DNA of 64,000 nucleotides. Origin: Spirochaetota bacterium (GTDB lineage: Bacteria; Spirochaetota; UBA4802; UBA5550). Shown here in pieces: positions 1 through 64,000 of this stretch; positions within the stretch are counted from its first letter, which is position 1, and each line of letters starts with the position of its first letter. The position numbers and the translations under genes are program-made. The notes beneath the pieces are model-generated. The model was given only the letters and a program-made list of their open reading frames with translations. It had not been told where the DNA came from and did no database searches. The stretch is taken from positions 2,400,001 through 2,464,000 of the forward strand of contig CAXXHB010000003.1 of the NCBI GenBank assembly GCA_963664815.2. Reading direction: 5' to 3'.

Positions 1-196
1 GCACTGATGTATCATGATAATTAAAAATCATCTCTACACAGGTAAGTGGCAGGAATATGGTGTAGAGATCGGGGAACGATCCGGGCAGTTCAACAATGGA
101 CGACTCGCATTGATAGTAGAATTCGACCTCATCTTTCAACTCTGCGCAGGGCTGTTCAGAATAATAAGAAATGGAATTGCCCGAGTATTTGTTCAT
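1..196 (-). CDS. AraC-family regulator N-terminus (DUF6597-like), runs off the window start
   Basis: Not in the ORF track. The minus strand is open from the ATG at 196 (GAAAGGA RBS upstream) to the edge: MNKYSGNSISYYSEQPCAELKDEVEFYYQCE...FLPLTCVEMIFNY, matching the Y-x-E-x-P-x3-L-x3-V...P-x2-C-V-E-x-I-F-N pattern I recall for DUF6597/AraC proteins. Confidence 0.6.
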   Translation of the reverse strand, partial: MNKYSGNSISYYSEQPCAELKDEVEFYYQCESSIVELPGSFPDLYTIFLPLTCVEMIFNYHDTSV

Positions 197-341
197 ACTG
201 ATCCTTTCAGCTGAAAAAGTGAACTTATTGGTAAGAGAAATCAATCACAAAATCGGAGGGGCATGCAAAAAATATGAAGTTTCTACCAGGAACAACCTTG
301 CCCTTATCGTAGTGCCGGAAACCCATTTTAATTTTTGACTT

Positions 342-935
342 TTAACTCTGTTTCTTCCTGCTGTTTTCCCGCATATAATCTTTTATCTCTTTTACAAACT
401 GCTGCTCTTTGGCGTAAAAATTTGTTATCTGGTCATGATCATAATTGCTGAATATTTCCATCGCAATCTCTTTAACGGAATCAAAAGGGCTGTAAAACGC
501 GGCCTTTACTGCAATTTTCTGATACATGGGCAGTATGAGGTCTATCTCCTGGGCTGCCATCATCACAGCTATCTGGTACTCCTCTGTTTTATCGGTAAAA
601 TCCTTCAGTTTCCTGTCTGCTATAAAGTCCTGATTGAAGTATTCTATTACTGTGCAGATATTCCTGGCAGCATCATTATGCAGTATTTTTCTCTGATCAT
701 GAAAAAAATTCAGATCCCTCTCCAGCACTTTCGGGTCATTTTCTTTTCCGAAATATCTGTACATATCCGATATACTGCTTATAAATGACAGGTAATCGCC
801 ATTTTCCGGATTATGATAAAAATCATTTGTGTTATTCTCTTTTTCCGCGCGTTTAGGCATGTTTATCCTGTTTTTCAGGACTTCAAATGTGTGTTTGATT
901 TTTTCCAGGGAAAAATTATCAGCAGTTTTATTCAT
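342..935 (-). CDS. hypothetical protein (197 aa)
   Basis: Long ORF with GGGAG RBS; no recognisable motif. Confidence 0.6.
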   Translation of the reverse strand: MNKTADNFSLEKIKHTFEVLKNRINMPKRAEKENNTNDFYHNPENGDYLSFISSISDMYRYFGKENDPKVLERDLNFFHDQRKILHNDAARNICTVIEYFNQDFIADRKLKDFTDKTEEYQIAVMMAAQEIDLILPMYQKIAVKAAFYSPFDSVKEIAMEIFSNYDHDQITNFYAKEQQFVKEIKDYMRENSRKKQS

Positions 936-1191
936 ATAGTACTCCCGATATATTTATAGATAATTTCTTTTGATGTATTTAAGTCTTTTCAGTAAAACGC
1001 CGGAGAGCATTGAAAGCAAACCAGCCTGCCGGGGAACAGTACCTGTGATATTTATTTTCTGATATTGTTTGTATCATAAAATAAAGTTTATGTATACTCC
1101 CCTGAATGTTATTTAAAACGCCGGTTATCACCAAAGTCAAGATATTTTATTGTTGATAGATGAAATTTCGGGGGCAAATCAAAACTTTTAA

Positions 1192-1449
1192 TTATTTATA
1201 ATGAAACCTGCATGATATGATTCTCAGCTCATCTGAGACAACTTCATAAACAAGCCGGTGCTCCTGATCAATCCTTCTGGACCAGCAACCCTGCAATTGA
1301 AATTTTAGTGGTTCAGGTTTACCTATTCCCATGTGAGGATCTCTTACAATCTCTTTTATCAGGATATTGATTCTATCTTTGATCTTTTTATCAGTCTTCT
1401 GCCAGTATAAATAATCCGCCCACGATTCTTCGGTAAAAAGAATATTCAT
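1192..1449 (-). CDS. yoeB: Txe/YoeB family toxin (ribosome-dependent mRNase)
   Basis: W-x-DYLYWQ, GIGKPEPLK, WSRRIDQEHRLVY and C-terminal CRFHY; ATGA overlap with the antitoxin. Confidence 0.95.
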   Translation of the reverse strand: MNILFTEESWADYLYWQKTDKKIKDRINILIKEIVRDPHMGIGKPEPLKFQLQGCWSRRIDQEHRLVYEVVSDELRIISCRFHYK

Positions 1450-1700
1450 TCTTCGATGAGCCCTTTTTTAAGGACTTTGCCGCTTCGTGATTTTTTAAGG
1501 GATTTGAGAAGAATTTCTGAATTAGCTGCATTTGATAAAAGATAATTTGTTTCAACCAGAGAATTATATTCCTCAATTGATATAAGAACTACATTCTGAT
1601 TATTTTTCCGGGTGATGATTAATGGTTCATGATCATCATAAACCTGATCGAAGTAGTCTTTTAAATTTTTTCTCAATTCAGAATAATTTACCGCATTCAT
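1446..1700 (-). CDS. yefM: YefM/Phd family antitoxin
   Basis: NYSELRKNLK...V-x-DDHEPLIITRK...VLISIEEYNSL-x-ET-x-YLLS-x2-N. Confidence 0.95.
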   Translation of the reverse strand: MNAVNYSELRKNLKDYFDQVYDDHEPLIITRKNNQNVVLISIEEYNSLVETNYLLSNAANSEILLKSLKKSRSGKVLKKGLIEE

Positions 1701-1707
1701 CTGTTTC

Positions 1708-1749
1708 GCCTCACATGTACAATATATTGTACATGTGAGGCAGTGTCAA
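1708..1749 (-). promoter_or_regulatory. yefM-yoeB promoter and operator palindrome
   Basis: TTGACA-17 bp-TATATT on the minus strand, overlapped by the perfect palindrome GCCTCACATGTACAATA|TATTGTACATGTGAGGC (1708-1741) containing two TGTACA cores 12 bp apart. Confidence 0.85.
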
Positions 1750-1917
1750 GAATTAATAACTTCTTAATATTAAGCTTCATGGAAATACCGGGCAAACAGC
1801 ATATTCAAACTTTTTTGCCTGGAAAGATGGGAAAACAAAAAAAGTATGGTCACCCTCTGTCATGTCAGAAACTGTCCATATGAAATTCCTTGAGATGTAA
1901 TGTTAAGCAGGAAAGAA

Positions 1918-3738
1918 TCAAATATCTATACCGATCATCCGCATCAGGTATATCGCATCTGACCCATTATATGAACCATTGTGAATATTATAATCAAAAA
2001 ATATACGGTTGTCACGGTAGTCTTCCCTGAAATGATAATTGCTTATTTTTAACTGCTCATCACCGGAAATCCCGGCCACCTCAAGGTCGTGTGTTGAAAC
2101 AATACCCAGCAGAGGGTATCTGCTCAGATTTTTTATTACTGACTCAACTCCGATTCTTCTGTCCCGGTTATTAGTTCCTTTTAAGATCTCATCGAGAAGG
2201 ACAATTAACGGCCTGTTCATCCTTGCCGATTCGATAATCATTTTTATCTTAACCAGCTCAGCGTAGAATGTTGACACCTTTTTTTCAAGGTTGTCAGTGA
2301 TTCTCATAGATGAACAGATATCCATCACAGAGCAGCACATCTTTTGTGCACATACCGGTGCACCGGAATATGCAAGCACCAGATTAAGCCCCACAGTACG
2401 GAGCATGGTACTTTTACCGGACATATTAGATCCGGTAATAACCGCGAAAGAACCTGCATTTTCTATTGTAAAATCATTGCAGACCCGAATGTCATCATGA
2501 ATAAGGGGGTGACCTGCCTGCTCTGCTGAAAAAACAAGCCTGTTTTCCGTGAAAGACGGGAAAACCCAATCCGGATTATCATACATCAATACTGCCAAAG
2601 ATGACAACGCCTCAATTTCAGCAACAGACTTAAACCATGAGCGTAGATAAGTTCCAGATTTTATCTTCCACTTATCAATTGAGATCAAACAATGAAGATC
2701 CCATAATGTTAAGGCATTAGTGACAAAATGCAGAAAACTGAACCTCATGTTCATGTAATCAATTATGCTGTCCAGTTCACTGATGAGCCTTGAAGCAGGT
2801 TTACCGTTTTTTCCGGTTAACTGTAACTGAAGATTTTCAAGATATTCCGATGAAAATGACTCACGCTCAATATGTTTAATTAAAGCGAGATATTGTTTAA
2901 TTGATTCCCTGTGTCTGCTGGTAATCCGGAAAACCATATCGATATCTCTTCTCCATACGAGTAGTAATACCAGCTGAATGATTAATGACGGTAGTATTAT
3001 AGTACAAGAGACTCCGGGGAACATAAAGGAAATAACTATCAAAAGCAGAGTAATAACGGGGAGTGTTCTGATCAGTAATTTCTGAAAAAACAGTTTTAAA
3101 ACAACTCCATCCTGCTCTGCCCAATTTACAATTTCCGAAGGGTCTTTCAGCAGATTACCGTCATCAAGGCATATCGCCTGCAGTTTCTGACGAAAGTCCA
3201 GCTTTTTTGACAGTTCATCTACAGAAGTCTGCCGTTTAATTATTGATTGAATGTCTTTATCCGGTGAAAGAAGAAAGTCTTTAAGTCTTTGTAAACCGAT
3301 AAGAGTATTTGGCGTATTGATCAGCTGATATAGTGAACCCTGTCCGAATATATCAAGATCCCCGGAAAATGGATGGTTCTCATCTTTAAACAGATCACCT
3401 GTTTTTGAGAAAGAATGCCAGCTGCCATTAATCCTTAATATTGAATCACTGTTGATTTTTATAAGGTTCCGGCAGAATATTTCTTTTTGTCTGACATCTT
3501 CATGCCTGAAAACAAAGAATACAAAAACTGCCATTGTAAAGATGGCTGTAATAAAACCTGGTAAAAGATAATTATGCTCCAGCAATAAAACTACAGATAA
3601 AGTGCCGATAACCGAAATCAGAAGCCGCAGTCTGCTGATTGTATCTGTTTTTCTACCCAGCATAGCAGCTTCGGACTTATACCTGCTTATGTTTTTTTCA
3701 TACTCAAATAATGGCGCGGACAAATCCGGTTTTTTCAT
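1918..3738 (-). CDS. membrane-anchored MutS-related ATPase (MutS domain V)
   Basis: N-terminal TM segments, DLDIFG-x-GSLYQ, HPLI, Walker A GSNMSGKS, STFYAEL, LLDEILKGTN, STHD. Confidence 0.9.
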   Translation of the reverse strand: MKKPDLSAPLFEYEKNISRYKSEAAMLGRKTDTISRLRLLISVIGTLSVVLLLEHNYLLPGFITAIFTMAVFVFFVFRHEDVRQKEIFCRNLIKINSDSILRINGSWHSFSKTGDLFKDENHPFSGDLDIFGQGSLYQLINTPNTLIGLQRLKDFLLSPDKDIQSIIKRQTSVDELSKKLDFRQKLQAICLDDGNLLKDPSEIVNWAEQDGVVLKLFFQKLLIRTLPVITLLLIVISFMFPGVSCTIILPSLIIQLVLLLVWRRDIDMVFRITSRHRESIKQYLALIKHIERESFSSEYLENLQLQLTGKNGKPASRLISELDSIIDYMNMRFSFLHFVTNALTLWDLHCLISIDKWKIKSGTYLRSWFKSVAEIEALSSLAVLMYDNPDWVFPSFTENRLVFSAEQAGHPLIHDDIRVCNDFTIENAGSFAVITGSNMSGKSTMLRTVGLNLVLAYSGAPVCAQKMCCSVMDICSSMRITDNLEKKVSTFYAELVKIKMIIESARMNRPLIVLLDEILKGTNNRDRRIGVESVIKNLSRYPLLGIVSTHDLEVAGISGDEQLKISNYHFREDYRDNRIFFDYNIHNGSYNGSDAIYLMRMIGIDI

Positions 3739-4048
3739 AAATTATACCTGAATTATACTGGAACAATATTTTATCCGTAAAGAATATAACACAAGAATAA
3801 TCCATTGCTAAACTTCAGAATTTCAGTCTGTGGAATGTAAATTCATTGCATACATTACAATTACTCCAGAAATATCTGCATCTGTCACCACCAGCCTGTA
3901 ATTCATAAATGTTGATAATATTATCACAGATACAAGCTCAGTGACAGAGAATCCCTTATAAAACCGGAAATAATCAAATGTAGAATAGCCATCCGGCACA
4001 CGTAGTACATTTTTTCAAATCTGTACCGTGTGCCACAATATCTGCTCA

Positions 4049-4465
4049 TCAATAAAGTACCTCAAGGTCATCAGCACTCAGCGGAATTGCATTGTATTTT
4101 ATCCTTAATAATGATTTCTTTTCCTTATAGTACCATGAGGCATCAATGTTGTTTATCCCGGCAACAGAGAGAAGCCACTCCTCCTCATGCCGGTGTATCT
4201 CCTTATCCGAGGTGGCAAGTACAAGGCCGTCTTTAAGGAATTTTTCAGCCAGTTCCTTCGAAGAAAAAACCGGCGGTGATTCTGAAATAAATCTGTTTCC
4301 GAGTATTTCCTCAATGGCATTTTCAGTAAATTTTTCGTCAAACCCCAAAGCTTTGCCTATTCTCATCATCAGGAGATGCTCAGATTCTGAGATTTTATTG
4401 TCTTTTCTTGTCAGAAGCAGCAGGCCTTTAAAATAATTGCTGCCGTCAATAACGGGAATGTTCAT
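4049..4465 (-). CDS. TerB-like (tellurite resistance/co-chaperone-type) protein
   Basis: Two D-x2-I-x3-E metal-site-like motifs (KDNKISESE, SDKEIHRHE). Confidence 0.6.
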   Translation of the reverse strand: MNIPVIDGSNYFKGLLLLTRKDNKISESEHLLMMRIGKALGFDEKFTENAIEEILGNRFISESPPVFSSKELAEKFLKDGLVLATSDKEIHRHEEEWLLSVAGINNIDASWYYKEKKSLLRIKYNAIPLSADDLEVLY

Positions 4466-4756
4466 ACAGGTTTCCTCTTCATTTTCTGAAGAACTGTTTT
4501 AATCTTCAGGAGTTATATTCACCCTATATTTTTTCTATATCATAAGTTTCAAATCATATACAACTGATTCTTTGTCAAAATCAGAATTTTTATGTTACAG
4601 CATAAATTGCAGAAATAAAGAAAAAATATTTTCTGAAGGTTTAGTTATCCGGAGGAGCTTTTTTTAAGAAGAATTGCCAGTGTAATAATACCTGTAATTA
4701 TATATATTTGAAACTGAAAATCACATGGCAATTCCGTAAACTTATTTTATAGCCGA

Positions 4757-5542
4757 TTACAGATTGACCCTGTTTATCTCGTCATGAAAATCAAAAAGTA
4801 TACTGAAATTTATTTCGTCAGGTTTCTGTCCGTCCCGGTCATATTCGAATGGGTCATCAAGATCATCTATCAGGAAAACCACAGTTGAAAGAAGAAAGGA
4901 AAAAAATCCGACAACAATCATTCCTCCCCACCATGGTTCGGAGTGAAGGAGTATATACATGACAATAAATATTATAACTATCAGTTTAATCATTGCAAAA
5001 ACTGATGGAGCAAAATTTGTTTCTTTTATTACCGTGATTCTGTTTATAAATTTTTTAAGATTTGACTGTTCATTGCGAACCCGGATCAAACCTGCCGGGA
5101 TAATTTCCTTTTCCATTTTAAGAAAATCTTCCGTAAAGGAATTTATGTATTCGAGAATGGTTTTATCTTTTTTGAAAAAGTAACTCTCACGGAAAAGAGG
5201 TACGAAATTCTTCAGTTTTATCATCAGATCTTTCGCAGATCCGGACTTTGTACTTCTCCATACAAATTCAGCTTCCTGCCAGATGATATAAAGAGACGCA
5301 ACTATATCGTTGGGAATCTTTTCACTCTCCTTGTAATCAGTTACTACACCTGCCAACAGAAAGCCTAGAAGAAATATTATACCGGTGAGAACACTGGGGA
5401 ACAGAGATATCATCTCTTTTGGCAAGGGCTCAAATCCTGTATGGTAACAGATATATTTTAATACTGCCGCAGTCAGCGCAATGGGGATTACTTTAGACAG
5501 AAGCGCATATTTGCTTCTCTTGATTCTTTTAAAAAACTTCAT
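4757..5542 (-). CDS. bestrophin-like/DUF4239-type membrane protein
   Basis: 4 TM segments in a 2+2 arrangement, C-terminal DLDDPF motif, AGGAG RBS. Confidence 0.55.
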   Translation of the reverse strand: MKFFKRIKRSKYALLSKVIPIALTAAVLKYICYHTGFEPLPKEMISLFPSVLTGIIFLLGFLLAGVVTDYKESEKIPNDIVASLYIIWQEAEFVWRSTKSGSAKDLMIKLKNFVPLFRESYFFKKDKTILEYINSFTEDFLKMEKEIIPAGLIRVRNEQSNLKKFINRITVIKETNFAPSVFAMIKLIVIIFIVMYILLHSEPWWGGMIVVGFFSFLLSTVVFLIDDLDDPFEYDRDGQKPDEINFSILFDFHDEINRVNL

Positions 5543-5630
5543 CCTTATCTCCTGAATTATTTTTAGAAAACTAATTCCGGTCTATCTCTGCTATTGTCAA
5601 GTAAATAAGAATGAAAATATTATATTCTGA

Positions 5631-5837
5631 TTATTCTCCGCCTCCGCAAATTTCAACACATGCGGTGTAAATTTCTGCACATTCTTCAATGGATTTGTCA
5701 CTGGCGTAGCAGGCTCTGAGTTCTTCTTTGCATTTTTTTATGCAATTATAATCATTAGCCCAAAGTACTGAAAAGAAAATATTAACCATAGTTAAAAGTA
5801 TTAATAATAATTTCATCATATCCAAACTTTTTATCAT
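5631..5837 (-). CDS. small secreted six-cysteine peptide
   Basis: Hydrophobic signal peptide ending LWA, then C-x3-C-x6-C-x9-C-x6-C-x3-C; start may be the downstream MMK. Confidence 0.6.
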   Translation of the reverse strand: MIKSLDMMKLLLILLTMVNIFFSVLWANDYNCIKKCKEELRACYASDKSIEECAEIYTACVEICGGGE

Positions 5838-5904
5838 ATGAGTTTTATGTTAATCAGCAATATATCATTAAATATTGCAGGTAAAAGTCTGAAAATGATA
5901 TTCA

Positions 5905-6804
5905 TTATCTGTCAAGAGGAATATCATCAAGAGAAATTTCATCATCAACCGGTTCAATATGAGTAAATACGACTGTATCTTTTAATTCCTTCCGGATATC
6001 CTTTTCAATATTCTCTGCTATATGGTGGGCGTCATGAACAGTCATACTCCCCGATACAAGTACATGCACAGAGACAAATCTTCGGGCTGCTCCCTGCCGT
6101 GTAAGAAGCGCATGAAACTGTATCCCCTGTTTGCGGTATACTGAAAGTACCGATTCAATCGCCTCCTGCTCCTGCGGAGACAGCGATGCATCCATCAGAC
6201 CTTCAACTGAGCGCTTTATTATCGAGAAGGCTGTCCATAAAATATTCATGGCTACAGCGAAGGCCACAATGGAATCGAGTTTCAGCCATCCGGTTAATCC
6301 AACTGCGCCAACACCACCCATTACAGCAACCGAAGTCCAGACATCGGTCATTAAATGGTGCGAATCAGCTTCAAGGGTAATCGAACGGAACTCTTTCCCG
6401 GCGGAGAGCAGAACTCTCGCTACAATAAAATTAATAACAGTGGCCAGTAACGACACGATAAGACCTGTACCGAGCTTATCAAGAGGCTGAGGATTTGAAA
6501 ACCTTTCAAATGCCGCCAGTGCAATAGCTGCTGCGGCAACCAGAATCATCAGGCCCTCAACCATGCTGGAAAAATATTCGGCTTTGCCATGTCCAAATTC
6601 ATGATTTTTATCCGGTGGAATAATCGCTATCCGCATCATAGCCATCGCCATTATTGCCGCAACCAGATTTATAATCGATTCAATAGCATCAGAGAGCAGA
6701 CCGACAGAACCTGTCAGATACCATGCTCCCGTTTTGAGAAGTAATGTAGATACTGATGCAGCAATTGAAAGCCATATATAACGGGTAAGAAAGCTTCTGT
6801 TCAT
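5905..6804 (-). CDS. cation diffusion facilitator (FieF/CDF) transporter
   Basis: SDAIES, PPDKNHEFGHGKAEY, HLMTD, C-terminal THIEP; start moved to the ATG at 6804 behind AAGGTGG. Confidence 0.9.
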   Translation of the reverse strand: MNRSFLTRYIWLSIAASVSTLLLKTGAWYLTGSVGLLSDAIESIINLVAAIMAMAMMRIAIIPPDKNHEFGHGKAEYFSSMVEGLMILVAAAAIALAAFERFSNPQPLDKLGTGLIVSLLATVINFIVARVLLSAGKEFRSITLEADSHHLMTDVWTSVAVMGGVGAVGLTGWLKLDSIVAFAVAMNILWTAFSIIKRSVEGLMDASLSPQEQEAIESVLSVYRKQGIQFHALLTRQGAARRFVSVHVLVSGSMTVHDAHHIAENIEKDIRKELKDTVVFTHIEPVDDEISLDDIPLDR

Positions 6805-7176
6805 ATTCCACCTTAACATTTTAAATTTTCCCGAAATGCCGGGAAAAGCTGCCAAAACTGATTGTTTTTCGAAGGTACAATAAAAGATCACGAATAAGAA
6901 TAAAGTATCATTCCTTATTTATTATAATTAACAAAATTAACGGACATAAGCAAATTTTATTAATTAACCATTAAGAATGACTGCAGTATGCCTATCTTTT
7001 GTACTTTAGTTATTGGCAGAACATACCGCCCGCTGAATGCGGGTTATGTACCGGCAAAGATCAGAGATTACACTGTCAGGAATATAACAGGGTCATCAAG
7101 CTTAACAACAAAAATTATTAAAGTGTTTTAGATTAAAGAACGTAAAAATAAATATTTATTATAAATAATTTTATCA

Positions 7177-8439
7177 TTACCCCAAAAAGCGGTGATTGAT
7201 ATTCATAACGTCTCTGTAGGGTATAACTCCCAGAATTTTATTATTCTCATCGATTACCGGAATAGCTCTGAATCCATATCTTATAAAAATTGAGGAAGCA
7301 TTCCGCAAAGAATCGTGCGGATTTAATGTAATTACATTTTCAATCATTATATCTTTCAGACAGACACTATCTTCTGAAAGAAGCAATTCCTTTATATCTA
7401 TTACACCCTCCAGTAAATCATTCTCATCTGTTATGTAAAGATACATTAAAACGTCTTTCTCTCTGGCAATATCATGATATTTCTCTTTAACAGATATTAC
7501 CGTTTCATCTCCACTGAATTTCAGGAAATTCACAGTTGTAAAGTTTAATATATTCTCTTCGGGATTTTCCAGTATGGACTCAATTTTAGTCCTCAGCGCA
7601 GGCTCAATAAACTTAAGAATAGACTCTCTTTCAGAAAAAGAAATTACTGAAAGCAGATCAGATGCCTGGGCAGGTGTCATATCATTTATCAGCATTGCAA
7701 CTGTATCAATACTCAGCGAAGAGAGCATTTCTCTCTGGACTTTTGGTTCAAGTTCTTCCAATGTATCAGATGCATGTTCAGGTTCAAGTTCTTTAAAAAT
7801 CTCCGTTCTCTGCTCATTGTCAAGTTCTTCAAGAATGTCTGCCATGGCTACCGGCGGTATTTCTGAAAGTTTCTCTTTAAGTGTTTTAAGCTTTAAATCT
7901 CCTTTGAAGCTGCTGATATGAAGAGGAAGAGCCTGAACATATGACCAGGGAAGGTAATCTTCCTTGATATTCAGAAAGGCAGCAATTTTTTTAAGACCTA
8001 TTCTTCTGAAGAGACCATAACTGCTGAAATCAACATCCCATACATACGCTTTACCGTTTATTACAGCAATTCTTATATCATATACAATTGAAACTTCATG
8101 TTCTTCAATATCTATTACTTTTTTATCAAGAACATAGTCTCTCAGGAGCATGTCATTTGGTTCCGGTTCTTTTTCATATGCTTCCATAGACTCAATATCA
8201 ATTACTACCTGCTTTTTTGATATTGATACAACTTTAGACATTGGTATCATTAAAGAGGGTTTTCCTAATGACCTTTTTATTATAAACTGTGTAATATGAG
8301 GGATCGTTCCCATCTCTACAATAATTACATCAGACAGTTTTCCGATTTTTTTATTATTTAATAGTACGTTAATATTTAATAATTCACTAAAAAAATAGTT
8401 TTCATCCGGAATAGTTTTCATTTTATTTTTTTCAATCAT
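7177..8439 (-). CDS. soluble PRC-barrel + MgtE N-terminal + CBS-pair protein
   Basis: Two PRC-like segments (IGKLSDV, LDKKVID), MgtE_N repeats (MADILEEL, ASDTLEEL, ASDLL), CBS pair (YLYITDE, AIPVIDE); no TM domain. Confidence 0.85.
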   Translation of the reverse strand: MIEKNKMKTIPDENYFFSELLNINVLLNNKKIGKLSDVIIVEMGTIPHITQFIIKRSLGKPSLMIPMSKVVSISKKQVVIDIESMEAYEKEPEPNDMLLRDYVLDKKVIDIEEHEVSIVYDIRIAVINGKAYVWDVDFSSYGLFRRIGLKKIAAFLNIKEDYLPWSYVQALPLHISSFKGDLKLKTLKEKLSEIPPVAMADILEELDNEQRTEIFKELEPEHASDTLEELEPKVQREMLSSLSIDTVAMLINDMTPAQASDLLSVISFSERESILKFIEPALRTKIESILENPEENILNFTTVNFLKFSGDETVISVKEKYHDIAREKDVLMYLYITDENDLLEGVIDIKELLLSEDSVCLKDIMIENVITLNPHDSLRNASSIFIRYGFRAIPVIDENNKILGVIPYRDVMNINHRFLG

Positions 8440-8489
8440 TCCTATTCTCCCGAAATAATATTATTTTGTAATTTTATAAATTTACTACA

Positions 8490-8693
8490 TCATAGTAATG
8501 TAGTAAATTTATAAAAAAGAATACAAACCAGTAAAATTAAATATATCCTGAGAATAAACAGTGAAACATTTACCATTCTTGTGGTTTTAATATGTGGTAC
8601 TGCATATTTTTTATTTATCTCACTTATCTGATGAGAAAACTTATTTATATTAGTTTTTACCGGGTTTACAATAAATTCAATTATTTTAATCAT
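8490..8693 (-). CDS. small membrane protein in the Nramp operon
   Basis: 67 aa, C-terminal TM helix (LFILRIYLILLVCILFYKF), AGAGG RBS, sits between the Nramp and CBS genes. Confidence 0.7.
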   Translation of the reverse strand: MIKIIEFIVNPVKTNINKFSHQISEINKKYAVPHIKTTRMVNVSLFILRIYLILLVCILFYKFTTLL

Positions 8694-8714
8694 ATAATGC
8701 CTCTTTTTATTTAA

Positions 8715-9983
8715 TCAATTAAACAGTTTCGGGAAAAGGGCACTTATCCCGTACATTGTAGAAAGAATGATAATACCAATAACTATCACCGAATTTATAA
8801 TATTCTGGGATCTTGTGTTTTTATACTCACCCATAGTTTCATTATCATTTAGAAGCAAGATGAGGAATACAAGTGCTGCAGGTAAAAGTGTTACAGCTAT
8901 TACCTGAACAAAAAGCGTAATCAGAACAAGAGGCGCTCCAGGAATAAGGACAACAATTCCTGCTGATGCAAGGAGAATAAAATAGAAAGCATAAAACCAT
9001 GGTGCTTCCTTGACTTTATAGTTAAGAGAGTGCGCCCAGCCGAAGACTTCACCAAAAGCCCATGAACTCGCAAGAGATATGCATATAGCCCCAAGAAATC
9101 CTGCATCAAAGAGCCCTATGGCCAGAAATGTTCCAAGATATTTATTAATTCCCATAAGCTGTACTGCAGCCTGTGCTGCGTCATTAATATCAATACCAAA
9201 AAGCATCGTTCCTGTAAGTACAATTAAAAACGCAGCAACCAATACCGTAAAAAGAGAACCGAAAGCTGTGTCGAGTTTCCCCCAGAAAATATCTTTTTCT
9301 TTTAATCCCTTATCCACTACTGCACTCTGCTGAAAGAACAGCATCCATGGAGCAATTGTTGTCCCTATATTTGCCATCAATATGAAAAATAGTTCATTTG
9401 TAAATCCTCCGGGAAATGAAGGAATAAAACATCCCTTTATCACATTTGAAGCGGAAGGGTTAACCATAAATGCAGCAGGTATATATACAATATTTACAGC
9501 ACAGAATAACAATGCAACTTTTTCCCATGTCCAGTAACTCCCCTGCAGAACCATTATTCCCATAATCAAAATGACAATAATTACCGTAATATATGGAGGT
9601 ATTCCGAATATATTTAATGCTGCTGTCATGCCAATAAATTCTGTAACCAATGTAAGCCAGTCAGTTAATGTCAGATCTATCAGTGAAAACCAACCCCAGA
9701 AACTTCCAAATGCATGAAAAATTGCTTCAGCATGACCTCTTTTTGTAACAGCACCAAGCCTTACTGTCATCTCCTGAACATAATATGCAATAGGTCCCAG
9801 AATTATCAGAAACCATAAAAGATTATATCCATATTTTGCTCCGGTTGCAGTATAAGTTGTAATTCCACCTGCATCATTATCAGCAATCATAACGACTATT
9901 CCAGGACCTGCTATAATGAAATACAGTTTTACAGCTTTTACTGCTCTGCGGAATTTATAGTATAATTTGTGCCAGATATTCAT
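8715..9983 (-). CDS. Nramp-family divalent metal transporter, NRMT (Mg2+)-type
   Basis: TM1 DNDAGGITTY (not DPGN), QEMTVRLG, TM6 GTTIAPW with Thr instead of the Mg-excluding Met; CBS/MgtE-N partner downstream. Confidence 0.88.
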   Translation of the reverse strand: MNIWHKLYYKFRRAVKAVKLYFIIAGPGIVVMIADNDAGGITTYTATGAKYGYNLLWFLIILGPIAYYVQEMTVRLGAVTKRGHAEAIFHAFGSFWGWFSLIDLTLTDWLTLVTEFIGMTAALNIFGIPPYITVIIVILIMGIMVLQGSYWTWEKVALLFCAVNIVYIPAAFMVNPSASNVIKGCFIPSFPGGFTNELFFILMANIGTTIAPWMLFFQQSAVVDKGLKEKDIFWGKLDTAFGSLFTVLVAAFLIVLTGTMLFGIDINDAAQAAVQLMGINKYLGTFLAIGLFDAGFLGAICISLASSWAFGEVFGWAHSLNYKVKEAPWFYAFYFILLASAGIVVLIPGAPLVLITLFVQVIAVTLLPAALVFLILLLNDNETMGEYKNTRSQNIINSVIVIGIIILSTMYGISALFPKLFN

Positions 9984-10230
9984 AAAGAAATATCCTCCGC
10001 TAATTTTATAGGAAGTTATTCAGCATTTATACAATTTATGTATTACAAACTCTGTTAAATGAATTATAATACATTATGTTTCTATAAGTAGAATTTGATT
10101 AAGAATTATTTAATTTTGAAGAAAAAACCGGATGGAAAAAATTTAAATTAAAACCGATATTGAATCAATTTTTTCACGTTTCTCCTCCCATGAGATACTT
10201 TTAATACAGGAGAAACATTCTGCATAGTTA

Positions 10231-10305
10231 TTATTTTTCCCTACGCATATCCCCCCTGAAAAAGAAATTAAAAGTATAATACCCGCTACTGTCAGGGTCA
10301 GGCAT
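10231..10305 (-). CDS. putative regulatory leader peptide MPDPDSSGYYTFNFFFRGDMRREK (MgtL-like)
   Basis: GGAGG RBS 5 nt before the ATG, 24 codons, tandem TAA TAA; lies in the long 5' leader of the Mg transporter operon. Confidence 0.6.
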   Translation of the reverse strand: MPDPDSSGYYTFNFFFRGDMRREK

Positions 10306-10484
10306 ATTGCCTCCATTTATTGTTTTGTAATACTTGATTAATGTTGATAGCCTGGGTCTTTAAAATATCTCTATGCTCAATAGCAGTATTATATGAACAT
10401 CGATTATCCCGCATCAGTTTGTCTTCTTCCGTCACACTCACCAGACAGGCTAACTTTTTAATAGACTGAAATCTGAGCTTTGTT

Positions 10485-10490
10485 TGTCAA
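10485..10490 (-). promoter_or_regulatory. candidate -35 element for the Nramp operon leader
   Basis: TTGACA on the minus strand; the -10 element is not clean. Confidence 0.3.
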
Positions 10491-10718
10491 TAAAAAATTT
10501 CTAACAGAGTTGAGTACATATCAGAATGTTTTGTATTGACTTAAAGCTTAATGAGAGCTGAAATCTCAGGAAATACGCGATACACTTTTTTTATTGACAT
10601 GTTATTAGAGTTTCAGACAATATCTGTAATAAAGAAATAAGTCATGACAAAGATTAAACCACCCGGCACAGAGATATCTGCAACATAAAAATTTAAAATT
10701 CCGGTTCAGGCAGACTTT

Positions 10719-13571
10719 ATGAAAAAAAGACTGATTACTCATGCAATTATAACAATATTGTTTCTTTTCACAGCTTTCATTGCAGATACAAACTCTGCTT
10801 ATGCCGCCCGGAAAACCCGGGTTATTGTTTATCCGTTTCAGAATACCGGCAATGCCGGGTTTCTATGGTTATCAGCAGGGATAACGAATTCCATTATAGA
10901 TAACCTGGGGCGAATATCCGGAATTCAGCTTATATCCGATACAGAGAGTAAAAAAGCCATACAGGTATATCCCTGTGACACAGCCGATCTTCCCGATGAA
11001 AAAACAATAAAGAAAATCGGCAACTTCACAGGGGCAGATATCATATTTACCGGGAACTATGCAGTCACTGACAACAGTATAATTGTAGCCGCCATACTGA
11101 TAAGAGCTGATTCCGGAACATTGAAAAAATCGATAACGGTTAATGGTACAACTGAGGGGATATTTGAACTTCAGAATAAAATAGTTTTTTCACTTATGGA
11201 TGAAATCGAAAAGCTGAAAATAACCGGCACAGAACCTCCGGTATTGACTTATAATGAAAAAAAACTGATAGAAAACAGGGTTAAACCGGGGATTGCAGCA
11301 TATGAGCTTTATTCCAGAGGACTCACCATCCGTGACAGCAATCCCGGGGCCGCTCTTGATCTTTTTAAACAGGCAGTTAAAATTGATAACAACTATATTG
11401 AAGCATTAATGGAGGTTGGTTATACAGCAGGGATTATGCTTAATCTTTCCCGGGAGGCTCTTGAATACCTCGATAAAGTCGATACATTTTTTAAAAAACA
11501 GGATGAAACAGTTTCCCCGGAATATGCAGCTTTAATGAAAAATATCGGAGACGTATACAGGAGCAAGGGTAATTCAGAAAGCGCCCTGGCATATTATATG
11601 AACAGTAAAACCGTTATAGACAGACTGGGGCTGCAGACTACCTTAACAAGTGCAGACATTATGCTCAATATCGGTATTGTATCCGACAGCAAAGGTGATC
11701 CTGCCGGCGCAATGGAATACTATAATAAATGCAAAGTAATTTTAGAAAATCTGGGACTCCAGACTACCTCAAACTATGCTGACCTGATGATCAGGATCGG
11801 GTTCATCTCGGATAACAAAGGCGATCTTGACATCGCCCTGGAGTATTACATTAAAGGTAAAATAATCATGGAGAATCTCGGGCTCCAGACAAGCTCCTCA
11901 TATGCCGATCTGATTCTCAATATCGGCGCCGTGTATGAAAACAAAGGCGATCCGGGGAGTGCCATGGATTATTATATGAAGAGTAAAATTATTATGGATA
12001 ATCTTTCTCTTCAGAAAACCTCAAGCTATGCAACTTTAATAAACAACATCGGCGGTGTATACTGGAGTAAAGGAGATCTTGCCCGTGCGATGGAATATTA
12101 CACAGACAGTAAGAAAATTATGGAGAATCTGGCGCTCCAGAAGACTTCGGGCTATGCAAACTTAATGATGAACTTCGGCATTGTATATTACAAAAAAGGT
12201 GTTCTTGACACTTCAATGGAATATTACATGAAGAGTAAGGATATTCTGGATAACCTCGGGCTCAGGGAGACATCACCATATGCCGACCTGATGGTGAATA
12301 CCGGCATTGTATATTATAAAAAAGGCGATCTTAACAGTTCCATGGAATATTACAGGAAAAGTAAGGATATTCTGGACAACCTCGGGCTGCAGAGGACCTC
12401 AGGTTATGCTAACATACTAATGAACCTCGGCATGTTATATGGCAAAAAAGGCAAAACTGCTGATTCTGTTAAATATTATAATAACAGCAAAACAATAATG
12501 GACAGCCTTAAACTGGAGAATACCGCTTCATATGCCGATTTAATGATGAACTTCGGTACAGCATACGATTTCAAAGGGGATTCTTCAGGCGCCCTTGAGT
12601 TTTATGTAAAGAGTAAATCCATTATGGATACCCTCCAGCTGCAGAATACATCCTCCTATGCCGATCTTATGATGTACACAGGTTTAGTCTACGCCCGAAA
12701 AGGTGATTCTGCAGGCGCCCTTGAGCTTTACGTGAAAAGTAAATCCATTATGGATACCCTCGAACTCCGTAATACATCTTCCTACGCTGATCTTATGATG
12801 TTCACCGGTATAGTTTACATCAGAAAAGGGGATTCTGTCAGCGCTATGGATTACTACGTTAAAAGTAAATCAGTTATGGACACCCTCAAACTGCAGAAAA
12901 CATCCTCCTATGCAGACCTTTTGATGAACATCGGTTTCCTCTTTTTTAAAAAAGAGGACATTTCAGAGGCTTCGGGATATTATATGAACAGTAAAACAAT
13001 CATGGATAATCTCGAACTTCAGGAAACTTATTCCTATGACGACCTGATGATGAAGATCGGCACAGTCGCAAATATTAAAGAGGATATTGCCGGCGCAATG
13101 GATTATTACATGAAAAGCAAAGTTATTATGAATAATCTCGGAATGCAGAATACTTCTGTCTATGCATATTTAATGATGAACATCGGTATAATATATGGTA
13201 AAAAGGACGATCCCGGCAGCGCCATGGAATATTATATGGAAAGTAAAGCAATCATGGAGACACTCAGGCTTAAGAAGAACTCTGCATATGCTGATTTAAA
13301 CAATCATATTGGTCTTTTGTATGCAAAAAAGGGGGATCTTGATATCGCTCTTGAATATTTTATAAGATGTAAAACGGTCATGGACAGCCTCGGACTTAAT
13401 AAAAATTCCGATTATGCACTTTTAATGAAAAACATCGGATTTGTTTATAAAAAACAGAGAAAATCTTTTGCTGTCATGTATTATATAAAAGCAAGTGAAA
13501 TCTATGAAAGTCTTGGATTAAAGAAAGAGGCGGAAGAAACCAGCTTAAAAGCCAAAGAGATGGATTATTAG
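10719..13571 (+). CDS. secreted TolB-like/FlgO N-terminal domain + TPR repeat protein
   Basis: Signal peptide (AYA), VYPFQNTG...WLSAGI..., GADIIFTG-type domain, then 16 repeats of 42 aa. Confidence 0.88.
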   Translation: MKKRLITHAIITILFLFTAFIADTNSAYAARKTRVIVYPFQNTGNAGFLWLSAGITNSIIDNLGRISGIQLISDTESKKAIQVYPCDTADLPDEKTIKKIGNFTGADIIFTGNYAVTDNSIIVAAILIRADSGTLKKSITVNGTTEGIFELQNKIVFSLMDEIEKLKITGTEPPVLTYNEKKLIENRVKPGIAAYELYSRGLTIRDSNPGAALDLFKQAVKIDNNYIEALMEVGYTAGIMLNLSREALEYLDKVDTFFKKQDETVSPEYAALMKNIGDVYRSKGNSESALAYYMNSKTVIDRLGLQTTLTSADIMLNIGIVSDSKGDPAGAMEYYNKCKVILENLGLQTTSNYADLMIRIGFISDNKGDLDIALEYYIKGKIIMENLGLQTSSSYADLILNIGAVYENKGDPGSAMDYYMKSKIIMDNLSLQKTSSYATLINNIGGVYWSKGDLARAMEYYTDSKKIMENLALQKTSGYANLMMNFGIVYYKKGVLDTSMEYYMKSKDILDNLGLRETSPYADLMVNTGIVYYKKGDLNSSMEYYRKSKDILDNLGLQRTSGYANILMNLGMLYGKKGKTADSVKYYNNSKTIMDSLKLENTASYADLMMNFGTAYDFKGDSSGALEFYVKSKSIMDTLQLQNTSSYADLMMYTGLVYARKGDSAGALELYVKSKSIMDTLELRNTSSYADLMMFTGIVYIRKGDSVSAMDYYVKSKSVMDTLKLQKTSSYADLLMNIGFLFFKKEDISEASGYYMNSKTIMDNLELQETYSYDDLMMKIGTVANIKEDIAGAMDYYMKSKVIMNNLGMQNTSVYAYLMMNIGIIYGKKDDPGSAMEYYMESKAIMETLRLKKNSAYADLNNHIGLLYAKKGDLDIALEYFIRCKTVMDSLGLNKNSDYALLMKNIGFVYKKQRKSFAVMYYIKASEIYESLGLKKEAEETSLKAKEMDY
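11520..13535 (+). repeat. 16 tandem 126-nt (42-aa) TPR units within the CDS
   Basis: Consensus about SYADLMMNIGxVYxxKGDxxxAMEYYxKSKxIMDNLxLQxTS, counted from the translation. Confidence 0.85.
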
Positions 13572-13590
13572 CTTTTTTGTTTCATAAAGT

Positions 13591-13638
13591 GATAAGCCGG
13601 TACCTTTCCATCTTAAAATGGAAAGGTACCGGCTTATC
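13591..13638. terminator. long hairpin between convergent genes (bidirectional terminator)
   Basis: Perfect 21-bp stem GATAAGCCGGTACCTTTCCAT / ATGGAAAGGTACCGGCTTATC with a 6-nt loop. Confidence 0.8.
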
Positions 13639-15810
13639 TTATTTAATAATTCCGTTTGATCTCATTGCCGAGAGAAGAACTTTTCGCATAATCTTCTCTT
13701 TGCGGTTAACCGGTTTATCAAGGCTCATCCTTTTTAAGAAAGGCTCCGCTTTGGGTGGTACCGGTCTGAACATCTCTGCAAGCAGCCCCCTGACAACAGC
13801 TCCTTTACTTTTTGAAGTAAGACTTTTCAGAGATGCTCCAATCAGCATCTCCTCCATGGTAAAATCTGTTCCGAAGGGGAATGGTGAAAAATATCCCTTA
13901 GCCTGATATGGTTTCAGCATGGCATCGAGTTTTTGAGGATTGTTGTGTCTGTACTCTTCAGCCAGTTCATAATCCGGAGATAGTTTTCCATTAAGCTTGG
14001 CCTTTTTAATAAGGTCATCCTGAAAACGGGAATCGGTTATTTTGAGGATCTCCTCGATTATTTTCTCATCCTGCAGTCCCCTTACATCAGCTATACCATA
14101 TTCGGTAACTATAATATCCCTGAGGTGTCTTGGAATTGTAATATGCCCGTAATTATAAACAATGTTTGATTTAACGTTTTTGCCGGATCCCCTTGTACTC
14201 TTTATCATCATGATAAGTCTTCCGTCGGGAATTGCATGAGCCATTGAGACAAAGTTATATTGTCCCCCTACTCCGCTCACCAGGTGCCCATTATCGAGCT
14301 GATCTGAGGTAATTGAACCAAGAACATGCGCCATCATCCCGGTATTTATAAATCGTCCGTCTTTTCTCTGAAGAGATCTGAGCTCTTCATCACCATAAAG
14401 CTGGTTTACTTTTTCAACAGCGGACATTCCGAACTGTGATCTTTCCTCTTCGCTCATTTCGCTGAGCGCTTTATAGAATGCGCGCGGCCCGAGGAAAAAC
14501 GCGCCGAGTATTACCTGACCGTTTTTTAATTCCTTACCGAGAAATGCTTTTATCTCCGATAAATTCTTTTCATCATAGAAGTCAGCAGAAATTTTTGTAT
14601 TTCCATCTGAAATATAACCATCTTTAAATGTCAGTCCCTTTTTCAGAATACCAAAATGTATCAGCATATCAAAGTCTTTCTGTCTCAGCCTGGGATATAT
14701 TCCCTCCTCTTCTATCATAAGTTCAATTATGTTTGACGGTATGCTGTTAGTAGCGAGTTTCTTTGCATTAATCAGCTTCATAATAGCAATGTTGTCATAA
14801 ACCTTACGTTTCAGTACACCGCTCTTGTACAACTGTAAAAATGCATCCACAAACATCTCCGATGAACCGTACAGACCCTCTTCAAACCTGCCGGTTCCGC
14901 CGAGTTTGTTTATAATACCGTTGTATTTATCAAGTATACCGGTTTCTTTCAGAACTTTATTATATTCTTCATTATGATCCTGTCTCATGTTAAGGCTTGA
15001 GGAAATTGCATCGCCAAGGGCTCCAATCCCTATCTGGAGAGTCCCGCCGTCTCTTACAAGGGGACTTACATAAAGCCCTATTGCATGGTCTCTTATCCCC
15101 ACTGAATCTTTCGGGGGTCCGAAAAGCGGGTAATTTGTTTCAGGTCCCTGAACAAGAACATCATAGTGACTCGCTTCAAAAACTGCATCACCATACATAA
15201 ACGGCAGGTTGTTGTTAACTTCACCAATAATTGCAACCTTTCTGCCGTTTTCTCTCATTTTATGCAGTTCCCTTATCCCTTCTATGGGTATATCTGTGTT
15301 GCACCCCATTGAGTACAATATCCTGCCGTCGATTTCCTTTGAAGCCAGAAGCTGCCCGTACATGTTGCAGCCCAGGTCTATGGCATCACGTACAACATGT
15401 GTGTAGTTTGAGTAAAGGTGATTTCTCTGTGCAACATTAGAGTTCATATATGCGCCGGCCTTAAAGAAAAAATCATAAATCTCTATATTCTTCGGAACTT
15501 TTCCCGCACGGTAATCCTTCATATATTCAAATTCAGGCGTCCCGGCAAAAACCCTGTCAACCAGCGGTCCCAGAAATCTTTTTTCCATATCGCTTTTCGG
15601 TATCGGTCGTTCCAGTGCAAGAGCAGATACTATGTTCAGCCTGATTGTATGATCCTCTTTTGCCCTTCTGTACAGTTCATTAATAACCAGGGCGGGTTTA
15701 CCCAGGGCCAGCGGCATTGCAAATGAAATATCCTCGCCATTCATGTATTGAAGAATATCATCAACACCCTTTTTTACGTCACTATACATTAAACCTGTTT
15801 TCCTTTCCAT
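13639..15810 (-). CDS. acetyl-CoA hydrolase/CoA-transferase family protein (long form)
   Basis: PLALGKP, SNYTHV, DGGTLQIGIGALGD, SEMFVD, SGVGGQYNFV, TIPRHLRDIIVTEYGIAD. Confidence 0.9.
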   Translation of the reverse strand: MERKTGLMYSDVKKGVDDILQYMNGEDISFAMPLALGKPALVINELYRRAKEDHTIRLNIVSALALERPIPKSDMEKRFLGPLVDRVFAGTPEFEYMKDYRAGKVPKNIEIYDFFFKAGAYMNSNVAQRNHLYSNYTHVVRDAIDLGCNMYGQLLASKEIDGRILYSMGCNTDIPIEGIRELHKMRENGRKVAIIGEVNNNLPFMYGDAVFEASHYDVLVQGPETNYPLFGPPKDSVGIRDHAIGLYVSPLVRDGGTLQIGIGALGDAISSSLNMRQDHNEEYNKVLKETGILDKYNGIINKLGGTGRFEEGLYGSSEMFVDAFLQLYKSGVLKRKVYDNIAIMKLINAKKLATNSIPSNIIELMIEEEGIYPRLRQKDFDMLIHFGILKKGLTFKDGYISDGNTKISADFYDEKNLSEIKAFLGKELKNGQVILGAFFLGPRAFYKALSEMSEEERSQFGMSAVEKVNQLYGDEELRSLQRKDGRFINTGMMAHVLGSITSDQLDNGHLVSGVGGQYNFVSMAHAIPDGRLIMMIKSTRGSGKNVKSNIVYNYGHITIPRHLRDIIVTEYGIADVRGLQDEKIIEEILKITDSRFQDDLIKKAKLNGKLSPDYELAEEYRHNNPQKLDAMLKPYQAKGYFSPFPFGTDFTMEEMLIGASLKSLTSKSKGAVVRGLLAEMFRPVPPKAEPFLKRMSLDKPVNRKEKIMRKVLLSAMRSNGIIK

Positions 15811-16340
15811 TTTTTTACTCCCTATAATCTGGTTTATTTAAATTCGCCGGATTGACAGAATCCATGCTTTGTTCCCTTTTTTGTAATTAGTCTCAGGGAT
15901 ATCTATTTTTTTACAAAAATCACTACAAACTGAGTACTAAATATTTATTATGAAATGTCAAATCTAAATACAATATTTTGAAATATTTCTGACAATTTAT
16001 AGGTTATTATTCTATAAATATTACATTACATTATATATAATAATGTAATAACTGCCATGAATACACTTTACATGGATATTTACATCATATTTTAAAGTGT
16101 TTGTTATATTTAAGAGTGCCTTAAAACAGTGTGTTCTGTATATTGTTGATATAAACCATGTAGCTTTTAAAAATAGTTAAATGTGATTTCACAGGCTGTC
16201 TGTTAATCCACTTAACATTATCCAGTATCAGTCCAAAATTTAACAAAATCAACGGGTACAAACGCAAGTCACCAGATCTATTAAACAATTTAAGGAATAT
16301 ATCCATAATTTTCAGGCGGGAAAATCCGTAGAAATATATT

Positions 16341-16374
16341 AAAAAAATGGTGCTGGTCTTTACAAACCAGCACC
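16341..16374 (-). terminator. intrinsic terminator after the thiolase gene
   Basis: 9-bp stem GGTGCTGGT/ACCAGCACC followed by a U-tract on the minus strand. Confidence 0.7.
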
Positions 16375-16391
16375 TGAAGATACAATATGAA

Positions 16392-17627
16392 TCAAATATC
16401 CCTAGTCCATAGGGAGGCCATAGCCGGTCCGCCGCCAACACAGAGCGAGGCGCCGCCAGTTGTTTTTCCTGTTCTTTCGAGTTCATAATAAAGGCTTACA
16501 ATTATTCTCAGAGCTGTACATCCCACGGGGTGTCCAAGACCTATTCCTGAACCATTGGTATTGATATTCCCGTCCTTTTCCAGTGTTCCAATATTCATAT
16601 CTATACCGGCAACTTCCTTTATCATTTTTCCAACCCCCAGAACCTGTGCTGCGAATGCTTCATTAATTTCCCAGTAGTCAACATCTCCGTACTTCATTCC
16701 TGCTTCACCAAGGCATTTCGGTATTGCAACTGCCGGCCCCAGTCCCATAACCCTGGCATCAACACCCTCACTGCATACATTTATAAGTTTCATAACAGGT
16801 TTTATACCAAGCTGCCCGGCTTTTTTCAAGGTCATCAGAACAACAGCCGCCGATGCGTCATTAAGACCTGAAGCATTTGCCGCAGTTACAACTCCGTCTT
16901 TTTTAAATGCCGGGGCAAGTTTTGACATTTTCTCAATGCTCGCATCCTTTATCGGATGTTCATCATTCTCAAAAACAAACTCCTTTTTGCCTTCTTTCAC
17001 ATTGACAGGTACTATTTCTCTTTTGAACCTTCCTTCATCAACGGCTCTTGTGGCTCTTTTATGGCTGAGGAGTGCAAGTTCATCGCATTGCACCCTTGTG
17101 ATACCGTATTGTTCGGCAATATTTTCAGCAGTTCCACCCATATGCGAGCCTGCAAGACTGCAGACAAGCCCGTCTGCAAGCATTGCATCCTCAATTTTAC
17201 CATCACCCATTCTCTGCCCCCATCTTGCGCTTCGGGATATATATGGAATGTTGCTCATGCTTTCAGTTCCCACAACCAGGGCAATGTCATTCTTTCCCAG
17301 CATAAGTTTATTCGCAGCTATCTCCAGCGCTCTCATGCCTGAGGCGCAGTTCTGGTTAATCATGCTCGCTCCTGATTCAACGGACATTCCAATCTGTTGA
17401 GAAATAATCCGTGCCGGCAGCGATCCGTTCCCATGATGCAGGCATGTTCCAAGTACTAATTCATCAATCTCTTTAGCATCAATTCCGGCTCTCCTGATTG
17501 CTTCTGTTGCAGCTATCTTTGAAAGATCATTCGCCTTCAGTGATTTCAATGATCCGCCATAAGTCCCGATTGCTGTTCTGCATGCACTGACCATTACAAC
17601 TTCATTAATTTCATTTGCCATAACCAT
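16392..17627 (-). CDS. atoB: acetyl-CoA C-acetyltransferase (thiolase)
   Basis: NQNCASG, TAANASGLNDA, EINEAFA, GHPVG and SLCVGGG catalytic motifs. Confidence 0.95.
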   Translation of the reverse strand: MVMANEINEVVMVSACRTAIGTYGGSLKSLKANDLSKIAATEAIRRAGIDAKEIDELVLGTCLHHGNGSLPARIISQQIGMSVESGASMINQNCASGMRALEIAANKLMLGKNDIALVVGTESMSNIPYISRSARWGQRMGDGKIEDAMLADGLVCSLAGSHMGGTAENIAEQYGITRVQCDELALLSHKRATRAVDEGRFKREIVPVNVKEGKKEFVFENDEHPIKDASIEKMSKLAPAFKKDGVVTAANASGLNDASAAVVLMTLKKAGQLGIKPVMKLINVCSEGVDARVMGLGPAVAIPKCLGEAGMKYGDVDYWEINEAFAAQVLGVGKMIKEVAGIDMNIGTLEKDGNINTNGSGIGLGHPVGCTALRIIVSLYYELERTGKTTGGASLCVGGGPAMASLWTRDI

Positions 17628-18065
17628 CCTCCATATATTAATTATTATAATATGCCTTTAAACATAATCTGACCGTCCTATTTTTTATTTAATGACGCAG
17701 ATTGTACCTGCAACTTAATCAAGAAGCGGAGAACATCGAATACTCCCTTTAATAAACAGTGAATGTTCCTCTTATTACTGCTGCCGGACTATGCTGAAGT
17801 GAGGAATGCCGGAATATTTATAATGTAAATCAGTAATGGTATTGAAAAGTTATCCACGGCATTCCTCAGTTGAGTCTCTTTATAAAAGCTTCCCTGAACT
17901 ATTGCAATCAGGTACATCAGTATTTTTTTTATAGGAGTATTTCTGATTTATTATATAGGGATTCCCCCTACATAAAATTTAATAACAACCGGATATTAAC
18001 CGTTGACATTTCATGTTTTATCATTTCATATCATTTTAATTATTTTATTCTGATCGAGGCAGATT

Positions 18066-18503
18066 ATGAAACCCGGGATTAAATCCGAAATAAAAGAAAA
18101 AATCTATTCTTTTTACAGAGGTATATTCACTGAGATTTTAAACACAGCCGGCATAAAATCATATAATCAGTTTATTTCTCTCTGGAGAGATTTTCAAAAA
18201 ATACACTCAGATGCCGTCGGTTCATTACTGACTGAGTATGTTGAAAATTTCACCAGCGAAGGCATTATTATTGAAAAGATAGAAGCTCAGAGTGTTGTAA
18301 TAGAAATTGTTGACAATGAAACCGGTATGCTCTACAGGCGTAACCTCCCGTTAAAATATCTGGAAACAGATAACGGAATAATTCTTTCCGGCGAAAACAG
18401 TAACGGAAAACAGTCAGATATAACTTTTTTATCAGACACAGCACTTGGGAGAATCAATGATTTAACAGGTAAAGGTCCCGACTCCTCAAGATGCGGCCAT
18501 TAA
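18066..18503 (+). CDS. hypothetical protein (145 aa)
   Basis: GAGG RBS and a TTGACA upstream; no recognised motif; ends RCGH. Confidence 0.65.
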   Translation: MKPGIKSEIKEKIYSFYRGIFTEILNTAGIKSYNQFISLWRDFQKIHSDAVGSLLTEYVENFTSEGIIIEKIEAQSVVIEIVDNETGMLYRRNLPLKYLETDNGIILSGENSNGKQSDITFLSDTALGRINDLTGKGPDSSRCGH

Positions 18504-18514
18504 CAGTTTTTTCC

Positions 18515-18697
18515 TTATTTGTCACAGCATTTTTCAGTTGTTAAGATCATTCTTTGCGACATTCCGCATTTCGGGCATTTGCTTCCGGAATTTGTACCTG
18601 GACATTCTTTACAGTAAATAATGAAACATCTTACACATTTAAACATAACATTATCTTCAGACACCTTTCCGCATGCAGGACATATGTTGCTTTCCAT
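18515..18697 (-). CDS. small Cys-rich (four CxxC) metal-binding protein
   Basis: CPAC, CVRC, CKEC, CPKC plus C-terminal CC; AAGGGGG RBS. Confidence 0.7.
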   Translation of the reverse strand: MESNICPACGKVSEDNVMFKCVRCFIIYCKECPGTNSGSKCPKCGMSQRMILTTEKCCDK

Positions 18698-18878
18698 TTA
18701 ATTCGATCCCCCTTTTATATTATTACCATATTCACATTCAATATGCCTGTTCATCATTTCAAAATATTTTCTGTTAAGAATTTTTTCTTTATAATCATAA
18801 TACAAAAGCTTCCTGTTTCGTGCCTGCAGGCAGCCATCGCTGCTGTACTGCCTGAATCTCATAATACTTGTTCTATGG

Positions 18879-18902
18879 GATTCCCGCCTACGCGGGAATG
18901 AC
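18879..18902. repeat. dRS3/RPE-like short palindromic repeat
   Basis: GATTCCCGCCTACGCGGGAATGAC contains ATTCCC-N8-GGGAAT. Confidence 0.6.
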
Positions 18903-18939
18903 AATGAAAGAACGTATTCAATCGTAAACAGCTATTGTG

Positions 18940-19548
18940 TTAAAAACATCCGGTTTCATTGAGCAGTGTTATTCTGTAACTGCTTATACCGGCAAAGATT
19001 ATATTAATACAACCATAATCCTGGGATATATTAAAGAGATTTTCAACAGGCAGCCCCATAGTATGACAGATTATCAGTCGATTAACCCCTGCATGGCCCG
19101 CAATTACTATATTTCCCTGTGATTCACGAACAATCTCCTCAAATGCCGGTATTACTCTCTCTCCGCAGTCATGAAAGCTCTCTCCGCCGGGGGGACGGAA
19201 CTTTACAATATCTCTTCCCCGTTGTTTGTATTCATCAGGATATCTTTTAATTACTTCACTAAAGCTTAATCCATCCCATTCTCCCAGTGATATTTCCCTT
19301 AACTCCGGCTTCACAACCGGTGATATTCCATGATAATCAGATATTATTTCTGCCGTTGCAAATGAGCGGGTAAGATCACTGCAGAATACAGCACTTACCT
19401 TGATCCCGCTGAGTATTCTCCCCAGACGCTTCCCCTGCGCTCTTCCCTCTTCATCAAGCATCAGGTCTGTCTGACCTATAAAATATTTCTCTGTTTCATC
19501 GGTACTGATTTTTCCATGCCTGACAAGATAAATGTTATTGAATTCCAT
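18940..19548 (-). CDS. histidine phosphatase family protein (CobC/GpmB-like)
   Basis: YLVRHG, SDL-x-R, LREI-x-LG-x-WDG, PPGGES, IAGHAG. Confidence 0.9.
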   Translation of the reverse strand: MEFNNIYLVRHGKISTDETEKYFIGQTDLMLDEEGRAQGKRLGRILSGIKVSAVFCSDLTRSFATAEIISDYHGISPVVKPELREISLGEWDGLSFSEVIKRYPDEYKQRGRDIVKFRPPGGESFHDCGERVIPAFEEIVRESQGNIVIAGHAGVNRLIICHTMGLPVENLFNISQDYGCINIIFAGISSYRITLLNETGCF

Positions 19549-19656
19549 TTTCTTTTATTACCTTTCAATTCTGTTTTACAGCTTAACAATTAATAATAAT
19601 TCCTTAACAATTTTCAATAATAATCCCTGATCTTTTTTATTATAGAAAATGCTCTG

Positions 19657-19687
19657 TTCTCACCGCCGCCAATGCCGGCGGTGAGAA
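19657..19687. terminator. stem-loop after the CoA ligase gene
   Basis: 12-bp stem TTCTCACCGCCG/CGGCGGTGAGAA, 7-nt loop; no clear U-tract. Confidence 0.55.
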
Positions 19688-19721
19688 TTAAACGTTTATT
19701 TTAAACTGAAATATTAAGGAA

Positions 19722-21056
19722 TTAATACTGGTGAAAAGATATTTTCCTTTTTCCCGTTCCGGGAATATAATCAATACAACAAATCTCAGATACAACCTTA
19801 ATTTCAAGAATTCCGTTCTTCATTGATTCATAAACTCCCTGTATCATGGAAAGTCCATTGTATACTTCCTGTTCATTAACAGGTTGATTTATTTTAATAA
19901 CTTTAATTTCAAGCACTGTAACTCCATCATGTTTGAAACATGATGCTTTATAATCGACAATACCGTCAATCTTCAGCAGACTTTCATCCAGCTCTGATAT
20001 TCCCAGCATATACCCGCCATGTAAAACAATCATTGAATTTATTCTGTACCGTATATAATCCATTCTGCGGAGTCCGGTACCGCATGGACAGTCACCGGGG
20101 ATAAAACGCGACATATCCCCTGTACGATAACGGATCAGCGGCATTCCATTCCTGGTAAGAGTGGTAAAGACTACTTCTCCATACTCCCCGTCAGGAAGAA
20201 TTTTACCGGAATCGGGATCAACTATTTCAAAATATAAATCAGCTTCACGCAGATGATAACCGCTATGACTGCAGCAGTCAATAGCACCGCCAAGTCCCAT
20301 CTCTGTCATGCCGTAGTGATTGAATACCTCACAACCGAAGATTCTCTCAAGTTCACTTACAATACCGGCAGATACGTAATCTGTGCTCAGCAGAATGCCC
20401 CTGACATGAATTTCAGTCTCCCTGTTTAACTCATAAAATCTTGCCAGTGCCAGAAGCTGAACAGGAATCCCGACAATTACGTTGACATTAAACTCTGATA
20501 TAATATTAAGTGCCCCGGCTATATCCCTTACAACACCATACTTCACCGGTATTGCTCCGAATCTGATTACTGCTTCCGCAAGAAGGTCTCCGACACTGCC
20601 GGGCCTCTCACACGGGAGAAGAATCATAACCCTGTCTCCCGGCAATGTAAGCGTGGACATACCCTGTATAAAAAAATCTATTGTCAGTTCCTGATCTTCA
20701 GTTGTAAAGTAAACCCGCTTCGGACTTCCGGTAGTGCCTGAACTGTCAAGAGTAACAACACGATTAATCGCATCCTGTGATACGCAAAGCATCTGAAGCG
20801 CATTATTTCGTATATCCGTTTCCGAAGTAAACGGGAAAGAGGCAAAATCATCAAAAGAAAAAATATTAAGCTCTGCGAAATCTTTCAGATGCCTCCTGTA
20901 AAAAATACTCCGCTCACAGGCAAAACCAACCGTCTCCCTTATCCTCTCCATCTGGTACATAGCGAGATCTTTCGGTAAAGCATTACCGGAACATGGATTA
21001 ATTCTGTTTCTTATCCAGAAGTCCAGCGGAGTTATTTTCCCTGTTGTTTTAATCAT
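19722..21056 (-). CDS. PaaK-like AMP-dependent CoA ligase (DVU_1553 family-like)
   Basis: SSGTTGSPK P-loop, HYGMTE, GEVVFTTL, PLIRYRTGD; start set at the ATG at 21056, overlapping the radical SAM stop. Confidence 0.88.
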   Translation of the reverse strand: MIKTTGKITPLDFWIRNRINPCSGNALPKDLAMYQMERIRETVGFACERSIFYRRHLKDFAELNIFSFDDFASFPFTSETDIRNNALQMLCVSQDAINRVVTLDSSGTTGSPKRVYFTTEDQELTIDFFIQGMSTLTLPGDRVMILLPCERPGSVGDLLAEAVIRFGAIPVKYGVVRDIAGALNIISEFNVNVIVGIPVQLLALARFYELNRETEIHVRGILLSTDYVSAGIVSELERIFGCEVFNHYGMTEMGLGGAIDCCSHSGYHLREADLYFEIVDPDSGKILPDGEYGEVVFTTLTRNGMPLIRYRTGDMSRFIPGDCPCGTGLRRMDYIRYRINSMIVLHGGYMLGISELDESLLKIDGIVDYKASCFKHDGVTVLEIKVIKINQPVNEQEVYNGLSMIQGVYESMKNGILEIKVVSEICCIDYIPGTGKRKISFHQY

Positions 21057-22449
21057 TCCCGGATCGATGTCCCCTATAGAGGCTTTTACCGTCTCTTGAT
21101 GTAAGATTATACGCACAGAACGGGATAAGTTTTCCGTCACGGCTTACAACGTGAATAATGCACTCTTTCAAACGATTAATTTCCATTGTCCAGGCATCCT
21201 GAAAAGCCATTCCCGATATACATATTGTATGGGTCTTTACTCTTTCAAGGAATATATCGAGACTTTGAGTATTGATTCCCGGATCATCCGTCCTGCTTAT
21301 TTTTTTTAAAGATCCGTGACCGTTTTTATTATCACAGCATACCGGAGAAGCCCACTGTTTCGCTACAAATAATCTTGCCTTTTTCGAACCTTCAGCGGTA
21401 ACAGCCGGGTTTGAACAACATCCTGTTAAATTCTCCTGGTTCCATGGTTTCAGTTCACCATCCTGCATCTGAATAAAATTACCATGGAAGGAGCAATATG
21501 GGTTTTCACCACCTGGAGGTATAAAGTTTGCAGATTTCATTGCTCCGCCTGTCTGTATTTCAATATCACGGATTATTTCAGGTATTGTAATTCTTTTCCC
21601 GTCCATCACCGGATATCTGCCGAAATAGCTGACAGGCTGAAAATGCACCCCTCTTACATGAGGGAGGTTTTCTATGGCAAACTTTATAATTTCACCTATA
21701 TGATCTGTATTAATTCCGGGAATGAGTGTTGGCACCAGAACTACTCCAAGTCCCGCTTTTGCACAGTTTTCAACCGTTTTAAACTTCAGACTCATCAGGT
21801 CTGCACCACGAAGATACCTGTGAATACTGTCGTTCATTCCGTCAAACTGAAGAAAAACGCAGTTAAGCCCCGCATCACGAAGCTTCTCTGCATATCCCGG
21901 TTCATTTGCAAGTCTTATACCGTTTGTATTTAACTGTATAAATGTAAATCCCATATCAAATCCAAGTCTTATTATATCCGGGAGATCATCACGCATGGTA
22001 GGTTCACCGCCAGACAACTGAATGTTAAAAGGTCCGCCGCTCTCCATCAGCATACGATACCATTCAGCAATCTCTTCAATCGTCGGATCATCAGTTTCCG
22101 GTGCACCCGAAGAGGCGAAGCATACAGGACACTTCAGATTGCACCTGCCTGTTATTTCAATGAGAACGCAGCATGTCTGCTGCCGATGTTCAGCGCATAG
22201 TCCGCAGTCGTAGGGACAGCCCCGTGATGTTTCTGCGGCACACAGAGAAGGTTTTGACGGGATCTTTTCCCTGTTCCACCCTTCATAATCAGGTTTACCA
22301 TCCCAGATCTTCACACTGAACCTGCCATGATCCGGACAGTTTTTTTCAAGAAATATTATTTCTCCATCACTGATTTTACATGACGGTATAAGCTTCAGGC
22401 ATTCAGGACATACACTTTCTGAATCACTCCCGGCATTTTTAAAGCGCAT
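21049..22449 (-). CDS. trsS: multi-cluster radical SAM enzyme, MJ0619/Tes-like (TrsS family-like)
   Basis: CPEC...CPDHG, CPYDCGLCAEH, CNLKCPVC (CxxxCxxC), SGGEPT, LQFDG, RGVHFQPVSYFGR, C-terminal IPFCAYN; symbol from recalled family name. Confidence 0.85.
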   Translation of the reverse strand: MRFKNAGSDSESVCPECLKLIPSCKISDGEIIFLEKNCPDHGRFSVKIWDGKPDYEGWNREKIPSKPSLCAAETSRGCPYDCGLCAEHRQQTCCVLIEITGRCNLKCPVCFASSGAPETDDPTIEEIAEWYRMLMESGGPFNIQLSGGEPTMRDDLPDIIRLGFDMGFTFIQLNTNGIRLANEPGYAEKLRDAGLNCVFLQFDGMNDSIHRYLRGADLMSLKFKTVENCAKAGLGVVLVPTLIPGINTDHIGEIIKFAIENLPHVRGVHFQPVSYFGRYPVMDGKRITIPEIIRDIEIQTGGAMKSANFIPPGGENPYCSFHGNFIQMQDGELKPWNQENLTGCCSNPAVTAEGSKKARLFVAKQWASPVCCDNKNGHGSLKKISRTDDPGINTQSLDIFLERVKTHTICISGMAFQDAWTMEINRLKECIIHVVSRDGKLIPFCAYNLTSRDGKSLYRGHRSGND

Positions 22450-22452
22450 AAA

Positions 22453-22761
22453 TCACTCCACTGCCGCATTATTACCGACTATTTCGGTTAAAACAGATTC
22501 AAATCTTTTTTTACTCTCATCAGCACTTTCCGCCGGGAACATCGCTTTGAAAGCAACATCCCGGAGAACACCGATTATTTTTGTTCCATCCTGATAAGTT
22601 ATACTGAAAGAAGGTTTGGGGAAATTTTTGTGAATTATAATATCTGCGTTTTTTTCAAATCTGTTTATAAATTCTTCTGTAAATTTAAAATTAAACCGGT
22701 ACTGGAAAACAGCGGATTTACTTATGCAATTGTCGACTTTTTTAATCTCATAAAGGCTCAT
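22453..22761 (-). CDS. hypothetical 102-aa protein coupled to the desulfurase gene
   Basis: ATGA overlap with the upstream gene, AAGGAG RBS, single N-terminal Cys. Confidence 0.75.
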   Translation of the reverse strand: MSLYEIKKVDNCISKSAVFQYRFNFKFTEEFINRFEKNADIIIHKNFPKPSFSITYQDGTKIIGVLRDVAFKAMFPAESADESKKRFESVLTEIVGNNAAVE

Positions 22762-23882
22762 TCAAGAATACTCCTTACCGCAGAGATTGCATAGTCAATT
22801 TCGTCGTCTGTAGTAAATCTTGATATGCTGAACCTTATGTTTCCGGATGGCCCGGTATCAAGAAACCTGTGAATCAGGGGTGCGCAATGCAGTCCGGTTC
22901 GGCATACAATATCAAAACTTTTAAAAAGAATCTCTCCAGCCTCTTCAGATTCCAGGCCGGGAATATTAAACGATACCACCGGCGTACGCGGCGCGGAGAC
23001 TTTAACCGTAATGGCTCCTGCCTCTATTAATCCATCTGACAGATGCTCAATTTTCCTGTTCAGCACATCAGGTTCAACCGGATTATCCTTCTGCCATTTT
23101 AAAGCAGCAGCCAGTCCGGCAAATGAAGAATCATTGGGAGTTCCAGCCTCAAACCTGACAGGCATTTCAGCCGGCATTTCATCCATATCACTGTGAATTC
23201 CTGTCCCGCCTACCCAGACAGGATTCAGCTCAATATCTTCAGATATATACAGACCGCCGGTGCCGGCAGGACCCAGCAGGTATTTATGACCGGTAAACGC
23301 CACAAGATCAACACCCCATAATTCAGGAGTAACATCGGTAATTCCCATAGTCTGCGAGGCATCGAGAAGAACTACTGCTCCATGTTTCCTCGCAATTCCG
23401 GCAAGCTCTGACACATTGTTGATACAGCCTGTAACATTTGACGCATGAGCAAGCACTACCATCTGTGGTGATAATTTTATGACGGCCCTTTCAAATTCAT
23501 CTGTTATTACTCTCCCTGATATATCAACGGGGATTATCTCGGTTTTTACATTTGAATTCATGGCAAGATAATGAAGAGGCCTCAGTACCGAATTATGTTC
23601 TGCTGCTGATGTAACAACGGATGAATTTCTGCTCCACCTGAAACCATGCAGTGCAATATTAAGCGCATGAGTTGCATTCGCGCAATTGACAATTCGCGAA
23701 GCGTCGGAAATCTTCATATACCCGGCAAGCAGTGTTCGTGAGTCCGGTTTGTTATCACTGTAATCAAAACCTGACCTTGCCGCATGAAACGGGATTCCAC
23801 GGATTGCGTCAGCTACTGCTTCTGCCGTTCCGGGAGCCTTGGGCCATGATGTAGCCGCATTGTTGAAATAATATACCTTCAT
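22758..23882 (-). CDS. cysteine desulfurase-like class V PLP enzyme
   Basis: NAATSWPK, EHNSV, HASNVTG, DASQ, FTGHK (PLP Lys), EAGTPN, RTGLHCAP (catalytic Cys). Confidence 0.9.
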   Translation of the reverse strand: MKVYYFNNAATSWPKAPGTAEAVADAIRGIPFHAARSGFDYSDNKPDSRTLLAGYMKISDASRIVNCANATHALNIALHGFRWSRNSSVVTSAAEHNSVLRPLHYLAMNSNVKTEIIPVDISGRVITDEFERAVIKLSPQMVVLAHASNVTGCINNVSELAGIARKHGAVVLLDASQTMGITDVTPELWGVDLVAFTGHKYLLGPAGTGGLYISEDIELNPVWVGGTGIHSDMDEMPAEMPVRFEAGTPNDSSFAGLAAALKWQKDNPVEPDVLNRKIEHLSDGLIEAGAITVKVSAPRTPVVSFNIPGLESEEAGEILFKSFDIVCRTGLHCAPLIHRFLDTGPSGNIRFSISRFTTDDEIDYAISAVRSILE

Positions 23883-25024
23883 ATCAATACCACTTCAGCT
23901 TTCAGAAAAGATTCAAGATCACTCACTCCGGTAATTTTTTCAATTCTCTCTTTTATTATATGCGCGTTTTTTTCCCGTTTTTCAATATTAGATATAATCC
24001 CGGGATTATCTGAAGATTTTCCTGCAGACTTCCGGAACCTCTCATCAAGAGAAATAAAAACAGTTTCTTTAACAAACTTATCAGCAAGATATATAACTGA
24101 CATTTCATCAACATCCCCGCTGTCAGGATTAATTTCAATATCCATATGTCCCGCTATTACTTTTGCCACATCAGGGTATCCATGCTTGTATAAAATTGAC
24201 GCCCCCTCAGATGCATGACCAGGCTTATCCCTTGCTATATCATGCAGCATGGAGCCCGCCATGATTAAATAAATATCAAGATCAACAGAACCTCTGTCTT
24301 TCAGCAGCTTTGCGATCCTGCATGATATTTCACATACAGCTTTTCCATGTTCATTTACTTTATCCGGAGTTTTATATATTGATAAAAGCGCGGCACATTC
24401 CTCCGCTGAAGGAGCATTACTGTGACACAGATATCTCTCTGCATTACGAAAGTCTTCAGGTGTATCCATATCCATAACCACTGACTGATCAGCCAGTTCA
24501 ACATTCACGGAATCATCTTCAAATCTTGCAAGAACCGAACGGAGATTTTCTGATTTTTCAGACGAAAGAATTTCTTTGATATACGCAGATGATATAAAGG
24601 GGGGATGACCTCTTTCTCCTGAAAAGCATGGATAAATAATCCCTTTCCCTGAATTTCTGAATTCTTCCAGAATAACTTTCACTGTCCCCGGTTTAACCAT
24701 AGGCATATCGCCGGGGAGTATGAATATTCCAGAAGTATTATCTGAAATACTTTTCAACCCGGAGAGCACAGATGAGAACATCCCGTCCTGATAGTTTTCA
24801 TTCAATATAAATTGAATCCCTTTCCCATCCAGCAGTGATATTATTTCTCCAGCCCTGTAACCTGCAACTATTCTGATCTCAGATATACCGGCACTCCTGA
24901 AACAGTCCGCTGCACTTTCAATTACAGTTTTCCCGTTGAGCTTCATCAACGGCTTGAATTCACCCATACGGGAAGAATAACCTGCAGCAAGTATTACCGC
25001 TACGATTTTGTCTTCTCTGCACAT
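23879..25024 (-). CDS. MocA-like nucleotidyltransferase fused to an HD domain (DVU_1551 family-like)
   Basis: LAAGYSSRMG..K, GMFSS, GDMP, GHP, DMDTPED; C-terminal H...LHDIAR...H...H...LADK. Confidence 0.88.
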   Translation of the reverse strand: MCREDKIVAVILAAGYSSRMGEFKPLMKLNGKTVIESAADCFRSAGISEIRIVAGYRAGEIISLLDGKGIQFILNENYQDGMFSSVLSGLKSISDNTSGIFILPGDMPMVKPGTVKVILEEFRNSGKGIIYPCFSGERGHPPFISSAYIKEILSSEKSENLRSVLARFEDDSVNVELADQSVVMDMDTPEDFRNAERYLCHSNAPSAEECAALLSIYKTPDKVNEHGKAVCEISCRIAKLLKDRGSVDLDIYLIMAGSMLHDIARDKPGHASEGASILYKHGYPDVAKVIAGHMDIEINPDSGDVDEMSVIYLADKFVKETVFISLDERFRKSAGKSSDNPGIISNIEKREKNAHIIKERIEKITGVSDLESFLKAEVVLI

Positions 25025-26070
25025 TTTTCACGTTCTGCTCTTACCATGATAAGTTCTGCAACTATACTTACAGCAATCTCTTCAGGACTCTCAGCTTTTA
25101 TATCAAGGCCTATCGGAGAGTGTACTCTGGCAAAATCCTCATCAACATATCCGAACTCTTCTGAAAGCTTTTTATATGTTATTTCACGTTTTTTCCTGCT
25201 GCCTATCATACCAATATACGTTACATGCTTTCTTATTACCTGCTGAAGGACAGTTTTATCGAAAAGATGCCCTCTTGTCACAATAACAAGGTAACTGTCC
25301 TGGTCAGTAATAATGTCAGGCAATGGATTCTCAAACGATTCCAGAAGAACTATTTCCGATGTGGGGAATCTCAGTCTGTTCGCATACTCAGGCCGGTCAT
25401 CTATTACAACTGTTTTGAAACCTACCATCTCGGCAACAGGTGCAATTTTCTGTGATACATGTCCCGCCCCGAATATATAAACCGTACTTGTTTTTACTAC
25501 CGGCTCAACAAGGATTCTCCAGTCAGAAAGAACTTCGGAATGAATTGTTATCCTCGCAGGACCCTCTATGATCTTTGTCAGAAATGCCCTGTCACTCTCA
25601 AATTTTCCCGTCAATGTATGATCCTGCTTAACCAGACACTGTTGCTTTTCACCACTGTTTTTTACACCTGTACCGACTCCGGTAATAAGCCAGGCTTTTT
25701 CTCTTTTATTCCTTACTTCAACAATACTTTTATAAATCTCAAGGTTTAATGGATCATCTGAATCTATATAGTCTACAAGAAATTCACCGGCACCGCCGCA
25801 TATCATATTCATATCAGAAGCATCAGCACCTGTAAGATTGAAAACTCTTGTAACGGGGGTTCTGGTTTTATATACATCCATAGCCATGCTCATCGCTTCA
25901 GCCTCCAGTTTCCCGCCGCCGATTGTTCCACAGATAGATCCATCCCCACGTACTGTCATTTTTGCACCGGCATCACGTGGAGCCGATCCCGACAGGCTGA
26001 ATATTGTCACAACGACTATACTCTTCTTTTCAGATAAAAACTTTACAATATCCTCATATACATTATTCAT
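25000..26070 (-). CDS. xdhC: XdhC/CoxF Moco sulfuration and insertion chaperone
   Basis: GSAPR, GTIGGG-x-LE, ICGG, FGAGHV, YIGMIGS, PIGLDI...PEEIAVSI. Confidence 0.92.
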   Translation of the reverse strand: MNNVYEDIVKFLSEKKSIVVVTIFSLSGSAPRDAGAKMTVRGDGSICGTIGGGKLEAEAMSMAMDVYKTRTPVTRVFNLTGADASDMNMICGGAGEFLVDYIDSDDPLNLEIYKSIVEVRNKREKAWLITGVGTGVKNSGEKQQCLVKQDHTLTGKFESDRAFLTKIIEGPARITIHSEVLSDWRILVEPVVKTSTVYIFGAGHVSQKIAPVAEMVGFKTVVIDDRPEYANRLRFPTSEIVLLESFENPLPDIITDQDSYLVIVTRGHLFDKTVLQQVIRKHVTYIGMIGSRKKREITYKKLSEEFGYVDEDFARVHSPIGLDIKAESPEEIAVSIVAELIMVRAEREKCAEKTKS

Positions 26071-26522
26071 TACTTCTCCTCAGTTTTCCCGGATAAATCA
26101 TATTCATTTTTTTTTAATATTTCTTTCACTTTTTCAAATGTCTTAAGAACAATCTGCGGACACCTTTCATTCATGTTCTGAGGATTGTCTTCGAGTATAT
26201 CCCTGCAGTTTATCCCGCCGAACTTTAAGCCGAATTCATCTTCAAACCATTGTACAAGCTCTGAAATCATTTCATTATGCCGGCTGTCATCGGTTTCTTC
26301 AGGAGAACCCTTCCCCGCATAAAGTGATATCAGGCATGCACCCCCGGAGAGAGCTCCGCAGTTTTTGCCGCTGAATCCCAATCCGCCGGCAAGGCCGTTC
26401 ATTGCACGTATAAGGTCAGGATTGCTTTTACCGTTAGCCTCCAGTCCCATCATAAGAAGAATCTGGCTGCATAAAAATCCCTGCTGTGCAAGTTCAATAA
26501 TTTTAAACAGTTCTTCATTCAT
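26070..26522 (-). CDS. C-GCAxxG-C-C family redox protein (DVU_1555 family-like)
   Basis: G-x2-CSQ, CGALSGGAC, NCRDIL, C-terminal CPQIV. Confidence 0.85.
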   Translation of the reverse strand: MNEELFKIIELAQQGFLCSQILLMMGLEANGKSNPDLIRAMNGLAGGLGFSGKNCGALSGGACLISLYAGKGSPEETDDSRHNEMISELVQWFEDEFGLKFGGINCRDILEDNPQNMNERCPQIVLKTFEKVKEILKKNEYDLSGKTEEK

Positions 26523-26633
26523 GTTTCTACCCCTGGAAGAGTTTTCAAAATTATAATCTACATCATTTTAAACCTATATCTTTTTAAACATACATTATTT
26601 TACGGAATAATCAGGCCTTGTCATTCCGAGCGG

Positions 26634-26713
26634 ATGTGAGTGCTTCGGCCCCGTTCAGCCACCGTTTATAACGGTCTGTGAGCCTGCCGAACTGCTCAAT
26701 CGCTATCGCTTCT
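26634..26713. repeat. dispersed REP-like element, copy A
   Basis: 56/65 identity with 49029-49093; internal TTCGGC...GCCGAA and ACCGTT/AACGGT palindromes. Confidence 0.75.
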
Positions 26714-27449
26714 CCGCTATTAGAGAAAAATATCCCGGCTTCAATGCCGACGCAGCATTCATAAAAGCCTTCATATTGTTTTCACCAGATAACCCGCATT
26801 TAAACAATCCGCAGACAGGTACATCATTCAGGATAAGTCCTGCTATGAACTCTCTCCATAGCTGTGAATAATCTTTCCACTCCAGAATTTTCAATTCTGA
26901 ATCTTCAATATTTTTTATAATCTCACTATATGTTAAAGCGCCGGAGAGTACACCGGGCGGATTTCCTTCTGAAGTTCCTGCTTCAGTTCCATTACGTATA
27001 TAGATATCAGACATTGCAAGCCTCCCTCCATGGCCAAGAACACGCCCTATCTCTTTCAATACACGATTTATATTTCCGGTTGCCGACAGGCTGCATTCTG
27101 CAATTACACCGTCAAATGATTCATTCTTAAAGGGAAGAAATCCGGCATCCCCCTGTACCAGTTTCAGAAATGGAAATTTACTGAGTCCATTTATTAAAAG
27201 TGATCCTGAAATATCAATACCTGCAGCTTTAAACAGATATTTCCTCTCGAGAAGCTCAATACTTATCCCCTGTCCGCATCCTGTGTCAAGAATCCTCGCC
27301 CCATTTTTAAAACCAGCAGATTCAATCAGACGTTCTGTAAGAAGTAATCCACCGGGCCTTACACCTTCAGGAAAAAGTGAGAATAAGCTGTTATCATAAG
27401 GATTTAACAGCTCTTTTTCAACAGGTTTTAAAGATAAAACAGGATTCAT
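26703..27449 (-). CDS. class I SAM methyltransferase (DVU_1556 family-like)
   Basis: RPGGL, LDTGCGQG, GID, LPF...FD, AECSLS; start set at the ATG at 27449 (ATGA overlap). Confidence 0.85.
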   Translation of the reverse strand: MNPVLSLKPVEKELLNPYDNSLFSLFPEGVRPGGLLLTERLIESAGFKNGARILDTGCGQGISIELLERKYLFKAAGIDISGSLLINGLSKFPFLKLVQGDAGFLPFKNESFDGVIAECSLSATGNINRVLKEIGRVLGHGGRLAMSDIYIRNGTEAGTSEGNPPGVLSGALTYSEIIKNIEDSELKILEWKDYSQLWREFIAGLILNDVPVCGLFKCGLSGENNMKAFMNAASALKPGYFSLIAEKR

Positions 27450-27646
27450 TTGTCCTCTAATGCTTTTTCCGCCATATCCATCTTCCCCAGAGCGAGATCT
27501 TCCGGAATATATACAAGCCCGCATTTCGGACATTTCAACAGGTCAACAGGAAAGCTGCTGCTCAGATATGTAAGTGTAACCTTCCCTGGCGTCAAATCTA
27601 TACCGCATTTACCACATTCCAGGCCTGACTGAATACTTTTACCCAT
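27446..27646 (-). CDS. small CxxC/CxxCG redox or zinc-ribbon protein (DVU_1557 family-like)
   Basis: CGKC...CPKCG, ends ALEDK; translationally coupled to neighbours. Confidence 0.82.
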   Translation of the reverse strand: MGKSIQSGLECGKCGIDLTPGKVTLTYLSSSFPVDLLKCPKCGLVYIPEDLALGKMDMAEKALEDK

Positions 27647-27656
27647 TCTCCATACT

Positions 27657-29984
27657 CTACCCTTTTATTTCAAGACGATGGCTATACGCATTATGAACAG
27701 TAAAACCTCCGGAGCCTGCCGAATACTCAACCCAGTATGTAACCTTCACAGGCTGAAAATAAGCAATATAATGACCGTTCTCTTTGTTCTTCAGTTTATT
27801 CCCGGTTTTTTCCGCATATGAAACTACGGACAGGATATCCGAATCGAGTATCATCCGATCTTCAATTATCCGCCGTGTTTCATCAGGTATAATCAGTTTA
27901 ACTTCATTTATTTCATCCTCAACATGCTCATTCCATAATTCACGTAATACCATTTTTTTCAGTTTTGATCTGTTTTCCTGGCGTTTGGAATAACCCGGGC
28001 TCTCTTTCATTGCAGATTCATCACCGCAATTGTCAAAAATCAGGTCCAGAATATGAAATGACCTTTTACCATGATTCGCAAAATTATCGCGGCACATGGC
28101 ACAGTATGAAACATAATCATAATCACTTTCCTGTATCCTTTTATTTATTACCATGTCCGCCACCTCCCTGTTTGCATAAATCATCAATCCGCCATAGCTG
28201 CAGCAGACAGTACGATCGCAATTGCCCGGCAGTTCCTCAACATGGTGTCCTTTCCTGGTAATAATATTGCGTATACTTCTGTGTATTTCATTTTCAAATC
28301 TCGTAGTACAACTGTCATGTACTGCCAGTTTCATTTTCTCTGCTGCCGTTACTTCAGAACCCGGAAGTCCGATACGGTCAAGAACAGTCCATACTGTCTC
28401 CACCCTGATATCCCTGATGCCATTTTTAAGCATATAATAGCATGAGGGACATGCGGTAATTACAGCAGGTTTTCCGGAATTATTCCACTCATTTTCAAAC
28501 GACATCAATGTATCGGAAAACAGTTTTTCATCACCGGCCCATCCGGCCGGCGCTCCGCAGCAGCCGAGCATTAATCCAACACCCCCCTCTATTTTCCCGC
28601 AGAGGTACTGATATAGTTTTTTCACATAAACAGGGTATGAAGCGGAAAGCTGACACCCAGGGAAAAAAACTGTTTTACCTGAATTAGTACCGGGCTGATA
28701 TCTGTTAAGCTTAAATTCTTCACTGTTGCTGAAATGCATATCCCGCAGTGCAAAATCATGTGTTGACGGCGGCATTTTATTTTTGGCAACCATCATCTTT
28801 CTCGCTTCTGCACAGATTTCCCCCATATTAAGCCTGTTCGGGCAGACTTCCGCGCAGAGACCGCATAAACTGCAGGAATTTATCATTTTATTGGAGCGGT
28901 GTATACCCATGACAATAGACAGGTTGTTATATATTTCACGCACGTACCTTTTTGGATAGGACTTATAATAAGCAAGATATTCACACACCTTGACACACTC
29001 AAGGCATTCACACAAAAGACATCGTCCGGATTCATCAATTCCCTCATCGATTGTATAGCCTGCAGTCTTATCTGACATCTTTGTAACCGGCCTGCTCACC
29101 ACACCCTCAATATTTGTAAAAAGCTCCGACTCGTAAGAGCCTTCCCTGCTCCTGTTTGCAGTCAGTGATGCATTCTGCAGAAAACGGTCAATGGAATTGG
29201 CCGCAATTTTACCATCAGATATAGAATTTACAGCTGACCATTTTTCTTTTTCATTACGCAGGCTTCCCCCTGCAAAAACATTAGGAACAACAGTTGAGAG
29301 AGTCTGAGAATCTATAATAACGCTTTCTTTTATACCAGTACCAAAGATATAATCCAAACCTTTGCTGTCTTTATTTCCTGTCCCGACATAGACGGCATCA
29401 TATTCTTTGTACAGATCTTCAAAAGATATATCAGAATTATTGCCGACTTTTTTATTATAATTTATCGATACAGGCAGTGTATCAAAAACAGATAAATCAT
29501 TTTCTATTAAGTGTTCCGGAAGAATCTCTTCCGGAAAATCTCTGGTTCTACCCCCGATCTTTCCGGAGGCCTCATATACTGTAACAGAAAAACCTTTCTG
29601 AACGAGTTCCATTGCAACCGTAAGCCCGCTGAGGCCGGCTCCTACAACAGCAACTTTTTTTTCTTTTAATGGCGGAGTGATAATCTTTGGAGCAGGTTTT
29701 GTATTATGTTCAACGCAGATTTTTTCAAGTGCCCTGATTGATATAGATTCATCAATTTTTTTCCTGATGCAGTAATCACGGCATGGTTGACTGCATATCC
29801 GGCTTATAATTCCGGGGAAAGGAACCGCCTTTCGTAATATGGAAAATCCATCCGGGAATTCGTTTCTCTGAACAGAGGTAATCATTTTTCTTACATCAAC
29901 ATGTAAAGGACACCCTGAAGTGCAGCCGGGCGGATTTTCCTGTATACACCTGTTTTCCTGTTCGTGCAGCTGATCCTGGTCCAT
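27657..29984 (-). CDS. GltD-like Fe-S/flavin module + 4Fe-4S dicluster + CCG-domain oxidoreductase
   Basis: C-x4-PPGC-x3-CP, VGAGLSG Rossmann, CLLCECLECVKVC, CSLCGLCAEVCP, FFPGC, CCG, HDSC, CCSYGG, YCAMC. Confidence 0.88.
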   Translation of the reverse strand: MDQDQLHEQENRCIQENPPGCTSGCPLHVDVRKMITSVQRNEFPDGFSILRKAVPFPGIISRICSQPCRDYCIRKKIDESISIRALEKICVEHNTKPAPKIITPPLKEKKVAVVGAGLSGLTVAMELVQKGFSVTVYEASGKIGGRTRDFPEEILPEHLIENDLSVFDTLPVSINYNKKVGNNSDISFEDLYKEYDAVYVGTGNKDSKGLDYIFGTGIKESVIIDSQTLSTVVPNVFAGGSLRNEKEKWSAVNSISDGKIAANSIDRFLQNASLTANRSREGSYESELFTNIEGVVSRPVTKMSDKTAGYTIDEGIDESGRCLLCECLECVKVCEYLAYYKSYPKRYVREIYNNLSIVMGIHRSNKMINSCSLCGLCAEVCPNRLNMGEICAEARKMMVAKNKMPPSTHDFALRDMHFSNSEEFKLNRYQPGTNSGKTVFFPGCQLSASYPVYVKKLYQYLCGKIEGGVGLMLGCCGAPAGWAGDEKLFSDTLMSFENEWNNSGKPAVITACPSCYYMLKNGIRDIRVETVWTVLDRIGLPGSEVTAAEKMKLAVHDSCTTRFENEIHRSIRNIITRKGHHVEELPGNCDRTVCCSYGGLMIYANREVADMVINKRIQESDYDYVSYCAMCRDNFANHGKRSFHILDLIFDNCGDESAMKESPGYSKRQENRSKLKKMVLRELWNEHVEDEINEVKLIIPDETRRIIEDRMILDSDILSVVSYAEKTGNKLKNKENGHYIAYFQPVKVTYWVEYSAGSGGFTVHNAYSHRLEIKG

Positions 29985-30326
29985 TCTATTCCCTCTATTG
30001 TTAGATTTACCCGGGAATTCTCATTAAAAAATATTTTATAATCATGAATCATGTCATCTGTCAATCGCATATCTGAAATAAAGATTAATATTATTATACC
30101 ATCTTTATGCTGAATCTCAATTTAATATAAATATTTCTCAATAGCCTGCGTAATATTCTGAAATCTGTCATTGCCATAACCGATATCGATCTGACGTTCT
30201 TTTCAGGAAAAGGTTCACTATATTTATATATTTCCCATACCATATAACAGATACTTCAATCTCTGACAGTTGTTTGCAATAACATACTGCATAATATTTC
30301 AAATGCAGAATACTTCAAATAGTCCC

Positions 30327-30363
30327 GAAACGGGCTGTTGGTTAAATACCTCCAGCCCGTTTC
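30327..30363. terminator. stem-loop downstream of mop
   Basis: 11-bp stem GAAACGGGCTG/CAGCCCGTTTC, 30 nt after the mop stop. Confidence 0.6.
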
Positions 30364-30392
30364 AGGTTATTCAGCTTAATATTTTCATGCTT

Positions 30393-33122
30393 TTACTTCT
30401 TTTTTTTACTCAACCCCGCTTTAATCTTTTCAGGAAGAGCAGGTACTGCATAAATACGTACTCCGCATGCATTATATATCGCATTTAGAATTGCAGGATG
30501 CGGAGCTGTCAACGGAGCTTCACCAACTCCTGCTGCACCATGTGGCCCCAGAGGACGTGGTGATATGTTGTATAATATCTCCATGTCATCCGGTATATCC
30601 TGAATGTACGGCAAACCGCAGGCTGCGAGTGTTGTATGTTTTTTCAGATCTTCAAAGTCCTCCGTAAGGGCAAGACCTATCCCCTGAGCAAGGCCTCCGT
30701 AAATCTGTCCGTCTGTTACAAGCTGGTTTGTAATTGTTCCGATATCCGCTATAGTTGTAAATTTGACGACTTTAGCCTTGCCGGTTTTCATATCAACTTC
30801 AACTTCAGGCATAAATAACTCATACATATATACAGGGAAAGGATTCCCCTGTCCGGTAACGCTGTCGCATGCGGAACAATCCGATGCTGTCCAGGTCCCG
30901 TCATAATGCAACGGAATTTTTTCAGCCACCATTTCATCGTATGTGCGGTATTTGCCGTTCTTTTTCTTCATGGCATTCAGCAGCATCTCACACGAGACCC
31001 TGATTGAATTTCCGGTGAAGGTATTATTGCGGCTTCCGCCCGAAGGACCGCTGTTTGGCGTAAGGGCAGTATCATTCATTAACAGTTTTATCTGTTCAGG
31101 TTTAAATCCTGCCGGACGCAGAGTTTCATGAGCGTGTGCAAATGCGCCCATATCCGCCCCCTGACCATGATCTTCCCAAGAACTTCCGACCAGAACTCCG
31201 TCCTTTGTAAGTTCAACCCAGGCCTGTGAACTGTCAGGGCCGTCAAGGCCGCAGCCATATATACCGAGTGACAGACCCACTCCCCGTTTTATATCGTCAG
31301 TGGAATCATCTTCACAGCGTTTCTTTGCCTTCTTCCATAGCGGCCGCAGTTTATTGAACATCTCCTCTAGACAGAAAACTTCCGGAGTCTGTCCCGTTGG
31401 AGTTGTTGCTCCCGGTCTGTAGATATTCTTGAACCTCAGTTCAAGCGGATCCATTCCGAGTTTTTCAGCAAGTTCATCCATTGCAATTTCCGACGCAAGG
31501 AATGCCTGAGGCGAACCGTATGCCCTGAATGCCGAACCCCATGCATGGTTTGTACACACCGTACGGCCCCTTCCGCGGATATTAGGAATATCATATCCCG
31601 CTCCGAGAAACTGCGCCTGTCTGACAGTGAGCAGATCCCCGAATTCCGAATACGGCCCATGGTCAATAAACCAGTCACCTTCCATCGCAAGGAGTTTTCC
31701 TGTTTTATCCGCTGCCATTTTGCAGTTTACAAATCCAGGCGATCGTTTCCCGGTGTAGGTTATCTGCTGAAACATATCAAATACAAGCGAAACGGGTTTC
31801 CCTGTTGCCATACATGCAACTCCAAGCAGAGCTTCTATAGTAGGGCTGAACTTATACCCGAAAGTCCCTCCCGTAGGATTCTGTATAAGGCGTAGTTTCT
31901 CAGGTTCAATTCCTAATCCGGGACATATCATTGCATGATGAAGGTGTATTCCTATACTCTTTGAATGAATTGTCAAACGCCCCTCATCATCAAAATAAGC
32001 GTTTCCGCAATCAGGCTCAAGTACAAGGTGAGGTTGACGGCTGCAATAGGTATTTACCTCTGCAGTTACAACATCAGACTTACTCATTATAGGTTTGGTT
32101 TCACTCCCCTTAACAACTCCCTGTTCATAATAAATGTTCGGAGTACCGGGATGAATTTCAATAGCATCATCTGCCATTGCCGCCGGAGCACTCATATATG
32201 CCGGAAGAACTTCCAGATCAACCTTCACCTTTTTAACCGCTTCCTGTGCATGTTCAACAGTATCTGCACATACTATCGCAATGGCGTCACCAAACTGGAA
32301 TACTTTTTTGTCACACAGTATCGGACGATCCCAGCCATCACCCTTGTTTGTAGGAAAAGTAATAAGGCCAGTTATACGGTTTTTACCCTTAACATCCTTA
32401 TGTGTTACTACTTTATAAACTCCCGGCATCTTTTCAGCTTCGGATGTATCAATATTTTTAATATTTGCGTGTGAAACCTCCGCCTGTACAAGAGCAAGCC
32501 GCAGAGTATCCGGAGGCATCTGCAGCGCAATATCTGCCCCGAAGTCCCATGTCCCGGTTACCTTCTGCAACGCCGAAGGACGGTGGTATGTTGTTCCGTA
32601 GATTTTATTACCTGTGGGTTTAAACAGCAGATCCTCCTTCTTCATTTTGCCGCGCATAACCTTGCTTGCCGCCATAACAGCGTCGATAATCGGCTTATAG
32701 CCGGTACATCGGCAGGCATTCCTGTTCTTCTGAAACCAATCACGTGCTTCCTCACGTTTCGGATTCGGGTTTTTATCAAGAAGAACCTTTGCAGAAAGAA
32801 TAAATCCGGGACTGCAGAAACCGCACTGAGCACAGCCATAGGCCATCCATGCTACCTGGAGTGGATGCAGATTATCCGGAGTGCCAAGACCCTCAATCGT
32901 TGTGATTTTAGCATTATCCGCAACTTTTTTCATTTTCACAATGCATGAACGGACTAATTCACCATTCAGGATAATCGAACATGTACCGCACTGACCCTGG
33001 TTGCAGCTTACTTTACATCCCGTCAGCATCATCTGTTCCCTTAAAACACCGGCGAGACTTGCATCAGGATCAACAATTAATGTTCTGTCCAGCCCATTAA
33101 TATTTAACACTTTCTTCAGCAT
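30393..33122 (-). CDS. mop: molybdopterin-dependent aldehyde oxidoreductase (Desulfovibrio Mop type)
   Basis: 909 aa; 2Fe-2S motifs C-x4-CGTC and QCGFC...CRCTGY, GGTFGYK, AFRAYGSPQ, SGGSR, GVGEAP (catalytic Glu); no FAD domain. Confidence 0.96.
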   Translation of the reverse strand: MLKKVLNINGLDRTLIVDPDASLAGVLREQMMLTGCKVSCNQGQCGTCSIILNGELVRSCIVKMKKVADNAKITTIEGLGTPDNLHPLQVAWMAYGCAQCGFCSPGFILSAKVLLDKNPNPKREEARDWFQKNRNACRCTGYKPIIDAVMAASKVMRGKMKKEDLLFKPTGNKIYGTTYHRPSALQKVTGTWDFGADIALQMPPDTLRLALVQAEVSHANIKNIDTSEAEKMPGVYKVVTHKDVKGKNRITGLITFPTNKGDGWDRPILCDKKVFQFGDAIAIVCADTVEHAQEAVKKVKVDLEVLPAYMSAPAAMADDAIEIHPGTPNIYYEQGVVKGSETKPIMSKSDVVTAEVNTYCSRQPHLVLEPDCGNAYFDDEGRLTIHSKSIGIHLHHAMICPGLGIEPEKLRLIQNPTGGTFGYKFSPTIEALLGVACMATGKPVSLVFDMFQQITYTGKRSPGFVNCKMAADKTGKLLAMEGDWFIDHGPYSEFGDLLTVRQAQFLGAGYDIPNIRGRGRTVCTNHAWGSAFRAYGSPQAFLASEIAMDELAEKLGMDPLELRFKNIYRPGATTPTGQTPEVFCLEEMFNKLRPLWKKAKKRCEDDSTDDIKRGVGLSLGIYGCGLDGPDSSQAWVELTKDGVLVGSSWEDHGQGADMGAFAHAHETLRPAGFKPEQIKLLMNDTALTPNSGPSGGSRNNTFTGNSIRVSCEMLLNAMKKKNGKYRTYDEMVAEKIPLHYDGTWTASDCSACDSVTGQGNPFPVYMYELFMPEVEVDMKTGKAKVVKFTTIADIGTITNQLVTDGQIYGGLAQGIGLALTEDFEDLKKHTTLAACGLPYIQDIPDDMEILYNISPRPLGPHGAAGVGEAPLTAPHPAILNAIYNACGVRIYAVPALPEKIKAGLSKKKK

Positions 33123-33250
33123 CTCTTTAACACCTCCATTAAGATTTTATAATATTAAACAATAATAATTCCATGAGTCCGGCATTATCGTTATAATCAG
33201 CAACTGCTTTTAAAAATAAAATTCGCTTTCATCAGAGAGGCCGTTCACAT

Positions 33251-34276
33251 TTAACTGCTTTTACCGAATGAGCAGTTTGGAAAATGACATACAGAACATC
33301 CGGTACACATTCCTCCATGCGCCAGACGGAGTATATCCCGTCTCTTGACCTCCTCACCCGCAAGAATGCGCGGAACGACAAGATCAAATATTGTGTTTTT
33401 GCTGTACATTACACAACCGGGGAGTCCAAGAACCGGAATATCATCAATGTATGCCAGCATAAACATTGAACCGGGAAGGACAGGAGCTCCGTAAATAACC
33501 ACACGTCCCCCGGCAGACCTTATACCTGACGGGGTAAGATCATCAGGGTCAACTGACATTCCCCCTGTTGCCGTAATCAGATCCGCACCGTCGTCAATCA
33601 GTGTTTTAATTGCATTTGTTATCATTTCCAGATCATCTGTAACATAAATCTGGCGAATAACCTCACTTCCAAGATCACTGAATTTCTTTTTTATCACCGG
33701 ACCAAACTGATCTTTAATCCTTCCATGATATACCTCACTGCCGGTTGTAACGACACCTACTCTGTGCGGTTTCAATGGTTTTATTTCTATTAGGGGCTGG
33801 TACTCTTTACACAACTGCTCTGCTTTTTCAATTTTCGAGGACTCAATAACAAGCGGCACGACCCTGCAGCCTGCAACTTTACTTCCTGCAGGTACAATCT
33901 GGTTTGTATGAATTGTAGCAAAGACAACCTGGTCAATGTCATTCACCAGATCAAGAAGGTTAACGTTAATTTTAAGCAGCCCGGTATATTCCGCGAGAAG
34001 ATCAACCTTACCCTCTTCCGGGCCATTCATAATTACTCCTCTGCCTTTAGCGGCTTTCGCCAGCCTCAGAGCAGCATCATCTTCATGAAGCATCTGTTTA
34101 TTAATCTCCCATACATACAGGTGCTCCTTCCCGAGATTCAGCAGTTTCGGTATATCATCTTTTGTAACAACATGACCTTTTTTAAATGCACGCCCTTTAA
34201 AACTTCCGGGCGTTATTTCTGTTATGTCATGACATAGAACCATACCTTCGGATTGTTCGATTGATACAATTTTCAT
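33251..34276 (-). CDS. molybdopterin-binding (MoeA/MogA-like) protein with C-terminal Cys cluster
   Basis: HDIT...AFKKGH, TTGSEV, TGGMSVDPDDLTP, YGAPVLPG, GLPGC, C-terminal CTGCSVCHFPNC. Confidence 0.88.
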   Translation of the reverse strand: MKIVSIEQSEGMVLCHDITEITPGSFKGRAFKKGHVVTKDDIPKLLNLGKEHLYVWEINKQMLHEDDAALRLAKAAKGRGVIMNGPEEGKVDLLAEYTGLLKINVNLLDLVNDIDQVVFATIHTNQIVPAGSKVAGCRVVPLVIESSKIEKAEQLCKEYQPLIEIKPLKPHRVGVVTTGSEVYHGRIKDQFGPVIKKKFSDLGSEVIRQIYVTDDLEMITNAIKTLIDDGADLITATGGMSVDPDDLTPSGIRSAGGRVVIYGAPVLPGSMFMLAYIDDIPVLGLPGCVMYSKNTIFDLVVPRILAGEEVKRRDILRLAHGGMCTGCSVCHFPNCSFGKSS

Positions 34277-34497
34277 CCGGATACCACCATATCAAAGCAT
34301 TAATCTTCAATTAATATACCAATTATGACATATATAAGTTTACAATACATTATGATTGAGCTGAAATCTAATCGAAACTTAAATAATTTAGTCATTATTA
34401 AAAAAAAATGAATTTTTTCACTTTTTATTTATGTTATTTTTAACACATACAAAAAATTGTTGTTTTTTTTTTAAGTCACTATTAAACATTTGTAAAT

Positions 34498-35349
34498 ATG
34501 GACAGATTTGATAGAAACATTGAATTATGTGATGGTCTTGAGACTGATTTTATCAAAGTTCTATACTATGAATTTCCGGACTATTACAGAGACAATTACA
34601 GATCCTATGAGTACTACAGAGTATGTACAATACTTGAAGGGAGTAAATTTGTTGAAATCGACAATGCGGAAAGTTTTGTCTACGATACAAGCCAGTTTAT
34701 AGTTCTTCCCCCCGAATCAACAGTTATGATGGAGATAGCAAATCCGACAAAGGCACTTGTACTTGAAATAAGCGACAAACTTATTGAAGAGATAAATAAC
34801 AAAGTTTGCCTGGATCTTGAGATAGACTGTAATCCCCTTAATGATAACGATCAGCATATATTCAGGGCAGATTCGGTACTGATTAAAAATGACATCAGCC
34901 GGATTACATCCATGGCTCTGGGATCATTAAACAACAGGGAATTTCTTATAGACCTGTATGTGCAGGAAATGACGTACAAGCTTCTGAATTCAATGGGAAA
35001 CAACATCATTCTCCATGGAAGATCAGAAAATCCGATTGTAAAAGCAATTGATATTATGAAAGAGAGTATAGAAAAAGATATTGATATATCCGGAATTGCA
35101 AAGTCATTACGTATGTCACCCGCTCTCTTTTCAATGAAGTTTAAAAAAATAACAGGTCTGTCTCCTAATACTTACTATACCAGTATAAAGCTTAACGAAG
35201 CCAGAAAAATGCTTAAACGAAAATCAGTAACAGAAGTTTCACTGGACCTGGGCTATGATAACATATCTCATTTCATCAGGCTTTTTTCAGATAAATTCGG
35301 AGTTACACCCAAACAATACCAGATGCATCTGCAAAGCAGGAGTGAATAA
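34498..35349 (+). CDS. AraC family regulator, divergent from the Mop cluster
   Basis: N-terminal cupin-like domain (CTILEGSK), C-terminal double HTH (FKKITGLSP, SVTEVS-x2-LGY...FIRLF...FGVTP). Confidence 0.92.
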   Translation: MDRFDRNIELCDGLETDFIKVLYYEFPDYYRDNYRSYEYYRVCTILEGSKFVEIDNAESFVYDTSQFIVLPPESTVMMEIANPTKALVLEISDKLIEEINNKVCLDLEIDCNPLNDNDQHIFRADSVLIKNDISRITSMALGSLNNREFLIDLYVQEMTYKLLNSMGNNIILHGRSENPIVKAIDIMKESIEKDIDISGIAKSLRMSPALFSMKFKKITGLSPNTYYTSIKLNEARKMLKRKSVTEVSLDLGYDNISHFIRLFSDKFGVTPKQYQMHLQSRSE

Positions 35350-35527
35350 CAGCAGACTTCAGCTAAAGCAGTTCTAAACGACAGTATTCCCGCAGATTTA
35401 TTCCGCGAATTGCATAATTATTTTTACCACCATCTGCATTCCTCAATGGAAAAATATTGACACTGGTAAGCAGTCTTCTTATCTGTATAATAATAAATGT
35501 ATATGTTTATATTAATCGGGGGATATT

Positions 35528-36433
35528 ATGCCGGATTCCAGGAACTCGCTTACTTCTATATTTCTTGCGCTTGGAGCAAACTTTCTTATTGCGGCTGCAA
35601 AATTCATTGCTGCGTTAATAACCGGGTCAGGTGCAATGCTCGCAGAGGCTGTTCACTCCTCTGCAGATTGCGGCAATCAGCTGCTGCTTATTATCGGTTT
35701 AAAACGATCTAAAAGAGAGGCCGACGATGATCATCCACTTGGCTACGGGATGCTGATCTATTTCTGGTCATTTATTGTTGCCATCATACTCTTTTCTCTC
35801 GGAGGACTCTTCTCCCTTTTTGAAGGTATCGAAAAATTTCATAATCCTCATTCAGTTGATTCCCCGATAGTTGCTCTTTCAGTACTTGGCATCAGCATTA
35901 TTCTTGAATCAATTTCTCTTTTCGGCTGTCTCAGGCAGGTGAATACTACACGGGGTGATCAGTCAATCTTTACATGGTTCCGTGAAAGCCGCCAGAGCGA
36001 GCTTCTTGTTGTTTTCGGCGAGGATATTGCAGCGTTGTTTGGTCTGACTGTTGCAATAATATCAGTTACACTTACTGTTATCACAGGAAATGCTCTCTTT
36101 GATGCAGCCGGGACTGTTATTATCGGTATTATTCTCATTACTGTAGCCATATGCGTCGGATATGAGGTGATCAATCTTCTTATAGGTCAGAGCGCAGATC
36201 TGGCAACACGCAGTGCAATCAGTAATTTTCTTGCAGAAAGAGAGGAGATTAAGCGCCTGATAAATATTATTACACTTCAGATGGGGCCACAAATTCTGGT
36301 GTCAGTTAAAGCTGAAATGCGCACTGCAAAAACGGCGGAAGCAATGGTACAGGATATCAACCGTTGTGAAAAGGCTATGAAAGAAAAATTCCCAAAAGTA
36401 CGATGGTCATTCTTTGAACCTGATATAAAATGA
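35528..36433 (+). CDS. cation diffusion facilitator transporter (ZnT9-like)
   Basis: AEAVHSSAD, HPLGYG, EDIAAL, C-terminal FEPD. Confidence 0.9.
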   Translation: MPDSRNSLTSIFLALGANFLIAAAKFIAALITGSGAMLAEAVHSSADCGNQLLLIIGLKRSKREADDDHPLGYGMLIYFWSFIVAIILFSLGGLFSLFEGIEKFHNPHSVDSPIVALSVLGISIILESISLFGCLRQVNTTRGDQSIFTWFRESRQSELLVVFGEDIAALFGLTVAIISVTLTVITGNALFDAAGTVIIGIILITVAICVGYEVINLLIGQSADLATRSAISNFLAEREEIKRLINIITLQMGPQILVSVKAEMRTAKTAEAMVQDINRCEKAMKEKFPKVRWSFFEPDIK

Positions 36434-36653
36434 CACAGAAATAATCGGATTTCTGATGTGTAAATTTTATTATAATTATTTGACAGATTACCCTTTTATA
36501 ATTACATATATTCCATATTAATTAAAAAACCATTGTTTATCTCTTAACATCCGGTATTTTGTATAAACTCTTCATTCATACAGGCTTTATGATGTTTAAT
36601 AAAGCAATACCGGTCTATAATGGTTAAAAATCATTTAACACAGGAGGGATTAT

Positions 36654-37550
36654 ATGTCCTACATTTTCTTAATAGTACTTGCAGCCGTTTTTATCTTTCT
36701 GATTGTTCCGAATGTCCGTATTGTCAGCCAGAACACGGTTCAGGTTATAGAATTTCTCGGCAAATTCAGCAGAGTAATGCATGCGGGTCTCAATATAAAG
36801 GTTCCGCTGCTTGAATCTGTGCGCGAAGTTGTATCAATGAGGCAGCAGAACTTCAGTATTGAAGGCAAGTATCCCTCCAAGGATAAGGTAATTGTTGATG
36901 TCAACACAAACCTGATCTACAGGGTGAATGATGCTCCTGATGGTATAAAAAGATACACATATGCACTGGAGAACAGGGCAGCCTCCGTTGGAGCGATAAT
37001 TGAAAACTCCCTGAGGACATATATAGCCAAAGAGACGCATGAAGGTATATTGGAGAAAAAAGAGGAGCTGGCGCTTCATATACGTACCGATCTTGAAAAA
37101 CAGTACGAGGAATGGGGAATGCTTATAAGCAGTTTCCAGATAACAAATGTAAGTTTCCCGACAACAATCACCGATGCAATGTCCGAGGTAGTTGCTTCCG
37201 AACAGTTAAGGAAAGCTGCGGAAAACAAAGGTGAAGCTGTTAAAATTCAGGCCATAAAGGAAGCTGAGGCTGAAAGGGAACGCAAACGTCTGCAGGGAGA
37301 AGGTATAGCTCTTGAAAGGGAAGCTATAGCGCGGGGACTTCAGAAATCAGTTGAGATTGTTCAGAAAGCTACAGGTGGAACATCTCAGGAAATTCTTTCA
37401 ATCCTTACACTTACACAATACCTGGATACATTGAAAGGAATCGGAATGTCGCAGAATTCAAAGGTGCTGTTTATTGACAGCAGTATTCAGAAAAACACAG
37501 ATCTTATGCAGCAGCTTATGGCAGCTTTTGATACAAGTGTAAAGAAATAA
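36654..37550 (+). CDS. SPFH/band 7 family membrane protein
   Basis: N-terminal TM, VIEFLGKF...GL, SKDKV, AE-rich coiled coil, QYLDTL. Confidence 0.9.
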   Translation: MSYIFLIVLAAVFIFLIVPNVRIVSQNTVQVIEFLGKFSRVMHAGLNIKVPLLESVREVVSMRQQNFSIEGKYPSKDKVIVDVNTNLIYRVNDAPDGIKRYTYALENRAASVGAIIENSLRTYIAKETHEGILEKKEELALHIRTDLEKQYEEWGMLISSFQITNVSFPTTITDAMSEVVASEQLRKAAENKGEAVKIQAIKEAEAERERKRLQGEGIALEREAIARGLQKSVEIVQKATGGTSQEILSILTLTQYLDTLKGIGMSQNSKVLFIDSSIQKNTDLMQQLMAAFDTSVKK

Positions 37551-37607
37551 TATTTTTTATTTAAAACATTTATTCCTTAAACTGATTATTGTTTGAAAAA
37601 CATTTAC

Positions 37608-37635
37608 TGATGCCCGATACTTCTGGCGGGCATCA
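37608..37635. terminator. hairpin between convergent SPFH and MATE genes
   Basis: 9-bp stem TGATGCCCG/CGGGCATCA. Confidence 0.55.
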
Positions 37636-37650
37636 AAACACTTTTATATC

Positions 37651-39024
37651 TTATACTACCATTATATCTCTCCACTTGCCACCCCTATATCTGACAATTA
37701 AGACAGTACAGAAAAGCATGAAAAAGGTGACAAATCCCCCCCATGCTGCAACAGGAGAAAGTTTTAATACATTGAGCATTATATATATAACAGGAACAAA
37801 GAGCCACTGGTATGTTACAGATGCCATCATAACCCATAATGTATCCCCTGCGCCACGAAGGGCGCCGATAAGAGATATCATTACAGTCTCTGCAATAATA
37901 TATATTGAAGCTATTCTGACCATCGAAACAGCTATCGGCGCTGCTGATTCAAATACTTTATTCTGTCCCTCCGGCCGGAATATATTCACAAGCGATTCCG
38001 GCATGAAAAGAAAGATCAGAGTCACCGCAAAAGCGTAAATTAAACCTGTCCTGATTCCGGACATTGCTGAGCGATGTGCAACCGCCGGATCACCCGCTCC
38101 CATATACCTCCCCACAAGACTTGAAACAGCAATCTCAATCCCCAGCAGCGGAACAAAAGCAGCCATATCCCAGTTGAACATAATGGAACTTGCTGTTGCA
38201 ACAATATCCCCCTGAGACTGAAAGATATATATCATTAAAGTAAATGCTAAAAAATACAGAAACAACTCAATCCCTGCAGGATATCCGAATAAAAGCAGCT
38301 TCTTCATAACAATTCTGTCATAATGAAATGAATTCATAACCCCGAACTCGCGGCGGTGAGACTTTTTAAAATATGATAATACAAGAACAGTCACTGCAGC
38401 AATGCTTGATGCAATAGATGCTACAGCAGCTCCCTCTATTCTCATCTCCGGCATTCCGAGTTTTCCGAAGATAAGCAGATATCCAAGTCCGACATTCATA
38501 ACAAGAGCAGTGATTGTTGCCATCATGACAACTCTTGTACGTCCGATTCCTGTGAAGTAGCAGCCCAGAACCTGCCGGATCATGGCAGGGAGAGTGCCAT
38601 AGCACAATATTTCAAAATATCTCGACTGATATCCGATCTGGTCTGCGGGTATACCGATATGATAAAAAAACTTTTCTGCGAAGGGGACAATAGCCAGGAT
38701 AACCGGATAAGCTGCAATGGATATTATCATCGCCTGAAACGCAGTCACCGGCGAAAGATTTTTCCTGCCTGAACCGTAATACTGGGCAGATATGGCTGTT
38801 GAATACCCGATTAACCCGCTGAAAAAAAATACAAGTACCTGATTCATTACGCCGCCGCTGAGAGCAGCATTCATATACTCCGGCCCTAACCTTGAAAGAA
38901 AAATTCTTGTCGTGAAAATCATTAACGCATCACAGGATGTTGACAGCATCATCGGCAGGGCTATGGTGAGCATTTCAAAAACTCCCCCGCTCCCTGTGTA
39001 TTTTATTTTTATTTTATTATTCAT
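37651..39024 (-). CDS. MATE family efflux transporter
   Basis: About 12 TM; AQYYG, LIFGKLG-x-P...EGAA, VGRYMGAG, GALRGAGDT. Confidence 0.9.
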   Translation of the reverse strand: MNNKIKIKYTGSGGVFEMLTIALPMMLSTSCDALMIFTTRIFLSRLGPEYMNAALSGGVMNQVLVFFFSGLIGYSTAISAQYYGSGRKNLSPVTAFQAMIISIAAYPVILAIVPFAEKFFYHIGIPADQIGYQSRYFEILCYGTLPAMIRQVLGCYFTGIGRTRVVMMATITALVMNVGLGYLLIFGKLGMPEMRIEGAAVASIASSIAAVTVLVLSYFKKSHRREFGVMNSFHYDRIVMKKLLLFGYPAGIELFLYFLAFTLMIYIFQSQGDIVATASSIMFNWDMAAFVPLLGIEIAVSSLVGRYMGAGDPAVAHRSAMSGIRTGLIYAFAVTLIFLFMPESLVNIFRPEGQNKVFESAAPIAVSMVRIASIYIIAETVMISLIGALRGAGDTLWVMMASVTYQWLFVPVIYIMLNVLKLSPVAAWGGFVTFFMLFCTVLIVRYRGGKWRDIMVV

Positions 39025-39146
39025 TATTAAATTACTCGAGTCAGGGATTTTTTCATACTAATTATTTACAATAAACTGCATTTTTATAAATAAAATGTTC
39101 CTGACTCAAGTAAATTATTTTATTAGTATCTGCTGAATATATGTTA

Positions 39147-40325
39147 TTAATTCTGAGCCAGAAATTCAAACGGATGAAGAACATCCTTATCAGGCAACCC
39201 GAGTTTTATATAAAACCTGCACATCGGGCATTCGGTTAAAATTATATCTGCTCCTGTTGCTTTAATATCATCAATCTTGCTCTTTCTCAGCTTTTCACTC
39301 ATCCCGCTGTTTTCCATGTAGAAAGTTCCCCCTGCACCGCAGCAGCTTTCAGGATTCTCCATAGGTTTATAACCTGCTGAATTTTTCAACATAATTTCGA
39401 CAAGATTCTTTTCAGATGTTCTGTCGCTATGACATGGAACATGCATGGTGAAGGTTTTAGGGTTTATCTTTCCGGATAAAGTTACACCCATTCTGCTCAT
39501 GTATGCCGAAGGTTCATACAGTTTTGCAATAATCGTTTTAATCTTCTCCTGTATTGGATCTTCTTTATCAAAAAGCTTTGGCGCTTTTTTAATAAACATC
39601 ATACGGCACGAAGTACAGTCCATAACCACAGCATCTGCATCTATTGCCGACAGTATTTCGATGTTCTGCTTCATCATCTCTGCAGCTCCGTCAATATCAC
39701 CATCGGAAATAAGCGGAAGTCCGCAGCAGATAAGTTTATCCGGAATAACCGTCTCTATGCCATTAGCTGTCATAATCTTTACTACTGAAGCTCCGACTTC
39801 CGGAAAAAGGAAATTCGACCCGCAGCCTGCAAAGTACACAGCCCGTCCTCGCTTTTCACCCACTGCAGATATTGTTCCTTTGAAACTTCCGTCAAACGGT
39901 TCAGACGAGATCTGCGGCATGTTCTTTGAAAAACCGACCTTTGCTGCCAATGAACCTGCAATCCCTGCAATATTCCTTAACCCTTTCTCTTTCAGAATCT
40001 TTGACATGAACCCGCGCCTGATCGATCCAAACCCCTTCTCATTTTTCAGAAGTTCACCCCTTGCTGAGATTACAATCTCGTCAACAGGAACAAGACTGAA
40101 GCAGTTTCTTGAACAATTTGTACATAACAGGCATTTATCCAGTATCTCCCTGAATCCGGGGCTGTCAGGTGAAGTCTTCTTTACAAGCACATCACGTATG
40201 ATGTTTATTCTGTGCCTTGCTACAAAATTTTCAGACTTCTGCGTCTGAAATGAAGGACAGTAAGCCTGACAGAAGCCGCACTGCGAGCAACGGTTCATTA
40301 TATCAGTATAGTCAGCCAGTTTCAT
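39147..40325 (-). CDS. glcF: GlcF-like Fe-S/CCG protein
   Basis: CSQCGFCQAYCP, CLLCTNC-x3-C, YFAGC, CCG, HVPCH, CCGAGG, TECPMC; start at the ATGA overlap with glcD. Confidence 0.85.
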   Translation of the reverse strand: MKLADYTDIMNRCSQCGFCQAYCPSFQTQKSENFVARHRINIIRDVLVKKTSPDSPGFREILDKCLLCTNCSRNCFSLVPVDEIVISARGELLKNEKGFGSIRRGFMSKILKEKGLRNIAGIAGSLAAKVGFSKNMPQISSEPFDGSFKGTISAVGEKRGRAVYFAGCGSNFLFPEVGASVVKIMTANGIETVIPDKLICCGLPLISDGDIDGAAEMMKQNIEILSAIDADAVVMDCTSCRMMFIKKAPKLFDKEDPIQEKIKTIIAKLYEPSAYMSRMGVTLSGKINPKTFTMHVPCHSDRTSEKNLVEIMLKNSAGYKPMENPESCCGAGGTFYMENSGMSEKLRKSKIDDIKATGADIILTECPMCRFYIKLGLPDKDVLHPFEFLAQN

Positions 40326-41713
40326 GATAACACCTCCTCCATCCACAGTTTACCGGGATTCATAATATTATGCGGATCAAATGCTGCTTTTATTTTTTTC
40401 ATAAGACTGATCTGTACCGCACCATGTTCAAGTTCAAGAAATTTACTCTTGTGTATACCGATACCATGTTCTCCGGAGATTGTACCTTTAAGATCAAGCC
40501 CGGCTTTTATAATTTCTTCGATTGCCTTATCTGCCTTTACCGACATCTCCGGGCTTATTTCACCCTGCATAATTGTCGGATGCATGTTGCCGTCTCCGGC
40601 ATGCCCTGCAATACCTATGAGCACACCGCATGATGCAGCAATGCCCTGTATTCTCCTGACAAATTCCGGGATAGAATGCCGTGGAACAGTTATATCCTCT
40701 GTAATAACACGTTTAAAAATCTGAAGCATACCTGGATATATTTTTGACCTCCCCCACCAGTATAAACCGCTCTCGGTTTCATCTTTGATAATTCTCACAT
40801 CAACCGCTTCCATATCTGTACATATTGATTGAATCTCCTTTGTTTCCTCCTCTACCTGGGAAACACTTCCGTCAAGTTCCATTAAAAGATATGCATCTCC
40901 AAGCAGCGGCAGCTTCGGTTCTATATAATTGTTCAGAACAGTAAATGCAAGCTTTGGAAGGAACTCAAGCATCGAAGGTATTGCACCATGTGCGATAATT
41001 CCTGAAACTATCTCCGCTGCCTGCTCAACTGTTAAACAGGTTACAACTACTGTTCTTTTTGCCGCCGGCGCCGGGAGTATCCTCAGGTGCGCAGAGGTTA
41101 TTACACCGAGAGTTCCCTCGGAACCGGTCATGAGATGTGTAAGATCATACCCGCTTGACTGCTTCATGATCTTCCCTCCGGGTTTTATAACCGATCCGTC
41201 AGGAAGTACAACTTCAAGGCCTGTTACATATCGTTCCGTTGTACCGTACTTGACACCCCTTGGACCCCCTGCCCGTGTAGAGATATTTCCGCCGATTGTA
41301 CACACAGTCATACTCTGTGGATCCGGAGGATAAAAAAGTTTCTCCTTTTCCAGTTTTTTATTGAAATTATCAAGAACCACTCCGCATTCCACTGTTGCCG
41401 ACATGTTTTTATGATCAATTTCAATAATGCGGTTCATCTGTTTCATATCCAGCACAATTCCGCCATGAACAGGAGTACACCCTCCTGCTAGTCCGCTCCC
41501 CGCGCCTCGCGGGACCACAGGAATCCTGTTTTCTGCAGCGTATTTAATAATTCGCGATACTTCATCTGTCGTTTCCGGGATGGCTACAGCATCAGGATTT
41601 TTTTTTGCAATATAAAACGTAGCATCATTGGCATATGCAGAAACATCTTCAGGCAGATCAAGAATCTGTCTTTCTCCGAGTATTCTTCTCAGGTCTTTAC
41701 CTATAGAACCCAT
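40322..41713 (-). CDS. glcD: GlcD-like FAD-linked 2-hydroxyacid dehydrogenase
   Basis: PRGAGSGLAGG, YPPDP, TIGGN, KYG, GSEGTLG, GHAGDGNMH, SGEHGIG, NPGK. Confidence 0.9.
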   Translation of the reverse strand: MGSIGKDLRRILGERQILDLPEDVSAYANDATFYIAKKNPDAVAIPETTDEVSRIIKYAAENRIPVVPRGAGSGLAGGCTPVHGGIVLDMKQMNRIIEIDHKNMSATVECGVVLDNFNKKLEKEKLFYPPDPQSMTVCTIGGNISTRAGGPRGVKYGTTERYVTGLEVVLPDGSVIKPGGKIMKQSSGYDLTHLMTGSEGTLGVITSAHLRILPAPAAKRTVVVTCLTVEQAAEIVSGIIAHGAIPSMLEFLPKLAFTVLNNYIEPKLPLLGDAYLLMELDGSVSQVEEETKEIQSICTDMEAVDVRIIKDETESGLYWWGRSKIYPGMLQIFKRVITEDITVPRHSIPEFVRRIQGIAASCGVLIGIAGHAGDGNMHPTIMQGEISPEMSVKADKAIEEIIKAGLDLKGTISGEHGIGIHKSKFLELEHGAVQISLMKKIKAAFDPHNIMNPGKLWMEEVLS

Positions 41714-41842
41714 AACTCCTCCACTTGCTGATTAGTTGCTGCTTCCTCTGTGCATCTTTCTATATTTTAAAATTCGAGAAGACTAAATGCTTTTCAATAT
41801 AAACCAGCACACTTTGCCGTCCCAACAATGGAAGTGTAAAAT

Positions 41843-42445
41843 CTATCCTTTCACCATTTCTATCCCTTTTCTGAAGGCAGTCATGTTCAACGCAATCTTT
41901 GACTCTGCAACGCTCCCGGCAACGACTTTCTCGAAATCTTTGTCATCAAAAGGCAGTACGCCAAGACCCGCGACTGCTCCTATCATCATTACGTTTCCGA
42001 GTATCGGATGTCCCAGCTTTACAGCTTCATCTGTGGCATCTATAAAATACATCTCTCCGCACAATGCCGAAAGTGAAGCTTTTATTTCATCAAGTGAAGG
42101 GTAGTTAGATTCGCCGCAGATTACACCTACTGGATAGATAGCCCGTGTATTTGAGAGAACTTTAACATCAGGATTTCCGTATCCTGCCATAACACGGACA
42201 GACTCCGCGGGTTCCAGAGACACAACAAGGTCTGCCTGACCTTTTGGGATCTGCGGGCTGAACACTGTACTCCCGGAAATTCTCAGATGACTCATTACGG
42301 AGCCCCCTCTCTGTGATGCGCCGAATGTCTCACCTATTGTAACCGTGTATCCTTTGGCAGCCATTATATTCCCCAGCATGCGCGCTGCAAGCACATTCCC
42401 CTGGCCGCCGACACCCGTAATTATTACATTGTATGGATCTTTCAT
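41843..42445 (-). CDS. iorB: indolepyruvate:ferredoxin oxidoreductase beta subunit
   Basis: GVGGQG, ETFGASQRGGSVMSHLR, N-x2-MIG. Confidence 0.92.
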   Translation of the reverse strand: MKDPYNVIITGVGGQGNVLAARMLGNIMAAKGYTVTIGETFGASQRGGSVMSHLRISGSTVFSPQIPKGQADLVVSLEPAESVRVMAGYGNPDVKVLSNTRAIYPVGVICGESNYPSLDEIKASLSALCGEMYFIDATDEAVKLGHPILGNVMMIGAVAGLGVLPFDDKDFEKVVAGSVAESKIALNMTAFRKGIEMVKG

Positions 42446-44382
42446 TTTTTAACCTCGCTTCGCCTGATTGCTCCGGAGGGGCATATATCGGCGCACACTC
42501 CGCATCCTGCACATAAAATTTCGTCAATCTGCGCATGCCCTTCAGATTTGTTCCACACAAGGCCCGGACAGCGGAACACTCGCGTACATACGCTGTCGCA
42601 TCCGCAGTCTTTTCCCCTGCATTTTGACGTCTCTACATTTACATCGTATACTTTTTTCCCCTTCTTCTCAGGGCTGAGCGCACATATCTGCCGGAGGATG
42701 AGTACCCGCGCGCCTTTACCGTTCTCCAGCATTTCAAGGATTGTCTTCTGGGTGCCAGGTATATCAAACGGATCTGACATGGCGACTTCTGCACCCAACG
42801 CCCTGCACACACCTGCTATATCAGTTGCGTCCGCCCTGTCTCCCATTGCGTCTACTCCAAGGCCCGGATGAGGCTGAAATCCGGTCATAGCTGTTCCTCT
42901 GTTGTCAAGAATAATCATCATCATATCAGATCCGTTATGTATTGCATTAACAAGCGGAGGCATCCCCGCATGAAAAAAAGTTGAGTCTCCGCATACCGAA
43001 ACTACCGGCTGTTCCATACCGAACATCTTCAGCTTGCCGAAACCGCTGGCAATACCTGTACCCGAACCCATTGCATGTGCAGTTTTAATTGTTCCAAAAC
43101 CAGCACCGAGTATTGCCATCGTATAGCATCCTATATCACCGCACACGAATCCATCCCTGTTATCCAGGGTGAGACTGTTGTTTATTGACCAGAAAGAAGC
43201 CCTGTGAGGACATCCCGGGCAGAACGTAAGCTCGCGATTAGGAGCCCTGGTAAACATTGCCATGTTGGCCTTCTGCTCGTATTCAGCAGACATCCCGCTA
43301 TATTCAACAGACAGTATTTTGATCAGCGCCTTTATAACATGATCAGGATTCATCTCGTTAACTGACGGGATGGTACCGTCAATCTTCCCGTAATATTTTT
43401 TTACACCGATCTCTTCAATATTATCCAATGCCAGTACTTTTACATTTTCCTCCATAAAAGGGAGAACCTCCTCGACAAAAAGTACGGATTTTGCTTTTGC
43501 AAGGTGCGATTTCACCAGTTTTTCAGGCAGAGGCCATGTTGTCCCGAGCTTTAGTATTCCCACCCGCTTCTCAAGTTTAAGCAGATTTACTGCCTCAATT
43601 GAGTACAGATTACACGCGCTGCTGGTTATGATAAGCGTTTCAGGATTCTCAGGTCCTGTATATGTATTGAACTTTGATGTTTCAAAAATTTCCGCAGCCT
43701 GTTTAAGTTTCTTCTGCTGATTCGCATGCCTCATAGGCACAGGGGCAGTTATTACAGGACCGGTCTGGGCATCAAGCAGATTGCCGTCAAATCTAAAAAA
43801 GGCTTTTTTATCGGACTCAGGGAGTTCTCCAAGCGTAACATTCCCGCTTGCATGAGACAGCCTTGTGACGCTCCTGACAAATACAACAGAATGAAGCAAT
43901 TCGGAAAGTTCAAAGGCCCACTTTGTCATCTCTTTTGCCTCCTGAAAGTTACCCGGTTCCAGAAGCGGAACTTCCACCATTTTGGCAAAATGCCTTGATT
44001 CACCTTCATTAACACTTGAGATTGAACCCGGATCATCACATGGCACAAGAACCATACCGGCACGTACACCTGACAGCGCAAGATGCAGTAAAAAATCGGA
44101 AGCTACGTTAACACCGTTCTGTTTCATCGGACAGAGCGAACGAAGACCTGCGAAAGAACCGGCCGCAGCCACTTCAAGAGAAACTTTTTCATTAACAGAC
44201 CATTCAACATATATATTTCTTTCATGTGCAACCGAAGCAAGGTTTTCAATAATCTCCGAAGACGGTGTACCGGGATATCCGGCCGCAACCTTAACACCGG
44301 CTTCAAGAGCTCCGCGGACTATTGCCTCGTTCCCCATGAACAGCACGGTTGTTCCTGCATTTTTATTCAGTAAATGGGACAT
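42442..44382 (-). CDS. iorA: indolepyruvate:ferredoxin oxidoreductase alpha subunit
   Basis: GNEAI, GYPGTPSSE, WSVNEK, FCPGCPHR, GDIGCY, GDSTFFH (TPP), TAMTG-x-QP, C-terminal ferredoxin CAGCGVCADICP. Confidence 0.94.
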   Translation of the reverse strand: MSHLLNKNAGTTVLFMGNEAIVRGALEAGVKVAAGYPGTPSSEIIENLASVAHERNIYVEWSVNEKVSLEVAAAGSFAGLRSLCPMKQNGVNVASDFLLHLALSGVRAGMVLVPCDDPGSISSVNEGESRHFAKMVEVPLLEPGNFQEAKEMTKWAFELSELLHSVVFVRSVTRLSHASGNVTLGELPESDKKAFFRFDGNLLDAQTGPVITAPVPMRHANQQKKLKQAAEIFETSKFNTYTGPENPETLIITSSACNLYSIEAVNLLKLEKRVGILKLGTTWPLPEKLVKSHLAKAKSVLFVEEVLPFMEENVKVLALDNIEEIGVKKYYGKIDGTIPSVNEMNPDHVIKALIKILSVEYSGMSAEYEQKANMAMFTRAPNRELTFCPGCPHRASFWSINNSLTLDNRDGFVCGDIGCYTMAILGAGFGTIKTAHAMGSGTGIASGFGKLKMFGMEQPVVSVCGDSTFFHAGMPPLVNAIHNGSDMMMIILDNRGTAMTGFQPHPGLGVDAMGDRADATDIAGVCRALGAEVAMSDPFDIPGTQKTILEMLENGKGARVLILRQICALSPEKKGKKVYDVNVETSKCRGKDCGCDSVCTRVFRCPGLVWNKSEGHAQIDEILCAGCGVCADICPSGAIRRSEVKK

Positions 44383-44393
44383 GCCGTTCCTCC

Positions 44394-45506
44394 TTATAGT
44401 TTTTCATAAAAATTAAATGTATCACTGTTCATGCGCAGAAGGGACAGCCCCCCCTCTCTGTTAATCAAACCTCCATCCCTGCACTTCGCCATTCCTTTTT
44501 TCTTTTTGTTCATTGAAGCCTGTGAGAGACCATCCACATCACCGGCCTGTAAAATTTCAGCCTCTATAAACCCGGCTGAAATTGCAGCCTGTAAAATTTC
44601 CTCTCCGCGCTCGGTGCGTGTGATCAGAATATTCTGCTTCTCCCTCCCCTCGAATACACCAGCTGATATATCAGCAAATTCGGCAGTCATATCATAGCAG
44701 TATGAACATGATGCGGGAATAACAGCCCGTATTTCAGAAAGCGGAATATCCACGCTCTCAGCCGAAGCATACACTTTCATGATTTCCGCAGGCGGTGGAG
44801 GAATATCATATTTTTTTATCTTTGCTACATCTATTTTTGATTTAAGAATTTTTTCAAAGCTCATAGTATCAAGTGCCCATGTGCAGAAAAGACCTATAAC
44901 CAGAGCTGAGGTATCTGAAAAACCTTCAACCTCGAGGGGATTTGTCCGCATCTGTGTTACGGCAGTGACCTGGCAGGGTGTACCGACAATTCCAATTTTC
45001 TTATAACCGGAACTTACAGCTTCATTAAATCCAGCCACCACAGGGGACGCCGAATACCCGGTAGAGGCATATAACGGAATCTTCGCCGGATCTGTCACAA
45101 CAACCGGATTACCCCTGGCTCCTTTACGTTCTGTAACAACAGCGGCATCTATAATGCCACGATCAAGGGCAAACATCAGAAGACTGCTTACACACCCTGC
45201 TGTCTGGAAATCCTTCAGACTCACGGCTCTCCCGGCCTTTGCTGAACGTACCTGTATATAACTCCCCATAGGATCATTACCGTATGATTTACCGAACATG
45301 AACTGCGAAAGATTATCCAGATCAACCTCGGCTTTGGGACAGTACGCGAAACATCTGCCCTTCTCGCGTGAACACTGGAAGAGCATCACAGTTTTACCTT
45401 TGTGTGACTTGAAGTACGGACACAACGAAACGCAAGCGCCGCATCCGATGCACAGATTATTGTTAATCACGCCGGAGACAAGCTCCTTTGAACCCGCTAA
45501 CTGCAT
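44394..45506 (-). CDS. FrhB/FdhB-like (F420 hydrogenase beta family) Fe-S flavoprotein
   Basis: CIGCGACVSLCP, GTPCQ, IGLFC, CSYCYD...FADISAG, RTERG. Confidence 0.85.
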   Translation of the reverse strand: MQLAGSKELVSGVINNNLCIGCGACVSLCPYFKSHKGKTVMLFQCSREKGRCFAYCPKAEVDLDNLSQFMFGKSYGNDPMGSYIQVRSAKAGRAVSLKDFQTAGCVSSLLMFALDRGIIDAAVVTERKGARGNPVVVTDPAKIPLYASTGYSASPVVAGFNEAVSSGYKKIGIVGTPCQVTAVTQMRTNPLEVEGFSDTSALVIGLFCTWALDTMSFEKILKSKIDVAKIKKYDIPPPPAEIMKVYASAESVDIPLSEIRAVIPASCSYCYDMTAEFADISAGVFEGREKQNILITRTERGEEILQAAISAGFIEAEILQAGDVDGLSQASMNKKKKGMAKCRDGGLINREGGLSLLRMNSDTFNFYEKL

Positions 45507-45640
45507 AAATCCCCCTTTTTATTAAAATCCGGCTTATCCTCTGATAATATAAAGATTATACATAACCGGGAGATTTCACCTCCCCCGTAATGAACTTTAA
45601 AACATTTATATTAACCAGACACCGTAAAAAATCGAATCCT

Positions 45641-46423
45641 TTACTCTTTCTTTTTAAATCCCGCTCCAGGCCGGTATCCCATCTGTTCAGAAATCCTCGA
45701 ACCGACATATTTTACTGCGTTGATTATCTCATCACGCTTATTTTCAATTTTATATGCATTACCGCTTAGCGATACAGCCGCGATACAGTCGCCGCTGTTG
45801 TTAAAAACAGGACCTGCGATACACGACAGTCCCGATATAGTCTCTTCAATGTCAAACCCCACACCTGTTTTTTTAACCTTATCCAGCTCCCTGATAAATC
45901 CATCCCTGTCTGGTATGGTATGTTCGGTGAATCTGGTGAACTCACATTTTGCTAGTATTCTGTCCCTTCTTGAAACAGTCATATATGCAAGCAGCACCTT
46001 GCCAAGGGATGATGAATGTACCGGTATTACAGACCCTGGCTGCGGGAAAACCATGTAATTACTGTCAGCTTCCACTTTCATAATAACTGTAAGCTTTTCG
46101 CCCATCATTATCCCTGCCTGTGCCATCTCACCATACTGCGTACAGAGCTTCTCCAGCCATATCCTTGCAATCATTGTAAGATCCATTGAAGTGGCATATT
46201 TCATACCAAGCTGAAAGAGCATTGGGCCCAGTCTGTATTTCATTGACATGGGGTCTTTTTCAAGATAGCCCATATCTTCAAGCGTTGAGGCCAGGTTCTG
46301 AACAGTCGCTTTTGGCATATCAAGTGCCCTTGAAAACTCTGTTATTCCCAGACTCTTCTCTTCAACAAGGAAAAGTTCGAGAATTTTCCCCGCTTTTATT
46401 AAAGAAAGTATTGATTTTGACAT
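45641..46423 (-). CDS. IclR family transcriptional regulator
   Basis: N-terminal HTH (PKATV...L...GYL...Y-x-LG), HSSSLGK, FT-x-HT, CIAGPV...AAVSLSG. Confidence 0.92.
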   Translation of the reverse strand: MSKSILSLIKAGKILELFLVEEKSLGITEFSRALDMPKATVQNLASTLEDMGYLEKDPMSMKYRLGPMLFQLGMKYATSMDLTMIARIWLEKLCTQYGEMAQAGIMMGEKLTVIMKVEADSNYMVFPQPGSVIPVHSSSLGKVLLAYMTVSRRDRILAKCEFTRFTEHTIPDRDGFIRELDKVKKTGVGFDIEETISGLSCIAGPVFNNSGDCIAAVSLSGNAYKIENKRDEIINAVKYVGSRISEQMGYRPGAGFKKKE

Positions 46424-46780
46424 TTTTGCCCTGTTTTATATATATTTGTTCAACATTGTCATACATGTTACACCATTATAATAAAATGTCAATAATTTTA
46501 TCTGTTTTTTAATTATACATTTTTATACATGAAACAGGCCTTCCACCTATTACATAAGGCACACCTGCTATATCTGTAATTCTGAACAGGATTACATGAT
46601 TTAAGGATTAGCGGGATTTCTGCTGACAGGGGTACTGTACACTAACGTACTTACGTTGTGCATCAACAGGTTTATGATCAATAACAGGGCAGATTTATGA
46701 CAAATATTACAATCTGTTTACAGAATATTCAATTTCGCTTCAGTTTCACTTCAATTACGTCTCAAACACGCTGCCGACAG

Positions 46781-47320
46781 TTATAAACGCGTGTTTTTCT
46801 CTTTAGGTAACGTTGCTGAAACGGTATTGAAACGGTTTTTAACAGGGTCTTCATACTGCTGAAGCACCGTTTCGGCAGATGAGTCTCTCCCTTTTAATAC
46901 ATTTGTATCGTCCTTTCCATATCCTGTTTTATTGTTTTCAGAACATGAGATCGTATAATAAGTAACGTCACAGGGAGCTGATACAACCGCTGCATCTTCT
47001 GTTAAGCTGCTTCCCGATGGAGATACAGGTGAATTTGGTGCAATTCCACGAAGGTATTCAGACATAAAGAGGTTATACCCTGCTTTTTTCTTCCTCTTTG
47101 CCCTCACTCTGTAAATAGCCTTCTCCTCTTCCGGAAGGTTCTGCCATGCTTTAACGCTGCCGCCGAAATTATCCCTGCATTTAACCTGTGGCTCTGTACG
47201 TGGATTCCCGGGAATTGTGCGTCTCTTAATGTAGATCTTTCCATATCGTCTGTAAAGCACAAGACCGTCCAGACCTCCATGGGCAGTTCTTAAATAGGGA
47301 TGGAGCTTTACCTTTGCCAT
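46781..47320 (-). CDS. basic protein with a conserved N-terminal domain and an HMG-box-like segment
   Basis: AAGGAG RBS; G-x-LDGLV-x-Y...NPRT-x2-Q...W-x2-L-x2-EEK-x2-Y-x3-A...GYNLF; low-complexity C-terminal tail. Confidence 0.7.
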   Translation of the reverse strand: MAKVKLHPYLRTAHGGLDGLVLYRRYGKIYIKRRTIPGNPRTEPQVKCRDNFGGSVKAWQNLPEEEKAIYRVRAKRKKKAGYNLFMSEYLRGIAPNSPVSPSGSSLTEDAAVVSAPCDVTYYTISCSENNKTGYGKDDTNVLKGRDSSAETVLQQYEDPVKNRFNTVSATLPKEKNTRL

Positions 47321-47435
47321 TCATTTACTCTCCTTATTTATTATTATTTTTTGTCGTTATATTGAGACTTATGCCTCTATATAACCAGTGCGGAAAAGCA
47401 AATGACATGGCGCAAGCAGAATTTTAAATTTTTTA

Positions 47436-48851
47436 TTACTGACGGCACTCTTTCCGTTCAGTTTCGATACATTCTATCTCTTCAATCAATTGTTCCCTGC
47501 CGGTTTCAACAGGTGTGCGTTTGAGATAATCAGATTTTCTTCTCCACCGCCCTGTTGAATAATATACAGTAACAAGGACTGCACCAATCCCCCACGCAAC
47601 AGGAACACCCCACCAGATTCCATCAGTTCCCATCCTGTACGAAAGCCATGTAGACACAGGAATACGTACAATCCATAAGGAGATCAGTGTAACAAACATC
47701 GGGATCATCGTATCTCCCGCTCCACGGAGAGCTCCGTTAAAAATGAACATGGTTGAAAATACAATATAAAAGCCACCTATGATAAGAAGGTAGCTCTGCC
47801 CGATATCTATTACGTTTTTATCCCCGTTGAACATGTTTATGAGATGATCACCGCCTAATATGACAATAAGAGATATAACAATTGAAATAATAGAAGAGAT
47901 AATAAGACCAGCCCTAAGTCCCTTCCAGACACGATCCATTTTACCGGCGCCGATATTCTGCCCTACAAACGTTGATACCGCTATTGACATATTCATCGCC
48001 GGCATCATAGCGAAGGCATCGATACGGCCTGCTGCTGTAAATGCAGCGATAGCATCTGTTCCGAAATTATTGACCAGGCGGGTAAGCGCCATCATTCCGG
48101 CAGCAACAAGCATCTGCTGTATGCCTGACGGAAGGCCGATCTTAACGCTTAGTCTGAAGATTTCCTTATCAAAACGGATTTTCCGCAGCCTCGGCACTAG
48201 CATGGGATTTTTTCTTTTCAGGTAATAAAGTCCTCCGATAAAAGAAACTCCCTGCGCAATAACGGTTGCAATACCGGCTCCCAGTATTCCGAATCTGAAG
48301 ACAATGACAAACAGTATTTCAAGAATTATATTTATCACTGTTGATGCAATAAGAAGATACAAAGGTGTCTTTGAATCTCCAAGTCCGCGCAGTATCGCGC
48401 TGATTGAATTGTATCCGAAAAGGAAAATAAGCCCGTACAACATCACATCTATGAATATCTTCGCATTATCGAATACAGCAGCGGGTGTATTAAGCAGATG
48501 CAGAATTGATCCGCTGAAAAATAATCCAAGAACTGTCATCATAAGCGAAGTTACAAAAAGAAAGATATAAGAAGTTTCAATAGTCAACTTGACCTTCTCA
48601 ATATCTCCTGCACCAAAGTATTGAGAGATAAGAACCGTTGTTCCCATGGTTATGCCCATAATCATGGCTATCAGAAGAAAAAGGACAGGAAATGATGCAC
48701 CAACAGCAGCAAGCGCCTCTTTGCCGATAACCTGACCGACAATGATAGAATCAAAAACATTGTAGAACTGCTGGAATATATTCCCGAGCAGCAGAGGCAG
48801 CGAAAAAAATATAATAAGCCTGAATTCACTCCCTTTTGTCATGTTCATCAT
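47436..48851 (-). CDS. MATE family efflux transporter
   Basis: MTKG, GNIFQQFYN, ISQYFGAG, LRGLGDSKTP, GQNIGAG, LRGAGDT. Confidence 0.92.
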   Translation of the reverse strand: MMNMTKGSEFRLIIFFSLPLLLGNIFQQFYNVFDSIIVGQVIGKEALAAVGASFPVLFLLIAMIMGITMGTTVLISQYFGAGDIEKVKLTIETSYIFLFVTSLMMTVLGLFFSGSILHLLNTPAAVFDNAKIFIDVMLYGLIFLFGYNSISAILRGLGDSKTPLYLLIASTVINIILEILFVIVFRFGILGAGIATVIAQGVSFIGGLYYLKRKNPMLVPRLRKIRFDKEIFRLSVKIGLPSGIQQMLVAAGMMALTRLVNNFGTDAIAAFTAAGRIDAFAMMPAMNMSIAVSTFVGQNIGAGKMDRVWKGLRAGLIISSIISIVISLIVILGGDHLINMFNGDKNVIDIGQSYLLIIGGFYIVFSTMFIFNGALRGAGDTMIPMFVTLISLWIVRIPVSTWLSYRMGTDGIWWGVPVAWGIGAVLVTVYYSTGRWRRKSDYLKRTPVETGREQLIEEIECIETERKECRQ

Positions 48852-49028
48852 AGATGACGTATCTCCCTGCTTATAATAATTTGATTCATTGAATAAAGTA
48901 CTGCAGTTTTGTCGATCAGTAAAATTAAAACCGTATATTCATATACAGGAATAATTCTGGTTGGATACTTTTTTTATAGAAATATAATTTATTATGATAA
49001 AAATGTTCTTACATGCCATTTTGAACGT

Positions 49029-49108
49029 ATGTGAGTGCTTCATCTCCGCTCAGCAACCATTTATAACGGTCAGTGAAACTGCCGAACTGCTCAGCAGCTA
49101 CCGCTTCT
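49029..49108. repeat. dispersed REP-like element, copy B
   Basis: Homologous to 26634-26713; an extra CCTGCCGAA follows at about 49129. Confidence 0.75.
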
Positions 49109-49196
49109 TCGAAATGCGATGTATTGAACCTGCCGAAATAACAGACGTTCTATTTCAATCATAAAAGTCCATGATTATTACAACAACTGACTCAGG

Positions 49197-50543
49197 TTAA
49201 AAAATTATCCCTGCTTTAATCAGTACATCATAATTTACACCCGATATTCTGTACTCGCCGTCTTTATCACCCAGATAACCGTTAAATGTTGCTCCCGCAG
49301 TAAAATTATTTATATCTGTATAACTTAAACCGGTTGATGCAATATATGATTTCTGTTTAATATTAGAGATTCCGTTAAGAGTCAGTGTAATATCGCTGAT
49401 AATAAACTCTTTAACTGTTATGAAAATTGCCGCATAGTATTTCGAAAAATAATTTGCATCATATAACCCGTGCCCTAAAAGATACGTTTTCATATTTCCG
49501 CCGGGAAGAGTATATGTTGTGCCGTCTTTTTTAAATACTACAGGTTCACTATATGAATAAATCTTTTTATCTTTTAACGGGTTATCCGTGTATCCCTCAC
49601 CGTTATAGAACATCTCTATACTTATATTCAGGGTATTTGCCTTCTCACCGAAATCGAAATCCCTTCCGAAATTTATACTTGCTTTATAAATATCTTTCTC
49701 ATCATCTTTTTCTGTTTTCAGAATTCCGGAATCATTAACTATCTTCTCTGTATTGCTTCCATGGGAATAACTTGCTTCACCCTTAACGTCTATGCCGAGA
49801 ACTCTGCTTGAAAAATCATATCCGTAAACAGGGTTTGATTCTTTCTTCCCCCATGCGGAGAATGCCATCTCAGTTTTATTTATAAGAAACTCAAACTTAC
49901 CGGCGCCGGCAACATCTTTTCCTTCACTTGACTCGTTCATGTTTGCAAATCCGTATATATTAATCACAGTGCCTATGGGTATATGCATTTTCAATCCATA
50001 TGTTCCCTCACGTTCCTCAAGCTTACTCAGAAAACTTTTCTTCTCAATATTTATCATATCTGTCGGGTTCCAGAGATAGCACTGCCCCCAGCTAAGTACC
50101 TGTTTACCCGTTCTGAAATAAACATATCTTTTAAGATTGAAATCAACGAATATTTCCTTGGTGGAGAATGTTGTCTGCTTTTCATCTGTCTCGTCTTCAT
50201 TAATCGACGCATCATGCTTCAGCTCAAAGGATCCGAATCCTTTGGATTCTCCGGGAAGACGCGCGTCAAAGAGAAGATCCCCAATGATGTAAGGTTTCAG
50301 TGCATCCGGCTGAATTGTGCTTACACCTGATGATTTGTCAATCTTCGAATATGAGAGAGCACTTATAATATCCCCGGAAATTGCCACTCCTCTTTTATCC
50401 ATCTCATTTTTAAGCGTGTTGTCCTGAATTTTATTCTCGATTACCGTTTCATTTCCGGAGAAAAGCTGGTCTTCATTGACCGGTTCATCTGCGGCAGTCA
50501 ATTGCGCCGGAATTAGTAATAATAACAACAGCAGCTTTTTCAT
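49197..50543 (-). CDS. probable outer-membrane beta-barrel partner of the Lol-like cassette
   Basis: Signal peptide, GKQ-x2-SWG...WNPTD motif, alternating beta strands, C-terminal Phe. Confidence 0.7.
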   Translation of the reverse strand: MKKLLLLLLLIPAQLTAADEPVNEDQLFSGNETVIENKIQDNTLKNEMDKRGVAISGDIISALSYSKIDKSSGVSTIQPDALKPYIIGDLLFDARLPGESKGFGSFELKHDASINEDETDEKQTTFSTKEIFVDFNLKRYVYFRTGKQVLSWGQCYLWNPTDMINIEKKSFLSKLEEREGTYGLKMHIPIGTVINIYGFANMNESSEGKDVAGAGKFEFLINKTEMAFSAWGKKESNPVYGYDFSSRVLGIDVKGEASYSHGSNTEKIVNDSGILKTEKDDEKDIYKASINFGRDFDFGEKANTLNISIEMFYNGEGYTDNPLKDKKIYSYSEPVVFKKDGTTYTLPGGNMKTYLLGHGLYDANYFSKYYAAIFITVKEFIISDITLTLNGISNIKQKSYIASTGLSYTDINNFTAGATFNGYLGDKDGEYRISGVNYDVLIKAGIIF

Positions 50544-50552
50544 AATGTTATC

Positions 50553-51317
50553 CTATTTGCTGAGATTTTCCAGATACGGTTTTGTAAAAATTGAATTTTC
50601 AAGTTTAGCTGTTGATATACCGGATATCTCAACAAGCGTTTTATTCCCTTTTTCAAATTCATCTATGAACATCATTTTAATCGCGACATACCTTCCATCT
50701 ACAACTGTATAGTTCAGGTAATAAGATGTTTCCATCAGGGTTCCAGACAGAGAATAGGATTGTTCCTTGAGAGGGAGAAAATTATCCTTCCTTATCCAGT
50801 AGATCTTTTTCGGATAGTCAACATCGTTTACTATTGCCTTAACCTCAAATCTGTAAACAGGTATTTTACCTAATACCTCTTCAGAAAGTATCTCCTTTTT
50901 AGCACCGTCAAGAGACGGAGCGTAAAGCTCCGTAAGTTTTCTCTTTTCAAAATCCTGTGCATGAGCGTTGGTGCCGCCGATACTCTCATCCCTGTTTATA
51001 TGCTGGAATGTTCTTGTGTTTCTCCTGTACATCCAGAAGTTATCTCCAACCCTGAGATATCCATTTCCTTTATCAGACTCCGGAGCCGTCATAACTATAA
51101 GAAACGAGTCGTCGGAATCGCGTCTGTAGTATATCATCTCTATGTTTTTAGTCCCCTGGTTCACCTTCTGCTGTGTCAGGTTAACCTTAGCCCTTGCGTC
51201 AGATGTCATTTCCTGAATTTTCTCAATCTTTGAAAGCATTACTCCTACAGTAATTTCTGCAAATGCGGAAACTCCCGATATTAATATGATAAATGCAATT
51301 AAAAGTTTTCTTAACAT
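50553..51317 (-). CDS. outer-membrane lipoprotein-sorting protein (LolA-like/TP0789 type)
   Basis: Signal peptide, P-x2-DKG-x2-YL, W-x-Y, Y-x-K-x3-WI; start set at the ATG at 51317 behind AGGAGA. Confidence 0.8.
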   Translation of the reverse strand: MLRKLLIAFIILISGVSAFAEITVGVMLSKIEKIQEMTSDARAKVNLTQQKVNQGTKNIEMIYYRRDSDDSFLIVMTAPESDKGNGYLRVGDNFWMYRRNTRTFQHINRDESIGGTNAHAQDFEKRKLTELYAPSLDGAKKEILSEEVLGKIPVYRFEVKAIVNDVDYPKKIYWIRKDNFLPLKEQSYSLSGTLMETSYYLNYTVVDGRYVAIKMMFIDEFEKGNKTLVEISGISTAKLENSIFTKPYLENLSK

Positions 51318-51327
51318 GAATTGTCTC

Positions 51328-53094
51328 CTATTCATAATGCCTTAATGCCTCCGCTGAAGAGAGATTTGACGCTCTTCTTGCGGGGAAGAATGCCGTAATA
51401 ATTGTAATAATAAGTATCAGTGTAATGTTGAAAAACACGCTTCCGAATGTCGGAAGAAAATAGAGATGCCGGCTTACAAGGAGTATGCCCATTGGATTAT
51501 CTGCTACATTGAATTTAATCAGCGTAAGGATTCCCATCAGTATAAAAGCAAAGATAGTACCGGCAACTGAAGCAAAAAATGACAATAATGATGTCTCTAT
51601 CATAAAAATTCCCCAGACATCACGTTTCTGCATACCTATCGCCCTGATTGTGCCTATCTCCCGCGTTCTCTCCTTGATTGTCATTCTCAGTGTGTTTACA
51701 ACACCAATAAGTATGATAAAAAAGAGTATAAGAACCGCTGAAATCGTAATCATGTTAAGTACCGATTCCAGTTTAAGTACATCACTAGCGCTTTCGTACA
51801 TCGAGTTAACATCGATAGTAGTAGCCTTGATCTTTTTTCTTGCCTGTGCAGCAAATTTTTTTCTCATCTCATCAGTGTTCCGGCTCCGGCTCAGAAGCTC
51901 CCACTCCTTGCCGAGTACCGGTTTAAATGATGCTTTTTCTGATGGTATAAAGGCCGAGGAAATATCGGCATTTAAATCCGGAATGCGGTCATAGAATTTC
52001 GGATAGAAAAGGGATTCATGCATGTAAATGGTTTTATCTCCGGTGATTGCATCTGAATTAAATACACCCTTAACCTTTGTTTTAAATGAAACTCTCTCCT
52101 TTTCAAACTTTGTATTATAGCTGATGGAAATTTCACGACCGGGTGTCACGCCCAGTCCGGCGGCAAGTTTATCACTTATCATCACCCCGTCATGGAGTAT
52201 TACATCCTCCATTTTTCCTTTAACAAGCTTAAATGACGAACTTACTGTCTTAAGCGAATCATCATCACCCCTGAAGGGCAGAACAGTAACCCTGGAAACA
52301 CCGGAACCGGAGAATACTTCTCCGGCGATGAATGCCGGCCCCGGGGTAAGAGCTGCATGAATTTTATCAGCAACTTTTACCGCGTTCTTTTTTGAATCTT
52401 TTATTTTCACATGAATATTCGCTGTTTCATAGGGTCGATAACCCATCATAGCCTTAACGTTTTTAAGCTCGCAGAACATAACGCCCTGCATAAATACATT
52501 ATCGTTATTCAGTATCCCTATTACGGTGAGCCTTTCACTCTGGCTCTGCCCGAAAATATTTCTGAACCTGATGCTGATTACATCATTCTTTTTAACATTA
52601 AGTGAATCCGCTTTGTCTTTCGAAAGAATAACTGCGTTTGCAAAAGCAGAAGTGCCTAAATCCTCGAATTTCCCGTCAATGATATTAAACGATTCATTAT
52701 ATGCCTTTCTCTGGTCCTCTGTTATTTTTTTTGCAGTGTCAACTCCCACAAGAACCATATTATCCGCTTTTCCGTTTCCTATAGCCCGTGTGAAAATCCC
52801 CAGGCTTTCATCAACCTCTGCATCCTTTTCTATATTCTTTTCGATAATGGAAAAAAGCCTCTCCCTGTCACGGAACACCGGAACCCTTCTGCCGGAACCT
52901 TCATTAAGATTTATACTTACATGACCCGCGACATAAGTTACAATCTTGTTAAACATTATATCCTCAATCCCGTGTGAAAATGAACTGGCCATAATGAGTA
53001 TTGCAACTCCGAGGGCAATAGCCAGCCCCAGCATCAGATTGCGTCTTTTCTGCCTCAGGAGATTTCTTAAACTGAGATTAAACAGCATTTTCAT
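51328..53094 (-). CDS. FtsX/LolE-like ABC permease (enlarged periplasmic domain)
   Basis: RNLLRQKRR, NTLRMTIKERTREIGTIRAIG, PARRAS...EALR. Confidence 0.9.
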   Translation of the reverse strand: MKMLFNLSLRNLLRQKRRNLMLGLAIALGVAILIMASSFSHGIEDIMFNKIVTYVAGHVSINLNEGSGRRVPVFRDRERLFSIIEKNIEKDAEVDESLGIFTRAIGNGKADNMVLVGVDTAKKITEDQRKAYNESFNIIDGKFEDLGTSAFANAVILSKDKADSLNVKKNDVISIRFRNIFGQSQSERLTVIGILNNDNVFMQGVMFCELKNVKAMMGYRPYETANIHVKIKDSKKNAVKVADKIHAALTPGPAFIAGEVFSGSGVSRVTVLPFRGDDDSLKTVSSSFKLVKGKMEDVILHDGVMISDKLAAGLGVTPGREISISYNTKFEKERVSFKTKVKGVFNSDAITGDKTIYMHESLFYPKFYDRIPDLNADISSAFIPSEKASFKPVLGKEWELLSRSRNTDEMRKKFAAQARKKIKATTIDVNSMYESASDVLKLESVLNMITISAVLILFFIILIGVVNTLRMTIKERTREIGTIRAIGMQKRDVWGIFMIETSLLSFFASVAGTIFAFILMGILTLIKFNVADNPMGILLVSRHLYFLPTFGSVFFNITLILIITIITAFFPARRASNLSSAEALRHYE

Positions 53095-53103
53095 ATTCCC
53101 CTC

Positions 53104-54624
53104 CTAATCCCTTGATATCGCATCAAGAGGTACAATCCCTGTTGCAACTTTCACAGGATAGATAACTGTAATAACAGTAACTGCCGCCAGCTGAAGAATA
53201 ACCAGCAATATATCAGTATATGTTAAAACAGGGAAAAATTTGTCACCCCCATATAACAGCTGAACCATATCATTGTCTGTTGTTATATTTAATAGCGGTA
53301 CAATCTTGACAATTACAATTCCAAGGATAACCCCGATTCCCCCGAATACTCCCGAAAGCATTGCAGTCTCCCCGACAAACATACTGCTTATGAATTTCTT
53401 CTGGGCGCCCACCGCTCTCATCATCCCTATTTCCGTTACTCTTTCAAGTGTCGCCATGGTGAGTGTATTGACTATAATAATTATTGCCACGACAAAGAGC
53501 ATCATGACGAAGAAGAAAAGCGCACCCTTTATTATTGTAGCCATATTCCCGACAGGTCCGGCCCCCTTTTTCCATGTCACCGCCTTTACACCGAGATTTG
53601 AGGCGGCAAGCACAGTATTCAGCTTACTGACTCCATCTTCCATTGAAACACCTTTTTTCAGTTTGATAAATATAAGATTGTATGTACCCGATTCGAGGTC
53701 CAATCCCTCTGTTGTGGAGAGATCTTTCTGAGTGAAATCCACGCTGATATTTTTATTCCCGTTATCTGAGACAATGAGACTCCCCGAGCCGAACATAGAG
53801 TCAAGATTTTCAGATTCAAGCAGTTTTTTTCTGTCGGAGGTTACTGTAACCTTTGTATCAGCCGCAGAGAAGTAGCCCAGAGCTCTTCTGTACGATTCAA
53901 TATCCATAATCGTAAAATGGCCCCACATTGTGTTCAGAGCCTTATATCGTATTATACCCTTAATCGGAACCCGTATATCAGATGAAGAGTTATTCTCTGA
54001 AAATCCCATAAATACCGGATCTGATTTGACTATCAGGGATCTTTTATTCTCCCTTGCATCATCGGTAAGGTTTTTTTCATCAACTTTTCCGCCATGAGGA
54101 ATAAACCATAAATTCATAGATTCATAGAGTTCATTCCTCGCTTTCAATGCCATCAGTAACCCCTGTTCATCATCACCAAGCAGTGAACCCTCAACAGGAG
54201 ATATATTCTCCTTAAAAAAGTTCCTGTACTCTTTAAAGTCAACTCCAAGGAGATATGCAAATCCCGGCTCACCCTCCTCCTCGTTTATTATCATTGCTCC
54301 GTTTTTACCTACGGGGAGTTTGCCCTCTATATAATCCTGCTTATCCAGAAGAGGCCTGATATCCTTATAATTCGTTATTGTCTCAACTGATTTTCCCATA
54401 ATTTTAAAAAGTATATTGTCAGACTGTTCCTTCCCGGATATTATAACAATGTCTCCCATAAAGCCGTTTACTATGTTTCTCTCCAGTCCCTTGTCCATTC
54501 CGGAAATTACACCATTCCCCACTGTCATAATCAGCGATCCGAGAAAGAGTATCACCCCTATTATAATACTCTTCCCTTTATGCCTCTGTATATTCCGCCA
54601 CGCAATTTTCAGTATAAGTTCCAT
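53104..54624 (-). CDS. FtsX/LolC-like ABC permease
   Basis: IAWRN, NTLTMATLERVTEIGMMRAVG, YP...P-x-DAI. Confidence 0.9.
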   Translation of the reverse strand: MELILKIAWRNIQRHKGKSIIIGVILFLGSLIMTVGNGVISGMDKGLERNIVNGFMGDIVIISGKEQSDNILFKIMGKSVETITNYKDIRPLLDKQDYIEGKLPVGKNGAMIINEEEGEPGFAYLLGVDFKEYRNFFKENISPVEGSLLGDDEQGLLMALKARNELYESMNLWFIPHGGKVDEKNLTDDARENKRSLIVKSDPVFMGFSENNSSSDIRVPIKGIIRYKALNTMWGHFTIMDIESYRRALGYFSAADTKVTVTSDRKKLLESENLDSMFGSGSLIVSDNGNKNISVDFTQKDLSTTEGLDLESGTYNLIFIKLKKGVSMEDGVSKLNTVLAASNLGVKAVTWKKGAGPVGNMATIIKGALFFFVMMLFVVAIIIIVNTLTMATLERVTEIGMMRAVGAQKKFISSMFVGETAMLSGVFGGIGVILGIVIVKIVPLLNITTDNDMVQLLYGGDKFFPVLTYTDILLVILQLAAVTVITVIYPVKVATGIVPLDAISRD

Positions 54625-54625
54625 A

Positions 54626-55303
54626 TCATCCCTCTATGATGAGTCCGTCTTTTATTTTCACTACCCGGTTGGCGTACTTCAGCACATGCTCATCATGCGT
54701 TGAGAAGATAAATGTGGTTTTTTCAATTTCATTCATTTTCTTCATCAGCTCAAGTATCTGTCCCCCTGTAACTGAGTCGAGATTGGCAGTCGGTTCATCC
54801 GCCAGCACTATATCCGGATTTGTCACAAGGGCGCGCGCTATTGCCACCCGCTGTCTCTGTCCGCCGGAGAGTTCGGCAGGACGGTGTTTTATATGCTCTG
54901 TAAGTCCCACTTCTTCAATAAGTTTTTCCGCGCGTTTTCTTACCTCTGCTTTTGTATGTTTTTTCATGAGAAGCAGGGGAAACTCTACATTCTCCCTTAC
55001 ATCGAGTACAGGGATGAGATTAAATGTCTGGAATATGAAACCTATTTTGTTAAGCCTGAGGTTAGTGAGAGTTTTATCATCCAGAGTTGTAATCTCGGTA
55101 CCCCCCACTTTAACGCTCCCCTCTGTTGCAGTATCAATGCACCCTATGACATTAAGGAGCGTGGTTTTACCGCTTCCCGAGGGACCGATTATACTGATAA
55201 ATTCCCCCTCGGCGATATTCAGATCAACTCCCCTTACCGCATGGACAATTGTTTCACCAAGCGGATAGTTTTTTTTCAGTCCTTTAATTTCTATTAAACT
55301 CAT
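54626..55303 (-). CDS. LolD/MacB-type ABC ATP-binding protein
   Basis: GPSGSGKT, GFIFQTFNL, LSGGQRQR, LADEPT, STHD; start set at the ATG at 55303 behind AAGGAG. Confidence 0.93.
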   Translation of the reverse strand: MSLIEIKGLKKNYPLGETIVHAVRGVDLNIAEGEFISIIGPSGSGKTTLLNVIGCIDTATEGSVKVGGTEITTLDDKTLTNLRLNKIGFIFQTFNLIPVLDVRENVEFPLLLMKKHTKAEVRKRAEKLIEEVGLTEHIKHRPAELSGGQRQRVAIARALVTNPDIVLADEPTANLDSVTGGQILELMKKMNEIEKTTFIFSTHDEHVLKYANRVVKIKDGLIIEG

Positions 55304-55380
55304 ATTACACTCCTTATTCTGCTTATTCTGACTTCCAGATAAATTCATAAATACTCCGCCGGCTGAGCGGAGTCCCGACC

Positions 55381-56076
55381 CTACTTCATCAGATCAATAT
55401 CCGCAGGGGGATTTTTTAATATCGAATATATTATACGTTTAGCATTAACTGTTATTACATTAAGAAAATCAAATTTATAAAATGGCATATCGGCATGATC
55501 ATGCCTGTTGGCTTCAAGCATGTACTTTTTAAAATCATGCATCCTTATCATAACTGTAGAGATCGACCAGAGGCTTATAGCGATTTCAAGGGGATCTGCT
55601 GTCTCCCTGAAAACTCCATTATTTATTCCATCCTTTACTATACCCATATTGAGCCCCCATATGCTCCTTATCCTTTCATGAAGCATTTTGTGTGATTCAT
55701 CATTTGCATCAGGATGGAACTTCCCCGGCACATGCACGTCATTGAGCAGCCTGAAATGCTCCGGATATTTATTGTAAAATTCAAAATACGCTTCTCCGAT
55801 CTTTCTCAGCCTCTCAACTGGATCACTAATTCCGCTCTGGTATTTAAACATCAGTTCATAAAGCTCCGTAAGAGCCTTATACATTATTGCCGAAAGAAGC
55901 TCCTCCTTACTTTTAAAATGAAGGTAAAGAGTACCTTTTGCCAGCTCACAAGCCCTGGCAATTTCATCCATTGTCGTATTGCCGAATCCTTTTTCTATGA
56001 AGAGTTTCTCACCGGTTTTAAGTATCTCATCCCGTCTGAGCACCTTCTCCCTCTCTTTTCTCTCTTTTACTCCCAA
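55381..56076 (-). CDS. TetR/AcrR family regulator
   Basis: TTG start; LF-x-EKG...TTMDEIA...KGTLYLHFKSKEEL. Confidence 0.92.
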   Translation of the reverse strand: MGVKERKEREKVLRRDEILKTGEKLFIEKGFGNTTMDEIARACELAKGTLYLHFKSKEELLSAIMYKALTELYELMFKYQSGISDPVERLRKIGEAYFEFYNKYPEHFRLLNDVHVPGKFHPDANDESHKMLHERIRSIWGLNMGIVKDGINNGVFRETADPLEIAISLWSISTVMIRMHDFKKYMLEANRHDHADMPFYKFDFLNVITVNAKRIIYSILKNPPADIDLMK

Positions 56077-56211
56077 AATTAACTTCCCCTGTAGCTGTAA
56101 AATTATCCCTGAAATATAAAATATCGTTCATTGCATTATTTACAAATCTGCTTTCGAAATTGTCAGATTTGTTTGAAGTAATTACACCACTTTTCTGCTA
56201 TTTCTCTACTG

Positions 56212-56271
56212 ATGACTGTGGGTAATATTATGACTATTAGTCATAATATTACCCACAGTCATAAAAGTCAA
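56212..56271 (-). promoter_or_regulatory. TetR-operon promoter with triple operator (51-bp perfect palindrome)
   Basis: Arms 56212-56236 and 56238-56262 are exact reverse complements; TTGACT-17 bp-TATTAT on the minus strand overlaps them. Confidence 0.85.
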
Positions 56272-56778
56272 GTTTTTTATATAAATTATAGTTTTTTTCC
56301 GGCATTGAAAATGCAGCATCAATTCTCTTTTAAGAATCTGAAGTCAGTACTGTTGAAACTTTCCGGATCCCGCAGATAAGCATTCATTATTTATATACAA
56401 CCTGGCAGCCGCATTATTAACCATAAATGTTCATCTGCAGCAGCAAACTACAACGAGAGCACGTTATTCTTCATAAGCACTTTAAAATGACATTATATTT
56501 CATAAAAATCATTTTAAACAAAGATGATTCGGTTAAAAATTTGCTTCTCCCCGCCTTGTTATCTAATCTTAAATAAATACTATTGCTGATAATTCAATCT
56601 TTACCGTGAACAGTATCCGGCATTATTGACCGTTTACGCTTTATTCCGGTCAGAATCATCGGTTGATATTCTTAGCACGCTTCATTTAAAGTGTTCAGGA
56701 ACGGCCAATTGATGAACCATGTTGCTTTAGATTAAAAATCATTCTGCATATCTTAAATTTTATTTTTGAGGTGATTAA

Positions 56779-57150
56779 ATGAAAATTCTGATTATTGACG
56801 ATTCACTGGTAATAAGGAATATTCATAAAAATATTCTGAAAGAAAAGAAAATCCCCGAAGAAAACCTTTTTGAAGCTGATAATGGCTTAACGGCGCTTGA
56901 AATTGCCGGGAAGGAAGCTATCGGCCTGTTCATTGTTGACTGGAACATGCCCGGTTTAAATGGTCTCGATTTTATTAAAAAAATCAGAGGCATGCAGAAT
57001 TATGCCCTTACCCCTATAATAATGGTCACTTCAGAAGCGGCTAAATATAATGTAATGGAGGCTATTGATGCAGGGGCAACAAACTACATCGTCAAACCAA
57101 TACATGATGATGTCTTATGGACTAAGATAGAAAAATATGTTAAACAGTAA
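56779..57150 (+). CDS. cheY: CheY-like single-domain response regulator
   Basis: IDDS, VDWNMPG (phospho-Asp), MVTSE, YIVKP. Confidence 0.88.
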   Translation: MKILIIDDSLVIRNIHKNILKEKKIPEENLFEADNGLTALEIAGKEAIGLFIVDWNMPGLNGLDFIKKIRGMQNYALTPIIMVTSEAAKYNVMEAIDAGATNYIVKPIHDDVLWTKIEKYVKQ

Positions 57151-57164
57151 ACCGGAGATACATT

Positions 57165-57623
57165 ATGAAAGCTGAATATATTAATCCTTTCCTTGACGCA
57201 TCCATGAACCTTTTTAAAACCCACCTCAGGTTTGATATCAGGAACAATGCCCCCTATGTAAATGAAGACACACAGAATCTTAATGAAATTTCCGCCATTA
57301 TAGGTCTTGCCGGCGACATCATAGGTGCCATCGTTCTCAGTTTTAACCGTGAAACCGCCATAGCAATGGCTTCACGATTTACAAACCAGACGTATCATGC
57401 TCTTACAAAGGAAGTAATAGACTGCGTAGGTGAAATGGTAAACATAATAGCCGGTAATGCCAAAAAGGATCTTGCCGGATTCCGTGTGGAGATATCTCTG
57501 CCGGGAGTTATCACCGGTCACACATATAAGATCAACTGGCCCCAGGGTGTGCCGATAATAACCATACCGTTTGAATCTGATGCGGGGATGTTTAACGTAA
57601 ACGTATCATTCAGAAAGCATTAG
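57165..57623 (+). CDS. cheX: CheY-P phosphatase CheX
   Basis: YINPF, IGLAG, GEMVNIIAGN (ExxN), ISLP. Confidence 0.92.
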   Translation: MKAEYINPFLDASMNLFKTHLRFDIRNNAPYVNEDTQNLNEISAIIGLAGDIIGAIVLSFNRETAIAMASRFTNQTYHALTKEVIDCVGEMVNIIAGNAKKDLAGFRVEISLPGVITGHTYKINWPQGVPIITIPFESDAGMFNVNVSFRKH

Positions 57624-57628
57624 GCTAA

Positions 57629-59689
57629 ATGGAATCCCTCCGGATGAGTCTTCTTCACAGCAAACTTCCAAGACTTAAATTCAGTCATGTACTATATGGA
57701 TTCGGGGATGAACTTGAAAAATCATACTTTAATGATTTTTACATGTCATCACTTTCTATTGTAAGAATAGCCCTGCTGCTTGGCATTGCACTCTATTCAT
57801 TGTTCGGTTTTCTCGATTTATGGATTGTACCTTTACATAAAACTGCAGTATGGGTTATCCGATATGCAATAGTATGCCCGGCGCTTATCATAGTTCTTGT
57901 TATTTCATTTACAGTCTGGTTCAAAAAGTACATGCAGTTTTTTCTCTCAATTGTCGGTTTCATGGCTGGTGTCGGAATTGTTTCAATGGTGGGGATATCG
58001 GTTGAAAATGAACTCGGCTTCAAGTTCTACTACGCAGGACTTATGCTGGTGCTCATGTGGGTATATACCCTTGTGCGTCTGCAGTTTAAATATGCTACAA
58101 CGATAAGCTGGCTTATAACGGTATCATACGAGATTAATGCAATATACGTAAACAGGCTGCTTGAAACTCCGGAAAACTTTATCGTCTTTATTAATAACAA
58201 TTTCTTTTTTATCGGCGCTAATATTATTGGTATGTTTGCATGCTTCACAATTGAATGGTATATGAGGAAAAACTTCCTTCTTCGGGAGGAGATCGCCAAG
58301 GCATATAATCTCAACCGCAAATACCTTACAACAATAAAGGAAGGGCTGCTGCTTATCGATGAAAACTATATGATCATGAACCAGTATTCCGAATTCCTTA
58401 CCGGCATGTTTGAAAGAAGTGATTTCCACGATATAAGCTTCATTGAACTGATATACCCGGACATCGATTCCCATGCCGATGAACGCATGGAGCTTGACAG
58501 GTTCCTGAATTTTCTCTTTCACAATAAGACCGCCGATCTTGAAATGATTATGGAGCTTAATCCTTTCAGGAATAAAAAAATCCTCATCAGAAAAAACGGC
58601 AGCGTCATCAGAGAAATAACAGTTAACGCAGATTTTATAAAGATACATGATAAAGAAACAGTGGAATTTCTCATGGTGATATTTGAAGACATTACAGATA
58701 TACTTAATTTCGAGAAACAGCTGCAGGATCAGAAAACAAAATACCAGCAGGAGATTGAATCCATTTCTGCAATAATTAAATCCGGCCCTGCGCTGTTTCT
58801 CAATTTCCTTGATGAATCCATAGTAATGCTGAATGAAATCCGGTCAAATATCATGAATCTTAATGATATAAAAAAACTGAATCACGTATTCCGCCAGGCG
58901 CATTCACTCAAAGGATCGGCAAAACATCTTGAACTGAACCACATATCCACTCTTTCCCACAGAATTGAAGATATCCTCATTGGTATAAGAGATAACCCCG
59001 ATGATGTACCGGAGAACTGCAATACACTGATAGAAGAGCTTGTTTCCGATCTTTACAGGGAATTTGATAACCTCAACAGCATGATTGAGAAGCTTAAAGG
59101 TTTTTCAATCATAAGAAATGTTTCAACAATGATGGAAAAGAAAAATTTTCTTGATGAATTTCTGAACTCGCTCCCCTCAATGACAGAATCTATTGCAAGG
59201 GAGCTCGGTAAAAATATAAAACTTGAAATTCAGAATGAACTTGAAGAGATTCCTTTCCTTTCAAAAATTAAAAACCCGGTTATTCACCTGCTCAGGAATT
59301 CAATCGATCACGGTATTGAAGACCAGTATGAAAGATTGACAAAAGGTAAGGATATCACGGGGAGTATAAATCTGAAGCTTTACAAAACAGGAAACCTTTA
59401 CAACATCGAAATACAGGATGACGGATCAGGTGTGAATTTTGAAAGTATACGTAAAAAGGCCATTGAAAAAAACCTGATAGCAGACAACAATGAATCAATT
59501 TCAAGAAGCAAACTGCTTAAACTCATTTTTACACCGGGATTCAGCTCCAAGGAGAAAATCTCTGAACTTTCAGGGCGCGGTTACGGGCTTGATATTGTCA
59601 AAGATGCGGCTGAACAACTTAAAGGAAAAATAATATTCTATACAAAGCAGGACAGGGGAACAAGAATCAGGATAGTTTTACCATGTTGA
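57629..59689 (+). CDS. membrane-bound CheA-like histidine kinase lacking a CheW domain (class III HK-like)
   Basis: About 6 TM, PAS-like linker, HPt HSLKG, HLLRNSIDHG, DDGSG, IFTPGFSS, SGRGYGLDIV; ends directly after the ATPase domain. Confidence 0.85.
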   Translation: MESLRMSLLHSKLPRLKFSHVLYGFGDELEKSYFNDFYMSSLSIVRIALLLGIALYSLFGFLDLWIVPLHKTAVWVIRYAIVCPALIIVLVISFTVWFKKYMQFFLSIVGFMAGVGIVSMVGISVENELGFKFYYAGLMLVLMWVYTLVRLQFKYATTISWLITVSYEINAIYVNRLLETPENFIVFINNNFFFIGANIIGMFACFTIEWYMRKNFLLREEIAKAYNLNRKYLTTIKEGLLLIDENYMIMNQYSEFLTGMFERSDFHDISFIELIYPDIDSHADERMELDRFLNFLFHNKTADLEMIMELNPFRNKKILIRKNGSVIREITVNADFIKIHDKETVEFLMVIFEDITDILNFEKQLQDQKTKYQQEIESISAIIKSGPALFLNFLDESIVMLNEIRSNIMNLNDIKKLNHVFRQAHSLKGSAKHLELNHISTLSHRIEDILIGIRDNPDDVPENCNTLIEELVSDLYREFDNLNSMIEKLKGFSIIRNVSTMMEKKNFLDEFLNSLPSMTESIARELGKNIKLEIQNELEEIPFLSKIKNPVIHLLRNSIDHGIEDQYERLTKGKDITGSINLKLYKTGNLYNIEIQDDGSGVNFESIRKKAIEKNLIADNNESISRSKLLKLIFTPGFSSKEKISELSGRGYGLDIVKDAAEQLKGKIIFYTKQDRGTRIRIVLPC

Positions 59690-59978
59690 TTTTTTTACTT
59701 TTAAATCATGGCAGTATTAATATTATATAAATTAATTTTAATTATATTTGACAAATAAATTCATTCTGTATAATAATGTGACATAATTATATTTTGATAA
59801 AACTATATGATTGTTAAAAGCATCATATATTATAACAATTTTATTTCCATTTAAATTTTATCTGAAATTATGATTCATAGTTAAGGTTATGATAGAAAGT
59901 AATACTTTCTGATAAAATAAAATTAAAACCGTTTTCAATCAATCTTAATTATTCTTTTTTACTGAAAGAGGTATATAT

Positions 59979-60779
59979 ATGGCTAAAAAGCCTGAATCAT
60001 CAACTGTTATAGGTATTGGGTCAGGTTTTGGGATTCTGATCTTCGGATTCCTTCTTGAAGGCGGAAACCCTAAAGCGCTCGTAGGAATCAGTGCCCTGAT
60101 TATCATTCTTGGAGGTACATTCGGGGCTTTAACAGCTTCATTTAATCTTAAAACCGTATTAAGCATACCAAAATTATTCTCTCTCTCCATGCTTGCTCCG
60201 GAGGGACCTGATGCAGATATAGTACTTGAAATTATCTCATTTGCAGAGAAGGCCAGACGTGAAGGTCTCCTTTCTCTCGAAGATGAGGTCGACAAGCTTG
60301 ATAACCCCTTTATGCAGAAGGGTGTGCGAATGATGGTCGATGGCGTCGATCCTGAGGCTATAAGAAGCATTCTTGAAAAAGAGATAGAGCTGTTTGAGGA
60401 GAACAGGAAACATGAAGCCTCTGTATTTGAAGCTGCCGGCGGATTCTCTCCTACTATGGGAATTATCGGAACAGTTATGGGACTTGTTCTGGTTCTCGCA
60501 AACCTGGGTGGAAATGCCGCTGAACTGGGACACTCCATTGCGACAGCGTTTATTGCTACTCTTTACGGTATCGGTTTTGCCAACGTTGTATGGCTTCCTG
60601 TAGGTCTGAAGTTGAAACTGAAATTAAAAGAGGAAGTCAAACGGATGGAACTGATCATGATAGGTATTCTGGCTATACAGGCCGGTGATAACCCCACCCT
60701 TATAAAAGAACGTCTTGTTTCATACCTTGATGAAGATGATGCCAAAACTCTTTACAACGCCAAGGGTGAGGGTGAATAA
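59979..60779 (+). CDS. motA: flagellar stator subunit MotA
   Basis: GGTFG, ARREGLLSLE, P-x-MGIIGTVMGL, AFIATLYG...AN...P. Confidence 0.95.
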   Translation: MAKKPESSTVIGIGSGFGILIFGFLLEGGNPKALVGISALIIILGGTFGALTASFNLKTVLSIPKLFSLSMLAPEGPDADIVLEIISFAEKARREGLLSLEDEVDKLDNPFMQKGVRMMVDGVDPEAIRSILEKEIELFEENRKHEASVFEAAGGFSPTMGIIGTVMGLVLVLANLGGNAAELGHSIATAFIATLYGIGFANVVWLPVGLKLKLKLKEEVKRMELIMIGILAIQAGDNPTLIKERLVSYLDEDDAKTLYNAKGEGE

Positions 60780-60803
60780 TTTAATTCCTGAAAGAGGATA
60801 ACC

Positions 60804-61610
60804 ATGGCAAAAAAGAAGCATGAAGCTGAAAAGGAAAACTCGGAACGGTGGCTGCTTACATACTCGGATATGATAACACTGTTAATGCTTTTCTTTATAG
60901 TTCTTTATTCAATGAGTAATGTCGATGCAGCAAAGTACAAAGAAGTCGCCAGCGCTCTGCAATCTGTTTTTTCCGGCGGAAACTTCGGGATGTTTCCTTC
61001 GTCGGGCAACATCCCGGAAAGGGGTTTTGATAACTTTGGCGGGAAACAGTCTATCGGCAGCAATTTCCCCTATTCAACACGCAGTCATGGCTACACCCGC
61101 GTTCTGAAGCAGATCAACGAGGTTTTTAAACCTGAGGTAGCCGCAAAGTATTTACGCACTACACTTGACGAAAGAGGACTGGTTATAACCCTTGCAAGTG
61201 ATGTGTTTTTCGACAGCGGAAGCGCAAAATTAAAAAGCGAGGCTCAGCCGGTTCTCGCCAAACTGTCCCGGATAATAAACGAAGTGCCAAATTTTGTGAG
61301 GGTTGAGGGTCATACGGATAACGGAACCCCATCCATCCCCACAAAAGAGGAGAGATTTGAAAGCAACTGGGATCTTTCAGCTGCCAGAAGTATTAATGTC
61401 ATTAAATACCTTGTGAAAGAAAACAATGTAGAACCAAAAAAGCTTTCAGCTGTTGCTTTCGGCGAAACCAGACCCATTGACGACAACAATACGCCAGAAG
61501 GACGCGCTTATAACAGAAGAGTTGATATAGTATTATTAAAAGAAAAAATACTTTCTCCGGGTGATGACAAAAATATTGAACGCCCTCTGCCGGATGAAGA
61601 ATGGAGATAA
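60804..61610 (+). CDS. motB: flagellar stator subunit MotB
   Basis: WLLTYSDMITLL (conserved Asp), OmpA-like domain VEGHTD, NWDLSAAR, NRRVDI. Confidence 0.95.
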   Translation: MAKKKHEAEKENSERWLLTYSDMITLLMLFFIVLYSMSNVDAAKYKEVASALQSVFSGGNFGMFPSSGNIPERGFDNFGGKQSIGSNFPYSTRSHGYTRVLKQINEVFKPEVAAKYLRTTLDERGLVITLASDVFFDSGSAKLKSEAQPVLAKLSRIINEVPNFVRVEGHTDNGTPSIPTKEERFESNWDLSAARSINVIKYLVKENNVEPKKLSAVAFGETRPIDDNNTPEGRAYNRRVDIVLLKEKILSPGDDKNIERPLPDEEWR

Positions 61611-61692
61611 TTTTTTATTATTATGTAATATGATTGAATATTAGTATATTTTACTGTATATTGAATTATACTAAGGATTGCGTAATTAAATT

Positions 61693-62847
61693 ATGAATAT
61701 TTTATATGCAACATGGCTTGAGTTTATGTTCGGGGAAGGCACACAGTGGCCTGTGCCGACATCAAAAGATTATACCACCCTCGTAATTTTTATAGTTATT
61801 TCAATCGCTTTTTTTGTCTATCTTAAACTTTATTATTCCGCCAGACTTAAGAAAATTCATGAAGACCAGTTATTCCTCTTTAAAGCAAGGCAGAAGGGTC
61901 TCACAGACTACCAGTCAAAAATGGTACAGGGAATGGTTAAAATAACCGGCCTGAAAGAACCTGTTCTCCTGCTTACCGAGGAATACAGGTTTGAAAATTC
62001 TATTGGACGCTTTCTTACATATATCAGCAGCAGAAATGAAACACAGGAAACACTTCTGTCAATATGCCATGATATCATAATTACTTATGAAAAAATATTT
62101 CATTACTCCTCGTTTAAAAAGCCCCTGACAAATATATCTGAAGTTGAATTGAATATTCTCGTTTTCTTTTTCACCGATTCCGGCATACCATACATCGGCA
62201 AACTTAGAAAAGTAAATCCGGATATAATTGTTCTGAAACTATTCCGCAGCGGGACAAAAGCTCTTAAGCTTGAAGGAAAACCGGTTACAGTATATTTATG
62301 GCGTTCCGGTGATGCGGAATATACTTTTACCAGTTCCATAAAAAAAATTGAAAAAGACTCAGTTGAAATTATTACACCCCCGGTTATTACCAGGGGTAAA
62401 GAGGCAAGGCATCCTTATATTAATGTCTTTATACCATGCAATATAATCGATGAAAATCCTCCGGAAAAGAATGAATTTTTAAATACTCTTTCGACACCGA
62501 ATACTACAGCTGAAATTACCGATGAATATATAGACCGGATCTTAGCCGAAGAAAAAACAGGCATTGTGGAACAAAATGCAGTAAAAACCGAATTAATTGA
62601 AGCAGATATTATTAAAATAAATGAAGCCGAAGCTATAATAAGATCAGAAAGCCAGATAAGCTTTAATACTCAATATGTTCTGGAATTTACAATAGATGAT
62701 TTTCATTTCAGAATCAAAGCAACACCTGTTTCTGATAAAATTATTAAAAGAGAATCAATTTATAACTATACATTCAGGTATAACGAAATCTCCGACAATG
62801 CCCTTATGGTACTCAGTAATCATATTGCCGAAAAAGTACACAGGTAA
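61693..62847 (+). CDS. membrane-anchored YcgR/PilZ-like protein (degenerate motifs)
   Basis: N-terminal TM, W-R-x-GDA-x-Y-x-F-x-S segment recalled from spirochaete flagellar-brake-like proteins, C-terminal beta domain; RxxxR and DxSxxG not intact. Confidence 0.55.
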   Translation: MNILYATWLEFMFGEGTQWPVPTSKDYTTLVIFIVISIAFFVYLKLYYSARLKKIHEDQLFLFKARQKGLTDYQSKMVQGMVKITGLKEPVLLLTEEYRFENSIGRFLTYISSRNETQETLLSICHDIIITYEKIFHYSSFKKPLTNISEVELNILVFFFTDSGIPYIGKLRKVNPDIIVLKLFRSGTKALKLEGKPVTVYLWRSGDAEYTFTSSIKKIEKDSVEIITPPVITRGKEARHPYINVFIPCNIIDENPPEKNEFLNTLSTPNTTAEITDEYIDRILAEEKTGIVEQNAVKTELIEADIIKINEAEAIIRSESQISFNTQYVLEFTIDDFHFRIKATPVSDKIIKRESIYNYTFRYNEISDNALMVLSNHIAEKVHR

Positions 62848-62873
62848 CTTAATTCATCCTTCGATGTGCTTTG

Positions 62874-64000
62874 CTATTTCCACTCCATAATCATTTTGAC
62901 AATCAGTCTCAGGCCGAAGCCGGTTGCATTCTTCGGCCTGTATCCACGTGCCTTGGAGTAGAAAGCAGTGCCGGCTATATCTATATGCGCCCATGGAGTC
63001 TTTTCCACGAAGTTCCGGAGAAATACCGCCCCTGCAATTGACCCCGCGTTCTTCTCCGACGACATGTTATTCAAATCCGCAACATCTGACTTCATCCTGT
63101 CGTCATAGTCATCAAAGAAAGGCAGCCTCCATATCTTTTCACCTGTTTTTGCCGATGCAGTTTCAAGCGCCGATGCAACAGAATCATCTGTAGAAAGATA
63201 CGCTGCTACAGTCTCTCCGAATGTAACAACGCATGCGCCTGTCAGAGTTGCCAGATCAACTATCACATCAGGTTTTATCTCTTTCTCCATGTATGCCAGC
63301 GCATCTGCAAGAATCAGCCTACCCTCCGCATCGGTGTTGCCAATCTCAACCGTTTTTCCGTTGTACCCTGTGAAGATATCTCCCGGCCTGAATGCATTGC
63401 TGCTCAGCATATTTTCAGTAAGAGGAATTACAGCTGTTACATTCTTTTTTACTTTAAGTTCAGCAAGGGATTTCATCGTATGCAATACCGTTGCCGCTCC
63501 GGCCATATCACATCTCATCGTCTCCATTGAAGCAGGTGGCTTCAGATCCATTCCGCCCGAGTCGAATGTAATTCCTTTCCCGATAATACCGATAGTTTTT
63601 TTATCATCATGATTTCCCTTATATTCCAGGACTACAACCCTCGGCGGGACAACGCTCCCCCTGTTTACAGCAAGCAGCAGACCCATTTTCTTTTTTTCTA
63701 TATCTTTCTTTTCCAGAACCGTGCATTTTAATCCAGAAGCTTCAGCAATAGACTCTGCAATTTCCGCAAATGTAACCGGATTAACTGCATCTGTGGTATC
63801 ATTTACCAGGTCACGGCACATCATTGTATTCCCGGCGATAATCTCAATATCCCTTATTACAGATGAATCTTCTTTAGAAGATGTATAAAAATCGATCCCT
63901 TCGATCGTCACTTCAGCATCTTTATCTGATTTATATTTATTAAAAGTATAATTTGACAACATGGCTCCTTCAGCGAATAATTCGAGCAGTTCACGATTAA
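62874..64000 (-). CDS. pepA: leucyl aminopeptidase (M17), 5' end beyond the window
   Basis: GKGITFDSGG, DMAGAA, NTDAEGRLILAD, ATLTGA, WAHIDIAG; frame open to the window edge. Confidence 0.95.
   Translation of the reverse strand, partial: NRELLELFAEGAMLSNYTFNKYKSDKDAEVTIEGIDFYTSSKEDSSVIRDIEIIAGNTMMCRDLVNDTTDAVNPVTFAEIAESIAEASGLKCTVLEKKDIEKKKMGLLLAVNRGSVVPPRVVVLEYKGNHDDKKTIGIIGKGITFDSGGMDLKPPASMETMRCDMAGAATVLHTMKSLAELKVKKNVTAVIPLTENMLSSNAFRPGDIFTGYNGKTVEIGNTDAEGRLILADALAYMEKEIKPDVIVDLATLTGACVVTFGETVAAYLSTDDSVASALETASAKTGEKIWRLPFFDDYDDRMKSDVADLNNMSSEKNAGSIAGAVFLRNFVEKTPWAHIDIAGTAFYSKARGYRPKNATGFGLRLIVKMIMEWK

Follow-up and report, generated by a model that had tools for sequence, protein, structure and literature searches.

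How might an operon for an NRAMP-related Mg2+ transporter be controlled in a spirochaete when no M-box precedes it? The question arises from a 64,000-nt stretch of a Spirochaetota genome (the window), in which an nrmT operon on the minus strand is preceded by an unannotated upstream ORF (uORF). In the accessible parts of the literature, Mg2+ control through uORFs is documented so far for mgtA, corA and mgtB in enterobacteria, and the M-box for NrmT. A first-pass annotation had proposed that the spirochaete leader encodes an MgtL-like peptide through which the ribosome senses Mg2+. That no M-box is visible in this leader, as the same annotation remarked, is borne out by covariance models and by our own M-box HMM: an Rfam scan of the window returned neither an M-box (RF00380) nor any other family at gathering score, and a scan of 9950–10750 at E ≤ 10 gave two chance-level matches only.

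The nrmT operon and its leader ORF

The transporter gene encodes a product whose best match in the PDB is 7qia (E 2.6e-68) and whose residues DAGG and TTIA correspond to the NRMT signature DxxG-TxxA/T (signature from PMC8806188). Both this signature and the PRC/MgtE_N/CBS partner gene, an association described in PMC4072509, identify the product as NrmT, and Mg2+ transport is its probable function as judged from sequence. Between the two genes lies an unannotated one-helix ORF (table 1), which is also found just after nrmT in the related loci described below (L002–L081), where it is mostly 55–67 aa long. It has no match in Pfam or NCBIfam and is labelled "hypothetical" in the Atlas. In a four-sequence search, its profile matched the C-terminal ends of two NrmT proteins of 539–545 aa (E 1e-6 and 2e-4), and the ORF is probably the split-off terminal helix of longer NrmT transporters. 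The closest NrmT relatives (69–80% identity) span many phyla, with no near relative of the host among the matches listed, which suggests a mobile operon. Of at least 120 MotA relatives, the three that carry a taxon name are Spirochaetota, at 52–63% identity, in agreement with a spirochaete host.

The uORF, reading MPDPDSSGYYTFNFFFRGDMRREK, is located 247 nt upstream of nrmT. Its 24-codon translation is exactly the one given in the first-pass annotation, and the GGAGG preceding its ATG is present as described, although the spacer measures four nucleotides and not five. Sites of the form GGAGG-N4-9-ATG number 18 on both strands of the window, and three of them lead ORFs of 7–45 codons. When the 735-nt intergenic region was shuffled 20,000 times with its dinucleotide composition preserved, an SD-led ORF of 7–45 aa with at least four D/E/P in residues 2–7 arose in 6 shuffles, and with at least three in 95, by a criterion set with the uORF peptide already in view; an SD-led short ORF of any kind arose in 7,324 (37%). 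The peptide contains neither His nor Cys. It has no Pfam match at E ≤ 0.1 or E ≤ 10 and no NCBIfam match, in libraries that may lack an MgtL model, and neither the peptide nor the leader DNA has a match among plasmids.

Other ORFs were noted nearby and elsewhere. An overlapping 57-aa ORF (10143–10316) was rejected as a real gene, having no SD and no match at E ≤ 10. A 47-codon ORF at 10298–10441 on the minus strand has an acidic start (VTEED) and no real SD, and its stop overlaps codons 2–3 of the uORF. Elsewhere in the window, from 57068 onward on the plus strand, a 20-codon GGAGG-led ORF, MQGQQTTSSNQYMMMSYGLR, directly precedes a cheX gene.

Table 1. Coordinates of the leader and operon features in the window, and of Nitrospirota-type leaders at related loci (locus coordinates).
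Feature	Position	Strand	Basis or remark
Shine-Dalgarno GGAGG of uORF	10310–10314	−	sequence; anti-SD duplex −8.7 to −9.3 kcal/mol
Candidate leader ORF (uORF), 24 codons, MPDPDSSGYYTFNFFFRGDMRREK	10231–10305 (10305→10231)	−	D or P at 4 of residues 2–6
Long helix, C-like: uORF 3′ half with 10195–10226 (beyond stop)	10195–10277	−	predicted, −25.6 kcal/mol
Short hairpin, B-like, GUUUCUCCU/AGGAGAAAC	10176–10218	−	predicted 11 bp, −13.1 kcal/mol
Third helix, D-like: right arm of the hairpin with pyrimidine tract	10128–10191	−	predicted, −15.2 kcal/mol
Pyrimidine tract, candidate Rho-loading site or terminator U-tract	10118–10141	−	sequence; putative function
nrmT, NRAMP-related Mg2+ (Mn2+) transporter	8715–9983	−	PF01566; SD GGAGG at 9994–9998
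One-helix ORF, 67 aa, unannotated	8490–8693	−	found in 80/80 related loci (best 80 of 585)
PRC-barrel/MgtE_N/CBS protein, usual NrmT partner	7177–8439	−	Pfam, NCBIfam
CDF cation exporter (FieF/MntE-like)	5905–6891	−	285 nt further downstream; Pfam, NCBIfam
Nitrospirota-type leader, L006	4794–4904		
Nitrospirota-type leader, L007	2495–2590		
Nitrospirota-type leaders, L010	2408–2506 and 3033–3140		
Nitrospirota-type leader, L011	1638–1745		
Nitrospirota-type leader, L012	4785–4880		
Nitrospirota-type leader, L018	348–431		
Nitrospirota-type leader, L045	4788–4886		
Nitrospirota-type leader, L049	3347–3466		

Predicted alternative folds of the leader RNA

The 216-nt leader is predicted to be more stable than all of 200 shuffles (z −3.2), and segment 10176–10276 reaches z −4.5 against its own controls (none of 300 shuffles as stable). 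The hairpin pointed out in the first-pass annotation does exist among the predicted structures, yet it is not the dominant fold, being excluded by the long helix. The pairing gain contributed by the 3′ part of the uORF reached z −3.5 in the window, versus −1.6 for mgtL and −2.6 for corL in this one test. With pairing across the ribosome forbidden, the short hairpin on the one hand and the long helix (with the third helix) on the other are predicted to be mutually exclusive, in a manner tied to the 3′ part of the uORF. Thus, a ribosome at codon 4 is predicted to leave the long helix at 0.99 and the third helix at 0.88, whereas one at codon 24, with the RNA behind it single-stranded, gives the short hairpin at 0.98 and the third helix at 0.01; at codon 20 on the full-length transcript the fold is mixed (0.35 versus 0.54). 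When pairing across the ribosome is permitted, the short hairpin never forms (probability about 0) and the switch is lost. Such pairing seems sterically less realistic; the predicted switch nevertheless rests on forbidding it. An arrangement of helix B versus helices C and D has been described for the corA leader of Salmonella and E. coli, and helices B and C for the mgtA leader (PMC5314796, PMC11552253).

On balance, we lean towards reading this region as a translation-coupled, Rho-type Mg2+ attenuator of the nrmT operon, of the MgtL/CorL type, by analogy with these systems. The uORF would be translated, and at low cytoplasmic Mg2+ the ribosome would drop off or stall at the N-terminal PDPD. 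The freed 3′ half of the uORF could then pair with 10195–10226 and the freed right arm of the hairpin with the pyrimidine tract, which would hide the putative Rho-loading site and allow nrmT to be transcribed. At high Mg2+ the ribosome would reach the stop codon, the short hairpin would form and the tract would become more exposed, such that Rho might terminate transcription in the AT-rich stretch of ~130 nt before nrmT. The principle has precedents: N-terminal stretches rich in D/E/P destabilise ribosomes, more so at low Mg2+ or in the absence of bL31 (10.1101/2021.02.02.429294), drop-off at EPDP in the mgtA leader hides a Rho terminator (PMC11282234), the same destabilisation operates in mgtQ (PMC8092293), and it has been proposed for CorC (PMC12421838).

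What lies beyond the uORF can be read in more than one way. Positions 10075–10145 contain 11 C, 3 G and nine YC dimers; the 110 nt that immediately follow the stop codon are not C-rich (C−G = −3). Of 13 YC dimers, the predicted number left unpaired goes up from 4.2 to 7.0 with the ribosome switch; the same test is flat on the corL control and therefore discriminates poorly. Over 120 nt separate the leader helices from the SD of nrmT, and the accessibility predicted for this SD changes little (0.18–0.33). The U-rich tracts that had been reported to follow the short hairpin do not follow it directly, and a terminator scan of the coding strand found no canonical terminator. The third helix is itself followed directly by U5-CUUC and may alternatively be an atypical terminator stem. 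This opens a scenario with the opposite logic, in which that helix and its U-run would form an intrinsic terminator, the short hairpin would serve as antiterminator, and full translation of the uORF, for example at high Mg2+, would turn the operon on. Induction at high Mg2+ through intrinsic ribosome destabilisation (IRD) has indeed been proposed for CorC (10.1101/2021.02.02.429294, PMC12421838). We nevertheless consider this scenario improbable: the stem is interrupted and AU-rich, the RNA it encloses measures ~40 nt, the terminator scan did not pick it up, related leaders have C-rich tracts after the stop codon, NrmT is an importer, and the uORF of one related locus, L056, accompanies an M-box, a riboswitch that turns expression off when Mg2+ is high.

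The same geometry recalls a classical attenuator, since helices 2:3, 3:4 and 4:5 plus the U-run resemble its layout, and the stretch YYTFNFFF holds two Tyr and four Phe in eight codons. Stalling at the Phe codons could then let the short hairpin act as antiterminator in response to aromatic amino acids, and a ribosome at codons 14–18 does weaken the long helix (0.34 to 0). This explanation is very improbable in our judgement, given the metal transporters downstream and related uORFs that have no such clusters. Moreover, pairing with AUUAAAAGUA accounts for part of the U-rich codon stretch, and a ribosome at the stop codon leaves the left arm uncovered, and therefore full translation would not restore termination.

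Leader ORFs and metal sensors at related nrmT loci

To place the window leader in a wider context we turned to the best 80 of 585 confirmed nrmT loci from one scan of GTDB genomes, all 80 of which carry the NRMT signature. The first-pass annotation had suggested a search for leader ORFs with MPDP-type starts; none of these best 80 loci has one upstream of nrmT, all 11 pattern matches falling elsewhere, and DNA profiles of the related leaders (nhmmer) did not match the window leader. What the search uncovered instead is a different set of peptides: 21 unannotated 5′ uORFs in 20 of the best 80 loci, beginning M-[DE]-x-x-P-S or M-[DE]-S-x-S, usually with C-rich tracts after them. Each precedes either nrmT itself or a whole porin/HMA-nrmT operon, and for many of them a sigma-70-like promoter lies immediately upstream. 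Within these best 80, the MDGGPSSH type occurs in Nitrospirota (7 loci, 8 uORFs), the MDSHS type in three loci of deltaproteobacterial lineages together with one MDDGP, and the MDSCPSR, MDTCSR and MDSGPST types in nine loci of Proteobacteria, mostly beta, including one weak case (L069). All 21 have an acidic residue (D or E) at position 2 and 20 have P or S at position 5, with synonymous variation of the codons. These counts are partly circular because the uORFs were selected by pattern; the uORFs were gathered by iterated pattern search and inspection from genomes that are not independent of one another. Four start with TTG, as does one further weak case. Among the remaining 60 loci, many are truncated or have nrmT within longer operons.

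After the stop codon, 18 of the 21 uORFs have more C than G; among control ORFs (90 taken from a pool of 521) the figure is 45 (p 9e-5). The pairing-gain test gave z < −1.5 for 7 of 21, versus 8 of 90 controls (p 0.012), with no gain in the short betaproteobacterial uORFs. Of 13 occurrences of an MgtL-derived pattern, M[DE]xxP[ST] plus SD, 9 were upstream and on the coding strand, versus 22% expected (p 4e-4), the pattern having been written after the family had been seen and one of the nine not being a member; generic short ORFs rich in D/E/P were not enriched upstream of nrmT (29/147, p 0.78). In nine Nitrospirota-type leaders (table 1), which combine a strong SD, an MD[GDAS]GP[SAGC] uORF and, in most cases, a C-rich tract beyond the stop codon, and which have no Rfam match, RNAalifold pairs the SD/start region with the 3′ part of the uORF in a stem of 14 pairs, two of them with two-sided changes (weak covariation). 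A profile of ten uORFs searched against 1.84 billion representatives returned two matches, one identical to the L010 uORF and one new sequence of the Nitrospirota type, none of them MPDP-like, a result that says little because gene callers mostly skip such ORFs.

Scored against short ORFs with the profile of the related uORFs, E. coli CorL comes out in the top 0.12%, although its sequence had no part in the model, and MgtL in the top 26%. The window peptide ranks in the top 7.9%, or 0.9% after a one-residue shift (the best of four registers). Its residue 2 is Pro, but the D-S-S codons GAC AGT AGC are shared.

These uORFs bear on the simplest alternative, in which the window ORF is untranslated or non-regulatory, a proximal promoter drives nrmT, and the hairpins are incidental or serve as RNA-stability elements. 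It would fit the finding that no homologue of the window peptide or leader turned up among related loci, leader profiles or plasmids, as well as the frequency at which shuffling produces some SD-led short ORF (above). The AT-rich stretch before nrmT also contains promoter-like hexamers (three sites versus 4.3 expected), so that nrmT might have its own promoter there, and no clear promoter was seen upstream of the uORF. We regard this alternative as unlikely nonetheless, since an SD, a PDPD start and a helix of z −4.5 on the ORF coincide before an NrmT gene, and since 20 of the best 80 of 585 loci have parallel uORFs. The attenuator reading is favoured by the joint occurrence of SD, PDPD start, a fold that shifts with ribosome position from the long and third helices to the short hairpin, and related uORFs; it is weakened by the lack of MPDP-type uORFs in all of the best 80 of 585 loci, by the dependence of the fold on the settings, and by a tract whose start is not C-rich.

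Which signal such a leader would sense is a separate matter. The M-box had been presumed to be the usual control in this setting, but it lies upstream of nrmT in only three of the best 80 of 585 loci (L011, L026 and L056), as counted by Rfam on 29 loci and by our own M-box HMM on all 80. In L056 the M-box (4426–4594) stands in tandem with a leader ORF (4680–4736; TTG start, ESHSSEYPPLPIPFPRW) that begins 86 nt from its end and precedes nrmT. Locus L025 has a NiCo-like riboswitch at 4162–4233 that, at 26.6 bits (E 8e-4), stays under the Rfam gathering score of 37, and similar motifs, likewise under the cut-off, occur in L055 (4853–4930) and L080 (4829–4902), by a model built from these three loci. 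At two plasmid loci, ArsR/SmtB or metal/formaldehyde repressors are found beside nrmT. The NiCo-like motifs and metal-sensing repressors indicate that the nrmT clade is not tied to Mg2+ alone. The same ribosome-coupled switch might thus respond mainly to Mn, Co, Ni or general ribosome stress, or serve the transport of such metals. In line with this, an M-box-less NrmT from Acidobacterium mainly moved Mn2+ (PMC4072509), EleNRMT moves Mg2+ and Mn2+ (PMC8806188), corA responds to Mn2+ too (PMC11552253), and a CDF exporter follows the nrmT operon in the window. Against it stand the three M-boxes in the same clade, the MgtE_N partner gene and a peptide devoid of His and Cys, and we consider this variant of the switch distinctly unlikely.

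Some further features of these loci were recorded in passing. In L056 a second M-box precedes a downstream porin gene, and L052 and L074 have candidate RcnR/CsoR-like repressor genes directly upstream of nrmT, as seen by eye in translations and DNA. Leaders in which CorL-like short uORFs are followed by a conserved hairpin with CGCTGA or a close variant are visible in L013, L021, L034, L035, L038, L043, L044, L075, L076 and L077; a CGCTGA-type stretch is also visible in the E. coli corA leader, where our HMM has no match at E < 2. Nine Chlorobiaceae loci (L014, L019, L022, L024, L032, L039, L041, L065 and L068) share a conserved promoter-like and leader motif 100–160 nt before nrmT, and in them an ORF of the MPGFVNVQ type overlaps the nrmT start in another frame. 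A gene that we take to encode an outer-membrane porin-like protein adjoins nrmT in L004, L010, L011, L017, L021, L023, L029, L034, L038, L043, L044, L049, L056 and L075, sometimes accompanied by a small HMA-like gene. Several candidates were set aside: an MPYPDS in L021, which lies inside the porin gene in another frame; a GTG-PFPDFY in L008, a single unsupported case; and the pattern matches L018 −504, L049 −300, L026 −774 and L073 −37, which were left out of the family. A reading of the Nitrospirota leaders as fluoride riboswitches, based on a resemblance, was rejected, as no such Rfam match was found in the 29 of 80 loci scanned.

Relation to known Mg2+-sensing leaders

Comparison with MgtL separates what stands from what does not in the original proposal. 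The MgtL sequence given there is indeed that of E. coli K-12. However, the likeness drawn from a shared PDP start and F-R pair is weak: PDP occupies residues 2–4 in the window and 3–5 in MgtL, whereas F-R is at 16–17 in both, and the two matches therefore cannot both be aligned without a gap; from the sequences, the F-R match looks coincidental. Pfam and NCBIfam, which may lack an MgtL model, give the peptide no match, and the downstream gene is nrmT and not mgtA, which encodes a P-type ATPase. What the locus does have is the MgtL/CorL arrangement of an SD-led uORF with a D/E/P-rich N-terminus before a probable Mg2+ importer gene, and the idea of ribosome-based Mg2+ sensing gains support from the switchable structure and the related uORFs. 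With mgtL-mgtA of E. coli and Salmonella the window shares a short SD-led uORF with four D/E/P among its first residues, a B-like hairpin about 12 nt after the stop codon and an alternative pairing with the 3′ end of the uORF; it differs in its target, in the offset of PDP, in length (24 versus 17 codons), in lacking later Pro codons and an Arg run, and in its spirochaete host.

The likeness to corL (ysgD)-corA is of another kind. E. coli CorL has a TTG start and reads DTPSRYWLTILSSRINS; its leader switches between helices B and C+D and has a pyrimidine tract (PMC11552253, PMC5314796), as is predicted for the window. Both peptides have a D..S followed by an aromatic pair (SSGYY in the window, PSRYW in CorL), and CorL-like profile scores are also seen for the uORFs of related nrmT loci. 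The differences are a window peptide richer in acidic residues and Pro, a lack of detected DNA similarity, and NrmT as the target; our DNA profile of the beta/delta leaders, run on the leader of E. coli corA, likewise gave no match at E < 2. In mgtQ, the uORF between mgtC and mgtB of Salmonella, ribosome destabilisation at acidic codons leads to an alternative helix that turns on an Mg2+ importer (PMC8092293), a parallel to the scheme proposed here; mgtQ, however, acts on the mgtB ribosome-binding site, whereas the window helices are remote from the nrmT SD. The M-box nrmT operons of Clostridia and Deltaproteobacteria (PMC4072509) share the transporter family and the MgtE_N partner gene with the window but not the M-box, and the accessible portion of that paper does not mention uORF control. 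One mycobacterial M-box is known to have uORFs downstream, the uORF there being the target of the riboswitch (10.1101/2025.08.04.667915). In the accessible part of the literature, MgtL/CorL-type uORFs are unreported on nrmT or beyond enterobacteria; the corA-leader alignment in the supplement of PMC5314796 may bear on their range.

Tentatively, and with confidence that falls a little short of even, we suggest that there is a class of Mg2+-sensing leader ORFs, widespread yet unannotated, of which MgtL and CorL are just the enterobacterial members. If so, the class would control nrmT operons across Nitrospirota, deltaproteobacterial lineages, Betaproteobacteria and Spirochaetota, at times alongside an M-box, and would be marked by an acidic residue 2, Pro or Ser at positions 5–7 and often a C-rich Rho site after the uORF. 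The window start MPDPDSS would then combine the PDP of MgtL with the DSS of the family. Ribosome destabilisation would offer several phyla an alternative to the M-box, in this clade the more frequent one (20 versus 3 of the best 80 of 585 loci), and could explain the regulation of many nrmT operons that have no M-box. Natural variants, with one acidic residue plus P/S in place of PDPD, could show what the ribosome senses, and bear on why CorL works with few acidic residues. A uORF switch on nrmT in a spirochaete, together with the parallel uORFs conserved in three further lineages, would widen the reach of this type of control to a new transporter family and to several phyla; since the mechanism is already known from MgtL, CorL and mgtQ, the window switch would be an extension of it and not a new principle.

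Follow-up and report, generated by a model that had tools for sequence, protein, structure and literature searches.

A Mop/TrsS-type aldehyde oxidoreductase operon in a spirochaete, probably acquired by horizontal transfer

We describe a gene cluster of the Mop/TrsS (DVU_1551-1560) type in a 64,000-nucleotide stretch (the window) of a Spirochaetota genome. Our reading is that it represents a complete, transferred operon working in three layers, and taken as a whole we judge this reading an evenly balanced proposition. In the first layer Mop would oxidise aldehydes to acids. In the second, variable layer XdhC, MocA-HD, a phosphatase and a MoCF protein, joined in the spirochaete window by a desulfurase and a small Cys protein, would finish and insert the molybdopterin-cytosine-dinucleotide cofactor (MCD). 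The third layer might be a portable redox/radical core, G-z-M-c-TrsS-L, as an obligate companion of Mop. The open reading frames of the window comprise 13 minus-strand genes (18940-34276) and a divergent AraC gene on the plus strand, and in a profile search nine genes score higher than the curator-set thresholds of NCBIfam models for Mop, DVU_155x and TrsS (scores in bits against cut-off):

34498..35349, plus strand: AraC-family regulator (Pfam HTH_18, HTH_AraC, AraC_N)
33251..34276, minus strand: MoCF-domain ('MoeA-like') protein with Cys-rich C-terminus (PF00994 MoCF_biosynth, residues 174-304)
30393..33122, minus strand: mop, Mop-type MCD aldehyde oxidoreductase (NF045668, 1651 against 1100)
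27657..29984, minus strand: G, GltD/CCG protein (NF045663, 1010 against 530)
27660..27932, minus strand: C-terminal domain (CTD) of G, about 85 aa, a separable unit (fusions and split ORFs elsewhere)
27446..27646, minus strand: z, 66-aa CxxC zinc-ribbon protein, DVU_1557/DUF7479 (NF045645, 95 against 60; PF24292)
26703..27449, minus strand: M, DVU_1556-family class I SAM methyltransferase (NF045667, 191 against 155)
26070..26522, minus strand: c, DVU_1555-family C-GCAxxG-C-C protein (NF045669, 181 against 103; PF09719)
25000..26070, minus strand: XdhC-family aldehyde oxidoreductase maturation factor (XdhC_rel_AOR NF045664, 403 against 350)
23879..25024, minus strand: MocA-HD, MocA-like NTP transferase with HD domain (DVU_1551 NF045665, 429 against 315)
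22758..23882, minus strand: class-V aminotransferase, cysteine desulfurase/selenocysteine-lyase-like (PF00266)
22453..22761, minus strand: p102, 102-aa protein, no family match in Pfam or NCBIfam
21049..22449, minus strand: TrsS, radical SAM enzyme, Cys form (NF045646, 668 against 490)
19722..21056, minus strand: L, DVU_1553-family PaaK-like adenylate-forming ligase (NF045666, 465 against 300)
18940..19548, minus strand: histidine phosphatase, CobC-like (TIGR03162, 164 against 162.9; PF00300)

Gene content and order, including the divergent AraC gene, agree with a preliminary description made from the sequence alone, and its comparison to Desulfovibrio vulgaris DVU1551-1560 is borne out by the matching NCBIfam models, which bear those locus names (DVU_1559 is the D. 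vulgaris Aor). That the genes are mostly overlapping is true for 8 of the 12 junctions, which overlap or lie at most 10 nt apart, but not for the other four, with gaps of 128, 408, 180 and 173 nt. These counts use the likely later starts of M (27449; full ORF 26703-27533) and L (21056; full ORF 19722-21140); between the ATG of M (27449) and the stop of z there is a 4-nt overlap. The arrangement far exceeds what chance would give, and loci of many phyla share the colinear order. The operon is widespread and conserved and its neighbourhood is already catalogued by NCBIfam models (TrsS was reportedly named by Haft and Tolstoy in 2025); hence it is not a discovery. The new leads are the lost NAD(P)H domain of G, a possibly dockable CTD and the invariant C-terminal lysine of z. 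As the preliminary description held, the cluster contains more chemistry than finishing of the molybdenum cofactor requires, and in the accessible literature its extra families have no assigned pathway; its interpretation as a whole is partly supported.

Mop is accompanied by this core wherever we sampled it. Among 251 Desulfobacterota genomes, 17 carry Mop above the cut-off and all 17 also TrsS above its cut-off, about 4 kb from Mop in 15 of them; among 301 Bacillota genomes Mop exceeds the cut-off in 26, each with a TrsS match at E<=1e-130 (22 above the cut-off). The resulting 43 of 43 for a TrsS-type gene, from samples of two phyla, includes related genomes that are not independent, and it is partly circular if the NF045668 cut-off was curated with this neighbourhood in view. 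The accessory genes thus do co-occur with mop, a point on which the preliminary description had made its reading depend. Five Mop paralogues of Sporomusa silvacetica exceed the cut-off, against one TrsS in this species, so either one module serves several Mops or some Mops work without it. In the 52 loci with full flanks we found the ligase in 50, z in 50, the methyltransferase in 46, c in 44 and Mop in 40. G lies directly 3' of Mop in 51 of 52 loci, G and z are adjacent in 61 of 64, and L directly follows TrsS on its 3' side in 67 of 80.

The Pfam domains of Mop are Fer2, Fer2_2, Ald_Xan_dh_C and MoCoBD_1/2; an FAD domain is absent in the same search. It matches the D. gigas aldehyde oxidoreductase (1SIJ/1VLB) with 1346 bits across residues 1-904. 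The purified D. gigas enzyme is active in vitro, and the module is therefore dispensable for turnover with artificial acceptors; the electron acceptor of Mop is so far only 'proposed to be a flavodoxin'. We infer that Mop, having no flavin domain, would pass electrons from its two [2Fe-2S] clusters to G. This protein is an NfnB/GltD-like FeS-flavoprotein with a 4Fe-4S dicluster, an HdrB-type CCG region and the CTD; Pfam recognises Fer4_20, one Rossmann motif, Fer4_17 and CCG, with a single CCG stretch passing the threshold. Residues 18-207 and 221-273 align to 101-290 and 452-502 of a 9BOV chain, and G lacks roughly 150 aa that correspond to the NAD(P)H domain in homologues of the NfnB/GltD type. 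Three Mop-less GltD-type versions (L031, L077, L088) keep this domain. In Hdr, disulfide reduction takes place at the CCG domains. Because G has no NAD(P)H domain of its own and carries an HdrB-like CCG, the low-potential aldehyde electrons might end at a thiol/disulfide-type site. What we counted for G as the acceptor is its position after Mop, the lost NAD(P)H domain and the so far only proposed role of flavodoxin.

The CTD of G is proposed to be the docking site for z. It is fused N-terminally to z in four loci (L059, L060, L065, L092) and forms its own ORF of 86-91 aa ahead of z in three (L077, L084, L088); these natural fusions and split forms are the evidence we counted for the link. An AF2 model of the CTD (pLDDT 88) has two helices and a four-stranded sheet, with a weak RelE/YoeB-like topology and nothing stronger among its fold matches. 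By docking, z could connect the oxidoreductase with TrsS (a Tes-like radical SAM enzyme), the ligase, the methyltransferase and the Cys-rich c, which would either use the electrons or mature z. C11, Y27, C39, C42, E60, L63, E64 and K66 of z are invariant among 47 sequences.

It is also conceivable, although unlikely in our view, that z itself is a protein-borne substrate: its C-terminal lysine would be acylated or modified by the ligase, and TrsS and the methyltransferase would then act, TrsS for example forming a C-S or C-C bond at an unactivated carbon like LipA or GDGT-MAS, to give a covalent redox group that is reduced by the CCG of G. The invariant K66 fits this idea, as LE[D/A/E/S]K is the C-terminal end of 74 of 75 z homologues (LEDK in 69), but a conserved tail could equally be a docking peptide. 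As a zinc ribbon whose charged tail is conserved, z may be reminiscent of LysW, and the disulfide-reducing role of CCG domains would suit such a group. Moreover, z stays with each oxidoreductase and one TrsS-L pair can be elsewhere, which is the pattern of a maturase and its targets: in G283 and G185, Mop, G and z are together, and TrsS and L lie elsewhere beside a tungsten AOR. TrsS matches GDGT-MAS (7TOL) at E 1e-87, all metal-site motifs of which align, Met ligand included, and it conserves a CX2CX20CX2H motif, C78/C82/C85 with H88, C103/C107/C110 and M414; against the Tes model NF045702 it scores 354, under the cut-off of 450. GDGT-MAS forms a bond between a substrate carbon and a cluster sulfur, and TrsS retains the Met and Cys that align with those of this cluster. 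However, a few loci hold z without the ligase (L072, L051, L094), and protease, thiol-forming and sulfur-donor genes are not universal, and the cluster seldom includes the desulfurase (7 of 52 loci).

Returning to the three-layer reading, we observed the gene identities, synteny, co-occurrence, domain loss and fusions, and from these the electron path, the docking and the chemistry are proposed. The grouping of Mop, G and z in G283 and G185, the alignment of TrsS with the GDGT-MAS metal sites and the occurrence of the core beside other enzymes count for this reading as well; the loci with z but no ligase, the single CCG stretch, the paralogues of S. silvacetica and the in vitro activity of D. 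gigas Mop count against it. The variable layer behaves differently from the core. XdhC (31 of the 52 full-flank loci), MocA-HD (29) and the phosphatase co-vary independently of the core; phosphatase and MocA-HD occur together in 24 loci, the phosphatase alone in 1, MocA-HD alone in 5 and neither in 22. The phosphatase, which had been assigned to a radical SAM assembly line, thus travels with XdhC and MocA-HD instead. The MoCF protein is present in 17 of 52 loci; its label 'MoeA-like' needs correcting, as a Pfam search returned the MoCF_biosynth domain alone and neither MoeA_N nor MoeA_C. It scores 63.6 against TIGR00177 (cut-off 85), and the host genome has three canonical MoeA genes at other sites. 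MocA-HD stays under the cut-off of TIGR03310 MocA (146, cut-off 186; Pfam NTP_transf_3 and HD), and so does the desulfurase for TIGR01977 (334, cut-off 377) and SclA NF040779 (246, cut-off 525).

The preliminary description suggested an assembly line for a modified cofactor or an unknown metabolite; in the cofactor version the radical SAM enzyme, ligase, methyltransferase, phosphatase and Cys proteins would build a decorated pterin or MCD needed by Mop. The module is indeed present in all sampled Mop-bearing genomes and positioned between Mop and the cofactor genes, some homologues carry the JGI label 'hydroxymethylpterin dimethyltransferase', and the cofactor chemistry of D. gigas Mop is unusual (sulfido ligand absent, inactivation dithiolene-based). 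However, the D. gigas crystal structures contain ordinary MCD according to paper and PDB titles, the founding homologue MJ0619 is a lipid C-C synthase whose annotation as a pterin methylase could not be reproduced, and the phosphatase does not go with the core. The core also adjoins tungsten-type AORs, with a different pterin cofactor (L059, L060, L065, L099, L100), and pterin-free partners, namely Flx/Hdr-like genes (L084, L092), BcrAD/HGD-D (BcrAD/HgdD-like) genes (L076, L077, L094) and CCG-only proteins; a DsrMK-like pair adjoins it in L097. A role in modifying the molybdenum cofactor is therefore quite unlikely.

The same partners bear on a metabolic pathway, in which Mop, tungsten AOR or ALDH makes an acid, the PaaK-like ligase its CoA thioester, and TrsS and the methyltransferase act on it in catabolism or detoxification of a particular aldehyde. 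Three unrelated aldehyde-oxidising families (ALDH in L065 and L100) accompany the core, L is closest to phenylacetate-CoA ligases (PaaK structures 4R1L and 2Y27, E 1e-37 to 1e-35), BcrAD/HGD-D enzymes act on CoA thioesters, and an AraC-type regulator is typical for catabolic operons. Yet the cluster has no conserved thioesterase, transporter, hydratase or beta-oxidation genes, z, c and the CCG domain are left without a role, D. gigas Mop accepts a broad range of aldehydes, and with Flx/Hdr-like or CCG-only partners (L084, L031, L088) there is no aldehyde enzyme nearby. We consider a pathway of this kind rather unlikely.

Reactivation could be another function of the core: G, z and c would act as a low-potential thiol system that keeps Mop, and other partners sensitive to oxygen or oxidants, in the reduced state, with TrsS, L and M maturing it. 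D. gigas Mop as isolated is partly inactive with oxidised dithiolene sulfur and is reactivated by strong reductants alone; the CCG and Cys-rich proteins fit disulfide or thione reduction, and BcrAD-type ATPases and RACo (a partner in L098) are reductive activators themselves. This reasoning is purely inferential and leaves the need for a Tes-like radical SAM enzyme and an adenylating ligase unexplained, and we regard it as very unlikely.

The spirochaete copy was probably acquired by horizontal transfer. TrsS was found in none of 7 same-genus and 17 other same-family genomes (0 of 24), and Mop was not found in the 3 same-genus genomes searched. The host cluster groups with Sporomusaceae (Bacillota) versions in unrooted FastTree trees; in those of the ligase and MocA-HD a small supported clade was not obtained. 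Acquisition from Desulfobacterota or Firmicutes, as suggested earlier, is hence plausible as to transfer, but the nearest versions are those of Sporomusaceae and not of Desulfobacterota; Sporomusaceae need not be the donor, and transfer may have run in either direction.

Two smaller genes deserve mention. For p102 we found nine close homologues, and it also lies 3' of the desulfurase in five other loci (L009, L010, L044, L045, L055); N11, C12, Y21, P50, F52 and G64 are invariant, and fold comparison of its AF2 model (pLDDT 86) gave nothing convincing. A homologue of the AraC regulator was not seen in 80 loci, most of which stop short of the region upstream of Mop; one that is 57% identical and likewise divergent from Mop occurs in the same-order genome G039.

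The operon in this spirochaete is real, complete and well conserved, and it is of a known, uncharacterised kind. Thirteen consecutive open reading frames run on the minus strand of the window from 34276 down to 18940, exactly in the set and order that had been listed, together with a divergent AraC gene, in the preliminary description. Nine of the encoded proteins score above curated NCBIfam cut-offs (models NF045645, NF045646 and NF045663-NF045669).

Cluster proteins with curated family models (score against cut-off) and the divergent regulator; letters are used for gene orders
34498-35349, plus strand: AraC gene, divergent from the cluster
minus strand: Mop (MOP), NF045668, 1651 bits against 1100
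27657-29984, minus strand: G, flavo/FeS/CCG protein (GltD/CCG), NF045663, 1010 bits against 530; next gene after Mop, across a 408-nt gap
27446-27646, minus strand: z, zinc-ribbon protein of the DVU_1557 family (DUF7479), 95 bits against 60
minus strand: M, DVU_1556 methyltransferase, 191 bits against 155
minus strand: c, DVU_1555 C-GCAxxG-C-C protein, 181 bits against 103
minus strand: X, XdhC_rel_AOR, 403 bits against 350
minus strand: N, MocA-HD, DVU_1551 NTP transferase, 429 bits against 315
21049-22449, minus strand: T, TrsS, NF045646, 668 bits against 490
minus strand: L, PaaK-like ligase of the DVU_1553 family, 465 bits against 300

The phosphatase (H) lies barely over the cut-off of the CobC model (164 against 162.9), the desulfurase (D) falls under its family cut-offs (TIGR01977, 334 against 377 bits; SclA, 246 against 525) and is a class-V aminotransferase by Pfam, and the 102-aa protein (p, or p102) matches no Pfam or NCBIfam family. 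The 341-aa protein that had been called MoeA-like (E) does not bear out this label: the MoCF domain, PF00994, is its sole Pfam domain, MoeA_N and MoeA_C are lacking and the MoeA model NF007960 gives 30 bits against a cut-off of 440. Elsewhere the genome encodes three canonical MoeA proteins, MoaC and MoaE. At eight of the 12 junctions the genes overlap or are separated by at most 10 nt, with ATG 27449 as the start of M and 21056 as that of the ligase, and the same-strand order reads z-M-c-...-T-L. An Rfam scan of 17500-36500 returned no match at E ≤ 1, and the 408-nt gap between mop and G therefore holds no Moco riboswitch or other known RNA. Models of YqeB/YqeC, accessory proteins of selenium-dependent molybdenum hydroxylases, gave no match among the 15 scanned proteins. 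No promoter-like site of the region scores better than one inside the 408-nt gap (30093-30120, minus strand; TTGAGA-16-TATAAT with TG, 11/12), and because it sits between mop and G the accessory genes may be transcribed from a promoter of their own.

As a neighbourhood the cluster is already known as a catalogue entry. The NCBIfam model names refer to DVU_1551-1557 of Desulfovibrio vulgaris, whose Aor is DVU_1559, and the likeness to the DVU1551-1560 locus noted earlier is borne out by scores above cut-off for the DVU_155x/TrsS models and by a core order common to the window and loci of many phyla. ‘Radical SAM selenoprotein TrsS, NF045646’ is an entry in a table of a 2026 review, which credits it to Haft and Tolstoy (2025, mSystems). 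That paper lay outside the coverage of our literature search on TrsS, the DVU155x tags and GCAxxG with aldehyde oxidoreductase, which found no paper on the accessory genes. Compared with the catalogued neighbourhood, the window differs in its Spirochaetota host, in the divergent AraC gene and in the insertion of XdhC, MocA-HD, desulfurase and p102 between c and TrsS, as in two Sporomusa loci (L009, L010). Four new leads appear to us of greatest use: that the core (G-z-M-c-TrsS-ligase) is portable, that G has lost its NAD(P)H domain, that the C-terminal domain of G occurs fused to z, and that z ends in an invariant lysine.

A TrsS alignment search of species-representative genomes gave 591 relatives from 596 candidate stretches, and 80 loci were retained; a TrsS relative is thereby present in at least 591 species-level genomes. 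Genes in these loci were called from local tblastn matches with at least 30% query coverage. Their usual order is E-MOP-G-z-M-c-T-L-X-N-H; the window and the two Sporomusa loci read MOP-G-z-M-c-X-N-D-p-T-L-H. Mop is followed by G in 51 of 52 cases, G by z in 61 of 64 and TrsS by the ligase in 67 of 80. When content was counted in the 52 loci with full flanks, the ligase and z were each present in 50, the methyltransferase in 46, c in 44, Mop in 40, XdhC in 31, MocA-HD in 29, the phosphatase in 25, the MoCF protein in 17, the desulfurase in seven and p102 in four. In the Moco layer, XdhC, MocA-HD, the phosphatase and the MoCF protein count as frequent yet dispensable parts. The phosphatase tracks MocA-HD: 24 of these loci have both and 22 have neither, whereas the phosphatase occurs without MocA-HD in 1 and MocA-HD without the phosphatase in 5.

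The expectation that the accessory genes accompany mop was confirmed in two phylum samples. Mop was above its cut-off in 17 of 251 genomes of Desulfobacterota, the phylum of Desulfosarcina, and in 26 of 301 genomes of Bacillota, the phylum of Sporomusa; TrsS was above cut-off in 17/17 of the former and matched at E ≤ 1e-130 in 26/26 of the latter (22 above cut-off, four at 454-479 bits), counts to be read with the proviso that related genomes are not independent and that the NF045668 cut-off may have been picked with the neighbourhood in view. In 15 of the 17 Desulfobacterota genomes both genes lie on one contig, ∼4 kb apart. TrsS exceeded its cut-off in 24 genomes of this sample, seven of them without Mop above cut-off, and in one of the seven (G286) Mop is split at contig ends. 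Mop-like paralogues at 740-890 bits break the rule, and Sporomusa silvacetica (G042) has five Mop paralogues above the NF045668 cut-off and one TrsS.

Structural work on molybdenum enzymes has for decades used Mop, the aldehyde oxidoreductase of D. gigas, as a model. In the available text of the sources, what Mop does in the cell and where its electrons go are nevertheless still given as proposals, the acceptor being ‘proposed to be a flavodoxin’. The window Mop matches D. gigas MOP/DgAOR (1VLB, 1SIJ) and D. desulfuricans AOR (1DGJ) over the full length (1346 and 1306 bits), with the same domain set and no FAD domain. For these two enzymes the protein alone was studied and not its genomic partners; that every Mop in the sampled genomes is accompanied by the same six-gene redox/radical core suggests that Mop has been studied without its real partners. 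XdhC- and MocA-family domains are common to the window cluster and to the XdhC/MocA/cysteine-desulfurase maturation of xanthine-oxidase-family enzymes, whereas in the window MocA is fused to an HD domain and has a histidine phosphatase encoded with it. The rarity of the desulfurase among the clusters (7/52) fits the description of D. gigas Mop, in the available text, as an enzyme for which the sulfido ligand is not required. Where a desulfurase is present, p102 follows it in five of eight loci; its invariant Asn-Cys pair would be compatible with a role as sulfur acceptor. An AF2 model of p102 reached pLDDT 86, Foldseek against the PDB gave nothing at E ≤ 0.001, and the best VIA-align score (Z 8.7, to a TBP half-domain) is a value commonly reached by models that have no true counterpart.

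In 12 of the 52 full-flank loci Mop is out of reach. Pfam matches in these loci, and in those of the seven TrsS genomes without Mop above cut-off, place the core, as z-M-(c)-T-L, beside a range of other proteins. Tungsten-type aldehyde:ferredoxin oxidoreductases adjoin it in five loci (L059, L060, L065, L099, L100), of which L065 and L100 have NAD-type aldehyde dehydrogenases as well. The neighbours are Flx/Hdr-like sets in L084 and L092, and HGD-D proteins together with BcrAD-type ATPases in L076, L077 and L094; L097 has a DsrMK-like pair, and L031 and L088 have longer GltD/CCG proteins. The core can combine with low-potential enzymes besides Mop. The accessory genes had been read as an assembly line for a modified cofactor or an unknown metabolite. 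Since the core adjoins tungsten enzymes, Flx/Hdr-like sets and other enzymes without the molybdenum cofactor, it is not expected to modify that cofactor, and we consider such a function of the module unlikely. In two genomes (G283 and G185) G and z still come after Mop, while TrsS and the ligase lie on another contig beside a tungsten AOR; Mop-G-z is therefore the tightest unit, with TrsS and the ligase able to act from a distance. One Dehalococcoidia locus (L084:10004-12784) has two tandem TrsS paralogues adjoining the Flx/Hdr-like genes and an MFS transporter.

The protein encoded next to Mop might explain how electrons are passed on. NfnB, GltD and the GltD-like modules found in formate-dehydrogenase-type enzymes align with the first 210 residues of G, in its N-terminal two-cluster domain and FAD Rossmann fold. 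In the alignment with the 9BOV chain, G residues 18-207 fall on 101-290 and G residues 221-273 on 452-502, from which it follows that ∼150 residues, the NAD(P)H domain, are absent from G. The absent stretch is kept, with a complete Pyr_redox_2 match, in three Mop-less GltD-type versions. Unlike NfnB and GltD, G thus has its NAD(P)H-binding domain deleted, and its module continues, by fusion, into a dicluster, a CCG domain and a C-terminal domain of a novel kind; a PDB search gave partial matches only and no solved structure with this architecture. Of the two CCG repeats expected in a protein of the heterodisulfide-reductase type, Pfam recognised one in G (PF02754, residues 439-520, E 1e-10). 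Because the NAD(P)H domain is lost in the Mop form and kept in Mop-less versions, electrons would enter G from Mop instead of NAD(P)H, with the dicluster and the HdrB-like CCG domain as their way out. A separable domain makes up the C-terminal ∼85 residues of G. In L059, L060, L065 and L092 this domain is joined to the front of z, and in L077, L084 and L088 a small ORF of its own encodes it ahead of z. Its AF2 model is confident (pLDDT 88) and has no convincing relative; homology to RelE/YoeB was rejected, the topology matches being weak (E 0.05-0.1, TM 0.4-0.56). Near the end of this domain (27660-27932, minus strand) lies an ‘AYSHR’ motif (G residues 767-770) with an invariant His and near-invariant Tyr and Arg.

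TrsS is related to the archaeal lipid C-C synthase GDGT-MAS/Tes (MJ0619, PDB 7TOL; E 1e-87), and it stays under the Tes cut-off of NF045702 (354 against 450 bits). Invariant in TrsS are a rubredoxin-type CX2CX20CX2H (C14/C17/C38/H41), an N-terminal cluster of three Cys and a His (C78/C82/C85/H88), the radical-SAM CX3CX2C (C103/C107/C110) and M414. The last aligns with the Met of ‘SCMHF’ in 7TOL, the ligand at which the C-terminal clusters were compared; the metal-site motifs of GDGT-MAS, including a labile Met ligand of the C-terminal cluster, are described in the available text of Lloyd et al. (2022). Given this likeness and the shared motifs, TrsS probably attacks an unactivated carbon. In contrast to the archaeal enzyme, TrsS is bacterial, is encoded within an oxidoreductase operon and has a Cys-rich stretch (residues 314-401) with no aligned counterpart in 7TOL. 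In Tes a second lipid-binding pocket lies between the core and the C-terminal cluster domain, and it was with regard to this pocket that the stretch was compared. Two other functions were considered and dropped. A module making membrane-spanning lipids unrelated to Mop was rejected in view of its tight coupling to oxidoreductase operons. A pterin methylase would follow MJ0619 as founder of the class D ‘HMPTM’ enzymes; according to the available text of Lloyd et al. (2022) this founding activity was not corroborated and MJ0619 was reassigned as a lipid synthase. The window TrsS is a Cys form, not a Sec form, and in the 80 loci no in-frame stop was aligned to Cys; a TrsS match with one in-frame TGA in another genome (G566:C8:34053-35348) may be a selenocysteine form. 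The core being widespread and having many partners, its solved chemistry would give a function to the DUF7479, C-GCAxxG-C-C, TrsS, DVU_1553 and DVU_1556 families at once, and it could reveal a bacterial use of Tes-type radical chemistry.

The z protein has two CxxC pairs and a helix, and its C-terminus reads LE[D/A/E/S]K in 74 of 75 homologues (LEDK in 69); in an alignment of 47 sequences K66, E64, L63 and E60 are invariant. A conserved lysine in strictly terminal position points to a putative docking tail or a site acted on by enzymes. As a long shot, z might be a carrier or substrate protein and not an electron carrier: the PaaK-like ligase, TrsS and the methyltransferase would build a covalent thiol-type redox group at the invariant C-terminal -E-D-K, which the CCG domain of G would then reduce with low-potential electrons from aldehyde oxidation. 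If this were true, Mo and W aldehyde oxidoreductases and Flx/Hdr-like complexes of anaerobes would have in common a new protein-bound redox cofactor system. The LysW carrier and the lipoyl-domain/LplA/LipA maturation serve as analogies only. What they share with the window is a small zinc-ribbon protein whose charged C-terminal tail is conserved, a ligase of the adenylating type and, encoded next to these, a radical-SAM enzyme carrying an auxiliary cluster. However, z ends in Lys where LysW ends in Glu, and the window ligase has the PaaK fold and not that of the ATP-grasp (LysW) or LplA (lipoyl) enzymes; NCBIfam and Pfam detected no ATP-grasp gene in the cluster, and the z profile found no LysW match in the PDB. 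The best PDB match of this profile was MasE, the small subunit of 1-methylalkylsuccinate synthase (9O8U_D, E 0.002), which is a lead at most, the others being LIM/zinc fingers; in the protein atlas z fell into DUF7479 clusters only. Complex prediction for TrsS, ligase and z gave 0.13 and 0.10 for z as partner, with the mark at 0.32, values that count neither for nor against binding.

For the window itself the meaning is more modest, namely a correct annotation and a likely inter-phylum transfer into a spirochaete. At 94% identity, the GyrB encoded in this genome matches proteins that bear the name Spirochaetota bacterium. TrsS is found in none of seven same-genus genomes, in none of 17 others of the same family and in two of 16 of the same order, and Mop was not found in three same-genus genomes of 94-97% completeness. 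In one same-order genome (G039) an AraC gene (57% identity) diverges from Mop (87% identity), followed by G-z-M-c-X-T-L. In FastTree trees, which are quick and unrooted, the window pairs with this genome and then with Sporomusaceae (support 100 and 100 for Mop, 100 for G, 99 and 96 for XdhC, 96 for TrsS); the ligase and MocA-HD trees were uninformative. The trees support a link of the cluster with Bacillota rather than Desulfobacterota and give neither donor nor direction. Transfer from Desulfobacterota or Firmicutes had been proposed; transfer is supported in part, and the nearest relatives are Sporomusaceae (Bacillota), not Desulfobacterota. GC content was discarded as a signal (cluster 0.41-0.44 and neighbours 0.36-0.40, but 0.44-0.47 elsewhere in the window). 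Against five same-genus genomes both flanks showed 64-74% DNA identity and were not adjacent, and an empty site is therefore not definable.

Some minor observations concern the surroundings of the cluster. A CxxC-rich ORF of 60 aa lies just downstream (18515-18697, minus strand; no Pfam or NCBIfam match). A second redox cluster is encoded nearby (39147-45506, minus strand). Its products are an FAD oxidase resembling GlcD, a CCG/LdhH-like protein, both subunits (alpha and beta) of indolepyruvate:ferredoxin oxidoreductase and an FrhB-like protein; an IclR regulator comes after these. Directly after the last cluster gene a stretch of ∼90 nt (18851-18938) has at least six matching places in a same-genus genome (G003), most at 80-92% identity, and short matches in two further genomes (G005 and G006), and it may be a dispersed repeat at the cluster edge.
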